IMG/VR virus record: IMGVR_UViG_3300045988_105798
Location: 1-27,077 of that record
Source of the DNA: a virus
Length of the DNA stretch: 27,077 bases
Strand: one strand, 5' to 3'
The notes beneath the pieces are model-generated. The model had not been told where the DNA came from. It made no database searches and saw nothing but the letters and a program-made list of their open reading frames with translations. Numbering within the stretch: the first letter of the stretch is position 1; every line of letters starts with the position of its first letter. This document shows, piece after piece, positions 1 through 27,077 of the stretch. Both the position numbers and the translations under genes were made by a program.

Positions 1-55
1 ATAGATGCTTCAAAAATTACATCTGGGGTAATTGATATTGAACGTCTACCCAAAG
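1..55. repeat. Exact 55-nt terminal overlap with 27023-27077 (circular closure of the contig)
   Basis: Both copies read atagatgcttcaaaaattacatctggggtaattgatattgaacgtctacccaaag. The overlap lies inside, and in frame with, the tail fibre ORF. Confidence 0.95.
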
Positions 56-1821
56 GAGCGTTAGAGAGATTAGTTATTGTTGCTAATCAATCAGAACGAT
101 ACGCATTAACTGCTGATGATGTTCAGGAAGGAGATACTGTAAAACAAGAAGATACAGGTGTACTGTATTTTGTTGTTGATATTGATAACCTAGCTAATGA
201 AAACGGCTACTCTATTTATACAGCGGGATCAGCAACTAGTGTACCTTGGTCAGGAGTGACAGGTAAACCTGATTTAGTTAACTCAGTTAAGTTAGTACTG
301 CCAAGTTCTATATTCACTAATTCTGGCAGTATACTTACAGGAAATGTAGAATTAGGATCATCTTTAAGTCCACAAACTGCTAATACAGTGTGAGCAGCTC
401 CAAGTGGCACATCTGGGGTACCAACATTTAGGAAATTAACTTTCCTAGATATGAATATAGTAGCGTCAGATGAATTTAACTATATACCACAGACATTTAA
501 AGGAGGAAGGCTAGTAATTAATCATAAAAACTCTGCTGGGGAGCAAAATACTAACAATACTATAACAGAATACCAATTTAAGGATGGGGCCAGTAATCTT
601 ACATACATAACAGCAAAAGGTTTTAAAACTTCGGAAAATCAGGAGCACAGGGTATTATGTTCAGATGGGTCTTCTAAATTCTTGTATGGACCATCAACTC
701 CTGGAACAGCAGGACAAGTATTAGTTTCAAATGGGACATCAGCTCCTGAATGGGGACAAGTACCTATAACTAGTATAGGAGGGCCTACTGGTGACACTAC
801 AACTTCTGATGATGTACCATATGGAATTACTCCATATATTGGAGAGTATCGTTCTGATAAATTAGCGTTTATAAAAAGTACTGATTTATATGGAGAAATA
901 AGTAAAAACAACGGAGAATTGTGAACTGAAGATCCTCAGGGGAGTAGTAGACTTATAAATTTATTTACTTCACAAGATAATAAGTATGGTCTACAATTAA
1001 TAGATACAGAAGATGTTAGCGTAACTACTCAATATAGACTTACTATAACTAATAGTGATAGATATTGTACCATTGATTGGATATATATATATATGTCTAC
1101 TAATGGTTCTGCTTATAATTGCTTCATTGAAGCATATAATCCTAGTTCTGAATCTTGAGATATAATATCTCAGGATGCTAGTTTACAGGGATGATCTGGA
1201 CCTAATTTTAGAGCTTTGACGTCCTCTCTATGTTATAACTATTCACCTAGAACATCCTCTCAATATTCAAAGCTAAGGTTTACATTTTCAACTAAAAGTA
1301 TTAGTGAAAAACATAGTGGGCAATTGACAGTCTATAGAATTTCTGGATATGGTATTTATGGCTGAATAATGCCTAACAATATGTCTCAAGTCGGTCAACT
1401 TTATTCTTGAGATAATGCTCAAAATGCTTCTTTTCCAGGAAGTGTATCGGCTATAAAATTTATCAGTGATGGAGGTACTAGTACTAATGTAACGATGGGA
1501 GATGGATCTCTAAAAGATCTTAAAACTAAACAATTAGTTGTAAACGGTACTATAAATAACTTTTATTCATCAGATAGTGTTGAGGTTAGACTTTATGCTC
1601 CTACTTCAGGTGGTACTAGTGGGCAGATTCTTGTATCTAATGGTAGTAATACTCCTAAATGAGCATCCTTAGATAGTTTAGGTATTCAGCCTGCTGGAAA
1701 CTATATTGAAGCTGGAGCTGGAACCCAACCTCAAATAAATACGATTACTGTTCTAACTCAATCAGAATATGATGGTTTATCAACAAAAGATTCTAATACT
1801 CAATATTTAATAGTTGAATAA
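1..1821 (+). CDS. Tail fibre protein, 3' portion. The gene starts at 25340 and continues across the circular junction.
   Basis: Frame 1 is open from base 1 to TAA 1819-1821 when TGA is read as Trp (in-frame TGA at 391, 922, 1156, 1192, 1363, 1408, 1660). It is in phase with the 25340 ORF through the 55-nt overlap. It has fibre-like motifs (IDASKITSGVIDIERLP). An internal repeat pair reads GQVLVSNGTSAPEW(TGG)GQV and GQILVSNGSNTPKW(TGA)ASL. Confidence 0.8.
1081..1094 (+). repeat. (AT)7 dinucleotide microsatellite inside the tail fibre ORF
   Basis: The sequence atatatatatatat encodes ..W-I-Y-I-Y-M... Confidence 0.9.
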
Positions 1822-1822
1822 T

Positions 1823-1936
1823 ATGAACGTAAAGACCGATTTAAAGGGATTTTATGTAGGTAACAGAAAGGGTATTGCCATTTATGTTGGCAGTACCCAA
1901 ATCTGGCCTGCAACGACTACAACTTCTAATAAATAG
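1823..1936 (+). CDS. Hypothetical small protein (37 aa)
   Basis: ATG lies 1 nt after the fibre stop and the ORF ends at TAG 1934-1936 (MNVKTDLKGFYVGNRKGIAIYVGSTQIWPATTTTSNK). Support is tight packing only. Confidence 0.35.
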   Translation: MNVKTDLKGFYVGNRKGIAIYVGSTQIWPATTTTSNK

Positions 1937-1944
1937 TCCTAATT

Positions 1945-2172
1945 ATGATATTACTAAAGAATTCCAAAAATACGCAGACTTTCTATATTGCCAAAAAGAC
2001 TGGAATAGAAAAAGGTCAATTACCCATTGGTAGTTATTCAAAATTAGAAGTAGATGCTTTATTTCAACCAAAAGGAGACTATATAACTGCTAATGAGTAT
2101 AATAACAAGATCAACGAGCTAGAAGCAACAATACAAGAGTTACAGAGTAAGTTAGCAGATTCTGATAAATAA
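1945..2172 (+). CDS. Small fibre-associated coiled-coil protein (75 aa)
   Basis: Intact ORF. Its C-terminal heptad-like segment is NKINELEATIQELQSKLADSDK. The YSKLEVDALFQPKGDY segment resembles repeats in the main fibre. Confidence 0.5.
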   Translation: MILLKNSKNTQTFYIAKKTGIEKGQLPIGSYSKLEVDALFQPKGDYITANEYNNKINELEATIQELQSKLADSDK

Positions 2173-2241
2173 TGTCAGTATTTTTATTATAACTTAAAGT
2201 GAGTAAAAAACTTGACATTAAAGGAGACATTTGTCTCCTTT
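2171..2241 (+). promoter_or_regulatory. Conserved intergenic element, copy 1 (AATGTCA box, T-rich spacer, GTGAGTAAAAAACTTGACA, hairpin)
   Basis: The core motif is at 2199-2217. AATGTCA (2171-2177) is inverted relative to TGACATT (2213-2219). A hairpin, AAAGGAGA/TCTCCTTT, is at 2220-2241. The element lies 101 nt upstream of the 2318 start. Confidence 0.6.
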
Positions 2242-2317
2242 AATTTTATTACTGTATCTAAAGTATTTATATTTTAGAAAAAAGATATGTAAAATTAATG
2301 TAAAACTATTGCAAATT

Positions 2318-2710
2318 ATGTATTACACTCTATTAATTCAGAATACTGTGAGTAAAGAAGTATATACATATAATTTGGAGAATTTAAATTATGACGAAAA
2401 TATTTATTATAAGTTCAATATTGTGTTGGATGATAATACACCTGACGGAGAATACCAATATCTGTTATTTGAGAATCCAAATCAAATTGAAGTTGTAGTA
2501 AACTATAATAACGTCTATGATAGCAAGTTATATGGAGATACTAAAATATTAGTAACGTTTACTAATACACTTACTAATGGAACTCAGATATTAATTGCTG
2601 GTAAGCCTATTATGTGACTATCTAGTGGATTAATAAGAATAGGAGGCTATAAATCTAATAATTATCAATATAATAAACAAAACAAATACCAAGTATATGA
2701 CAGAAAATAA
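2318..2710 (+). CDS. Hypothetical protein (130 aa)
   Basis: Start taken at ATG 2318 (MYYTLLIQ...). In-frame TGA at 2615-2617. The ORF ends at TAA 2708-2710. Confidence 0.55.
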
Positions 2711-3779
2711 GAAAAGTTTGAAGATGTCGGCCATAGATCCATATATTGTAAGTAACATAGTAGAGCCTACAGAAAGTAAGAAAAGAGGATCAGATATGAT
2801 AATGTGAGGCGATAATAATTGCTATCCTGTTTACTTATGGGATCTATATTTAAACTGTGCAACATTACAGTCAATTATCAACGGAACTGCCGATTTTATC
2901 GTTGGAGACGATGTTATTTGTAATAAAGATGGATTTAACGTAGTTGTTAATAAGAAAGGTGAAACTATAGTAGACCTCTTTAGAAAGATAGCAATAGATA
3001 AGATGATTTTTGGAGGATATGCTGTTCAAGTAATTAGAAATATGATTGGAGAAGTCAGTGAGATTTATCACTTAGACTTTATGAAGATCCGTTCTAATGA
3101 AAAGAATACAGTTCTTTATTATGCAGATGATTGGGAGGCTTGGTCAGTTAAGGCTTTAACTTATCCTAAATATGAGATAAACGATAGTGCTCCTTCTTCT
3201 GTAGTTTATAATAAAGGCTATGTAACAAGAAGTGTATATCCAATTCCAGTTTATGGAGCTGCTCTATTAAGTTGCGAAACTGAGAAGTGTATTAATCAAT
3301 TCCATTTAAATAATCTTAATAATGGATTTATGAGTAATCTTATTATCAACTTTAATAATGGAACTCCTACAGATGAAGCACAAGAAGAGATTGAACGTAC
3401 TATTAACGAGAAGTTCTCTGGATACCAAAATACTGGACGTATTCTTATTTCTTATAATGATTCAGATGTAAATAAGACTACTGTTGAAAGACTTGATTCT
3501 GATGATTTCGATGAACGATATGAATCATTAGCAACTAGAACAAGAGAGCAAATATTCTGCGCTTTCAGAGCTAATCCAAATCTTTTCGGAATTAACTCAG
3601 ATTCTACAGGATTTAATATGCAAGAATTTGAATCAGCATTTAGACTTTATAATAGAACTATGGTTAAGCCAATACAGAAAGAGATGTGCGATACTTTTGA
3701 TAAGATCTTTAATATGAAGAACTCTATAACAATAGTTCCATTTACATTAGATACAGCAGACTCTAAAACAATCGAATAA
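2697..3779 (+). CDS. Portal protein (360 aa)
   Basis: ATG 2697 is in the same frame as track ORF 3003-3779 through TGA 2805-2807 (..DMIMW GDNNCYPVYLWDLYLNCATLQSIINGTADFIVG..). The overall pattern resembles phage portals, but this was judged by eye only. Confidence 0.65.
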
Positions 3780-3781
3780 TT

Positions 3782-4429
3782 ATGGAATATAGAAACGTAT
3801 TACTTATATCGGAAGATTATATTAAGTCAGAAAGCAATTTAGATAACAACGTTTCTGGCAAATATCTTCAAAGTGCTATTAAACTAGCACAAGACATAGA
3901 ACTGCAGTCTTTAATTGGAACTAAGCTATTAGAGGCATTACAAAAGAAATGTATTGACTGAGTAGATCCAAGTGTTGAAGGTGCAGATTCAATAGATGAT
4001 CCAGATAATATTAAGTATAAAGAACTATTAGATTATTATGTTACTCCATTCTTGTTATTTCAAGTATTATCGGAAGTAATCGTTCCTATTACTTATAAAC
4101 TAAGTAATTTTGGAGTTATGAGAACTGATGATGAGAAAGATATAGCTGCAGATGCAAGTCAAGTTAATCTATTACGTAAATATTACAAAGATAAAGCAGA
4201 TTTCTTTAAAGCAAGATTACAAGATTGGGTTATTACATATTATAATGATTTTCCTGAATTGTATTCATATAAACCATTAAAAGATATGTATCCTAATTTA
4301 TATAGCGCAAGTAGCTGCGGTATTTGGTTAGGTGGTGCTAGAGGTAAAGGATTTTATACTAATCCAAATATAGGACCTTTACAGAGAGCTTATGATTTCC
4401 CAAGTTCAAATAACAATAAAAAGAAATAG
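3782..4429 (+). CDS. Head-tail connector/adaptor-like protein (215 aa)
   Basis: ATG 3782 is in the same frame as 4052-4429 through TGA 3959-3961. It lies immediately after the portal gene. Confidence 0.5.
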
Positions 4430-4430
4430 T

Positions 4431-4853
4431 ATGACATATTATGAAATAATCAATGGGCTAAAAGAATCTGCTCTTATGGAGCCTAATATTAATTTCGCTG
4501 GCAGTAAAGATATCTATGAGTTAAATAGCCTTCCTAATATAGATTATAATGTATTCTATATAACTCCAAATACATTTAATCTTGATGAAGATACTATTAC
4601 ATACTCATTGAATCTTTACTATGTTGCCAGATGAGATGAAACAGACGAGAATCAACTTGAAGAACAGTCTGCTGGAATTTTAGCTCTTACAAATATAATT
4701 ACCCGATTTAATAACACCTATCCTGATGTTCAATTATCTTACCCTTTAATATTTACTCCATTTTATCAAAAGTTCAAAGATATATGTACTGGAATATTTG
4801 TAAGAGTAGATATAATGGTAGATAATGTATTAGGAGTATGCGAAAATATATAG
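4431..4853 (+). CDS. Hypothetical structural (neck?) protein (140 aa)
   Basis: ATG 4431 (MTYYEIINGL..). In-frame TGA at 4632-4634. The ORF ends at TAG 4851-4853. Confidence 0.5.
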
Positions 4854-4874
4854 TATATATACATATATTTCCAA

Positions 4875-5531
4875 ATGGAAAACAAATTAAAATGATTCGG
4901 ACAGGTACTTGATTGAGTTAATAAATACGGGTTATGACAGATTATAAAAGGCGGATTTGCATTTATATTTGTATCTTATGTCTTTATAATCTCTCTAAAT
5001 CCAGGCATTATATATGATAAGGTTGTTACTTACATAGAAAAGGTTCATAACGTTAAGCAAGTAACCAGACAAGATGCAGACATCAAAATACGTTACATCT
5101 TGAAAGATTTAAGATTATCTACAAATGCAGATAGAGCTTGAGTTATTGAGTACCATAACGGTACATCTGGATTAGGAGGACTTCCATTTACATACGGAAT
5201 TATGAACAATGAAGAATTAGAAGAAGGAGTAAATTCAGTGTCTAGACATTATAGAGACTTCTTGTTATCTGAGTATTTGTTTATTTTGGAGACTTCTAAA
5301 CAAGGTGGATGAATAGGTAGTGTTGAGGATATAAAACAGTATGATACAAAAATGTACTATTCGTTTAAATCTAATGGTGTTAATAAATTAGCTTTATTTT
5401 ATTTAAAATCGGAATACAGAGATATTGGAGTAGTCGGCCTTTCATATTGTGATAATGAGATGCCAGAAGATACTTGAGTTAAATTAAGAGATGCAGGAAT
5501 AAAAATAAGCATAATTTTAAATAAAGAGTAA
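4875..5531 (+). CDS. Membrane-anchored protein with a possible GAF-like soluble domain (218 aa)
   Basis: ATG 4875 to TAA 5529-5531 is one frame with six in-frame TGA codons. It has an N-terminal hydrophobic helix (IIKGGFAFIFVSYVFIISL). It is invisible in the standard-code ORF track. Confidence 0.6.
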
Positions 5532-5532
5532 T

Positions 5533-5694
5533 ATGAAGTATTGGGTAAAGTATTTAATCGCAGTTGTGATAATTATTGCAGTTTTGGTATTAGTAAAAGT
5601 AATTCCTTTCTGGATTACTATGGTATTACTTGCTTTAGCAGTAGGTAGCCATTTATTTTACAGATATCTAACACTTAAAGACATTATAAAATAA
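5533..5694 (+). CDS. Holin candidate (53 aa, two hydrophobic helices)
   Basis: Sequence is MKYWVKYLIAVVIIIAVLVLVKVIPFWITMVLLALAVGSHLFYRYLTLKDIIK. Its stop overlaps the endolysin start (TAATG). Confidence 0.55.
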   Translation: MKYWVKYLIAVVIIIAVLVLVKVIPFWITMVLLALAVGSHLFYRYLTLKDIIK

Positions 5695-6143
5695 TGAAGT
5701 ATTTTACAGTAGAGGAGTTAACTGAATCATCTACAGCAATTAAGGAAAATATAGACAACACTCCAAGTAAGGAGATCACTGAACACCTGATTGAGTTAAT
5801 AGAGGAACTCTTAGATCCTATTAGAGAAAAATGGGCAGAGTATTGTAATATTAATAAACTTGGAAATCCAGCAATAAGTGTAAGTTCAGGTTATAGATGC
5901 AAAGAGCTTAATAAAGCTGTAAATGGTTCAGTTACATCTGCACATATGACTGGTTATGCTGCAGACCTTCAAAATGTCTCTGGAAGTAGAGAAGAATTTT
6001 ATCAATTCCTATTAAACTTTTTGAAGGATAGAAATTTCGATGAATGTTTTAGTGAATATAATAAGTACACTAAGTGAATACACATAGCATTATATAATAG
6101 TAAAAAATTACAAAGAAAAAAAGTAGGTAAATTATATGTATAG
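5694..6143 (+). CDS. Peptidase M15 (LAS-type zinc D-Ala-D-Ala/L-Ala-D-Glu peptidase) endolysin
   Basis: It has the SGYRCKELNKAVNGSVTSAHMTGYAAD motif (H-x6-D zinc motif). The ORF continues through TGA 6075-6077 into W-I-H-I-A and ends at TAG 6141-6143. Confidence 0.8.
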
Positions 6144-6276
6144 TATCTATGTTCATATAAATAAATTAAATCATAAAATGCATAGTAAACCAATACGGGC
6201 AATTAATGAAGATGAGGTTTTGGAGTTCGATTCTGTATCTAAAAAAGCCTATGGTTATAGGTGAGAATATATTTAA
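6136..6276 (+). pseudogene. Homing-endonuclease remnant (46 aa)
   Basis: Sequence is MYSIYVHINKLNHKMHSKPIRAINEDEVLEFDSVSKKAYGYRW(TGA)EYI. It has a GIY-like start fused directly to the C-terminal G-Y-x-W tail typical of free-standing homing endonucleases. The catalytic core is missing. Confidence 0.4.
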
Positions 6277-6289
6277 GATAAAATAAAGT

Positions 6290-6320
6290 AAGGGAGCCTT
6301 TTGAGCTCCCTTTTCTTTTT
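6290..6320. terminator. Bidirectional intrinsic terminator between convergent arms
   Basis: The stem AAGGGAGC (6290-6297) pairs with GCTCCCTT (6305-6312) and is followed by ttttcttttt. An A-run lies upstream. Confidence 0.7.
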
Positions 6321-6419
6321 AATAGATAATCTTACCAGTTTGCAAATCTACTAAGAATTTACTATTTTCGGGAATTACATAAACGTAATTTACTCCATTT
6401 AAGCATAATTTATATCATA

Positions 6420-6554
6420 TTAGTCAATATATGTTGCGTTAGGAATCTCTGGTTTTTCTTCTACTTCTTCCCAAACTAAACCTCTATTCTGGTTTTCTAG
6501 TTGAACTATTCTGTATTCTAGTTCTTCAAGCTTTTTAAATAAATAATCATCCAT
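6420..6554 (-). CDS. Hypothetical small protein (44 aa)
   Basis: Sequence is MDDYLFKKLEELEYRIVQLENQNRGLVWEEVEEKPEIPNATYID. Trp is encoded by TGG. Confidence 0.45.
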   Translation of the reverse strand: MDDYLFKKLEELEYRIVQLENQNRGLVWEEVEEKPEIPNATYID

Positions 6555-6556
6555 AA

Positions 6557-6712
6557 TTAATCAAATTTAGAAATAAACATATAATCTTTATCTTTTAATA
6601 CTTTATCTATAATATCACCAAATCTTTTAGTAGCCTCTTTACATTCGAGCATTCATTTATCCAATTCTTTAATATACTCTTCTGTTTCTTTAATTGTTTC
6701 TTTAATATCCAT
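6557..6712 (-). CDS. Hypothetical small protein (51 aa under code 4)
   Basis: Sequence is MDIKETIKETEEYIKELDKW(TGA)MLECKEATKRFGDIIDKVLKDKDYMFISKFD. Under the standard code it would split at TGA-ATG into 19-aa and 31-aa ORFs. Confidence 0.4.
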
Positions 6713-6784
6713 AATTAAAATATTTTAATAAATGTCTATTTTTTACTCAACTAATGTATATAGATAAAAATAAAAATAGACATA

Positions 6785-8503
6785 CTAATTTTTAAAGACA
6801 TACTTTTTACCTATAATAGTATATCCATAAGATCTGTTTCCATTCACTGATTTTTTAGTTACCTTAACTTCATAATATTTTGTAATATCAGTAGCTTTAG
6901 CATTAGTTTTATTAACTAAATCATAAGCTTTTTGTAGTATCTTTTTAATATCAGTATTAGAATACCACATACCTAAAGTTATATTTTGATTAAGTTTATT
7001 TGCTACTTTATTATCTACAGATTTATCTGAAGTTTTAATAAGTTCATCTTTTATTTTAGTAATACAGTATTTTAGAGTGGCCATTTTATTGAATCCAAGT
7101 TTAGTAATAGCATCCATTAACCAAGGGTATTTAATAAGAGCATCATCTAATTTTGGGGTGTTTACCTTATATAAGGTTTCATATTCCTCTCTTACTTCTT
7201 TAATTATATCTTTAAATGCTTTTGTTTTAGTATTTAGATCTATTTTTATAGAATTATCATATTGTTCTACCACTTTATTAAATCCTTTATTAATATATTC
7301 CTTAGAAAGATTAGCTCTAGCAGAATACAGTCCTCTAGATACTTTAAAATTAAATAAATCAATTTTAGCCATATTAGGGTCAAATTCAAATACATCATCC
7401 CAATTTAATTTAATGTATGCATCAGAAGTAAATTCTCTAAGTTTCTTTTTAGCTATCTCTGGAAGTTTATTGTATGCTTCTACAGCAATTTTAGTTTCTT
7501 CAATATTCTGGATATTAAGCTTTTTAAATTCTTCATAAGATATATCAGCATATCTTGTTGTAGAATAAATGTGAGTTATCCAATTAATATATTTACTATT
7601 TCTAATTCTACCAGCAATCTGCTGTATAGAAGTTGATATATCAAGTAATGTATTAGCTTTACTTGGATCAGATATAATTATTATCCTTCCATTTTCATCA
7701 TAAATATCTGAACCTTCAAATACAGTTGAAGTTAATAAGTTGATCTTTTTAGGTTCATCTAAGACTGTTGAATTAGGAATTGACAGTTTAGTTTTATTGT
7801 TTTTGGAATATATAACTCTGGTATTATTAGATGTTAATTTGGCTTTCTTAATAAGGTTCTTTATAAAGTCTACTGAATTAACGAATATGTAGGCGTTACC
7901 TTCAACCTGTCCGTTTAAAAATCCATTTATAAGTTTAATAGTAGAAGCTTCTACATTATCACATTTAACAGTTTGCACTTTTACATCTATAACATCATCC
8001 CATTCCTGCTTTACTAATTCTAAATCTTTTAATTCATCTAATACAAACTCTTCCTCTAAAGGTGTTGCTGTCATAAATGTAAAATTACCAAATAATTTAT
8101 AATATTTAAGCACTGATTGAATAGCAGAGCTTCTAAAGCTATACTGATTAAAGAGAATATGATATTCATCAATTAAAATGCTAAACTCTTTAGGATTAAT
8201 TGCAGAAATAACTTTATAAAGAGAATCATAGGTAACAATGATTTTAGGGCATTTAACACTATCTACATAATCTTTAATCTCTTTAATAGTAACACCAGCA
8301 TAAACTCCAAATATCTTCTCAGTACGTCTTTCATTTGGATATTGTTGAAGTTTATTTTCAACTAAGCTAGTAAATGGAACACAAATAACATAAGGCTTAT
8401 TGCATTCAATTGCCATTGAAGTTCCTCCACATCCAACTTTTCCTTTATCAAATAAGCAGTTAGTTGGCAACTCATTAATAATTTCATTTAAATATGTTTT
8501 CAT
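6785..8503 (-). CDS. Superfamily-2 DExH helicase (572 aa)
   Basis: Start taken at MKTYLNEII (8503). It has a P-loop-like GKVGCGGTS, ILIDEYH (DExH), MTATP (motif III) and QQIAGRIRN (motif VI). It has no in-frame TGA, and all 5 Trp are TGG. Confidence 0.8.
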   Translation of the reverse strand: MKTYLNEIINELPTNCLFDKGKVGCGGTSMAIECNKPYVICVPFTSLVENKLQQYPNERRTEKIFGVYAGVTIKEIKDYVDSVKCPKIIVTYDSLYKVISAINPKEFSILIDEYHILFNQYSFRSSAIQSVLKYYKLFGNFTFMTATPLEEEFVLDELKDLELVKQEWDDVIDVKVQTVKCDNVEASTIKLINGFLNGQVEGNAYIFVNSVDFIKNLIKKAKLTSNNTRVIYSKNNKTKLSIPNSTVLDEPKKINLLTSTVFEGSDIYDENGRIIIISDPSKANTLLDISTSIQQIAGRIRNSKYINWITHIYSTTRYADISYEEFKKLNIQNIEETKIAVEAYNKLPEIAKKKLREFTSDAYIKLNWDDVFEFDPNMAKIDLFNFKVSRGLYSARANLSKEYINKGFNKVVEQYDNSIKIDLNTKTKAFKDIIKEVREEYETLYKVNTPKLDDALIKYPWLMDAITKLGFNKMATLKYCITKIKDELIKTSDKSVDNKVANKLNQNITLGMWYSNTDIKKILQKAYDLVNKTNAKATDITKYYEVKVTKKSVNGNRSYGYTIIGKKYVFKN

Positions 8504-8525
8504 AGTTGTAATAATTTTGGTTATT

Positions 8526-8576
8526 AATTGTCTATTTTTATTTTTTCTATACACATCAGGTGAGTAAAAATTTGAC
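8526..8576 (+). promoter_or_regulatory. Conserved intergenic element, copy 4 (degenerate upstream box, GTGAGTAAAAATTTGACA)
   Basis: The core motif is at 8559-8576 in + orientation. It lies between the helicase start (8503, minus strand) and the hairpin at 8593-8613. Confidence 0.5.
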
Positions 8577-8586
8577 ACCTTAATGT

Positions 8587-8613
8587 TAAAAAGAGGCAGG
8601 ACTTTCACCTGCC
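8587..8613 (-). terminator. Intrinsic terminator on the minus strand, upstream of the helicase gene
   Basis: AGGCAGG (8593-8599) pairs with CCTGCCT (8607-8613). On the minus strand the hairpin is followed by CTTTTT (8592-8587). Confidence 0.55.
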
Positions 8614-8622
8614 TGGAATTAG

Positions 8623-8688
8623 TTAAAAAGAAATATTAAAAAATCCAAAAAATGAAGATTTTGATTTCTTGGCTTTTTCAGTATTCAT
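8623..8688 (-). CDS. Tiny leader-like ORF (21 aa)
   Basis: Sequence is MNTEKAKKSKSSFFGFFNISF. It lies between the minus-strand promoter (8722-8753) and the terminator (8587-8613). Coding status is uncertain. Confidence 0.2.
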   Translation of the reverse strand: MNTEKAKKSKSSFFGFFNISF

Positions 8689-8721
8689 AGTTATATGGTT
8701 TTATTGTTAATTTTGATAGTA

Positions 8722-8753
8722 CAAATATACAACATATTTTTTCAATTTCCAAA
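8722..8753 (-). promoter_or_regulatory. Bacteroidota-type promoter (minus strand): TTTG-N20-TATATTTG
   Basis: CAAATATA at 8722-8729 and CAAA at 8750-8753 on the + strand read as TTTG-N20-TATATTTG on the minus strand. Confidence 0.6.
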
Positions 8754-8800
8754 TTTTTGAGGTATTATTTTCATAAAAATTTTTCTCGTATTTCGATATA

Positions 8801-8831
8801 CAAATATAATAATAATTTTTTAATCTGCAAA
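8801..8831 (-). promoter_or_regulatory. Bacteroidota-type promoter (minus strand): TTTG-N19-TATATTTG
   Basis: CAAATATA lies at 8801-8808 and CAAA at 8828-8831 on the + strand. Confidence 0.55.
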
Positions 8832-8832
8832 A

Positions 8833-8864
8833 TTTGCATATTAAATATAAAATACTTATATTTG
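8833..8864 (+). promoter_or_regulatory. Bacteroidota-type promoter (+ strand): TTTG-N20-TATATTTG
   Basis: TTTG is at 8833-8836 and TATATTTG at 8857-8864, 46 nt upstream of ATG 8910. Its -33 element is back-to-back with the minus-strand -33 element inside the palindrome TGCAAA-A-TTTGCA. Confidence 0.6.
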
Positions 8865-8909
8865 CAGTACAATAATAAAATAAGTATTAACCTATTAAAT
8901 ATTAAAATT

Positions 8910-9725
8910 ATGAAAACAGTAAATAATTGATTTAGAAATAATCCAGATTGAAAAAGTAAAATATTTATAGAACGCTATTTAAAGACAACTGGATGTAATG
9001 TTATTTGGAATTCTAATCAATATTCTAAATTCGATGGATATATTGATTATAATAATAAAAGAATTCCTCTCGAACTAAAAGTGAGAGATTTATATTCATT
9101 CTCTTATAAAGAAACACTTATTGATTACAAAAAATATATAAATCTAGTAAATGATAAGGGTATATTAATAGTTATATTTAAAGATTGCTTTATAATATTT
9201 AAAGATGTAAAATCTGCTTTTAATAATAGTCATTTTATATACTGTAGATCTACAACATCATTTGATGGATATTATGGTAACTTTCAAAAGTGTTATTTAA
9301 ATATTGCTAAAGGTAAAAAAGTTAATATAGATACAACTTTTTGTTATACTGGAGAAATATGAAAGAAAATTAAAGGCTATGATTATGAAGTTAGTACAAA
9401 CGGTAATATTAGAAATAAGTTTGGCAAATTATTAAAACCGCATTATATAAAAGGTTATTATAATGTATGCTTATATTCTAATAAAGTTAGAAAAGAATTT
9501 ATGGTACATAGATTAGTAGCTGATACATTTATTGGGATAAATTCTGAACTAGAAGTAAATCATATTAACGAAAATAAACTTGATAATAGAATTGAGAATT
9601 TAGATGGATGCTTTATAAGGCAATATCCAGGAGCAGGATATGCTGCAACTACTATTAAAGATGCCTGTCGAGGAAGATTTGGGCATAACAAAGCTGTAGG
9701 ATATATGTGAGCTTATGAACAATAA
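8910..9725 (+). CDS. Fusion of a PD-(D/E)xK-like nuclease domain and a NUMOD4/HNH homing-endonuclease domain (271 aa under code 4)
   Basis: A single frame with TGA at 8928, 8946, 9360 and 9708. The N-terminal part has FDGYIDYNNKRIPLELK (a D...ExK pattern). The junction reads GEI-W(TGA)-KKIKGYDYEVSTNGNIRN. It continues HRLVADTF...EVNHINENKLDNRIENL and ends GYMW(TGA)AYEQ. Confidence 0.65.
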
Positions 9726-10017
9726 TGAAATTTTAGAAAAGTATTATCCATTTATTTTGGAATTAAAGCATAAGTTTGGAGCTAATGATGATTGTACTCA
9801 AATGATATGTATAGACATACTGGAAACACCTCATTCTAAACTCCAAAGTCTTCATAATAAGAATGAATTAAAATATTGAATTACCAGAGTATTTAAAAAC
9901 TACTGGTTTTCTAAAAATAGTAGATATTACTATCAATATAAGAAATATTATGAGATAGTTAAGGAACCTATTGAACAGCAAATTATCGATGAAGAAAACT
10001 ATGCAGAAGAAGATTAA
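9715..10017 (+). CDS. Sigma-70-family region-2-like protein (100 aa)
   Basis: ELKYW(TGA)ITRVFKNYWFSKNSRYYY resembles ECF sigma region 2 (WL..IA.N...d..R). It has an acidic C-terminal linker and ends at TAA 10015-10017. Confidence 0.45.
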
Positions 10018-10246
10018 CATAGATGATATTATGGCGGAATATGATTTAGACTTTAGTATATTTACAGAGATGAATGATAGATTAATTGAAGTATATCCAA
10101 AATGGACATTTCTAAATAAAGCCGATAAAACAGTTATGGTGTTATATGCCGAATATCAAAGTTATAGAGAAGTTGGAAAGATACTTGGAATTAGTCATAC
10201 AACTATACAACGATTTATAAAGCAAATAAGAAATAAATTATGTTAA
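9989..10246 (+). CDS. Sigma-70 region-4-like HTH protein (about 85 aa)
   Basis: LNKADKTVMVLYAEYQSYREVGKILGISHTTIQRFIKQIRNKL fits a region 4.2 / LuxR-type HTH. It is in the +1 frame relative to 9715-10017 and overlaps it by 29 nt. The start is uncertain (ATG 9989, 10001 or 10031). Confidence 0.5.
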   Translation: MKKTMQKKINIDDIMAEYDLDFSIFTEMNDRLIEVYPKWTFLNKADKTVMVLYAEYQSYREVGKILGISHTTIQRFIKQIRNKLC

Positions 10247-10569
10247 ATATATTATTAATTGCAATTATAGCTGTATTTATAGTAGACTTATCTGGAGTTG
10301 TAGATTATGCAAAACGAGCTTTATGAAAAAGACTTTATAAAGGATTGCCTTATAAAGAAGACTGAACAATAAAACCATTTGATTGTTCGTTATGTATAAC
10401 TTGGTGGATAGGTCTACTATATATACTGTTTACTAGGATGTTTACTTGGAAATATATAGCATTTGTAGCTTTAATTAGTTTTTTAACTCCAGTAATAAAA
10501 GATATAATGATCCTAATACAGGATCTATTTAATAAGCTAATAGATTTGATTTATAAAGTCATTAACTAA
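10240..10569 (+). CDS. Small integral membrane protein (109 aa)
   Basis: The ATG overlaps the preceding stop (ATGTTAA). It has two in-frame TGA codons, the motif KPFDCSLCITWWIG, and three hydrophobic segments. Confidence 0.55.
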
Positions 10570-10590
10570 CAATTATATATTTTATAGAAA

Positions 10591-10911
10591 ATGAATCAAT
10601 TAACTAAAGAACAGTACAATTATTTAAGCCAATTTGAAGATAGAATGCGATGCGCTCTTCATTCTAATTACTGCCGAAATATTCAGCGTAATGATTTATT
10701 AACAATTAAAGAGATATATGAGTCTCTTATTGGCACTACTTATAAGATGTCTATGAGTTGCTCTACTTGTATGTTGAATCTAATGAAGAGAATTGCAGTG
10801 CCTTATTTTGAATATCAAAACGAATTAGCAAATGGAACAGTTACCAAAGAAAGTGGGGAGACCGAAAAAGGAAGAAGGACCACAAGAACAAATAGACGCA
10901 AAAAAGACTAG
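10591..10911 (+). CDS. Hypothetical protein with Cys cluster and basic tail (106 aa)
   Basis: Intact ORF. It overlaps the proposed terS start by 80 nt. Confidence 0.45.
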   Translation: MNQLTKEQYNYLSQFEDRMRCALHSNYCRNIQRNDLLTIKEIYESLIGTTYKMSMSCSTCMLNLMKRIAVPYFEYQNELANGTVTKESGETEKGRRTTRTNRRKKD

Positions 10912-11284
10912 ATACTTATATGCTGCAAAGCTATTTAATAAAGGCTGATCCCGAAATAAAGTAAGCGAAGAATTACAAGCTAAATATAATGTTAGTCAAT
11001 CAACAGCTGCTCGATATATTGGTGAAGCCTATAAAATAATTGCAGATAAGAATGACAATCTTATTAAGAATCTACGTCATATACAATTAACAAGATTGGA
11101 GACATTGTTAGATATGGCACTCGCTAAAGGTGATATTAGATCTGCAAACGAGGTTATTAAAACTATAAATTCAATGTTCGGATTAAATACACCTGCAATA
11201 CAAGTTAATATACAAAATAACGAATGCCAGTTTAAATTTGGAGATCCTATTTTAAATTATGAGATGGAAGCAAATAAAACATAG
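10832..11284 (+). CDS. terS: Small terminase subunit candidate (150 aa)
   Basis: Begins MEQLPKKVGRPKKEEG. It has an HTH-like GW(TGA)SRNKVSEELQAKYNVSQSTAARYIGEAY. It is in frame with track ORF 11096-11284 and lies directly upstream of terL. Confidence 0.55.
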
Positions 11285-11351
11285 TAATTATGAAGTTAGT
11301 GATATGGGAGAGTAACACTTTCTTGTGGTTTTATATGAAGGTATAAATAAT

Positions 11352-12596
11352 ATGAAAACATATATAGGTTATAGACCATTATTATATCAGAAGAAGGTTC
11401 ATATAGCTATGGCAGATGCTTATAGATCAGGTAAAGTATATACAATTAAAGCTAAACGACAAGTTGGTAAATCTTTACTTGCCGAAAATGAACTTTTAAG
11501 ATTTACAATAAATTATCCAGGTACAGTTAATTGCATAGTTGAACCTACTTTAGGCCAATCTAGAAGGGTATTTAAGGAAATAGTTAATGCAACAATAGAT
11601 TCTGACATTATAAAGAGAAAGAATGAAACTCTTTTGGAATTAGAGTTTACTAATAATAGTTCAATACTCTTTAGATCTGGAGAACAGATGGATTCTTTAC
11701 GAGGATTCTCAGTAAGTGGATTACTTGTATTAGATGAAGCTGCTTATTTAAAAGATGAAGTATTTGAGATTATAAAGCCTACTACAGACGTATGATCTGC
11801 TCCAATCTTAATAATTAGTACACCTAGATTTAGAGAGGGATTCTTTTATGAATGCTTTATAAAAGGACAGGATCCAAAATATGAAAAGTTTTATAAGTCA
11901 TTCGATTGAGCATTAGAAGATACATCTATGCTGCTTGATAAAGAGAAGCTGGAACTGTATCGATTAACTACTTCCAAAAATAAATTTAAGACTGAATATC
12001 TTGGAGAATTTGCAGACGATGATGGATGTCTATTTAATAACATATCAGAATGTATATTAAGTGAAAAACCTTCATATACAAACCTTTATATAGGAGTAGA
12101 CTGAGCAACTGGAAGCGGTAACGACTATACTTGCGTCACTGCTTTAAATGAAAAAGGCCAAATGGTATTTATTAAATATTTTAACGATAAAACTCCAACG
12201 GAACAGGTTGATATACTGACATCTATACTCTCTGAATATCAAGATGTTATAAAGACAGTACAAGTTGAACAGAATTCAATTGGTAGTGTTTTTTATGATA
12301 TGCTTATTAAGAAGAATCCTAAAATACATATAGTTAAGTTTTTAACTACTAATTCTTCTAAAGCTAATCTTGTTAATAAGCTACAAGCTGCCTTAGAGAA
12401 TGGTAAAATTAGATTATTAAAAGAAGATAAACTTTTAAATGAGTTGAGGTTATATGAAGCTAGTTATAATCCGAGAACTGGAAAAGTAACATATAACGCA
12501 CCATCTGGCTTTAATGACGATACAGTTATTTCATTAATGTTAGCCTATGACTCATTAAATACAAACAAAGGACATTATAATATTAAAGTTAAATAG
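11352..12596 (+). CDS. terL: Large terminase subunit
   Basis: Walker A is KAKRQVGKS and Walker B is LLVLDEAAY. Nuclease motifs are GVDW(TGA)ATGSGNDYT and GFNDDTVISL. The two same-frame standard-code track ORFs (11325-11795 and 12162-12596) and the ATG-less segment between them are joined by TGA at 11793, 11907 and 12102. Confidence 0.85.
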
Positions 12597-12597
12597 T

Positions 12598-13257
12598 ATG
12601 AATGTATCAACTAAATGGGAAGAAGTGTCTTTAAAGAAATTTCAAGCTTTAAATTCATTTATTATGAGTGATGCAAAAATGACAGATTTAGATAGAAGTA
12701 TTGAAATCTATGCATTACTTACAGATAATCCTGATAAAGCTAGAGATACTCTATTAAATATGACAGTAGATCAATTATCTGCAGAACTTAATAAGATTCA
12801 TTTTATTGTAAATAAGTATAAATCTAAAGTTCCAGAAACTGAGTATGAGATTGATGGTAATAAATATACAGTTCAATTAAATCTCAGAAATATGACTGCT
12901 GCTCAGTATATTGATTTTCAGAATTTCTATAAAGATTATGAAAAAAATCAAAAGTATATATTCTTATGCTTTTTAATTCCTAAAGGAAAGAAATATAATG
13001 AGGGTTATGATGTAATGGAACTAGCAGAAGATTTATATGATAAGATTCCAATTACTATTGTTACTGATGTAATGGTTTTTTTTTGCAAATTATTAGAGAG
13101 CTTAACAGTAGCTACCCTAATCTCTTCAATGCGGGAGATGAAGAAATTGATGAAAAAGGAGAAAGATCCAGTAAAGAAATATCAATTACGGAAGAGGATA
13201 GTTCAGGCGAGACAAACTCTGAATTTAGTCAAAAATGGAACTGGCTTTGTTGAATAG
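12598..13257 (+). CDS. Possible tail assembly chaperone (G-like) protein (219 aa)
   Basis: Intact ORF ending at TAG 13255-13257. A long overlapping ORF without a start codon lies in the -1 frame, as in G/GT pairs. Confidence 0.4.
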   Translation: MNVSTKWEEVSLKKFQALNSFIMSDAKMTDLDRSIEIYALLTDNPDKARDTLLNMTVDQLSAELNKIHFIVNKYKSKVPETEYEIDGNKYTVQLNLRNMTAAQYIDFQNFYKDYEKNQKYIFLCFLIPKGKKYNEGYDVMELAEDLYDKIPITIVTDVMVFFCKLLESLTVATLISSMREMKKLMKKEKDPVKKYQLRKRIVQARQTLNLVKNGTGFVE

Positions 13258-13400
13258 ATAGAGTTAGCGAAGTAACAAGGTTAAATTGACATCAAGTATA
13301 TGATATGCAGATTCAAGAGTTTTTGAATATTATTTGCTACTTACTTGATAAAGGGAAAGAAGAAAAAAGACAAATAGATCTTTGAAAAGCTAAACACTAA
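13044..13400 (+). other. Open -1 frame without its own start codon (candidate GT-type frameshift extension)
   Basis: The -1 frame is open from 13044 to TAA 13398-13400 under code 4. It reads ..GERSSKEISITEEDSSGETNSEFSQKWNWLCWIDRVSEVTRLNWHQVYDMQIQEFLNIICYLLDKGKEEKRQIDLWKAKH. A slippery-like G-AAA-AAG lies at 13152-13158. Confidence 0.4.
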
Positions 13401-13479
13401 AATGTCAAGATTTATTTATTTTAACTACTAAAAGTGAGTAAAAACTTGACACTTAAATAGGGAGATTTACTCCCTATTT
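13401..13479 (+). promoter_or_regulatory. Conserved intergenic element, copy 2
   Basis: AATGTCAAG is at 13401-13409 and GTGAGTAAAAACTTGACA at 13434-13451. TGTCAAG and CTTGACA are inverted. A hairpin, AAATAGGGAG/CTCCCTATTT, is at 13455-13479. The element lies 71 nt upstream of ATG 13522. Confidence 0.6.
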
Positions 13480-13521
13480 GTGTTTAGATACTCACTATTA
13501 GAATGATATATTTTATTAAAA

Positions 13522-14001
13522 ATGGCAAATCAAGTTTTGGATTTTCCCAATTTAGAAGCTGTCTTAAAACAATATGGAGAACAATTAATTTCTATATATA
13601 GACAGAAATTACTACAAACTGGTTCAGATGATACAGGAACTCTTGGCAATACACTTAATTATATAGTTGAAGATCAGGATGAAGTATATGAAGTTAGTTT
13701 ACAAATACAAGATTATTGGAAGTATGTTGAGGAAGGAAGAAATGCAGGAAAGTTTCCTCCTATCAGTGATATAAAAAGGTGAATACAAACTAAGCCTGTA
13801 TTACCTCGTCCATATAATGGATTACTTCCAACTATTGATCAATTAGCATATTTAATAGCAAGAAAAATTTCTAAAAGAGGAATTGATGGAAAACATCTGC
13901 TTGAAGAATCATTAACTGAATTAGATGCTTATCTGTTATTAGATGATGCAATTACAAAAGATTTAGAAACACAAGTTGATAATGTATTTAAAAACTTTTA
14001 A
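13522..14001 (+). CDS. Tail-completion / HK97 gp10-like protein (159 aa)
   Basis: YWKYVEEGRNAG resembles the gp10-family (..yvEfGt..) pattern. TGA lies at 13780-13782 and the ORF ends at TAA 13999-14001. Confidence 0.45.
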
Positions 14002-14003
14002 AA

Positions 14004-16184
14004 ATGGCATTTATACCAAGTAAATTAGGAATATATAATGCATCAAGGAGTTTTCCTGTTAAATGGAATAATCCTGGATGGGGAATTACTGGAGAATATG
14101 ATGGTTGGACTTGGGGATATGATTATACTGAAGAAGGGCCTTTAAATGTAACTATACAGGATCCAAGTAAAGAAGGATGTACAATACAATTTTTATCTCC
14201 TACAACAATAACTACTGATTCTTCTACTGTATTTCATTTGTATCCTAGAGGTCTTACTACTGCTTTATTAGTGGACCATTTACCAATTAATTTACATAGT
14301 AAAGCTCCTGGATATTATCCTGCTAATGACAGCATTAAAGTACCAAATACTGGTGGAGAATATACAGTAGAGTATATATTAAATAGATCAGATATTATTA
14401 AATGAGATGCAGCAGTTGTTAATGCTGCAGCTTTAGTTAATATGAAAGTTCTGGATTGAGATTCTTGCTCTATTAAGTTTAAAGTTACAGTAAGAGCTAA
14501 TACTCAATGAAATACTGATTTAACTGCAACTATCCAATTAAAGGCTTACTATGATACTAATAAATCTGTTAGTTCTACTTATAACTTTAAGATTGAAAAG
14601 AATAATATTCCTGAAGATTTAAAATTAGTAGTAACTCCTTCTTCTGGAACTTATGGAGCAGCGGCTTTTGTTACTGAAGAATTTCATTTAAGTACAACTC
14701 AAGCAGAAGAAACTATTACTTCATTTAATGTTACCTGTCCTCAAGCTAGTAATATTAAAAAGGATAGTGTTGATAACTATTTTGTATTAATTGTTCCAGA
14801 GAATAAAACTACTAATAATTTAGAGTTTAGTGCAATGGTTACTGCAACAACTTCTGGAGGTTACACTCTTGAAGCTACAGTTCCAATTAAACAATCTGCA
14901 ACTTCTTTGGTGATTCCTAATACTAATTATGAAGTAAGTTGGACTGCATCTACATTAAATATTATGGGAACAGGCTCAAACAACTTAGATGATGTTGTAT
15001 TTAGTATTCCTGTAGGTTGGATTAGTGGACAGAAGTTATCTGTAAATTCTCAAGGTGTAGCAACTATTAGTTTGAACATTGCGGAAAATTCTGGATTGTC
15101 TTCAAGAAAAGCAACTATTGGAGTATCTGTTATAAAGAATAGTTCAAGTATTATTAATTTATCTATTAATATTACTCAATCAGTTAAATCTGATATATCT
15201 CCAATTTGGAAAGATTATGTTTGGGAAGAGATTATTAGTTCAGATTTTATTGAATATCATCTAGATTATGCGGGAGAGATGGTTTATGCTGGAAAAGCTT
15301 ATAAATATCCAGAAACTGATAGAGTAGAGTTTTTATTAAATAATGTTGCTGAAAATGATCTATCTAATGGAATTATATTTAATACTTCAAATACAATAGT
15401 ATCTCCAGAATATTTAAAACCATTTACATTAATAACTTCATCTGGAAATGAGAAACCAATTACTTTTTTCAATGATTGGAGTTATAAAGATAGAGATTTG
15501 ACTAAAGGTACTATGTTAAGTGATCCTATTACTGGTTTAGTTGATCCAAGACAATATTTAGTAGCAAGTTGAATTTTACCAACTGGAACTGGAGTTGTTA
15601 ATAGATTTTTTTATGTAGATGGAACATCAAATGCTATAGATATTAGTTTAAATTCTGGAATTAATGGATATACATATACAGAAGATTTAAGCAATAAACT
15701 ATGGCCTTGTGGGAGCTATTTAATAGTAGGATTTGTAGAAGACGGAAATATTAGTGATAGACAGATTAGATATGATATAGATACCACAGGTAAAGATTAT
15801 GTGTTATATTATACTAATTCAGCAGGAGGATGGGATTCATTACTTGTTGAGGGTAATGTTAGAAAGACTGATGAAATTAAATCTGAAACATATACTCGCA
15901 AAGTATTAAATACATCTCAAGAATTTGCAAGGAATAAGTATTTAAATACTATAACTTCAAGCTGGATTCTTTATACTGGTTATTTAAATGATATTCAAGC
16001 TTCTAAGATGTTTAATTTAATTGAAAGTACTAAAGTATATTTGCATAATCTTAAAGATAATACTATTACTCCAGTATTAATTACAGATACAAATTGTGAA
16101 TATAAAACTTATACTAATCAAGGTAAGAATAAGTTCTACTATACAATTAATGTAGAAGCTTCTCAAGATACTTATCGTACATAA
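14004..16184 (+). CDS. Large tail/baseplate protein with Ig/BACON-like repeats (726 aa)
   Basis: Track ORFs 14004-14405, 14835-15572 and 15801-16184 share one frame. They are joined through TGA at 14403, 14457, 14508 and 15570. Repeats such as VSWTASTLNIMGTG...ATISLNIAENSGLSSRKATIGVSV are present. Confidence 0.7.
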
Positions 16185-16186
16185 TT

Positions 16187-19100
16187 ATGAGAAAGAATAT
16201 TAAATTATTTATTGCAAATAAAGAGGTTGACTGTAGTGAGGGAATTAGTCTTCCTATAACATATACTGTTGAGGATTTCCAAAACCCCACTATAGTCAAG
16301 AACTCGTTTAGTAAAACGATTTCTATACCTGGCACAAAAAACAATAATAAGATTTTTGGAGAGATTTATAAATTAGATAGATTTCTCCATATAAAAGAAG
16401 GTGATTTCTCTGGAGTATATTTTGATCCTTCAAAAAGAGTTGACTTTGGAATCTATAATAATGGATATTTAGTTGAATCAGGATATATGCAGTTAAATAG
16501 CATCTCTATAAAGCAAGCAGTTATTACTTATAATATTACTTTATATGGAGGATTGGGAGATTTCTTTTATGGACTTAAATATAAAGAAGATGGCACTATT
16601 AGAACTCTAGCTGATTTACAATACTTTGTAACTGATAAAGATGGTAATGTACTTCCTACCGATACTGAAATGAATTTCTACATTAATAAAGATTTTGTAA
16701 ATACTTGTTTTAATTGGAGTAAAGTAAATGACGGAAGTCAAATTTATGATTTTTTAACATTTATTCCTGCATATAACGGTTTATATGAAAACTTTGATAA
16801 TGAAACTTGTTTAATAAATACTAATGGAGATAATTTATTTCCTACTAGTAAGACCGATTCAGGAACTACATACACACCTTATAATGGATATGGATTAGCT
16901 AAATTAAATAGAGCATATACAGAATGGGAGATGAGAGATCTTAGAAGTTATATGCAAAGGCCAGCTTTAAAATTAAGTAAGTTAATAGAAACTATATGTA
17001 GAAAAGAGAATTCTGGATATGATGTTATAATGGATCAAGATTTCTTTAATTATTCAAATCCATATTGAAATAAAGCGTTTGTTGCATTACCTTTATTAGG
17101 ATCTACTGAAGATGAAGAATCAGATAATATTACAGAGAATGCTAAACTTACTAAATATAATGATTTGTTTTGGTGTGGATTAAAACCTGGAGGAACAACT
17201 ACTTCAGTAAACTGAGGAAGATTTAGTGTTACAGGGAGTGATGTAATAGTTCCTGGTGAAGGACAAGTAATTGATTTATCTGCAACTCCAGCTAATACTC
17301 TTGTTAATATTAATGTTGATTTTCAGTTATTCTATAATGCAAATGTTTCTGCAGGTAATGATTTATACCTATCCTATGTGTTAAATGGAAAATCTGGAAA
17401 TGCAGAATATACGAATCATCCTTATAGAACTTCTGTAACTGCACAAATATTACTATATGATGCTGATGATACATCTTCTCCTTCTAGACCTATAGCATAT
17501 TCTCCATTATATAATTTCACTAATTCTATTCAAGGTCAAAATCCAGCAGGACCTAATTCTTGGTTTAATTATTATCCTTTAACTGATGCACCTGTTGAAA
17601 CTATTCTTGGGCATTTTGTAAAAGATAGTGGAAATAGGTATTATTTCAAAAGTGATAATAATACTAATACTTTCAGATTTACTGTAAAAGATATGCCTAA
17701 AGTTAATAAGATTTTAGTAAATATACAAATTGCAAGAAGAACTGAAAATTTATATAACCAAGATGCTGTATGGCAGTTAAATAATATGCATCCAAATGAT
17801 GTTACTGCTAATAGAGTTGCTGGATGGTCAGAATTTTTATATGATGAAGATCAATATACGCTAAAAGCTTCTTGGCCTTCAGCAGTTACTTCTGATGCTT
17901 TAATTACTAAGCAGAAATTATTAAAGACAGAACAATCTCCTGCTGATTACTTATTAAGTTATGCAAAACTATTTGGATTGTATTTTACAAAAGATATTGA
18001 TAGTAAAACAATTAGAATATATACTAGAAATAACTTTTTTAAGAATGTAATTTCAGATTGGAGTAAAAGAATTGATTATTCTAAAGACTTTAATGTAAAT
18101 CCAATATTATTTGATAAAAAGTGATATACTATGTCATTAGAAACTCCAGAAACGTATTATGCTAAGAAGTATGATAGACAGTATGATATAGACTATGGTC
18201 AGCAAAGATTAAATACTGGATACAATTTTAATAGTGATAATACTGATTTATATTCTGGAAATATATTTCAAAATGTGGTATCTGCTAGAGATGCAGACAA
18301 GTATTTTAGAAATTTCTTTAATTCTGGAAATACTTATGTACCTGCATTTATGAATGATAATATTACATATAGTTTATTTAATAGAACTTCTACAGAAGTA
18401 AAAACTAGTGATCAGGATTTATATGGAGCTAATTTTATAGATCAAGGAAAGACTACAGAATGGTGAGATGTTCCTGGAAATGATATATTTGCAAAAACTT
18501 GTTTTTACACATTAGACAATAATGAACAGAGTCTTGAGGAAATAAAGAGTGCTTTATTGTTTTATAATGATACAGTTAGTATGAATGATATAGCTGGTAA
18601 TCCAATTAATTATTGAATTACAGATGATGTTACTGAAATGTCGGTTCTTAATGATGGTGAACCTTGTTACATTTATACTACTAGTGAAAATAATTCTGCA
18701 GGATCAAAAATTGCAATTAAAAGAACTACATTACCACAATTTATAAGATATACTATTTCAAGTAACTTCATATCTTCATCTTGAGATTTTGGAGTTCCAA
18801 GAGAAATATATATTGATAAAGTTAGTTATTTGGAACAATCTACTTTATATAGTAGATTCTGGAGTAAATTTTATAATGATCAATTTGATGTAAATACTAA
18901 AAAAGTCACCTGCTTTGTAAGATTAGATGATTTAGATGTTAAATATGATTTACTTAGACAATTCTATTATTTTGAAGATTCATACTGGGTACTTAATAAG
19001 ATAGATGCTTATGATATTAATTCAGATTCTACTGTTAGATGTGAATTTATTAAAGTTCAAGATATTAATAGTTATTTAGCTGGACTTCAAAATTCAGGTG

Positions 19101-19630
19101 AGTATATATCATTTGACGATTCAGATCCAATAGTAGATTATCAAGCTGGAACTAAAAAGATTACAGTTACTTCTAATATTCCTTGGGAATTAGGATGATA
19201 TAGTCCAAATGAAATTGTAAGCATTACACCTGAATCTGGACAACCTGGAGAAACAGAATTGACAGTTACATATAATGAGAATACTACATATAATCAAAGG
19301 AGTTTCTATTTTAGTCTTTATAAACAAGGAGGCGTAGATGGTTCTCAATGTATGTTTACTCAAACTCCAGACCCAAATAAAGCTGTTCTTATTACAGGAA
19401 AGCTTCAAACTTCTACTGGAGGTATTCCTTCTGGTGTTAATCAGATTCTAACTGAAAATGATAATTTCTTAAATGACACTTATATGAGAGATGATGGAAG
19501 TTATAGAATATATGCTCAAAATGGAGTTCAATTTTTATTTAGAGTATCTGACGGACCAACAGGAACAGTTAAATATACAGAGAATTTAACACTAACAGAA
19601 GATACTGTTAAAAACGTAACTATAAACTAA
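16187..19630 (+). CDS. Very large tail tip/baseplate protein (1,147 aa)
   Basis: Five track ORFs (16187, 17378, 18131, 18830, 19259) share one frame. They are joined through TGA at 17066, 17213, 18122, 18464, 18614, 18782 and 19196. The C-terminal Ig/BACON-like module reads SITPESGQPGETELTVTYNENTTYNQRSFYF. Confidence 0.7.
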
Positions 19631-19631
19631 T

Positions 19632-21965
19632 ATGGCTGAAGAAATTAAAAAAGTAATTAGTGTAGATACTAAAACCAGTTCAAAGTCGATCAAGCAGCTA
19701 CGAGAAGAAGTAGCTGGCTTGACGGCTGAACTTGAAGATCTTGAGATTGGTAGTACTGACTATACTAAAAAGCTTGAAGAACTTGTTAATGTTCAAAATA
19801 AGTTAGGTGTTGCTACAGAATCTATGCAAGGTAAAACTGTAAATGCAGTTAAGGCGTTTGACAGTATCAATCAAGTAGCAGGAGGTTTAGCTGGAGGAGT
19901 TTCAGCTGTTAGTGCAGTATTCACTTTATTTGGAAAAGATACAGAGAATCTTCAAAAAACTATGGTTAAATTGCAAGCAGCAATTGCTATAGTTCAGGGA
20001 ATTGGAGGATTAAAAGGTTTAGGTGAAGGTATTCTTAATGGAGTAAAATCATTTAAAGCCTTATCTGTAGCAATGGGTGGTGCTACGGCTGCAACTGGAG
20101 GATTATCTGTAGCAATGGGTGTGCTACGGTCTGCAATTATATCTACAGGAATTGGAGCTTTAGTTGTAGCTCTTGGTATGTTAATAGATTTTGCAATTAA
20201 AGCAGCATCAGGAATTGATGATTTAAAAATTAGTATTTCTGGTTTAAAAGATATAACTGATCAATGAGGAACAAGTTACGCCAGAGCTAATACTGAAATT
20301 GCAGGATTGGAGAGACAAAGAGAGAGAGAGTTAGCTGCTGGTAAAAAAAGTGAAATACAAATTTGGAAAGATTATGCTGAAGAATTAGGAGATTTAGGTG
20401 CTGAATTATTTCATCATTTTGGCAGTGTAACTAAAGCATATTCTGACTCATTTACTAATATACTTAAAAGTAATGAATACTTCAAAAAAGAATTTAAGAA
20501 ATCTGGATATGAAACTTGGGAAAATTATTCCAAAGCAATACGATGAGGATTAAAGACTAGTTCTAATGAAGTTGATTTCTTTTTAAGTAAGTTAACTGAT
20601 GCTCAAAAAGCGGCTTATGAGGAAGCTTCTGGTATTTATAATACATATTTTGAGAAGCTAAATGATTTAATGCAAAAATCTGCTGCAGCTTATGAAAAAG
20701 TTAAGTTAATGGAGATTGCTGCAGAACGTAAGCAGAGAGAAGAAGCTAAAGCCCAGTATCTAAAGAAGATAGAAGAAAGAAAGAAACATAATCAAGATCT
20801 GCTTAAAGTTATTAACGATTTCTATGAAGAAAATAGGAAACTTCTTTTAGATGATGAAGCAAGAGAACTTGATGAATTAAATAGAAACTACCAGAATCAA
20901 TTAGAGGCACTTAAAGAAGCCTATAATCTCAAATTACTAACAGTTAAAGAATATAATGAGAGATTAAAGCAGTTAAATGATGCATATAATAAAGAGTGAC
21001 TAGATAATAATAATGAACGTTATAGAGAAGACTTAGAAAATAGATTATCTGCATTACAAGAAATGCAAGATAGGGAATCTCAATTATTTGCAAATAAAGA
21101 GGCTGCATTATCTGCAGGTAAATCTGGAAGTTATGAAACTAGAGTTCAACAATTTGGTTCAACGGATTTTTATCAATCTGGAGAAGATGTTCAAAGACAA
21201 TATCAAGATACATTAGCTTATAATGAACAGTTATATAATCTCACTAAAGATAGAATTACAAGAGAGAATGAATTGATGTCTCAACAGCAAGCTATTTTAG
21301 ATGAGCAATATAACAATAAGCTGATAACTGAACAAGAATATGCCAATCAATCTCAAGCAATTAAATTACAGCAAGAAGCTAATGATATAGCTTTATCAGA
21401 AGCAGCTAATGCAAGAGAAGAAGCAGATCTTCAAGCATTTAAAGATAGACAAGCTAAAAAGCAACAGGCTATTCAAGCTACTATGAATGTAGCTTCTTCT
21501 TTAAGTGGAGCTTTAGCTAATGTATTTAAACAAGAAGCTAGTGATGATAAAAAATCAGAGAAGCAAAGAGAGAAATCCTTTAAAGTTTATAAAGCATTAG
21601 CTACTACTCAAGCTATTATTGATACTATCAGTTCTGCCCAAGGTGCATATAAAGCTATGGTGGGTATTCCATTTGTAGGACCTATTCTTGCTTCTATTGC
21701 AGCTGCTACTGCTGTTATAGCTGGTATTGCTAATGTAAAAGCTATCCAAAATGAACAATTACCTTCATCTGGAGGTTCTGGAAGTGATGCAGGAACTACT
21801 GCTCCTGCTGCTTTAAATACTGCTCCTGTAGAATATACTCGAAACTTACTTGGCAATAAAGAGACTGATGAATTGAATCAACCAGTTAAATGTTATGTAG
21901 TTGAGAGTGATATTACTACTGCTCAAACTAAAGTTGCAGTTACAGAATCAAATGCAAGTTTCTAA
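19632..21965 (+). CDS. Tape-measure-like protein (777 aa)
   Basis: Four same-frame track ORFs are joined through TGA at 20265, 20544 and 20997. It has long coiled-coil stretches plus Gly/Ala-rich hydrophobic segments (GGLAGGVSAVSAVFTLFG; VGIPFVGPILASIAAATAVIAGIANV). Confidence 0.65.
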
Positions 21966-21983
21966 AGTGAGTAAATTATTGTA

Positions 21984-22028
21984 GCCTACTATGTAAGTTA
22001 CTGTAAATCAGTGCTTATATAGTAGTGC
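21984..22028 (+). terminator. Long imperfect hairpin after the tape-measure gene
   Basis: GCCTACTATGTAAGTTACTG pairs with CAGTGCTTATATAGTAGTGC. It is preceded by a partial motif GTGAGTAAA (21967-21975) directly after the stop codon. Confidence 0.4.
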
Positions 22029-22102
22029 AATGTCAAAATTTTATTTATCTTAGATACCTGTGTGAGTAAAAACTTGACAGTTATATTCTATATAAATATA
22101 AT
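22029..22102 (+). promoter_or_regulatory. Conserved intergenic element, copy 3, containing a perfect TTGACA-N17-TATAAT
   Basis: AATGTCAA is at 22029-22036 and GTGAGTAAAAACTTGACA at 22062-22079. TTGACA (22074-22079), a 17-nt spacer and TATAAT (22097-22102) follow. The element lies 81 nt upstream of ATG 22160. Confidence 0.6.
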
Positions 22103-22159
22103 TTATTAAAAGATTGTACCAATATTACATTTTTCTAACTAACTATATATTAATAAAAA

Positions 22160-22753
22160 ATGGGAAATATGTATAACGAACTGCCACTATACCAAGCAGT
22201 AATAACTGACGATTTTGATGGCATAGAATATGTAGCTTTAACATCAAAGCCAGCTACCCAAGTAAACTGGGTTGCATTTAATAACTCTTTGAAATTCTCT
22301 ATGGATGAAGATCAACATATTGTAACTTCTTGTTTAATGGTATGTGATATGCCAATTTTTAGACGAGATGACAATTTGGGAGAATATTATATCCAATATA
22401 ATAAAGAGACTTTAAGAGCAATGGCTGAGAAGATGATGAGGGATAAAAGAACTGATGCTGTTAATATAGAGCATTTAGAAGATTCTTCGATTCCTGGAAT
22501 TGTACTACAAGAACTTTACATTAAAGATGAGAAACGAGGAATTTCTCCCATAGAATTCAAAGATGTGCCTGACGGTTCTTTATTTGTAACTTACAAAATA
22601 AATAATCCTATTATTTGGGATGCTATTAAAGCTGGAAAGTTCAAAGGCTTCTCTATTGAAGGCTTATTTACTTTAGAACGTAAGGATGATGAATATACAG
22701 AACTTAAAGAGATACAAAGAATGTTGAAGAAGATAAAACGAATTAAAAAGTAA
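22160..22753 (+). CDS. Prohead protease candidate (XkdF-like) (197 aa)
   Basis: It sits ahead of the scaffold and capsid genes. The pattern ..NIEHLEDS...FVTYKINNPIIWDAIKAGKFKGFSIEG resembles XkdF-type phage proteases. It has no TGA. Confidence 0.5.
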   Translation: MGNMYNELPLYQAVITDDFDGIEYVALTSKPATQVNWVAFNNSLKFSMDEDQHIVTSCLMVCDMPIFRRDDNLGEYYIQYNKETLRAMAEKMMRDKRTDAVNIEHLEDSSIPGIVLQELYIKDEKRGISPIEFKDVPDGSLFVTYKINNPIIWDAIKAGKFKGFSIEGLFTLERKDDEYTELKEIQRMLKKIKRIKK

Positions 22754-22756
22754 ACT

Positions 22757-23338
22757 ATGAGCAAATTCACTAAAATCAAATTAGAGCTTGCCAAAATGTT
22801 GGCAAAATTCAGTGATCTGAAAACTTCAAAGGGAGTCTTAACTTGGGATTCTGACGAAGATCTTAAAGCTGGAATGGATGTTTATGTAATGGATGAGAAT
22901 GGCGAATACGCTCCTGCTGCTGATGGTGATTATGTTACCGAAGATGGTCAAACTATCGTAGTTAAGGAAGGTCGCGTTGAATCGATTACTGATCCCAAAG
23001 CTGAAGTAGATCCAGAAGAAGGAATGAGCACTGTTGAGGTAGCTGCTGAGGAAGAAGTTGCAGATCCTATGGTTCAAACTGATGGTGTTAAAGAAAGTGA
23101 AACTGATGCCATTGATGCAATTCATAGAGAGATTAATGAGCTTTATGACATTGTAGACAAACTTACAAAGAAGGTTGCCGAGCTTGAAGCAAAAGGAACT
23201 GAAACAAAAGAGACTGTTGAGAAAATGAGCAAAATGAGTGCTGCTTTCTCTGCAGAAGAAGAGATTGAAACAAAGCGTACTACTCCTACAAGTGGCAATG
23301 CAGAAATAGATAGAAAGCTTAAAAACTTTATTGGTTAA
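22757..23338 (+). CDS. Scaffolding protein candidate (193 aa)
   Basis: It is acidic with a coiled-coil segment (INELYDIVDKLTKKVAELEAKG) and lies immediately upstream of the capsid gene. It has no TGA. Confidence 0.55.
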   Translation: MSKFTKIKLELAKMLAKFSDLKTSKGVLTWDSDEDLKAGMDVYVMDENGEYAPAADGDYVTEDGQTIVVKEGRVESITDPKAEVDPEEGMSTVEVAAEEEVADPMVQTDGVKESETDAIDAIHREINELYDIVDKLTKKVAELEAKGTETKETVEKMSKMSAAFSAEEEIETKRTTPTSGNAEIDRKLKNFIG

Positions 23339-23359
23339 TAATTTAAAAATTAATAATTT

Positions 23360-24262
23360 ATGAATCCTGTAATGACTTCTTTGACTGCTTATGTTGAGCA
23401 GCGTAGATTACCTCTTATTAAAGAGGCTGTATTAAAAGCTAAGAGTGCTAGTTTATTTAACTTACAGACTGATATTAAAACTTCAGCTGCTCTTAACTTA
23501 CTTTCAACTGATGTTGAATTTGGAGATGGTCTGACTTGTGGATGGGATGAGGCTGGAACGCAGACTCTTTCACAACGAGTTCTTACGACTGGAAATATCA
23601 AGATTAATATGGCTTATTGCGACAAAGCTATGCTTAAATATTGGACTCAGTATCAGGTTCGCGTTGCTGCTGGTCAGAAAACGCTTCCTTTCGAAGAGGA
23701 CTTTATTAGTGGTGTAGTTGAGAATGTTAAAGCCTCTATTGAAACCGCTATCTGGCAAGGTGATACTACTTCTCAGACTAATAACCTGAAGTACTTTGAT
23801 GGTCTGTTAAAGATCTTAAAAACTGCTACTGGTACTGTTGATGTAAAGATTACTGGTACTTCTGCTTACGATGACATTATGGCTGTTTATAACGCTATTC
23901 CTGAGAAAGTACTTGATGGTGCTTCTATCTTAGTAGGCGCTGATACCTTCCGTAAATTCGTCCAGGAGTTAGTTGCTAAGAACTACTACCATTATAGTGG
24001 TGAGAATCTTAACGGTGAGATTATGCTTCCTGGTTCGCAGGTTAAAGTAATCGCTGTTAATGGTCTTAACGGAACTGACCAGATCGTTGCTGGTCAGCTT
24101 GACAAGAACTTCTTCTATGGCTGCGATATGATGAATGACGAAGAGAAATTCGAAATGTGGTATTCGCAGGATTTCAGAGAATTTAGATTAGCTATTGAAT
24201 TTAACGCTGGTGTACAAGTGGCGTTCCCAGATGAGATCGTACTTGGTGCAAAAGCTGAATAA
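23360..24262 (+). CDS. Major capsid protein (300 aa)
   Basis: It follows the protease and scaffold genes and has a typical size. Its codon usage is visibly less AT-rich. All 4 Trp are TGG. Confidence 0.75.
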   Translation: MNPVMTSLTAYVEQRRLPLIKEAVLKAKSASLFNLQTDIKTSAALNLLSTDVEFGDGLTCGWDEAGTQTLSQRVLTTGNIKINMAYCDKAMLKYWTQYQVRVAAGQKTLPFEEDFISGVVENVKASIETAIWQGDTTSQTNNLKYFDGLLKILKTATGTVDVKITGTSAYDDIMAVYNAIPEKVLDGASILVGADTFRKFVQELVAKNYYHYSGENLNGEIMLPGSQVKVIAVNGLNGTDQIVAGQLDKNFFYGCDMMNDEEKFEMWYSQDFREFRLAIEFNAGVQVAFPDEIVLGAKAE

Positions 24263-24317
24263 ATAGATAATTACATAAAACAATATTAAAAAATCAGGCC
24301 GAAAATCTCCTACTTTT

Positions 24318-24686
24318 ATGAAATATACTGGAATGATTTATCTTATTCAAAATAACATTACACAAAAAGTGTATGTCGGACAGACAACAAGAGACATTGA
24401 AACTAGATTTAAGGAGCATTGTAGAAGATCAAGTAACTGTAAAAAACTATCGAATAGTATAAATAAATATGGTAAAAATAATTTTTCTATTATTGAGTCT
24501 ATGATTCAGGCTAAAGCAAAAATTATTTATCAATATAATTTAGATGGTAGTTTTGTCAGATGCTGACCTTCTGCAAGGTCTGCAGCTAGACATTATGGCT
24601 CAAGTAAGAGACATCATATTACAGATGTATGCTCTGGTAGACGTAAATCTGCCTATGGGTTTTTGTGGAGTTTTGCAGAGGAATAA
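24318..24686 (+). CDS. Compact GIY-YIG homing endonuclease (122 aa)
   Basis: It reads GMIYLIQNNITQKVYVGQTTRDIETRFKEH (GIY...YVG...R..E). It has TGA at 24564-24566 and the tail GFLW(TGG)SFAEE. It is inserted between the capsid and major tail genes. Confidence 0.7.
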
Positions 24687-24745
24687 GAAAGACATATAAA
24701 GGTTTTATGTGGAAATACGAATAATTAATAAAATTTAATAAATAT

Positions 24746-25264
24746 ATGGCTTGCTTAATAACGCTTAATGGAATTACACTTGATTGCCAGCCTTCGTTAG
24801 GTGGTATCAAAAGAGTTTGGATTACTCAATATTCAGATGTAAAATCTGTAGTTGTAGGTGATGACAATATGATTGAAAGTATCACTTTAGAGGGTGAAGC
24901 TCAATGGTATGAGTATCAGTTCCGTAAGGCTACTGGTTCTTTAACCTCAACTTTGAATGTTGACGAATCCGCAGGAGTTAACTATGTAAGTAATGAGTTA
25001 GCTCTTGTATTTACAAAGATGGAAACTGCTAAGAGAATTGAAATTGCAGCTTTATCGATCGGTCAGCTTGCAGTTGTTGTTGAGGATAGTAATGGTCATT
25101 ACTGGTTCCTTGGTAAAGATGATTATGTAAGCGCTTCTGCAGGTACTGGTATTACTGGTACAGCAAAAGGGGATCAGAATGCTTATACTCTGACTCTCTC
25201 TACTGATTCGGATTCTTATCCTTATGAGTTGTCAGCAGAAGCTATTGCTGCAATAGTTGGATAA
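24746..25264 (+). CDS. Major tail protein candidate (172 aa)
   Basis: The size and the pattern GGIKRVWITQYSDV...WYEYQFRKATGSLTS...NGHYWFLGKDD..TGTAKGDQNAYTLTL are typical of siphovirus tail tube proteins. It has no TGA. Confidence 0.55.
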   Translation: MACLITLNGITLDCQPSLGGIKRVWITQYSDVKSVVVGDDNMIESITLEGEAQWYEYQFRKATGSLTSTLNVDESAGVNYVSNELALVFTKMETAKRIEIAALSIGQLAVVVEDSNGHYWFLGKDDYVSASAGTGITGTAKGDQNAYTLTLSTDSDSYPYELSAEAIAAIVG

Positions 25265-25270
25265 TCAGAT

Positions 25271-25310
25271 TAAGAGCGGGTAATTAATTTTACTTGCTCT
25301 TATTTTGTTT
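25271..25310 (+). terminator. Intrinsic terminator after the major tail protein gene
   Basis: TAAGAGCGGGTAA pairs with TTACTTGCTCTTA and is followed by ttttgttt. Confidence 0.6.
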
Positions 25311-25339
25311 ATAGACATTAATAATAAAAATTATATAAT

Positions 25340-27077
25340 ATGGAAAATCTATTACCCTATTTAAATGTACTTGAGGCAGACACTATTACAAGAGATAATG
25401 TAACCAAAGCCTTAGTAATAGATAAAGATGATAATATAGCTCTTTTAAATGGAGAAGATTTAGGAACTAATAATTATCAAGATCTGCAAAATAAGCCCTC
25501 TTTAAATGGTAAGACTTTAGAAGCCTCAACTAATATAGTTCCAGCAATACAGGTTCAAGCAATACCTACTAAATTGACTATTACTCCATCTTTAGGCAAT
25601 CAAACTGGACAAGCAGTTGAACTTCCTGGATATGATACAAGTACTAATGCTTCTGGTATTTTAACATCTCAAGTATTTGGTATTCTTAATGATAAGTATA
25701 CTAAAGAAGAAATAGACAATATTAACAGTGCGATTAATACAGCTATTTCTAAAAAACAAGATAAATTAACAGCAGGAGCTAATATACGAATTGTAGATAA
25801 CGTTATATCTGCCTTTAATAATCATTTATTCTTACATTTAGATGAAAATGATACAGAACATCAAGCTTATGTATATTCTTTTATTAAGTCTAATTTAGAG
25901 TTCTATTTATTTGCTGAGATCACTTACGAAGGCAAAGTAGTAGTTCTTCCTTTAGTTGCCATTGAAAACAACGAATCGTTATATTTAAAAGGAATGTATC
26001 TTAAAGATGATTCTACAATCGTTGAGGTATCTGCAGTTTTAGTAGCTAATGGTAACATAAGTGTTAATACTTCTGAAATATCAATATCTGATTATAACCA
26101 GTTGACAAATAAGCCACAGATTAATTCAGTAGAATTGTCTGGAAATAAAACCCTTGCTGATCTTGGTATTCAAGCTGCAGGTAATTATGCTTTAAAGAGT
26201 GACATTCCAACTAAAGTAAGTGAATTACAAAATGACTCTCAATTTGTAACTGAAACAGCATTAACAGACGGATTAGCTCCTAAAGCAGATAAGACTTATG
26301 TTGATGAACAATTAGCTCTTAAAGCTGATTCTACTACAGTTGAATCTTTATCTGGAGAAGTAGCTACTAATAGTACAGATATTAGTACTTTAAAGAGTAC
26401 AGTTGCAGAGAATGGTGAAAAGATTGATTCTCTTGATAAAGAGATGGCTACCAAACAGGATACTCTTGTTAGTGGAGAATCAATTAGAACAATTAACAAT
26501 CTTTCTTTATTAGGAGATGGTAATATTAATGTAGGTGATGTTCCTTCTATTACGGTAGAAAATGAACAAATACCAAATGAGACAGATTTTAATAGAGTTG
26601 CAGAAGCTGCAGCAAATGATAGAGCAGTTTTAATTAGAATTAAAACTGCTGAAATGACGTTACCCTCTAATTATTGACAGTATTCCTCTTCAGAATCTCA
26701 GAGAGGCTTTGTTGCTTATGCAACATATTTATCAGGAACTAATAACATAACTCTGATTGCATATATTCTAGAAAATCAACCAGTTATGGTAGGAACTGAG
26801 ATTGAAGAATTACAAGAAGAGTTAGTTTCTGGAACTAATATTAAAACTATTAATGGTGAAAGTATCCTAGGATCAGGTAATATAGACACTCCAGATAGTA
26901 AGGTTACTAGTGCTGCAAATCACTACACTCCTGTTGGAGGGAGTGCTACATCTGGAACTATTATAAATTCTATTACTAAGGATGAGAAAGGACATATTGT
27001 AGATATAGGGGTTGCTAATGGTATAGATGCTTCAAAAATTACATCTGGGGTAATTGATATTGAACGTCTACCCAAAG
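25340..27077 (+). CDS. Tail fibre protein, 5' portion (continues at base 56 of the window because 27023-27077 duplicates 1-55)
   Basis: ATG 25340. An in-frame TGA lies at 26675-26677 and the frame stays open to the window end. It has fibre repeats (YQDLQNKPSLNGKTL / YNQLTNKPQINSVELSGNKTL; GESIRTINNLSLLGDGNIN / GTNIKTINGESILGSGNID). The full gene is about 3,504 nt. Confidence 0.8.

Follow-up and report, generated by a model that had tools for sequence, protein, structure and literature searches.

TGA is read as tryptophan in a 27-kb human-gut tailed phage that uses the codon unevenly among its genes

Introduction

When the DNA stretch analysed here (the window, 27,077 nucleotides) is translated with the standard code (code 11), evidently single genes fall apart at TGA codons. 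Are these codons stops, or do they specify an amino acid, and what then decodes them? The preliminary description proposed a genome-wide reassignment of TGA to Trp (code 4). TGA-to-Trp gut phages, most of them lacking a detectable suppressor tRNA, have already been published, and one public collection calls the genes of this contig at full code-4 length. Taking all the evidence together, we put at about 75% the probability that the window is a gut tailed phage in which TGA means Trp, that it was recoded within a standard-code family, that its host belongs to the Bacteroidota and that the decoder is something other than a phage tRNA.

Results

A complete phage genome interrupted by TGA only

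The first 55 nucleotides of the window are identical to the last 55. The window is therefore a circular assembly, with 27,022 unique bp and 30% GC. Two human gut metagenomes, ERR209471 and ERR321484, contain the identical genome as 27,149-bp k127 circles. The window represents the entire genome of a tailed, uncultivated phage of the human gut, with HK97-type head, portal, TerL, tape-measure and long-fibre modules (Table 1). An SF2 helicase is the sole large gene on the minus strand, and no integrase was seen in the genome. The intergenic repeat listed in Table 1 recurs at 8560-8577 (+), 13434-13451 (+) and 6733-6750 (−), and a copy near about 2200 (+) is longer by one base.

Table 1. Features of the phage genome, in window coordinates.
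Feature	Position	Strand	Remarks
Tail fibre, 5′ part	25340..27076	+	1 TGA (26675); gene crosses the junction into 1..1821
Tail fibre, 3′ part	1..1821	+	7 TGA (391, 922, 1156, 1192, 1363, 1408, 1660)
Portal protein	2697..3779	+	1 TGA (2805)
218-aa protein, PHROG 30125	4875..5531	+	Hydrophobic N-terminal segment; immediately upstream of endolysin
Peptidase_M15_3 endolysin	5694..6143	+	Single TGA (6075), in KwIH motif
Terminator-like hairpin, bidirectional	6290..6312		Separates convergent + and − transcription units
SF2 helicase with C-terminal domain	6785..8503	−	0 TGA, 5 TGG in window
Bacteroidota-type promoter, TTTG-N20-TATATTTG	8722..8753	−	Faces helicase gene; kept in relatives
Second Bacteroidota-type promoter, TTTG-N19-TATATTTG	8801..8831	−	Faces helicase gene; kept in relatives
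Bacteroidota-type promoter, TTTG-N20-TATATTTG	8833..8864	+	Faces + strand genes
NUMOD4 + HNH homing endonuclease	8907..9725	+	4 TGA (8928, 8949, 9360, 9708)
ECF-type sigma-factor-like gene	9715..10246	+	Overlapping frames 9715-10017 and 9989-10246; 1 TGA (9877)
Large terminase (terL)	11352..12596	+	3 Trp codons in all, 3/3 TGA (11793, 11907, 12102)
726-aa tail protein	14004..16184	+	4 TGA
1,147-aa tail protein	16187..19630	+	7 TGA
Tape-measure-like protein, 777 aa	19632..21965	+	3 TGA
Intergenic repeat GTGAGTAAAAANTTGACA	22062..22079	+	One copy of several
Head block: Peptidase_S78_2 protease, scaffold-like protein, major capsid protein	22160..24262	+	0 TGA
GIY-YIG homing endonuclease	24318..24686	+	1 TGA (24564); C-terminal GFLW motif with TGG (24666)
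Conserved structural protein, 172 aa	24746..25264	+	No TGA

Gene models built with code 4 cover 92.7% of the window and contain 50 in-frame TGA codons, distributed over 20 of 29 gene segments or 19 of 28 genes; an earlier hand count had arrived at about 48 in about 19. The tallies then given for terL (3), the tape measure (3), the 1,147-aa and 726-aa tail proteins (7 and 4), the fibre (1 + 7 = 8) and the gene at 4875-5531 (6) were all reproduced, and in the last of these all six Trp codons are TGA. Every model ends as previously described, in TAA (20) or TAG (8) and never in TGA, and none contains an in-frame TAA or TAG. The frequency of TGA is 5.9 per 1,000 codons in frame versus 32.9 off frame. 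Comparing the two codes, as had been suggested, raised the summed length of + strand stop-to-stop ORFs of at least 100 aa from 6,083 aa (code 11) to 8,147 aa (code 4), with next to no gain from reading TAG as sense too. Under code 11 the longest piece of each gene keeps only 61% of the coding residues. With code 4, the Trp content is normal (TGA plus TGG, 111 of 8,458 codons; 1.3%).

A split of genes under code 11 is also what a decayed phage with fragmented genes would display, or one dependent on ribosomes now and then reading through a few of the stops. That TGA is a real stop is nonetheless hardly conceivable: the 50 interruptions comprise TGA alone, with no TAA or TAG among them; across more than 40 relatives, frame and protein similarity run on past each TGA; the same sites alternate between TGA and TGG; the identical genome was found again in several human samples; and the seven TGA codons of the 1,147-aa tail protein are not passable by leaky read-through. 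The base at +4 after TGA carries no leaky-context signal, which speaks against simple unaided near-cognate read-through.

TGA specifies tryptophan

TGA is a sense codon for Trp in this genome, and termination is by TAA and TAG only. Four independent lines support the Trp reading: codon switching in TerL, codon alignment, residues in standard-code relatives and Pfam scores. A set of 14 closely related genomes shows the three Trp positions of TerL, its only ones, as TGA in some members and TGG in others. Over all genes shared with 13 close relatives, which never have an in-frame TAA or TAG, the codons opposite a window TGA included TGA (206), TGG (109), TAT (11) and TTT (4). For the comparison with standard-code relatives, Trp codons were masked as X before alignment. 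The residues found opposite TGA included Y (28%), W (19%), L (11%), F (5%) and I (5%); Cys was never among them. Individual TGA sites faced W in 9 of 9, 6 of 9, 3 of 4 and 2 of 2 of these relatives, while the portal site at 2805 faced Y, W or F. Finally, the NUMOD4 Pfam model scored 41.7 bits with W at TGA versus 35.2 with R, 32.5 with C and 31.4 with G, and Peptidase_M15_3 scored 62.2 with W versus 59.2 with C and 58.2 with G.

In Absconditabacteria and Gracilibacteria phages TGA is read as glycine (code 25), a reading that would suit the low GC, a walled host and the dispensability of a suppressor tRNA. Here its probability is close to nil, and the codon alignments, standard-code residues and Pfam scores refute it: GGN was found opposite TGA in 0 of 339 aligned codon pairs from close relatives, against 109 TGG swaps; none of the 199 positions compared in standard-code relatives was Gly; and G scored below W for NUMOD4, M15_3 and Terminase_6C alike.

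The motifs on which the preliminary description had based tryptophan were found in place: TGA 9360 supplies the W of the NUMOD4-type motif (GEIwKKIKGY); C-terminal G-[YF]-x-W tails occur with TGA 6262 (AYGYRwEYI), TGA 9708 (AVGYMwAYEQ) and TGG 24666 (AYGFLWSFAEE); the paralogous fibre repeats have TGG 751 in SAPEWGQV and TGA 1660 in NTPKwASL; and GVDwATG of terL and KwIH of the endolysin contain TGA 12102 and TGA 6075. The Trp assignment was upheld. The term "genome-wide" is accurate for termination, as no gene stops at TGA. It does not extend to usage, since a defined set of genes avoids the codon under selection.

Uneven use of TGA and the helicase gene

TGA use is uneven among genes across the clade. 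In tail, fibre, tape-measure, terL and lysis genes, 30-70% of Trp codons are TGA. The corresponding numbers are 0 of 133 for the capsid, 0 of 21 for the scaffold, 4 of 41 for the protease and 1 of 86 for the tube-like 172-aa gene, and the SF2 helicase genes of 16 distinct relatives have a single TGA versus 73 TGG (1/74). Counted by site, 3 of 15 Trp positions in helicase, head and tube are ever TGA in the clade versus 62 of 78 in other genes (Fisher p = 1.8e-5). The helicase gene, which has host-type promoters, avoids TGA under selection, as do the capsid, scaffold and tube genes, whose products are the most abundant in the virion. For the capsid gene, ordinary translational selection could account for the avoidance, which carries little information on timing. 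Assigning the 172-aa protein, which adjoins the capsid gene, to the tail tube is a guess.

The predicted structure of the helicase (AlphaFold2, pLDDT 83) matched SF2 helicase cores in Foldseek, the HSV-1 origin-binding protein among them; judging from this model, the protein is probably a replication initiator or helicase. The sigma-like genes and 10240-10569 follow shortly after the host-type promoter on the + strand, and they contain TGA in this genome or in related ones. Hence, a rule that early genes are in standard code fits the helicase alone. The minus-strand unit may also contain a 51-aa ORF (6557-6712) with one in-frame TGA.

In the endolysin, TGA 6075 lies two codons ahead of the C-terminal His, presumably a zinc ligand. 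Stopping there yields a product without this His, so that reading through TGA is required to reach it.

Host and decoding of UGA

ARAGORN detected no tRNA in the window, in loci L001-L013 or in the other related loci examined, and an Rfam search at E ≤ 1 gave 0 matches. The decoder of UGA is not a phage tRNA. It might be the host tRNA-Trp, if a phage factor blunted RF2; the host might have a variant tRNA-Trp that reads UGA; or another recoded phage, infecting the same cell, might provide a suppressor. In the likely course of infection, the TGA-free helicase would be made first by host polymerase and ribosomes, and TGA-bearing genes would give full-length products only after UGA came to be decoded as Trp. 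Tail assembly, packaging and lysis would thereby be coupled to the change of code, in the way modelled by Borges et al.

We infer that the host is most likely a walled, standard-code member of the Bacteroidota, drawing on the promoter type, leaders that are A-rich and lack Shine-Dalgarno sites, the endolysin, and prophage relatives. The TTTG-N19-21-TAnnTTTG pattern was observed 4 times versus 0.89 expected, with 3 occurrences in a single 290-bp divergent intergenic region. Shine-Dalgarno motifs ahead of starts are absent except for two bare AGGA tetramers, and the leaders are enriched in A at −12 to −14 and at −3. Such promoter and leader features have been described for Bacteroidetes (PMC7366714). 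Both the SAHxxGxAxD and C-terminal His motifs of the Peptidase_M15_3 endolysin are intact. Chromosomal relatives of the capsid and helicase genes are found in Bacteroidia, Mucilaginibacter, Ferruginibacter and Hymenobacter. MAGs into which whole-phage contigs of relatives have been binned include Lachnospiraceae and Saccharimonas; such binning is unreliable either way.

Mycoplasma and Spiroplasma phages use code 4 because their hosts do. They resemble the present phage in reading TGA as Trp without a suppressor tRNA and in their small, AT-rich genomes. If this phage likewise shared the code of a host lacking RF2 and having a tRNA-Trp(UCA), the absence of tRNA from all loci examined would be accounted for, as would TGA in about two thirds of the genes and at none of the stops. 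The fibre adds to this case. Its 3′ part is 85-88% identical in protein to fibres of large gut phages (contigs of about 85-168 kb), the sharing begins at residue 371, and the receptor-binding part reaches 85-95% identity. The large phages belong to an unrelated family, yet are likewise TGA-recoded; the common fibre makes a common host probable, and inspection of 39 kb of their sequence revealed no tRNA. Moreover, mammalian guts are still yielding new code-4 lineages (PMC13462651). We nevertheless consider a code-4 host unlikely. The M15 endolysin excludes wall-less Mycoplasmatales, which need no peptidoglycan hydrolase. Promoters, missing Shine-Dalgarno sites and prophage relatives indicate Bacteroidota, for which no code-4 member was reported among more than 600,000 genomes screened (PMC13462651; bioRxiv 10.64898/2026.05.24.727570). 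The code-4 Eggerthellaceae known from equids, apes and elephants are Actinomycetota and should use Shine-Dalgarno sites. Lastly, the helicase gene is the most AT-rich region of the genome, and its TGG at 73 of 74 Trp codons is hard to square with a freely readable TGA. Together with the endolysin, Bacteroidota-type promoters and TGA-avoiding genes set this phage apart from those of Mycoplasma and Spiroplasma.

Relatives and comparable recoded phages

Recoding is shared by more than 40 related IMG/VR contigs, which measure 16-34 kb and mostly fall in the range 26-33 kb. The NUMOD4 + HNH endonuclease is found in one relative only. Deeper members of the family, including prophages in Bacteroidota chromosomes, use the standard code, and the recoding arose within the family. 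The nearest standard-code relative (L043, 28% GC) has 0 TGA and 38 TGG in 16 homologous genes, and its ORFs stop at TAA (22), TAG (3) and TGA (2). The near loss of TGA stops fits the published route, by which low GC would purge TGA stops and TGA would later return as Trp.

A compact recoded genome had been called unusual. This holds against the TGA-recoded clades that Borges et al. named (bioRxiv 10.1101/2021.08.26.457843), which are large, but not against the phage's own relatives. A TGA suppressor tRNA was detectable in only 35% of the code-4 genomes in that study. Its Jade, Sapphire and Agate clades resemble our phage in having TGA as Trp in structural and lysis genes, a replication gene in standard code, low GC, lost TGA stops and hosts predicted to use the standard code. 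They differ in size (127-210 kb, versus 27 kb with a single obvious replication gene) and in that here the major head genes, too, are TGA-free; some Jade genomes encode tRNA, TrpRS and RF1, none of which is present in our phage. Crassvirales, with TAG or TGA reassigned, share the human gut, about 30% GC, a recoded late region and standard-code Bacteroidales hosts (Cook et al. 2024, PMC11210395; Peters et al. 2022, PMC9523058). Unlike our phage, they have unrelated gene content, about 100 kb or more of DNA, their own RNA polymerase and usually suppressor tRNAs; experimental proof concerns TAG-to-Gln only. By their description, the Garnet, Amethyst and Topaz clades of Borges et al. come close in size (22-34 kb) and in having structural and lysis genes as one recoded block. 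Some have Bacteroidota hosts, such as a 24-kb Garnet prophage in Prevotella. They are mainly TAG-to-Gln, although Table S1 of Borges et al. lists some code-4 members in mixed clades.

Genome and gene content

The first 55 bases of the window recur at its end, and two human gut metagenomes (ERR209471 and ERR321484) contain the same genome as contigs of 27,149 bp with an overlap of 127 bases. The terminal repeat and the gut contigs show the window to be the circular assembly of a 27,022-bp genome. It has a GC content of 30% and, under code 4, about 28 genes, nearly all on the + strand; the exception among large genes is the putative helicase gene. Protein identities were assigned by Pfam and PHROG searches with code-4 translations (see table). 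The presence of TerL, portal, maturation protease and major capsid protein identifies a member of the Caudoviricetes with an HK97-type head. Neither a megablast search with 25 kb of the genome nor a tblastn search with the capsid protein gave any match among GenBank phages, and a TerL search of the same phages returned only relatives below 30% identity. These searches thus yielded neither a cultured relative nor a host.

Features of the phage genome and TGA share of Trp codons, the latter counted across distinct clade sequences
Feature	Position	Strand	Basis or remark	TGA among Trp codons
Portal	2697-3779	+	Pfam Phage_portal; PHROG	12%
Gene lost under the default code	4875-5531			
Endolysin	5694-6143	+	Pfam Peptidase_M15_3, 62 bits; metal-ligand motifs present; enzyme conserved in relatives	within 30-70%
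Homing-endonuclease remnant	6127-6276		49 codons	
Two small ORFs downstream of helicase gene	6420-6712	-	44 and 51 codons	
Putative helicase	6785-8503	-	AlphaFold2 model	1/74
NUMOD4 + HNH endonuclease	8907-9725	+	Pfam/PHROG	
Sigma-like ORF pair	9715-10017 and 9989-10246		overlapping, different frames	
Trp-less protein	10591-10911		106 aa	
Large terminase (TerL)	11352-12596	+	Pfam Terminase_6N and 6C; PHROG	within 30-70%
Conserved ORF pair	12598-13257 and 13083-13400		different frames, 175-nt overlap	
Head block	22160-24262			
Prohead protease		+	Pfam Peptidase_S78_2	4/41
Capsid-family protein (major capsid gene)		+	weak Pfam Phage_capsid match; PHROG capsid family	0/133
Scaffold				0/21
GIY-YIG homing endonuclease	24318-24686	+	Pfam/PHROG	
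Structural (tube-like) protein	24746-25264			1/86
Fibre	25340-27076 and 1-1821			within 30-70%
Tail proteins, tape measure, neighbouring membrane protein				within 30-70%
Element ending GTGAGTAAAAANTTGACA	8560-8577, 13434-13451, 22062-22079, about 2200	+	about 48 nt, conserved	
Element ending GTGAGTAAAAANTTGACA	6733-6750	-	about 48 nt, conserved	

TGA is read as tryptophan

The 8,458 codons of the code-4 gene models include 50 in-frame TGA, distributed over 19 of the 28 genes, and 61 TGG, with no in-frame TAA or TAG. All TGA counts and coordinates in the preliminary description were reproduced, as was its statement that genes end only in TAA or TAG (20 and 8 cases, respectively, with no TGA stop). 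TGA and TGG together bring tryptophan to 1.3% of residues, a normal value; TGG alone would give 0.7%. The gain in coding expected for code 4 over code 11 was likewise obtained: freeing TGA raised the ORF content of the + strand from 6,083 to 8,147 aa, and freeing TAG made almost no change. Under code 11, the longest piece of each gene keeps only 61% of the coding residues, 39% falling outside, and some genes are lost outright; annotation of the window must use code 4. Full code-4 gene lengths are already listed for the window genes in one public collection. There was no sign of a leaky context after TGA, the +4 base showing no enrichment (G 21, A 16, T 7, C 6). The possibility that the TGAs are real stops was excluded.

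The residue inserted at TGA was examined in 13 close relatives (L001-L013), obtained by a TerL scan of IMG/VR, and in distant standard-code relatives, which came from scans with the capsid and of GTDB genomes. TerL has only three Trp positions, all of which switch between TGA and TGG among the 14 genomes. Across all genes shared with the close relatives, the codons opposite window TGA are TGA (206), TGG (109), TAT (11) and TTT (4), never a glycine codon (GGN), and these genes contain no in-frame TAA or TAG. For the standard-code relatives, all Trp codons were masked as X so that the alignment would not be biased. The residues opposite window TGA were Y (28%), W (19%), L (11%), F (5%) and I (5%), with glycine at none of 199 and no cysteine; several single TGA sites are W in all or most of these relatives. 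When the TGA residue was set in turn to W, G, C and R and the Pfam scores were recomputed, W came out ahead, by 6-10 bits for NUMOD4 and 3-4 bits for Peptidase_M15_3. Together, these results uphold the earlier assignment to Trp specifically: TGA is read as Trp, and only TAA and TAG terminate. Code-4 translation across a TGA site reads ...YIGVDWATGSGNDY... in TerL and ...YTKWIHIALY... in the endolysin. Code 25 (TGA as Gly) was excluded by the lack of glycine at these positions in both sets of relatives and by G scores below those of W. Selenocysteine was rejected since the fifty sites swap with TGG and Rfam gave no SECIS or tRNA-Sec match.

Origin of the recoding

With one exception, every contig whose capsid identity is 56% or more is recoded; those at 38-55% and the exception itself, L043, are not. 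L043 (IMGVR_UViG_3300029905_000019; 30,128 bp, 28% GC, 67% capsid identity) is the nearest standard-code relative. Its 16 homologous genes contain no TGA and 38 TGG, and its ORFs stop at TAA (22), TAG (3) or TGA (2). This stop usage implies that TGA stops were nearly gone before recoding. The L043 codon data fit the published order of events, in which GC content falls first, TGA stops are then lost and TGA finally comes back as a sense codon (Borges et al., bioRxiv 10.1101/2021.08.26.457843).

Host

Sequence features point indirectly to a gut member of the Bacteroidota that uses the standard code as the most likely host. The Bacteroidota sigma-A promoter consensus (TTTG at -33 and TAnnTTTG at -7; PMC7366714), with a spacer of 19-21 nt, occurs four times in the window versus 0.89 expected. 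A single 290-bp divergent intergenic region holds three of these copies, two facing the helicase gene and one the + strand genes, and the helicase-facing pair recurs in nearly all relatives whose locus covers the region. A scan of positions 6000-9200 for sigma-70-type promoters gave no more sites than shuffled sequence. No recognisable Shine-Dalgarno motif precedes the window genes, two leaders having a bare AGGA tetramer only; leaders contain little G and are enriched in A at positions -12 to -14 and -3, as has been reported for mRNAs of Bacteroidetes (PMC7366714). Capsid relatives reside within Bacteroidia, Mucilaginibacter and Ferruginibacter chromosomes, all of standard code, and a Hymenobacter chromosome holds a helicase homologue.

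That the host itself uses code 4 appears improbable. Surveys of more than 600,000 genomes found this code only in Mycoplasmatales, a few endosymbionts, two Eggerthellaceae genera and some Patescibacteriota, with no Bacteroidota among them (PMC13462651; bioRxiv 10.64898/2026.05.24.727570). The Peptidase_M15_3 endolysin implies a walled host, and a wall-less code-4 host (Mycoplasmatales) was rejected on account of this conserved peptidoglycan hydrolase.

Absence of phage tRNA

No clade member examined carries a tRNA: ARAGORN found none in the window, in L001-L013 or in the other clade loci examined. Relaxed ARAGORN calls (lower thresholds, introns allowed) were dismissed as noise, their introns of hundreds of bases being implausible. 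Rfam gave no match at all at E <= 1, and folding of the intergenic regions revealed hairpins and a repeated element but nothing resembling a tRNA. Among 20 proteins scanned, none has a release factor or aminoacyl-tRNA synthetase domain. The model of Borges et al. invokes RF1, TrpRS or suppressor tRNA(UCA) machinery, none of which turned up in these searches. A TGA suppressor tRNA was detected in only 35% of code-4 genomes by the same authors, and in 15% by Cook et al., who also listed 46 code-4 vOTUs in a human gut virus catalogue (PMC11210395). In these surveys, TGA decoding in the 65-85% of code-4 phages with no detectable suppressor tRNA is unexplained.

Uneven use of TGA among genes

The preliminary description had called the recoding genome-wide. 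This holds for termination, as there are no TGA stops, and fails for codon use: the helicase, capsid, scaffold and tube-like genes are nearly free of TGA. Trp sites that are ever TGA in the clade amount to 3 of 15 in the helicase, head and tube genes versus 62 of 78 in the others (Fisher p = 1.8e-5). TGA is avoided by one early-type gene as well as by the major genes for head and tube; the sigma-like genes, which adjoin a host-type promoter, do hold it. That the genes of the most abundant proteins lack TGA suggests a limit on UGA decoding or a cost attached to it.

For the minus-strand protein, more than 1,000 homologues were found that are themselves uncharacterised, and neither a PDB sequence search nor NCBIfam revealed its function. 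Its AlphaFold2 model (pLDDT 83) matches SF2 helicases, including the HSV-1 origin-binding protein, and on the strength of this model the product is probably a replication initiator or helicase. Of the two small ORFs downstream of its gene, both called by a public gene caller, the 51-codon one has an in-frame TGA and, if real, would be an exception to the TGA-free early unit.

Trp is absent from the 106-aa protein, both in the window and in every relative; the protein carries two CxxC-like pairs and ends in a very basic tail. Its gene is among the few small ones that are consistently free of TGA, making it a candidate code-switch factor; others of this kind are the ORFs at 1945-2172, 6420-6554 (minus strand) and 12598-13257.

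At the other extreme, the endolysin has a single TGA two codons before its C-terminal His (KwIH), and the seven close relatives that align at this site all have TGA as well. In other M15 peptidases the C-terminal His is a metal ligand; if this applies here, an active endolysin would require TGA read-through.

A fibre shared with large recoded phages

The C-terminal ~790 residues of the fibre (from residue 371) are 85-95% identical to the fibre of large gut phages (L147-L154), whose contigs measure 85-168 kb and are themselves TGA-recoded. Large phages with this fibre include IMGVR_UViG_3300045988_171613, _173136 and _168178. A 148,631-bp IMG/VR contig (3300045988_175865) proved to be a chimera, joining ~117 kb of a large recoded phage to one turn of the genome of a small phage closely related to the window, with the junction inside the shared 2.3-kb fibre segment; the assembler crossed between the phages because they share this segment. 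The contig contains no host DNA and was discarded as a source of host flanks. Its existence suggests that the two phage families were present in the same assembly, and the shared receptor-binding region suggests that they infect the same host. Several recoded families may thus converge on one host.

In the large phage (contig 3300045988_171613 and relatives), a search that covered ~39 of ~117 kb, about one third of the genome, revealed no tRNA. GenBank MT835470 (117 kb, portal 47% identical) was set aside: it uses the standard code and has no tRNA. In one large-phage contig (L150), a portal-like gene (486-3855) is apparently split by an inserted 291-codon ORF (1872-2747), which may be an intron or a homing-endonuclease insertion.

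A possible mode of UGA decoding

TGA-to-Trp recoded gut phages on standard-code hosts are already established; what is added here is a 27-kb, Bacteroidota-associated TGA-recoded lineage without any tRNA. The named TGA-recoded clades of Borges et al. have genomes of 127-210 kb, as opposed to 27 kb for the window, and the small named recoded gut-phage clades (Garnet, Amethyst and Topaz) are mainly TAG-recoded, unlike the window. We tentatively propose, at a probability of roughly 30%, that this is a clade of compact (~27-31 kb) phages which, on standard-code Bacteroidota, read TGA as Trp without a tRNA of their own, either via a phage factor or by decoding supplied in trans. In the most likely course of infection, the polymerase of the host would start at the two TAnnTTTG promoters, leading to synthesis of the TGA-free helicase. 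The products of the TGA-containing genes (terminase, tails, fibre, endolysin) would be completed only once UGA is decoded as Trp, so that packaging, tail assembly and lysis would be tied to the UGA-decoding state, as proposed by Borges et al.

UGA might be decoded by the host tRNA-Trp, with RF2 competition lowered by a phage protein; by a host tRNA-Trp variant that reads UGA; or by a suppressor from a co-infecting recoded phage. UGA-reading tRNA-Trp variants with a 4-bp anticodon stem exist, one of them in Bacteroides oleiciplenus (PMC13092985). The phage-factor route could involve, for example, a small TGA-free early protein that blunts RF2 so that host tRNA-Trp reads UGA. In the trans route, decoding would be borrowed from the large TGA-recoded phages that share the receptor-binding fibre and therefore the host. 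If the proposal is true, the genome would be a minimal system for the missing code-switch mechanism, as fewer than 10 of its small ORFs are consistently free of TGA and would need testing. The clade is small in genome size, abundant and, at more than 40 related contigs, well sampled, which makes the question of tRNA-less recoding testable within ~28 genes through the contrast between TGA-free and TGA-rich genes, the host-type promoters on the early gene and the read-through-dependent lysis enzyme.

Other features of the genome

Three ORFs of the window are of homing-endonuclease type. Only one of the 13 close relatives has the NUMOD4 + HNH gene, which is therefore a mobile insertion; the GIY-YIG gene sits between the capsid and tube genes, and the third ORF is a remnant that ends in the same G-Y-x-W motif. 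Two pairs of overlapping ORFs were noted. The conserved pair upstream of the tail genes resembles in its arrangement a chaperone-type frameshift pair. The other jointly matches an ECF-type sigma factor (TIGR02937 positions 4-100 and 118-161, plus Sigma70_r4), with an identical +1 frame offset in 22 of 24 relatives, and represents either a two-piece sigma factor or a programmed frameshift. A motif search for GTGAGTAAAAANTTGACA returned four copies versus 0.18 expected by chance, and a fifth, near position 2200, has one extra base. The copies of the element occupy intergenic gaps at gene-block boundaries, three being followed by a GC-rich hairpin. They may serve as a promoter specific to the phage, possibly a late one, or as some other regulatory site, on which the sigma-like protein of the phage might act.

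Follow-up and report, generated by a model that had tools for sequence, protein, structure and literature searches.

A closed 27-kb phage genome from the human gut in which TGA encodes tryptophan and no suppressor tRNA is detected

Recoding of TGA in phages that carry no suppressor tRNA is a known puzzle. A suppressor tRNA was reported in 35% (bioRxiv 10.1101/2021.08.26.457843) or 15% (PMC11210395) of TGA-recoded phages and, among complete phages, in 3 of 17 TGA-recoded genomes compared to 225 of 303 TAG-recoded ones (bioRxiv 10.1101/2022.06.29.495998). Thus, the absent suppressor is the rule for TGA-recoded phages (65–85% have none) and not an oddity of the genome described here, and the original prediction that recoded phages commonly carry such a tRNA holds poorly for TGA. 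The much lower frequency of suppressors in TGA- than in TAG-recoded phages hints at a route of TGA decoding that requires no tRNA gene.

The closest described systems are the Agate and Jade clades (Borges et al.) and the opal-recoded crAss-like phages (Yutin et al.), most of which have no detectable suppressor tRNA. The phage studied here resembles them in being a gut phage with low GC content and TGA read as Trp, in having a replication gene in the standard code and a heavily recoded gene in the lysis cassette, and in having a close standard-code relative depleted of TGA. It differs from them in size (27 kb and about 30 ORFs, whereas Agate genomes have about 127 kb and the crAss-like phages of Borges et al. 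about 105 kb), in its main head proteins, where TGA is avoided and not enriched, and in the occurrence of TGA already in regulatory ORFs beside the early promoters. It adds another case to this class, and its small genome makes it a clean one for solving the puzzle.

Phages of wall-less Bacillota hosts likewise read TGA as Trp and have neither a suppressor tRNA nor a release-factor gene; unlike them, our phage contains a peptidoglycan peptidase, Bacteroidota-type promoters and no SD sites, and combines low TGA usage with gene-specific TGA avoidance. In-frame TGA is also found in code-25 phages of Absconditabacteria and Gracilibacteria, which match the unusual code of their hosts and can do without their own suppressor, whereas here TGA is Trp and not Gly, and the host signals point to Bacteroidota and not to Patescibacteria. 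In Hirsh-type suppressors and in the readthrough of the Q-beta coat protein gene, UGA is read by the near-cognate tRNA-Trp(CCA). Decoding of UGA as Trp without a UCA-anticodon tRNA is also known from Candidatus Zinderia, Blastocrithidia and ciliates (4-bp anticodon stem tRNA-Trp(CCA)), and in such near-cognate systems the efficiency is set by competition with release factors. However, these precedents concern either the codes of cells or individual leaky sites, while in our case about 50 viral sites would rely on a host tRNA.

The analyzed stretch of 27,077 nucleotides (hereafter, the window) has identical first and last 55 bases, positions 1–55 being an exact repeat of positions 27023–27077. 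It is a complete closed phage genome with a unit of 27,022 bp and a 55-bp end overlap. The same phage was found as 27,149-bp contigs in two human gut metagenome assemblies; their length would correspond to 27,022 bp with an overlap of 127 bases, and the contigs of the two samples, assembled independently, encode an identical capsid protein. It is an uncultured tailed phage from the human gut with a GC content of 0.30. The end repeat, together with code-4 ORFs tiling the genome, bears out the earlier view of a closed recoded genome. Non-coding DNA occupies only about 1.5 kb; the non-coding stretches recognized originally were correctly placed and are AT-rich (GC 0.20–0.27), and gaps at 1822–1944, 5532–5693 and 6713–6784 are to be added to them.

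Readthrough of TGA increases the longest stop-to-stop ORF from 616 to 1,159 aa. In-frame TGA codons are present in about 20 of 30 ORFs, i.e., in about two thirds of the genes, and their number is 46–50 compared to 59–61 TGG codons, the range being set by the choice of start codons. TGA makes up 44% of Trp codons in the window, and codons ending in A account for 70–90% for Lys, Glu, Gln, Leu and Arg in the same genome. Comparison with 34 relatives revealed that TGA of the window is found opposite TGG 121 times and TGG of the window opposite TGA 111 times, while at orthologous sites in these relatives TGA is never opposite a glycine codon (GGN). When the TGA sites were aligned with standard-code relatives, W or Y was present in 53 of 88 aligned residue counts and Gly in one. 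In-frame TGA encodes Trp in this phage, and a code-25 phage (TGA = Gly) can be rejected, since TGA is exchanged with TGG only and Gly is virtually missing from the aligned positions. It is formally conceivable, though vanishingly improbable, that the in-frame TGAs are not translated and that the genome is degraded, misassembled or contains frameshifts or introns. However, dozens of independent assemblies keep these sites as Trp, with TGA and TGG replacing each other, and this explanation would mean that none of the essential genes (TerL, portal, tail) is intact. All phage genes terminate in TAA or TAG, so that RF1 alone suffices for termination. The base following TGA does not differ from that following TGG (p = 0.44), so that selection for leaky contexts of termination is not apparent; this fits better with an efficient dedicated decoder.

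The use of TGA depends on the gene class. Tail and packaging genes, all on the plus strand, are recoded: the tail-fibre gene (25340–27077, continuing across the window end to 1821; 1,167 aa), whose code-4 translation runs over the junction and whose identical product has a Phage_tail_C domain, contains eight in-frame TGAs; three large tail genes at 14004–21965 (726, 1,147 and 777 aa), with TGA/TGG interchange in the relatives, contain four, seven and three; and all three Trp codons of the large terminase gene (11325–12596; Pfam Terminase_6C and 6N) are TGA. The portal gene (2697–3779, plus strand; Phage_portal, E 9e-15) has a single TGA, and standard-code relatives have W or Y at this position. 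Also heavily recoded is the plus-strand gene at 4875–5531, directly upstream of the endolysin gene, in which six of six Trp codons are TGA (TGA fraction in the clade, 0.55); judging from its sequence and position, its product is a putative membrane-spanning protein that may act in lysis. The endolysin itself (5694–6143, plus strand; Peptidase_M15_3, E 6e-17) has one TGA.

Quite a different picture is seen in the head module (22160–25264, plus strand; Pfam assignments), which comprises a protease, a scaffold, the major capsid protein (MCP, 23360–24262), a GIY-YIG insert and a 172-aa protein, and where TGA in the window is confined to the GIY-YIG gene. Across the clade, TGA accounts for 0 of 134 Trp codons in MCP, 0 of 21 in the scaffold and 1 of 94 in the 172-aa protein. 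The same is true for the only long minus-strand gene (6785–8503), which encodes an early 572-aa SF2 helicase-like protein; it is TGA-free in the window and nearly so across the clade (1 TGA versus 105 TGG in 22 relatives of 70–100% identity), which makes this early replication gene compatible with the standard code. Its AlphaFold2 model (pLDDT 81.7) resembles in Foldseek generic SF2 helicases, including the HSV-1 origin-binding protein. In the five avoiding genes, a grouping picked after the data had been seen, 13 of 15 Trp columns are TGG-only compared to 26 of 100 elsewhere (Fisher p = 1e-5). With TGA at less than half of all Trp codons and avoided in the helicase and head genes, its use looks costly for the phage. 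A syntenic sister genome, with an MCP 67% identical, contains no in-frame TGA, and three of its genes end in TGA.

TGA is nevertheless present close to the early promoters. Two small leftward ORFs of 44 and 51 aa lie next to the helicase gene on the minus strand (6420–6712), separated from the rightward late genes by a bidirectional terminator-like hairpin (6290–6312, both strands). According to the clade codon counts, the 44-aa ORF uses TGG only (TGA, 0 of 21), whereas TGA makes up 20 of 22 Trp codons of the 51-aa ORF across 22 relatives. The first rightward ORF (8910–9725, plus strand) encodes a NUMOD4/HNH homing endonuclease (Pfam) with four TGAs, for which no full-length homologue was found in the relatives. 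It is followed by two overlapping plus-strand ORFs (9715–10246) that resemble halves of an ECF-type sigma factor (weak NCBIfam sigma70-ECF match at model positions 4–100; also Sigma70 region 4 and HTH families), with one TGA in the window and clade TGA fractions of 0.31 and 0.54.

The search for a decoder encoded by the phage was negative. No tRNA was found in the window by ARAGORN with default settings, and Rfam/Infernal revealed no tRNA, tRNA-Sec or tmRNA in the whole window at E ≤ 10 and no tRNA-like RNA in five intergenic stretches searched singly with matches listed down to 9 bits. Pfam, PHROGs and NCBIfam contain no match to a release factor, aminoacyl-tRNA synthetase, deaminase or tRNA-modifying domain. 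The relatives are similar in this respect: no tRNA was present in 56 loci (about 0.94 Mb), and no Rfam family reached the gathering score in four relative genomes. The absence of a visible suppressor tRNA or release-factor gene, noted originally by eye, is thus confirmed by ARAGORN, Infernal and three protein-family libraries. The more sensitive ARAGORN run proposed in the original prediction (90% thresholds) returned a single UCA-anticodon call, a "tRNA-SeC(tca)" at 15066–15163 on the plus strand. It is a false positive, being below the default threshold, with mismatched stems, and lying inside the 726-aa tail gene (14004–16184); the "anticodon" is a Ser codon in the reading frame of this gene, and the relatives have synonymous variants of it (TCA/TCT/TCC). 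The T-loop-like string TTCGATT, considered earlier to be unique, indeed lies inside an ORF (of 46 aa) and does not belong to a tRNA, but it occurs four times (6226, 11901 and 22486 on the plus strand and 3776 on the minus strand), with a preceding G only at the copy of 6225.

A decoder RNA of non-canonical type (split, permuted or armless, lying within a coding region or matured from a longer transcript) might have been missed by tRNA finders, as suggested by Borges et al. (bioRxiv 10.1101/2021.08.26.457843) and Yutin et al. (PMC7886860) for phages without a detectable suppressor, and conserved intergenic hairpins at 2217–2244, about 13459–13479 and about 22005–22050 could be seen as candidates. 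However, the small amount of non-coding DNA, the lack of a tRNA-like match to these regions in Infernal even at 9–25 bits and the lack of a credible UCA candidate in relaxed, intron and mitochondrial modes of ARAGORN make this explanation very improbable. Furthermore, the hairpins resemble terminators or promoter-associated stems beside a repeated promoter-like motif, GTGAGTAAAAA(A)CTTGACA followed by a hairpin. Its first copy is at 2197–2217 on the plus strand, and further copies end at 13451 and 22079. The sequence AAAACTTGACA has three exact plus-strand copies, each of them intergenic and ahead of late operons, and is conserved in the relatives; the motif is a probable late promoter of the phage.

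The host is probably a member of Bacteroidales, as suggested by the promoters, the missing SD sites and the endolysin relatives. The Bacteroidota-type promoter pattern (TTTG, 19–20 nt, TAnnTTTG) has four matches in the window compared to 1.28 expected, and three of them are clustered within 8722–8864 (8722–8753 and 8801–8831 leftward, 8833–8864 rightward); the tandem pair upstream of the helicase gene is conserved in 17 of 17 relatives. The SD core is found upstream of only 1 of 28 genes, in a region containing 50% A. Among cultured phages, the best endolysin matches are phages of Bacteroides and Prevotella and crAss-like phages (40–45% identity). Homologues of the helicase were detected in a Hymenobacter chromosome and in prophages located next to BACON-domain genes, and the only distant relatives of MCP came from Bacteroidota MAGs. 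For Bacteroidota, no description of code 4 was found (PMC13462651, PMC13092985), and the host appears to use the standard code.

These data speak against the first of the earlier proposals, namely a host with TGA as a native Trp codon. Such a host could belong to Mycoplasmatales, to the gut Eggerthellaceae "MGR" clade or to an undescribed code-4 lineage, and nothing would then be recoded relative to it. This would agree with the wide distribution of TGA, including regulatory and presumably early ORFs, with the lack of code-change machinery (suppressor tRNA, RF1, TrpRS) in the ARAGORN, Infernal and protein-family searches, with the low GC of the phage, as gut Eggerthellaceae with code 4 and GC of 31–40% exist (PMC13462651), and with the observation that most cultured code-4 phages share the code of their host (PMC11210395). 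However, the host signals are of the Bacteroidota type and not those of a lineage known for code 4, and wall-less Mycoplasmatales are unlikely hosts because the phage carries a peptidoglycan hydrolase. TGA is also neither dominant nor distributed without regard to gene class: its share is far below the 80–90% of Trp codons in native code-4 genomes (bioRxiv 10.1101/2022.06.29.495998), and a native code-4 host gives no reason for its near-total exclusion from the helicase and MCP genes. We therefore consider a native code-4 host improbable. The other earlier proposals, a near-cognate host tRNA-Trp or external helper and an unrecognized mechanism, survive as candidates by elimination.

Since TGA is read as Trp, the phage has no decoder and the host code is judged to be standard, decoding has to be provided in trans, most likely either by host tRNA-Trp(CCA) that reads UGA with RF2 weakened or by a resident suppressor tRNA. 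Tentatively, we infer that the best explanation as a whole is a standard-code Bacteroidales host with near-cognate tRNA-Trp(CCA) as the decoder and weak or weakened RF2. The decoding capacity would already exist in the infected cell, with no decoder brought by the phage: the ordinary host tRNA-Trp(CCA), or a more permissive variant, would read UGA via C-A mispairing at the third position, and this reading would be productive because RF2 competition is weak or becomes weakened during infection, possibly by a TGA-free phage product. Such decoding may be slower or conditional, which would explain the exclusion of TGA from the early helicase, which has to be made first, and from those head proteins that are most abundant; TGA might be tolerated, or even favoured as a brake or timer, in genes for the tail, packaging, regulation and lysis. 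A permissive tRNA of this kind is known: tRNA-Trp(CCA) whose anticodon stem has 4 bp increases the readthrough of UGA in E. coli; Zinderia has no other tRNA for Trp, and Bacteroides oleiciplenus has it together with the normal form (PMC13092985). UGA suppression is limited by the strength of RF2 (bioRxiv 10.1101/2025.10.30.685624). An argument against near-cognate decoding is that 6–8 TGAs per gene demand a high per-codon efficiency, beyond ordinary readthrough of a few per cent.

This difficulty would not arise with a cognate tRNA-Trp(UCA) on which the phage depends and which another element of the cell supplies (the chromosome of the host, a prophage residing there or a recoded phage infecting at the same time), since an efficient cognate decoder fits both the lack of context bias after TGA and up to eight TGAs per gene. 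To account for the same mismatch, suppressors encoded by the host have been suggested for crAss-like phages (PMC7886860) and complete code-11/4 phages (bioRxiv 10.1101/2022.06.29.495998), and Sup-TCA tRNAs occur in other gut phages (bioRxiv 10.1101/2021.08.26.457843). We regard this explanation as fairly unlikely all the same: a host terminating genes at UGA should suffer from a UGA suppressor that is expressed constitutively, a phage that cannot do without a helper seems hard to square with a clade of about 600 IMG/VR matches, a UCA-anticodon tRNA was present in none of the fetched loci, and the avoidance of TGA in the helicase and capsid genes of the clade would still need explaining.

Returning to near-cognate decoding, the phage might itself carry a tRNA-free code switch, a TGA-free product that inactivates host RF2, sequesters it or changes the tRNA-Trp of the host. 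We consider this unlikely; if true, it would mean that a standard-code Bacteroidales cell reads UGA as Trp for the remainder of infection. The first ORFs in the rightward direction contain TGA, as does a small one in the early leftward operon; this implies that decoding is needed early and leaves few phage candidates for such a switch. The helicase family is also found in phages apparently using the standard code and in one TAG-recoded prophage, and is therefore not a TGA-specific factor. Candidates for the switch would be products of the early helicase operon, the 44-aa peptide among them, a Trp-free 106-aa Cys-rich protein and a protein delivered with the virion.

The first and last 55 bases of the window are identical. 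Contigs of 27,149 bp in two MetaHIT human-gut assemblies encode an identical capsid protein, and their extra 127 bases are read as a k-mer overlap on a circle of 27,022 bp. The GC content of the window is about 0.30. Under the standard code its ORFs are fragmented; reading TGA as a sense codon lengthens the longest stop-to-stop ORF from 616 to 1,159 aa and gives about 30 ORFs, nearly all on the plus strand, that tile the genome. All phage genes stop at TAA or TAG. We revealed genes for a tail fibre (25340 across the junction to 1821), portal (2697–3779), a Peptidase_M15_3 endolysin (5694–6143), an HNH homing endonuclease (8910–9725), the large terminase (11325–12596), three large tail proteins (14004–21965), head protease, scaffold and major capsid protein (22160–24262), and a GIY-YIG endonuclease (24318–24686). 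No close cultured relative was found (no DNA match, and no capsid match among cultured phages); the terminase matches to cultured phages have only 24–29% identity and, judged by sequence, carry no host information.

At the TGA sites of the window, 34 recoded relatives have TGA 242 times, TGG 121 times and TAT 23 times, and at its TGG sites they have TGA 111 times; Gly, Cys and Arg codons each account for less than 1% of the aligned codons in these relatives. In more distant standard-code relatives the TGA positions of the window are mostly occupied by Y or W, and by Gly once. The interchange with TGG and the alignment with Y/W thus show that TGA encodes Trp (code 4) and exclude Gly (code 25).

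The original prediction held that no suppressor tRNA or release-factor gene is present in this closed recoded genome, and this was borne out by ARAGORN, Rfam, Pfam, PHROGs and NCBIfam. No tRNA was found in the window by ARAGORN, and no tRNA, tRNA-Sec or tmRNA by Rfam, either in the whole window (E<=10) or in five intergenic stretches searched singly, where matches as weak as 9 bits were reported. Pfam, PHROGs and NCBIfam revealed no release factor, aminoacyl-tRNA synthetase, deaminase or tRNA-modifying domain. Similarly, 56 loci of recoded relatives (about 0.94 Mb) contained no tRNA, and no Rfam family reached the gathering score in four relatives covered end to end. The intron and mitochondrial modes of ARAGORN gave scattered low-grade calls, none of them credible with a UCA anticodon. 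A tRNA with this anticodon would have refuted the prediction; ARAGORN at 90% thresholds does call a ‘tRNA-SeC(tca)’ at 15066–15163, which turned out to be coding sequence. Its stems are mismatched, it lies in frame within the gene of a 726-aa tail protein, and its ‘anticodon’ is a Ser codon varying between TCA, TCT and TCC across relatives, in which the variation falls mostly at codon positions 1 and 3 and little at 2. The total non-coding DNA of the window is only about 1.5 kb; with a closed genome and about 30 ORFs this leaves a tiny search space for a phage-side factor, and a non-canonical decoder RNA hidden within it is a less likely explanation.

Several independent signals in the sequence point to a host from Bacteroidota, with gut Bacteroidales as the likeliest group. 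Where the lone leftward operon and the rightward genes diverge, there are three matches to TTTG-N19-20-TAnnTTTG, reportedly the promoter pattern recognised by the primary sigma factor of Bacteroidota (Bayley 2000; Vingadassalom 2005). There are four matches in the whole window (1.28 expected), and the tandem promoter pair upstream of the early helicase gene is kept in 17/17 relatives. Of 28 genes only one has a Shine-Dalgarno core of even 4 nt, and A makes up 50% of the bases upstream; near-absent Shine-Dalgarno motifs and A-rich upstream sequences are typical of Bacteroidota. The best matches of the endolysin among 50,697 phage records belong to Bacteroides, crAss-like and Prevotella phages (40–45% identity). 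Homologues of the helicase are located in prophages beside BACON-domain genes and also in a Hymenobacter chromosome. When GTDB species genomes were searched with the capsid protein, only two distant matches appeared, both in Bacteroidota MAGs, and no prophage of the clade. Code 4 has been reported in Bacillota, Pseudomonadota, Verrucomicrobiota, Actinomycetota and Patescibacteriota, and no report of it in Bacteroidota was found in the same sources (PMC13462651, PMC13092985); the host probably uses the standard code.

Two further observations concern the host. The 726-aa tail protein (14004–16184) has a sub-threshold BACON-domain match (E 0.033), which fits the Bacteroidetes link and is too weak as evidence. 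The record IMGVR_UViG_3300045988_175865 (148,631 bp), with a 97%-identical capsid gene, contains more than one head-to-tail copy of a ~30-kb phage. It is probably an assembly concatemer rather than a big phage genome or a prophage carried on host DNA.

In the window 44% of Trp codons are TGA, against 70–90% A-ending codons in other A/G-ending pairs; in native code-4 genomes 80–90% of Trp codons are TGA (bioRxiv 10.1101/2022.06.29.495998). When TGA was counted over all Trp codons (TGA + TGG) of each gene in the clade, it made up 1/106 in the early SF2 helicase, 0/134 in the major capsid protein, 0/21 in the scaffold, 1/94 in the 172-aa head-module protein and 0/21 in a small 44-aa ORF. The fraction was mostly 0.3–0.7 in tail, packaging and regulatory genes and 0.55 in the putative lysis protein (4875–5531), where all 6/6 in the window are TGA. 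Trp alignment columns with TGG only comprise 13/15 in the five avoiding genes vs 26/100 elsewhere (p=1e-5, with the grouping picked after the data were seen). The avoidance in the helicase is not a general codon bias, since its codon usage is otherwise ordinary and A-rich. TGA does not behave like a neutral Trp codon here. A native code-4 host, to which TGA would be a usual Trp codon, is a less likely explanation, as it offers no reason for TGA avoidance in the helicase, capsid and other avoiding genes; a host with conditional or slow UGA decoding does account for the pattern.

A 51-aa ORF of the early operon (6557–6712, minus strand), located directly 3' of the helicase gene, is in sharp contrast to its neighbours: its Trp codon is TGA in 20/22 counts (22 relatives). 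Besides the helicase gene (6785–8503), the ORFs at 1945–2172, 6420–6554 and 10591–10911 are free of TGA. The scaffold, capsid and 172-aa genes (22757–25264) have a GC content of 0.38–0.39 vs 0.30 for the genome, and in the latter two the codons for Lys, Glu and Gln end in G more often (A-fraction 0.44–0.50 vs ~0.7), which suggests selection for efficient translation.

Given a phage without a decoder and a host that probably uses the standard code, the reader of UGA must already be in the cell. We favour the host tRNA-Trp(CCA), which would read UGA as Trp, productively so if competition from release factor 2 (RF2) is weak or is weakened. The main rival is a cognate suppressor tRNA that comes from another element and likewise resides in the cell. 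The host tRNA-Trp(CCA) is favoured because all phage genes end in TAA or TAG and because the genes that avoid TGA are precisely those in which speed or early production counts. It is also favoured by the much greater rarity of suppressor tRNAs in TGA- than in TAG-recoded complete phages (3/17 vs 225/303; bioRxiv 10.1101/2022.06.29.495998), and by tRNA-Trp(CCA) variants that were shown to read UGA in bacteria, one such variant being present in a Bacteroides species (PMC13092985). Three points count against it. Genes with 6–8 TGA codons demand far more than ordinary readthrough can deliver; the base after TGA in the window shows no bias and does not differ from that after TGG, so that a leaky-termination context as an aid to readthrough was rejected; and TGA is present in ORFs adjoining early promoters.

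The TGA-free early protein of 572 aa has more than 1,000 homologues. Its AlphaFold model is confident (pLDDT 81.7), and Foldseek matched it to generic SF2 helicases, including the HSV-1 origin-binding protein; judging by this model, it would most simply be a replication helicase. The family also occurs in temperate phages with standard-code-looking gene calls and in a TAG-recoded prophage, and these homologues, together with the generic fold, led us to reject it as a code-switch factor. Its lack of TGA matches the published rule that replication genes of recoded phages stay in the standard code. The TAG-recoded prophage (ERZ28598220 scaffold_71, 132 kb) is located beside a tRNA-Thr gene, an integrase and host genes (GlnA, TerC; GC 0.39). 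Its helicase is 48% identical to that of the window, its presumed terminase ORF has 13 in-frame TAG, and no suppressor tRNA was seen in the 21.7 kb inspected.

The window phage belongs to a large gut clade with a syntenic standard-code sister, IMGVR_UViG_3300029905_000019 (30,128 bp, GC 0.27), whose capsid protein is 67% identical. The shared order runs from sigma-like genes through terminase, tail, head and portal to a lysis-region gene. The sister genes contain no in-frame TGA, three of them end in TGA, and no tRNA was found in this genome. It represents the stage that, in the proposal of Borges et al. (bioRxiv 10.1101/2021.08.26.457843), precedes recoding, with the code still standard and TGA depleted, and is a useful comparator for the origin of recoding. 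The helicase operon, the M15 endolysin and a window-type tail fibre are missing from it; one comparison cannot link any of these to recoding.

Earlier studies repeatedly described recoded phages in which no suppressor could be detected (Yutin 2021, PMC7886860, crediting Ivanova 2014; Borges 2021; Pfennig 2022; Cook 2024, PMC11210395). The question of how standard-code bacteria translate TGA-recoded phages that lack a suppressor tRNA has stood since 2014 and has come up again in several surveys. In most known cases a missed gene was always possible, as the genomes were large or incomplete. The window phage is an unusually compact addition to this class and no new kind of system; its small closed genome makes host-side hypotheses directly testable. 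Added here are the host-phylum inference, the absence of tRNA in the 56 examined loci of relatives, gene-specific TGA avoidance that includes the capsid gene, and the standard-code sister genome. If true, a protein- or host-tRNA-based switch would be a new way to change the genetic code, relevant to virome gene calling and genetic-code engineering.

Several other features of the genome should be mentioned. At 9715–10017 and 9971–10246 two ORFs overlap, the latter shifted to the +1 frame; they look like the two halves (region 2 and region 4) of an ECF-type sigma factor. The sister genome has the same split pair, which could encode a sigma factor in two pieces or involve a programmed frameshift. 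A motif of about 20 nt, GTGAGTAAAAA(A)CTTGACA, occurs in three copies on the plus strand (2197–2217, 13431–13451 and 22059–22079), each intergenic, ahead of a late operon and followed by a hairpin. It is kept in relatives and probably serves as the late promoter used by the sigma-like factor that the phage itself encodes. The ORFs at 12598–13257 and 13083–13400 lie in different frames, overlap by 175 nt and are both kept in the sister genome; the overlap may give a programmed frameshift product. Finally, homing-endonuclease genes are found at 8910–9725 (NUMOD4/HNH), at 24318–24686 (GIY-YIG/NUMOD1) and, as a 46-aa fragment, at 6136–6276, the C-terminus of which (YGYRWEYI) resembles those of the HNH and GIY-YIG endonucleases. 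They use TGA, are missing or only distantly matched in relatives, and appear to be mobile inserts.

Follow-up and report, generated by a model that had tools for sequence, protein, structure and literature searches.

A repeated sequence lies a short distance upstream of the late gene modules of the phage genome analysed here, and the question it raises is what it does there. In the window (the whole stretch of DNA under analysis, 27,077 nt), its core GTGAGTAAAAA(A)CTTGACA occurs at 2199-2217 (with the extra A), 13434-13451 and 22062-22079, exactly where an initial annotation of the sequence had placed it. That annotation offered three roles: a late promoter read by phage sigma-like proteins, a promoter-proximal terminator unit with the layout of lambda PR'-tR', or a structured RNA. 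In this study, the structured RNA was found to fit best, whereas the late promoter and the PR'-tR' layout lacked support.

Results

The phage and its relatives

The first and last 55 bases of the window are identical, which indicates that the genome is circular or terminally redundant, with a length of 27,022 bp. Its GC content is approximately 30%. The standard genetic code was rejected for the window because it breaks up the terminase, portal and tape-measure-like genes; reading TGA as a sense codon makes these genes whole and raises plus-strand coding from 14.4 to 21.3 kb. In alignments with a standard-code outgroup phage, the TGA positions of the window corresponded mostly to W and never to G, indicating that this phage decodes TGA as Trp. 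No tRNA was detected in the window or in 46 related loci, and both a suppressor tRNA and a tRNA-like nature of the repeated element were discarded on these grounds. Shine-Dalgarno sequences are absent at all listed gene starts of the window.

The promoter consensus of the Bacteroidota sigma-A factor consists of TTTG at -33 and TAnnTTTG at -7 (PMC7366714). A pattern scan for TTTG-N19-20-TAnnTTTG found full matches in the window only at 8722-8864 and at one intragenic site. The region 8722-8864 holds three full promoters of the Bacteroidota type, one on the plus strand (8833-8864) and two on the minus strand (8753-8722 and 8831-8801), and was annotated as an early divergent promoter region. Bacteroidota genomes also hold distant homologues of the capsid and helicase-like proteins.

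Relatives were collected by a motif scan of viral contigs and a capsid-based search, and distant ones by way of the helicase-like gene. They are abundant contigs of approximately 30 kb from a human faecal co-assembly; the capsid search alone returned 3,212 related proteins, mostly on contigs of this size. The phage family is thus very abundant in human faeces. DNA and capsid protein searches of 50,697 GenBank phage records gave no match and no cultured member of the family. The outgroup phage is a reconstruction from two contigs (L148 and L096); it is 30,128 bp long, syntenic with the window and uses the standard code.

The repeated element is a single hairpin

Chance fails to account for the repeated core. 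When up to three mismatches were allowed, the 18-mer matched four times in the window against 0.03 expected, and none of 100 shuffled sequences attained four; the 11-mer with up to one mismatch matched six times against 1.2 expected. The variant copy listed in the initial annotation exists, although its position is 8560-8577 and the reported 8559-8576 is one base too far left, and the truncated copy GTGAGTAAA was recovered at 21967-21975. An upstream (A)TGTC(A/T) box had also been described, at gaps of 21-27 nt. This agrees with the distance from the start of TGTCA to the start of GTGAGT, measured as 31 nt in three of the plus-strand copies and as 26 nt in copy 1.

The box, the T-rich spacer and the core had been taken for separate parts. 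All of them are present, but folding showed that they are the two arms of one structure. The box and spacer are complementary to the core, and thus each copy folds into one hairpin of 18-20 bp, here called H1. Within it, TGTCAAG is joined to CTTGACA and the T-run to the A-run, and ATTTAT lies opposite GTGAGT with three G·U pairs. The element is therefore an imperfect palindrome of approximately 56 nt, akin to the phage intergenic hairpin repeats already known. Nor are all full copies on the plus strand, as had been thought: four are, and a fifth full copy with the core TTGAGTAAAAAATAGACA lies on the minus strand at 6731-6787.

On the strand bearing GTGAGTAAAAACTTGACA, H1 is an A·U/G·U hairpin, and folding gave the same hairpin in the five window copies and in 36 family variants. 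For the region spanning H1 and the neighbouring GC-containing hairpin (H2), the four plus-strand copies had fold z-scores of -2.4 to -5.4. The core-bearing strand folded more stably than its complement in 17 of 19 variants (means of -11.4 versus -7.6 kcal/mol); since the three G's of GTGAGT face T's, one strand has G·U pairs where the other has C·A mismatches. A covariance model was built from the variants, as the initial annotation had proposed. It recovered exactly five copies in the window at 52-67 bits, with the reverse complements absent or at approximately 29 bits, and the element proved to be kept at the same junctions in dozens of close relatives. The element is a real, family-specific, structured repeat.

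The outer stem is exchanged between variants, and its two sides always remain complementary: TGTCAA/TTGACA, TGTCTA/TAGACA, TGTAAC/GTTACA (in L153 and L154), GCTGG/CCAGC (in copy 3 of L155) and GAGGG/CCCTC (in L149). Within the clade of the window, TAGACA is found only alongside TGTCTA. In an alignment that was itself fitted to the structure, 79% of cells were paired, versus 46-59% for slid partners. Eight pairs were altered on both sides, and none of 500 shuffles attained the observed covariation score. Template switching can hold the arms of a palindrome complementary without selection, and covariation is thus weaker evidence here than for an ordinary RNA. Three parts are kept in all lineages: AGTAAAAA, the T-run and, at the apex, a motif like CTTAGTAC. 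In L157 and L158 the outer stem is gone and the fold is weak (-5.9 and -5.6 kcal/mol, z approximately -0.3 to -0.6). Searches of the whole window with the Rfam 15 covariance models gave no match at E-values up to 1.

Arrangement of the copies in the window

Stop codons precede the starts of copies 1, 2 and 5 and of the half copy by 0-3 nt. Copy 1 (2168-2219, plus strand) was identified by its fold and by the covariance model (52 bits, E=5.5e-6). Its 5' arm is AATGTCAGTATTTTTATTA and its 3' arm is GTGAGTAAAAAACTTGACA at 2199-2217, and it begins at the TAA stop (2170-2172) of the gene at 1945-2172. The H2 of copy 1 (2217-2244, plus strand), detected by a terminator scan, is a 12-bp GC-containing hairpin of -15.6 kcal/mol followed by TTTATTACTG, and looks like the intrinsic terminator of the upstream (fibre) operon. 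Its orthologues occur without H1 in clade B and in the outgroup. Past the terminator, pattern matching found a TATATTTTA box (2268-2276, plus strand) that is kept in relatives though its flanks diverge; it is a candidate late promoter of the portal-lysis module.

Copy 2 (13398-13453, plus strand, core 13434-13451) scored 67.4 bits, with a fold of -15.1 kcal/mol and z=-4.7. It starts 3 nt past a TAA (13398-13400) whose open frame overlaps the end of the gene at 12598-13257. It is followed by its own H2 (13451-13483, plus strand, -15.0 kcal/mol), a AAATAGGGAG/CTCCCTATTT hairpin with GTGTTT after it, which likewise looks like an intrinsic terminator and is kept in relatives and in clade B, with the loop inverted. 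A TATATTTTATTAAAA box at 13507-13521 (plus strand) matches the late-gene box of the outgroup exactly and ends at the ATG at 13522. Copies 1 and 2 thus share one order: stop codon, H1, an abutting T-tailed hairpin of approximately -15 kcal/mol, box, and the first gene of the next module.

Copy 3 (8524-8579, plus strand, core 8560-8577; 58.7 bits) is separated by 25 nt from the helicase-like gene, which is divergent and starts at 8503. GC hairpins had been reported after the copies, and were found at 2217-2244, at 13451-13483 and, 17 nt past the core of copy 3, at 8594-8614. One correction concerns the last of these, whose T-tail, CTTTTTAAC, lies on the minus strand according to the terminator scan. 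This hairpin (-12 kcal/mol) is predicted to act as a terminator for the leftward strand only, and looks like the terminator of a short leftward early transcript or small ORF. In L046, a minus-strand frame of approximately 50 codons, read by eye, ends right before it; the equivalents in L153, L155 and L158 have different stems.

Copy 5 (6731-6787, minus strand, ATGTCTATTTTT...TTGAGTAAAAAATAGACAT; 65 bits) carries TGTCTA/TAGACA, a compensated pair, as its outer stem. Its start coincides with the stop codon of the helicase-like gene, which encodes 572 aa, and the next minus-strand ATG (6713), that of a small gene, follows 20 nt on. The half copy at 21967-21975 (plus strand) consists of the 3' arm only and lies 1 nt past the stop of the gene at 19632-21965; it is fuller in relatives (GTGAGTAAAATTTCTGACA) and degenerate in the window. 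Between it and copy 4 lies a separate long hairpin (21977-22032, plus strand, -23.8 kcal/mol). Copy 4 itself (22026-22081, plus strand, core 22062-22079) was identified by its fold and a score of 57 bits. It is followed after 17 nt by a box-like TATAATTTATTAAAA (22097-22111, plus strand), where relatives have TATATTTTATTAAAAG, and then by a second box-like site (22144-22158, plus strand) just ahead of the ATG at 22160. When TGA is taken as sense, the first genes of the modules lie 101, 70 and 80 nt downstream of copies 1, 2 and 4, close to the 70-100 nt that had been estimated.

Distribution among relatives

The copy-1 junction of clade B, L156 and the outgroup consists of a terminator and then a box, with H1 absent. 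This indicates that H1 is an add-on to the 3' end rather than a promoter. Copy 2 is inverted in clade B but is flanked there, too, by the end of an ORF and a terminator. H1 is upstream of the terminator at copy 1, at copy 2 and at this inverted copy, and would thus be inside the transcript. Judged from these arrangements, H1 appears to be an insertion into the 3' ends of transcription units.

The number of H1 copies ranges from 0 to 5 among close clades; the outgroup has none, and clade B and L156 have neither copy 1 nor copy 5. Copy 3 is the ancestral and most widely conserved position, and the other copies would have arisen by duplication within the clade. L153, L155, L157, L158 and L149 carry copy 3 in the same position and orientation, and its arrangement is kept in all helicase-bearing lineages examined, down to 58% protein identity, with quite different stems. 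Its orientation relative to the helicase gene is fixed in seven variants from at least six lineages. L151 and L159, whose helicase homologues share 55% identity, have no such hairpin.

A separate late-gene box and a split sigma-like pair

Late genes of the outgroup are directly preceded by exact TATATTTTATTAAAA boxes, eight in all, which often come right past a terminator. In the window, boxes were found at 13507 (exact), 2268, 10576, 22097 and 22144, all on the plus strand; a start codon follows closely in four of the five cases. The box is present downstream of copies 1, 2 and 4 and is conserved while its flanks diverge. The box TATATTTTATAGAAA at 10576-10590 (plus strand) precedes the gene at 10591 with no H1 nearby, which indicates that the box occurs independently of H1. 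It is a better late-promoter candidate than H1 and probably serves the late genes.

The region 9715-10246 had been described as encoding sigma-like proteins, and profile searches bore this out. Of two overlapping plus-strand ORFs, the first (9715-10017) matches the N-terminal half of the ECF sigma profile TIGR02937 (positions 4-100, E=0.0016) and the second (9989-10246) its C-terminal half (positions 118-161, E=1.5e-5); Pfam Sigma70_r4 was hit as well. Sequence searches of the PDB with these ORFs gave no match. The ORFs are split in all relatives and in the outgroup, and together they look like a split ECF-type sigma factor. This pair is probably not the reader of H1; the box may be its natural target.

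That H1 itself is the late promoter, with TTGACA as a -35 box used by the host polymerase and the sigma-like proteins and with copies 1 and 2 followed by a terminator that needs antitermination, is highly improbable. The element lies before each late module, the phage encodes a split ECF-sigma-like pair, copy 4 has TTGACA-17-TATAAT, and the hairpin next to copy 3 would not stop rightward transcripts, all of which would suit such a promoter. However, sister clades have GTTACA, CCAGC or CCCTC in place of TTGACA, and their outer stems, though different, stay complementary, so TTGACA is not a conserved -35 box. There is no conserved -10 box 16-18 nt downstream, where copies 1-3 have a hairpin and only copy 4 has TATAAT; this TATAAT belongs to the box at 22097-22111, whose position beside copy 4 produces the "perfect" spacing, and it is TATATT or TATATA in relatives. 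The early promoters follow TTTG-N19-20-TAnnTTTG and not TTGACA/TATAAT (consensus from PMC7366714), and the pattern scan found no Bacteroidota sigma-A promoter in any copy of the element or at the right distance from one. Transcripts starting at copies 1 and 2 would end within approximately 35 nt, the inverted copy 2 of clade B faces away from the genes it would drive, and the outgroup has the sigma-like pair and the boxes without the element. An ECF-type bipartite layout is absent as well, as the conserved block is contiguous, nothing is conserved downstream and the clade B copy is inverted. The lambda PR'-tR' layout requires a promoter within the element and falls for the same reasons; in addition, no Q-like antiterminator was recognised in PHROGs, Pfam and NCBIfam scans of the window proteins. 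A TTGACA within a repeat is thus no evidence of a promoter where the host uses another consensus.

Other promoter assignments were tried and rejected. Combining the TGTCA box with the core, or taking the TAC of the loop or the TAAAAA of the core as a -10 box, gave spacings of 26-31 nt or unconserved sequences. An opposite-strand promoter, or one for the helicase-like gene, within the element was dismissed because no TTTG/TAnnTTTG match was found and the reverse complements of copy 3 have no conserved motif. A host-type promoter upstream of copy 3 (TAATTTTG, 8512-8519) does not keep its position in other clades.

Discussion

In this study, the arrangement of stop codons, hairpins, terminators and boxes gave the best fit to a function of H1 at the ends of messages. 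We tentatively favour the reading that H1 is an RNA hairpin, transcribed within the 3' UTR or inter-operon RNA, that acts on RNA ends by processing, 3' protection or insulation. It would add a second long hairpin to the ends of messages and may mark a processing site for a double-strand-specific RNase. Alone or along with processing, it may also shield the upstream message from 3' exonucleases and insulate neighbouring operons, and the next module would start from its own TATATTTTA(TTAAAA) box. Some observations sit uneasily with action at RNA ends. Copy 3 has no upstream gene on its own strand and, in the sense of the helicase gene, lies after a terminator instead of before it; its fixed orientation is unexpected for a purely orientation-tolerant hairpin; and in L157 and L158 the hairpin is decayed. 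Recent duplication, and not constraint, may explain why the five copies in one genome are nearly identical.

Considering the labile copy number, the inversion and the decaying copies, a functionless palindromic repeat is a serious rival, though we regard it as unlikely. Such a selfish or neutral repeat, REP- or MITE-like, would spread into tolerant intergenic sites by terminators and have no dedicated function. Copy numbers of 0-5 between close clades, one copy inverted in place, nearly identical paralogues within one genome, a half copy decaying in the window, the decayed hairpins of L157 and L158 and the inverted terminal repeats of 5-7 bp all speak for it. However, no consistent target-site duplication was found at the flanks of H1 in the window and its relatives, and scans of the window proteins against PHROGs, Pfam and NCBIfam recognised neither a transposase nor a RAYT-like gene. 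The copy adjoining the helicase gene keeps its position and orientation in lineages of as little as 58% protein identity, the fold is strand-asymmetric, and the majority of copies point in the direction of transcription, all of which speaks against such a repeat. Somewhat more doubtful is that H1 acts as DNA and is bound by a phage protein, as an operator, a loading site or a palindrome resembling an origin would be; the candidates are the clade-specific 572-aa SF2 helicase-like protein and the HTH protein resembling sigma region 4. H1 accompanies the helicase-like gene in lineages down to 58% identity and both are missing from the outgroup; copies 3 and 5 flank this gene in inverted orientation, that of copy 3 being fixed relative to it; and the AGTAAAAA core, the T-run and the apical CTTAGTAC are kept where the outer stem varies. 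Within L155, however, the outer boxes differ (TGTCTA/TTGACA in copy 2, GCTGG/CCAGC in copy 3), and one protein is unlikely to read both. The G·T oppositions, which are not Watson-Crick pairs, speak against a duplex palindrome, and a DNA site gives no rationale for the placement before terminators. L151 and L159 have helicase homologues and no such hairpin. A Hymenobacter homologue of the helicase-like gene lies in a bacterial context resembling a defence island and not in a replication module; as a clue to the element itself, this context was set aside as uninformative.

Two further readings concern read-through of terminators, and both are improbable. H1 may be a cis-acting antitermination RNA of the HK022 put or lambda nut type, in which the nascent hairpin, with or without a phage factor, would allow read-through of H2 and long late transcripts. 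This would account for H1 lying directly before terminators at copies 1 and 2 and at copy 2 of clade B, for the two-hairpin arrangement and for the sequence core conserved across copies. The helicase-like gene sits behind a terminator and thus needs read-through or a promoter of its own. However, neither copy 4 nor copy 5 is directly followed by a GC-rich hairpin or a T-tailed terminator, the terminator at copy 3 precedes the element in the sense direction, and the inverted copy of clade B would give an RNA of different sequence. Since every module has a box of its own, read-through would be unnecessary. Scans of the window proteins recognised no N-, Q- or NusG-like genes, and H1 matched no Rfam family. 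With equally little confidence, H1 might be a cis-acting RNA (or single-stranded DNA) signal for a clade-specific factor, for which the SF2 helicase-like protein, encoded next to the ancestral copy in every case, is the best candidate, controlling terminator read-through or the fate of the transcript. If so, H1 and the helicase would form a new control system for transcript ends in Bacteroidota phages that read TGA as Trp.

If H1 acts as a processing or stability signal, as we tentatively prefer, Bacteroidota, for which few tools of this kind exist, would gain a small, portable part for controlling transcript ends. Even as nothing more than a selfish palindrome, H1 would be useful as a marker of the clade's recent evolution. 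The RNase III sites of T7 studied by Dunn and Studier (R0.3, R1.1 and others) are reportedly related hairpins of approximately 50-60 nt with a stem of approximately 20 bp and a small bulge or internal loop. They are said to occur between operons and also ahead of the first early gene, in its leader, and after processing the hairpin stays at the 3' end of the upstream message. Folding gave H1 as a comparable intercistronic hairpin, of approximately 20 bp and interrupted by a bulge or internal loop, that recurs in several related copies and is a candidate for cleavage by host RNase III. It differs in that its stems are almost pure A·U/G·U, in that it abuts intrinsic terminators, which the T7 sites do not, and in being inverted once in a sister clade, with copy 3 antisense to the neighbouring gene.

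Bacterial REPs are GC-rich chromosomal elements of approximately 35 nt mobilised by RAYT transposases, and REP/BIME sequences have been proposed to stabilise upstream mRNA and aid termination. Like them, H1 is an imperfect palindrome in 3' untranslated or intercistronic positions, with variable copy number and orientation. In contrast, no RAYT gene was found here, and five copies in a 27-kb phage are of another scale. The HK022 put and lambda nut sites lie just downstream of promoters, act on distant terminators and have a fixed orientation. They resemble H1 as conserved RNA hairpin elements upstream of terminators in phage operons, but no promoter precedes H1 and two of its copies have no terminator after them.

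Further candidates for H1 were discarded. Pairing of the core with the terminator tail is available in copy 2 (ACTCAC at approximately 13491) and partly in copy 1, and the other copies lack it. A small peptide starting from the GTG of the core was rejected because the A-run is 5 or 6 long, which shifts the reading frame. A mimic of a CRISPR repeat was considered, but the resemblance to the Cas12a-like handle is only superficial, and its stem is not formed in most copies.

The PeSLs of T4-like phages are composites of stem-loop and promoter motifs in which a conserved short GC stem-loop is followed by an early promoter of the sigma-70 type (PMC4122927, PMC2839356). The cassette described here is likewise intergenic, combines a hairpin or terminator with a promoter motif, has a family-specific sequence and is repeated at module boundaries. 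A PeSL-like order of H2 and then box is present at copies 1 and 2, and the same pairing without H1 is found in clade B and the outgroup. In this cassette, however, conservation falls on an additional long A·U hairpin that precedes the terminator, and a separate box that looks -10-only is the promoter candidate. Some copies lie at mosaic junctions, as do some PeSLs: the copy-1 junction is variable between relatives, and L004 shares 97% identity with the window over 6328-8623, ending just past the copy-3 hairpin, and approximately 73% in the flanks. Of 531 alignment boundaries, 59 were no more than 150 nt from an element, where the share expected by length is 7.2%. Similarity breakpoints are thus enriched only approximately 1.5-fold near elements, less than in intergenic DNA overall, which holds 24% of the boundaries in 5.8% of the genome. 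With such mild enrichment, a PeSL-like role in module exchange is possible.

Taken as a map, these transcription signals are the first view of the organisation of this phage family: early promoters, the late-gene box, the split sigma-like pair, the terminators and the extra hairpin. The late sigma factor of T4 is also split (gp55 and gp33) and works with a late promoter that has only a -10 box. The split sigma-like pair and the -10-only-looking box of the present phage recall this system.

Genome form and exchange of the helicase module

An exact 55-nt repeat lies at opposite ends of the window (positions 1-55 and 27023-27077); the contig is thereby shown to close into a circle of 27,022 bp. 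From its start at 25340, the fibre gene runs across the circle junction to position 390. Ahead of this gene, a strong terminator with a 13-bp stem is followed by TAGACA-16-TATAAT, which extends up to the ATG (25271-25339). This is a further terminator-promoter junction, and it stands without H1, the hairpin of about 56 nt that is repeated in five copies in the window.

The minus-strand gene at 6785-8503 encodes a 572-aa protein in which the SF2 helicase motifs GCGGTS, DEYH, and QIAGRIRN can be read by eye; it also has a weak match to Helicase_C_2, but no family assignment. This helicase-like protein has 1,018 homologues, one of which is encoded in a Hymenobacter chromosome, adjoining Hachiman-like (HamA) genes and an integrase. 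The leftward module that holds the gene (6328-8623) is 97% identical to that of L004, a relative of the window phage, whereas the flanking modules are only about 73% identical. This difference in sequence identity indicates a recent exchange of the module. One end of the exchanged segment lies just beyond the hairpin of H1 copy 3 (8524-8579, plus strand), and the other lies at a bidirectional terminator (6290-6312).

Early and probable late transcription signals

A divergent early control region with three perfect Bacteroidota-type promoters was found at 8722-8864, where a 37-nt direct repeat holds both leftward promoters. The leftward early transcript passes a 21-codon ORF (read by eye) and then meets a terminator at 8614-8594, ahead of the helicase-like gene. 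In clade C, represented by the more distant relative L155, a second H1 copy consisting of the 3' arm only (TATAGTAAAAATCCCAGCA; approximately 9600-9650, reverse complement) is separated by about 250 nt from the complete copy in the early control region. It parallels the window's own half copy at 21967.

The box TATATTTTATTAAAA is likely a late promoter. Five exact or near copies occur in the window, all on the plus strand (2268, 10576, 13507, 22097, and 22144), and eight exact copies occur in the outgroup, a more distant syntenic phage reconstructed from L096 and L148. In both phages, the box is located 7-18 nt upstream of late-gene start codons. The distance from box to ATG in the window would imply nearly leaderless messages. 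Such messages are rare in Bacteroides.

An ECF-type sigma factor appears to be split over two ORFs in different frames, one region-2-like (9715-10017) and the other region-4-like (9989-10246). Every relative shares this split, as does the outgroup. The two ORFs represent either two proteins, an arrangement likened to gp55 and gp33 of T4, or a single protein made by programmed frameshifting.

Codon reading and additional open frames

TGA is read as tryptophan in both early and late genes of the phage (e.g., 11352-12596, 4875-5531, and 8910-9725), yet no tRNA genes were found in it or in 46 related loci, and both its promoters and its lack of Shine-Dalgarno sites suggest that the host belongs to the Bacteroidota. 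TGA codons are entirely absent from the capsid, protease, scaffold, and helicase-like genes. At 13200-13400, a second open frame spans the end of the gene at 12598-13257, with its stop codon at 13398-13400. This frame could either extend the gene by a frameshift or form an overlapping ORF of its own. A stretch resembling this frame can be recognized by eye in clade B, a sister clade. Two homing-endonuclease-like genes were also detected, one with NUMOD4 plus HNH (8910-9725) and the other GIY-YIG-like (24318-24686). Relatives carry additional genes of this kind at different sites, and three of the HNH type are present in the outgroup.

What the first reader, a model, noticed from the sequence alone, without database searches (positions are those of the whole stretch)
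22160..25264. TGA is excluded from the head module, major tail protein and helicase but dense in fibre, baseplate and lysis-accessory genes
The protease, scaffold, capsid (22160-24262), major tail protein (24746-25264) and 572-aa helicase (6785-8503) together contain 15 Trp by my count, all TGG. Elsewhere TGA supplies a large share of Trp. The counts are 8 TGA versus 3 TGG in the fibre, 6 TGA in the 218-aa 4875 gene, and 7 TGA versus about 12 TGG in the 16187 gene. The only TGA inside the head block is in the inserted GIY-YIG gene. Two explanations fit. Highly expressed genes may avoid a slowly decoded codon. Alternatively, the design may be staged, with a standard-code-readable set (replication and capsid) made before suppression is established.
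Basis: seen in the sequence. Interest (0 to 1): 0.7.

Follow-up and report, generated by a model that had tools for sequence, protein, structure and literature searches.

The report
Recoded phage spares bulk proteins from TGA
A small human-gut phage that reads the stop codon TGA as tryptophan keeps TGA out of its capsid, scaffold and tail-tube genes and its helicase gene, a real and conserved pattern that looks mainly like ordinary selection on codon choice in heavily used genes, not a two-stage genetic-code design.

Summary
The counts are exact. Protease, scaffold, capsid, tail tube and helicase hold 15 TGG and 0 TGA, while the other genes hold 49 TGA and 46 TGG. The window is a complete circular 27,022-bp gut phage genome with no tRNA gene, and TGA aligns with Trp in relatives.

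In this one genome the pattern is moderately significant: heterogeneity p=0.005, but p=0.06 after allowing for post-hoc choice of genes. It holds across about 35-50 relatives:
- capsid 1 (doubtful) TGA vs 137 TGG
- tail tube 1 vs 94
- scaffold 0 vs 21
- helicase 1 vs 105
- tail, baseplate and tape-measure genes 31-50% TGA

The protease is not exceptional (9 vs 54).

Exclusion is not absolute. TGA sits at conserved Trp positions of protease, tail tube and helicase in some relatives.

The capsid and tail-tube genes also prefer G-ending Lys/Glu/Gln codons. They lie in a conserved unit running from a promoter-like site to a terminator-like hairpin. This fits selection for yield in bulk proteins.

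The helicase avoids TGA without that general bias, echoing the known standard-code replication genes of recoded phages.

A staged design is poorly supported. No suppressor is encoded, and the portal, terminase and a sigma-like regulator all carry TGA.

This is a new variant of a known phenomenon. What decodes TGA remains unknown.

The parts
22062..22102 (+). Promoter-like site upstream of the head block: the 18-nt motif GTGAGTAAAAACTTGACA, whose TTGACA is followed by 17 nt and TATAAT
   Evidence: The only 12/12 sigma-70-type consensus match in the genome. The 18-nt motif occurs 3 times exactly, always between genes. A TTGACA element about 85 nt upstream of the protease is kept in most relatives. 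Function is inferred.
22160..22753 (+). Prohead protease (XkdF/S78_2 type); 0 TGA / 2 TGG
   Evidence: Pfam PF14550, E=6e-10; counts. Relatives have 9 TGA / 54 TGG, with TGA at the conserved W153. Not depleted (p=0.39-0.47).
22757..23338 (+). Scaffold-like acidic protein; 0 TGA / 1 TGG
   Evidence: Assigned from its position between protease and capsid and its composition; no family hit. Relatives have 0 TGA / 21 TGG.
23360..24262 (+). Major capsid protein; 0 TGA / 4 TGG; G-ending codon bias
   Evidence: Weak Pfam Phage_capsid hit (E=0.005, below the family cutoff) plus gene order. Relatives have 1 TGA / 137 TGG; the single TGA is in a truncated contig and aligns with Asp, not Trp. No TGG/TGA flips where 5.2 are expected. 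Simulation p=0.0003 (uniform model) and 0.04 (bias-adjusted).
24318..24686 (+). GIY-YIG homing endonuclease inserted between capsid and tail tube; 1 TGA (at 24564) / 1 TGG
   Evidence: Pfam PF01541, E=1.5e-8; TGA position. The insertion is present or absent, and differs in form, among relatives.
24746..25264 (+). Tail tube (major tail) protein; 0 TGA / 3 TGG
   Evidence: The AlphaFold model (pLDDT 66) best matches phage tail-tube proteins such as Milano, 7-7-1, SPP1 and Mu, at Foldseek E about 1e-3 to 1e-2. Relatives have 1 TGA / 94 TGG. Simulation p=0.035 (uniform) and 0.11 (adjusted).
25271..25302 (+). Terminator-like hairpin plus T-run immediately after the tail-tube gene
   Evidence: Strongest terminator-like site in the genome, 13 pairs. 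A hairpin and T-run hold the same position in all relatives, with different stem sequences.
6785..8503 (-). SF2 helicase-like protein, the only large minus-strand gene; 0 TGA / 5 TGG
   Evidence: The AlphaFold model (pLDDT 82) matches SF2 helicases, including the HSV-1 origin-binding protein, Hjm and DEAD-box proteins, at E about 1e-8. Relatives have 1 TGA / 105 TGG. Simulation p=0.006-0.008. Its Lys/Glu/Gln A-ending fraction is ordinary at 0.71-0.82.
8722..8864 (.). Divergent early promoter region holding three Bacteroidota-type promoter matches (TTTG-N17-23-TAnnTTTG), two pointing towards the helicase and one towards g10
   Evidence: Three of the 5 genome matches fall within 143 bp; 1.7 are expected in the whole 27 kb.
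25340..27077 (+). Tail fibre, 5' part (the gene continues at window position 1); 1 TGA here
   Evidence: The 55-bp terminal repeat joins the window ends. The joined gene is 1167 aa with 8 TGA / 3 TGG and a Phage_tail_C hit at its end.
1..1821 (+). Tail fibre, 3' part; 7 TGA / 3 TGG
2697..3779 (+). Portal protein; 1 TGA / 3 TGG
   Evidence: Pfam PF04860, E=9e-15. Relatives have about 11% TGA.
4875..5531 (+). 218-aa protein with an N-terminal hydrophobic segment, upstream of the lysis genes; 6 TGA / 0 TGG, with TGA at codons 7, 14 and 21
   Evidence: Relatives have 67 TGA / 51 TGG. Enrichment p is about 0.05-0.07. Only a PHROG of unknown function matches.
5533..5694 (+). Uncalled 53-aa ORF with two hydrophobic segments (holin-like), directly upstream of the endolysin; 0 TGA / 2 TGG
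   Evidence: Conserved in 11 distinct relative sequences, and its Trp codons are never TGA. The holin role is inferred.
5694..6143 (+). M15 peptidase (endolysin); 1 TGA / 1 TGG
   Evidence: Pfam PF08291, E=5e-16. Relatives have 26/39.
10240..10569 (+). 109-aa protein with three hydrophobic segments; 2 TGA / 3 TGG. The most TGA-enriched gene in the clade
   Evidence: 36 TGA / 6 TGG at conserved Trp columns; enrichment p=0.0003-0.006.
11325..12596 (+). Large terminase; 3 TGA / 0 TGG
   Evidence: Pfam Terminase_6C and Terminase_6N. Relatives have 21/30.
14004..16184 (+). 726-aa tail/baseplate protein; 4 TGA / 12 TGG
   Evidence: relatives 86/188
16187..19630 (+). 1147-aa tail/baseplate protein; 7 TGA / 12 TGG
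   Evidence: relatives 170/252; weak BACON_2 hit
19632..21965 (+). Tape-measure-like protein; 3 TGA / 2 TGG
   Evidence: Assigned from composition and position. Relatives have 99/100.

Best explanation
This is a complete 27-kb genome of a human-gut phage, probably infecting a Bacteroidota host. It uses TGA as an ordinary Trp codon but encodes no tRNA to read it.

In most of its genes TGA and TGG swap freely over evolutionary time. Purifying selection removes TGA from the proteins made in bulk: capsid, scaffold and tail tube. These sit in one unit running from a promoter-like site to a terminator-like hairpin. Selection also removes TGA from the SF2 helicase, which is read from host-type promoters.

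The likely reason is that UGA decoding in the infected cell is efficient but not perfect, being slower or partly competed by release factor 2. Each TGA would then cost a few percent of yield. That cost matters only where a great deal of protein, or the first protein made, is needed.

For the capsid and tail tube, avoidance of TGA is the extreme end of a general shift to G-ending codons.

Shown here: the counts, the conservation across relatives, TGA = Trp, the codon-bias link, and the conserved hairpin after the tail-tube gene.
Inferred: the expression levels, the cost of a TGA, the host, and what decodes TGA.
For: - Exact counts.
- TGA aligns with TGA or Trp, not Gly.
- Clade totals: capsid 1/137, tail tube 1/94, scaffold 0/21, helicase 1/105, against 31-50% TGA in tail genes.
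- At conserved Trp columns the background genes show 86 TGG/TGA flips where 68 are expected from Lys/Glu/Gln A/G flips, so TGA is close to neutral there. Capsid, tail tube and helicase together show 1 flip where 10.9 are expected (Poisson p=2e-4).
- Tree simulations: capsid p=0.0003, helicase 0.008, tail tube 0.035.
- The capsid has Lys/Glu/Gln A-ending fraction 0.34-0.42 and GC3 0.32; TGA share correlates with A-ending bias across genes.
- The TGA-free block is bounded by the only 12/12 promoter-like site and the best terminator-like hairpin, and that hairpin is conserved with compensatory changes.
- TGA is tolerated at conserved Trp positions of tail tube, helicase and protease in a few relatives. 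That fits a graded cost and not a fixed rule.
- Fold evidence supports the tail-tube and SF2-helicase identities.
Against: - No expression or proteomic data exist for this phage.
- After adjusting for general codon bias the capsid is only marginal (p=0.04) and the tail tube is not significant (p=0.11). A TGA-specific cost is therefore not separately demonstrated for them.
- The helicase has no general codon bias, and nothing shows that it is highly expressed.
- The protease shares the operon but is not depleted.
- A small holin-like gene is also TGA-free, and some low-copy genes (portal, g06) are TGA-poor. Copy number alone does not order the genes.
- The relatives are not independent samples, and the gene trees are approximate neighbour-joining trees.
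- The decoder of TGA is unknown, so 'imperfect decoding' is an assumption.
Confidence: 0.55

Rival explanations
1. Staged, two-code design. A set of genes readable in the standard code (helicase, head proteins) is translated first. The TGA-containing genes are translated only after a switch to TGA = Trp, as proposed for crAss-like, Agate and other recoded gut phages.
For: - The helicase is read from host-type promoters and avoids TGA without any general codon bias.
- Published precedent: replication genes and integrases of recoded phages stay free of the recoded stop (bioRxiv 10.1101/2021.08.26.457843).
- One small membrane protein (g13) and g07 are TGA-enriched, as reported for lysis genes.
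Against: - No suppressor tRNA in this complete genome or in 114 related loci.
- No release factor or Trp-tRNA synthetase in Pfam scans of 27 products or PHROGs scans of 10.
- Genes downstream of the same early promoter region carry TGA, including the sigma-like regulator (15 of 17 relatives).
- Portal and terminase, which are needed together with the capsid, carry TGA.
- The head proteins are late products, so they gain nothing from being readable early.
- TGA occurs in helicase, tail tube and protease of some relatives.
- The holin-like ORF next to the endolysin is TGA-free.
Confidence: 0.15
2. No TGA-specific effect. The pattern only reflects differences among genes in third-position composition (G-ending against A-ending codons), whatever causes those differences.
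For: - A model in which TGA share follows each gene's Lys/Glu/Gln A-ending preference fits better than a constant share (negative log-likelihood 344.8 against 347.6).
- Under that model the capsid drops to p=0.04 and the tail tube to p=0.11.
- Spearman rho 0.50-0.62.
Against: - The helicase is a clear outlier: A-ending fraction 0.71-0.82, predicted TGA share 0.37, observed 0/54 at conserved columns, p=0.006.
- The capsid is still low after adjustment.
- The composition differences themselves need a cause, and codon selection in highly expressed genes is the usual one.
Confidence: 0.15
3. The host itself uses genetic code 4 (a Mollicutes-like bacterium). The phage simply shares its code, and TGG preference in some genes reflects the host's tRNA pool.
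For: - TGA behaves as a fully neutral sense codon in most genes.
- No tRNA is encoded, as in Mycoplasma and Spiroplasma phages (PMC11210395).
- A perfect TTGACA-17-TATAAT site lies upstream of the head block.
Against: - No Shine-Dalgarno use.
- Bacteroidota-type promoter matches cluster in the early region.
- The wider family occurs in Bacteroidota genomes: a Hymenobacter chromosome and contigs binned into a Chitinophagaceae and a Bacteroidota metagenome-assembled genome.
- The phage is very common in human-gut metagenomes: one tail-tube variant is seen on 255 contigs.
- The paper reporting a 250,000-genome code screen never mentions Bacteroidota in its main text (PMC8629427).
- Only 45% of Trp codons are TGA at 30% GC. 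From my own knowledge, this is low for a native code-4 system.
Confidence: 0.1
4. Chance, or recent import. Either the TGA-free genes were picked after the fact from a noisy distribution, or the head module and helicase arrived recently from a standard-code phage and have not yet accumulated TGA.
For: - In the window alone the statistic that is safe against post-hoc choice gives only p=0.058.
- A sister lineage (L030) has no TGA at all.
Against: - The pattern repeats across relatives down to about 70% (helicase) and 56-87% (capsid) protein identity.
- Lys/Glu/Gln codons in the same genes have flipped about once per column, so there has been ample time.
- L030's capsid is only 67% identical, so it is not a recent donor.
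Confidence: 0.04

Closest known systems
Stop-codon-recoded gut phages with uneven, gene-class-specific use of the recoded codon (Borges et al., bioRxiv 10.1101/2021.08.26.457843; crAss-like phages, PMC7886860; block-wise multi-code genomes, bioRxiv 10.1101/2022.06.29.495998)
   Same: - Gut phage of low GC content.
- TGA read as Trp in a probable standard-code host.
- The recoded codon is unevenly spread.
- The replication gene is free of it.
- A close TGA-free relative exists.
- Lack of a detectable suppressor tRNA is common: only 15-35% of code-4 phages have one.
   Different: - Here the genes that avoid TGA include the most abundant late proteins (capsid, scaffold, tail tube). In those reports structural and lysis genes form the recoded set, and capsid proteins of TAG-recoded crAss-like phages were detected only with the alternative code (PMC9523058).
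- The genome does not divide into a clean early block and a late block.
- No code-switch machinery is encoded.
Translational selection on synonymous codons in highly expressed genes (a general principle; stated from my own knowledge)
   Same: The capsid and tail-tube genes shift codon choice across several amino acids at once, and TGA/TGG follows the same direction.
   Different: The disfavoured codon is a reassigned stop, so the cost may be premature termination and not only slower decoding. The helicase avoids TGA without any general bias.
Phages of native code-4 hosts (Mycoplasma and Spiroplasma phages)
   Same: TGA = Trp with no phage tRNA (PMC11210395).
   Different: The translation-start and promoter signals here, and the phage's relatives, point to Bacteroidota.

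Membership tests
Genetic code 4 (TGA = Trp) phage | In-frame TGA inside conserved genes, with longer and contiguous ORFs when TGA is read through | tested here: met
   ORFs of 100 aa or more cover 21,135 nt under code 11 and 30,507 nt under code 4. Eighteen of 27 genes carry in-frame TGA. An independent public gene call gives the same long products.
Genetic code 4 (TGA = Trp) phage | TGA aligns with Trp in homologues (and not with Gly, as it would in code 25) | tested here: met
   In close relatives, window TGA aligns with TGA 239 times, Trp 139 times and Gly 32 times. Relatives' TGA aligns with window Trp 116 times and Gly 22 times, even though Gly is far commoner than Trp. TGG/TGA flips occur at conserved Trp columns.
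Genetic code 4 (TGA = Trp) phage | TGA is not used as a terminator | tested here: inconclusive
   All 27 gene models end in TAA or TAG, but the models were built by reading through TGA. One TGA lies 5 codons before the end of g10.
Code-switching recoded phage (early genes standard, late genes recoded, with switch machinery) | Phage-encoded suppressor tRNA, release factor or aminoacyl-tRNA synthetase | tested here: not met
   ARAGORN and Rfam find no tRNA in the complete genome. Relaxed settings give only low-scoring hits, most of them inside genes. None is found in the recoded relatives among 114 loci. No such Pfam or PHROG family appears among the products scanned.
Code-switching recoded phage (early genes standard, late genes recoded, with switch machinery) | Early and replication genes free of the recoded stop, late structural and lysis genes carrying it | tested here: not met
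   The helicase is free of TGA. However, the regulator-like g11 and g12, and g13, carry TGA, while the late capsid, scaffold, tail-tube and holin-like genes are free of it.
Codon-usage selection in highly expressed genes | A coordinated shift of synonymous codon choice across several amino acids in the candidate genes | tested here: met
   Met for capsid and tail tube (Lys/Glu/Gln A-ending fraction 0.34-0.58 against about 0.7; capsid GC3 0.32). Not met for the helicase.
Codon-usage selection in highly expressed genes | Measured high expression of those genes | not testable with these tools
   Only indirect signs are available: the promoter-like site and terminator-like hairpin bracketing the block, and the known high copy numbers of capsid and tail-tube proteins in tailed phages (my own knowledge).
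Phage tail tube protein | Tail-tube fold | tested here: inconclusive
   The model is of moderate quality (pLDDT 66). The top Foldseek matches are nearly all tail-tube proteins, but at E about 1e-3 to 1e-2 and TM-scores of 0.26-0.48. No Pfam hit; only a PHROG of unknown function.
SF2 helicase | Two RecA-like domains with Walker A and DExH motifs | tested here: met
   Model pLDDT 82. Foldseek probability is 1.0 to DEAD-box, Hjm, Mfd and HSV-1 origin-binding helicases. The G-G-T (G24, G26, T28) and D-E-x-H (D112, E113, H115) residues are invariant in 30 homologues. No Pfam hit for the window protein.
HK97-type major capsid protein | A match to a capsid family, or the HK97 fold | tested here: inconclusive
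   The Pfam Phage_capsid hit has E=0.005 and 16.6 bits, below the 24.2-bit cutoff. There is no PDB sequence match. The assignment rests on the protease-scaffold-capsid gene order and wide conservation. The structure was not modelled.

The most novel reading that the evidence does not exclude
In tRNA-less code-4 phages of standard-code Bacteroidota, TGA may act as a graded brake on translation. Some factor not yet recognised, in the host, a co-resident element or the phage itself, would read UGA as Trp efficiently but leakily. The phage genome would then be sorted by operon. Proteins needed first (helicase) or in bulk (the terminator-bounded head and tail-tube operon) would be kept TGA-free. 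Low-copy genes, and a few small genes (one of them a membrane protein), would accumulate TGA. One of the always-TGA-free early products could itself belong to the decoding switch.
Probability: 0.25. Interest if true: 0.65.

Novelty: new variant of a known kind. Interest (0 to 1): 0.4.

Why it matters
Recoded gut phages are usually described as having early genes in the standard code and late structural and lysis genes in the alternative code. Here the most abundant late proteins avoid the recoded codon, and no suppressor is encoded. This suggests that, at least in small tRNA-less recoded phages, the spread of the recoded codon reflects a per-codon cost weighed against how much of each protein is needed.

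It also gives a practical handle. TGA-free capsid, tail-tube and helicase genes are the ones that standard-code gene callers recover intact, so they can serve as markers for finding such phages.

The pattern sharpens an open question: what reads UGA as Trp in an infected Bacteroidota cell.

Tried and rejected
- **GenBank phages.** DNA and capsid-protein searches found no match, so no cultured relative and no host label.
- **Family and structure searches.** PHROGs, and PDB sequence searches for the helicase, tail tube and capsid, were nearly empty.
- **Host through prophages.** The scan of species-representative genomes returned only two distant capsid hits on short Bacteroidota MAG contigs.
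- **Long contigs.** Walking along a 148-kb contig that carries a relative showed it to be colinear with the phage and re-entering the fibre gene. It looks like a concatemer, not host DNA. A 193-kb scaffold was not resolved.
- **Second recoded lineage.** A search around the more distant relative L031 found no further members.
- **Relaxed tRNA search.** It gave only low-scoring hits, most of them inside genes, including a 'tRNA-SeC (tca)' inside g20. Rfam does not support any of them.
- **Base after TGA.** T is less common after TGA than after TGG (0.14 against 0.23-0.24), but so is C, and the window alone is too small. Inconclusive.
- **Position of TGA within genes.** No bias.
- **Code 25 (TGA = Gly).** Rejected from the alignments.
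- **Recent import of the head module.** Rejected from the turnover of Lys/Glu/Gln codons.

Full report
**What the window is.** The two ends of the window share an exact 55-bp repeat. The same sequence occurs as 27,149-bp contigs in two human-gut metagenome assemblies whose contig names indicate a k-mer of 127, and 27,022 + 127 = 27,149. The window is therefore a complete circular genome of 27,022 bp with 30% GC.

Reading TGA as a sense codon raises the length covered by ORFs of at least 100 aa from 21,135 to 30,507 nt. It gives 27 gene models, which agree with an independent public gene call. Pfam identifies the following:
- portal
- DUF6712 protein
- M15 peptidase
- HNH and GIY-YIG homing endonucleases
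- a protein resembling sigma-factor region 4
- large terminase
- XkdF-type prohead protease
- a weak capsid match
- a fibre tip domain

The fibre gene runs across the window ends. ARAGORN and Rfam find no tRNA or any other known RNA.

**The observation.** Protease, scaffold, capsid, tail tube and helicase hold 2+1+4+3+5 = 15 TGG and no TGA. The fibre has 8 TGA and 3 TGG, the gene at 4875 has 6 and 0, and the gene at 16187 has 7 and 12. The only in-frame TGA between 22160 and 25264 is at 24564, in the GIY-YIG gene. The genome total is 49 TGA and 61 TGG.

TGA means Trp. In close relatives it aligns with TGA (239 times) or Trp (139 times) far more often than with Gly (32 times), although Gly is far commoner than Trp. 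Distant relatives have no in-frame TGA at all.

**Is it more than chance?** In this genome alone, TGA/TGG use differs among genes (permutation G-test p=0.005). The four head and tail-tube genes taken as a group defined in advance give p=0.002. A statistic that cannot be inflated by choosing genes after the fact (Trp codons lying in TGA-free genes, 17 against 10 expected) gives only p=0.058.

The relatives settle it. A capsid-based scan of viral contigs returned 34 close relatives with 56-97% capsid identity and about 31% GC; all use in-frame TGA where other genes could be checked, except L030. It also returned 46 distant standard-code relatives. A helicase-based scan added 22 loci. TGA and TGG totals in the relatives:

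| Gene | TGA | TGG |
|---|---|---|
| capsid | 1 | 137 |
| tail tube | 1 | 94 |
| scaffold | 0 | 21 |
| helicase | 1 | 105 |
| protease | 9 | 54 |
| portal | 8-11 | 67-90 |
| tape measure | 99 | 100 |
| g21 | 170 | 252 |
| g20 | 86 | 188 |
| g07 | 67 | 51 |
| g13 | 50 | 30 |
| g18 | 53 | 22 |

The portal row gives the ranges from the two scans.

Because relatives are not independent, I counted changes on gene trees. At conserved Trp columns the background genes show 86 TGG/TGA flips. From the rate of A/G flips at conserved Lys/Glu/Gln columns of the same genes, 68 are expected. TGA and TGG are therefore close to interchangeable in most genes. Capsid, tail tube and helicase together show 1 flip where 10.9 are expected (Poisson p=2e-4).

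A two-state Markov model fitted on each gene tree, with simulation, gives these p-values:

| Gene | Uniform 35% TGA | Adjusted for the gene's own A/G-ending preference |
|---|---|---|
| capsid | 0.0003 | 0.04 |
| helicase | 0.008 | 0.006 |
| tail tube | 0.035 | 0.11 |
| protease | 0.47 | 0.39 |

In the opposite direction, g13 (p=0.0003-0.006), g18, g22 and g07 are TGA-enriched.

**Exclusion is not absolute.** TGA sits at conserved Trp positions in four cases:
- the protease of 8 close relatives (checked in L005)
- the protease of L031
- the tail tube of L013
- the helicase of L106

The single capsid TGA is in a truncated 4-kb contig and aligns with Asp, so it is doubtful. It argues for graded selection and against a fixed rule.

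**Anatomy around the block.** The TGA-free block is bracketed by two signals. Upstream, at 22074-22102, lies the only 12/12 TTGACA-17-TATAAT match in the genome. It is part of an 18-nt motif found three times exactly, always between genes. Directly after the tail-tube stop codon, at 25271-25302, lies the strongest terminator-like hairpin.

That hairpin with its T-run is present at the same place in all relatives that could be checked. The stem sequences differ but stay complementary, even in the TGA-free sister L030. Protease, scaffold, capsid and tail tube therefore look like one transcription unit, with the homing endonuclease inserted into it.

The capsid gene has the highest GC3 (0.32 against about 0.15). 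It also has the lowest A-ending share of Lys/Glu/Gln codons (0.34-0.42 against about 0.7), and the tail tube, portal and connector genes lean the same way. Across genes, TGA share follows this bias (rho 0.50, or 0.62 without the helicase).

The helicase is different. It is the only large minus-strand gene. It is preceded by two of the three Bacteroidota-type promoter matches clustered at 8722-8864. Its general codon bias is ordinary, yet it lacks TGA.

Its predicted structure (pLDDT 82) matches SF2 helicases, including the HSV-1 origin-binding protein. The tail-tube label is supported at a modest level by fold matches to phage tail tubes.

**Host and decoder.** Four lines of evidence point to a Bacteroidota host:
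- Start codons have no Shine-Dalgarno motif (5 of 27 genes against a 16% background).
- The promoter motif is of the Bacteroidota type.
- Distant capsid homologues sit on contigs binned into a Chitinophagaceae MAG and a Bacteroidota MAG, and a helicase homologue sits in a Hymenobacter chromosome.
- The phage is very common in human-gut data.

The paper reporting a 250,000-genome screen for alternative codes never mentions Bacteroidota in its main text (PMC8629427). No tRNA is found in the recoded relatives among the 114 loci. What decodes TGA therefore remains unknown. This gap is already recognised: only 15-35% of code-4 phages have a detectable suppressor.

**Interpretation.** The best reading is purifying selection against a Trp codon that is efficiently but imperfectly decoded, acting where yield matters most. 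For capsid and tail tube this sits on top of, and is partly inseparable from, the general codon bias of a highly expressed operon. For the helicase the avoidance is specific to TGA. It resembles the published pattern in which replication genes of recoded phages stay in the standard code.

- No switch machinery is encoded.
- The sigma-like regulator, portal and terminase all need TGA decoding.
- Head proteins are late products.
- A conserved holin-like ORF at 5533-5694 is TGA-free, while other small genes, one of them a membrane protein, are TGA-rich.

**Novelty.** Uneven, gene-class-specific use of recoded stops in gut phages is established. What differs here is which genes avoid the codon: the most abundant late proteins. 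This occurs in a tRNA-less 27-kb phage, and the TGA-free block coincides with a conserved promoter-to-terminator unit. I found no paper describing this in two full-text searches or in the papers I read. In crAss-like phages, capsid proteins were among those detected only with the alternative code. I rate it a new variant of a known kind, of moderate interest.

Noticed in passing
window 1-55 and 27023-27077: An exact 55-bp terminal repeat. The window is a complete circular 27,022-bp genome, and the fibre gene (25340-27022 plus 1-1821) spans the junction.
   Followed up: yes
window 8560-8577, 13434-13451, 22062-22079 (+); 6733-6750 (-, 3 mismatches): The 18-nt motif GTGAGTAAAAAYTTGACA occurs three times exactly, always between gene blocks (0.17 expected by chance). 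It may be a phage-specific promoter or regulatory site. It is found exactly in only some relatives.
   Followed up: partly
window 8722-8864: Three Bacteroidota-type promoter consensus matches (TTTG-N17-23-TAnnTTTG) cluster in the divergent region between the helicase and g10. Together with the lack of Shine-Dalgarno motifs, this points to a Bacteroidota host.
   Followed up: partly
window 9715-10017 and 9971-10246: Two short overlapping ORFs. The second matches sigma-70 region 4 and HTH families. They may form a split or frameshifted phage sigma-like factor. The second carries TGA at its only Trp in 15 of 17 relatives.
   Followed up: no
window 5533-5694: An uncalled 53-aa ORF with two hydrophobic segments lies directly upstream of the M15 endolysin. 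It is conserved in relatives, and its two Trp codons are never TGA. It is a likely holin.
   Followed up: partly
window 4875-4940 and 8910-8955: g07 has TGA at codons 7, 14 and 21 (heptad spacing, upstream of the hydrophobic segment). g10, counted from the ATG at 8910, has TGA at codons 7 and 14, with a similar local pattern (X-F ... D-X).
   Followed up: no
window 12598-13257 and 13083-13400: Two ORFs overlap by 175 nt in different frames just after the terminase gene. This may be a programmed frameshift pair. The second is TGA-rich across the clade.
   Followed up: no
window 8910-9725 and 24318-24686; loci L115-L118: Homing endonucleases (HNH/NUMOD4 and GIY-YIG/NUMOD) are inserted at different places in different relatives, including between capsid and tail tube, after the portal gene and between tail genes.
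   Followed up: partly
locus L030 (IMGVR_UViG_3300029905_000019): A sister lineage (capsid 67% identical, 28% GC) has no TGA at all in 17 homologous ORFs, neither in-frame nor as the stop codon. This TGA-free state is compatible with both codes, as proposed for the step before recoding.
   Followed up: partly
IMGVR_UViG_3300045988_175865 (148 kb; loci L001, L084, L106) and ENA scaffold LIJU14-1 scaffold_39 (193 kb; L115): Relatives sit on contigs five to seven times the genome length. The 148-kb contig is colinear with the phage over the stretches examined and re-enters the fibre gene, so it is probably an assembly concatemer and not a prophage.
   Followed up: partly
window 6290-6312: A terminator-like hairpin that scores on both strands lies between the endolysin operon and the end of the minus-strand helicase operon.
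   Followed up: no
loci L001-L034: The overall TGA share of Trp codons outside the head genes varies widely among close relatives, from about 16% in L005 to about 60% in L018 and L026. The TGA load appears to change quickly.
   Followed up: no
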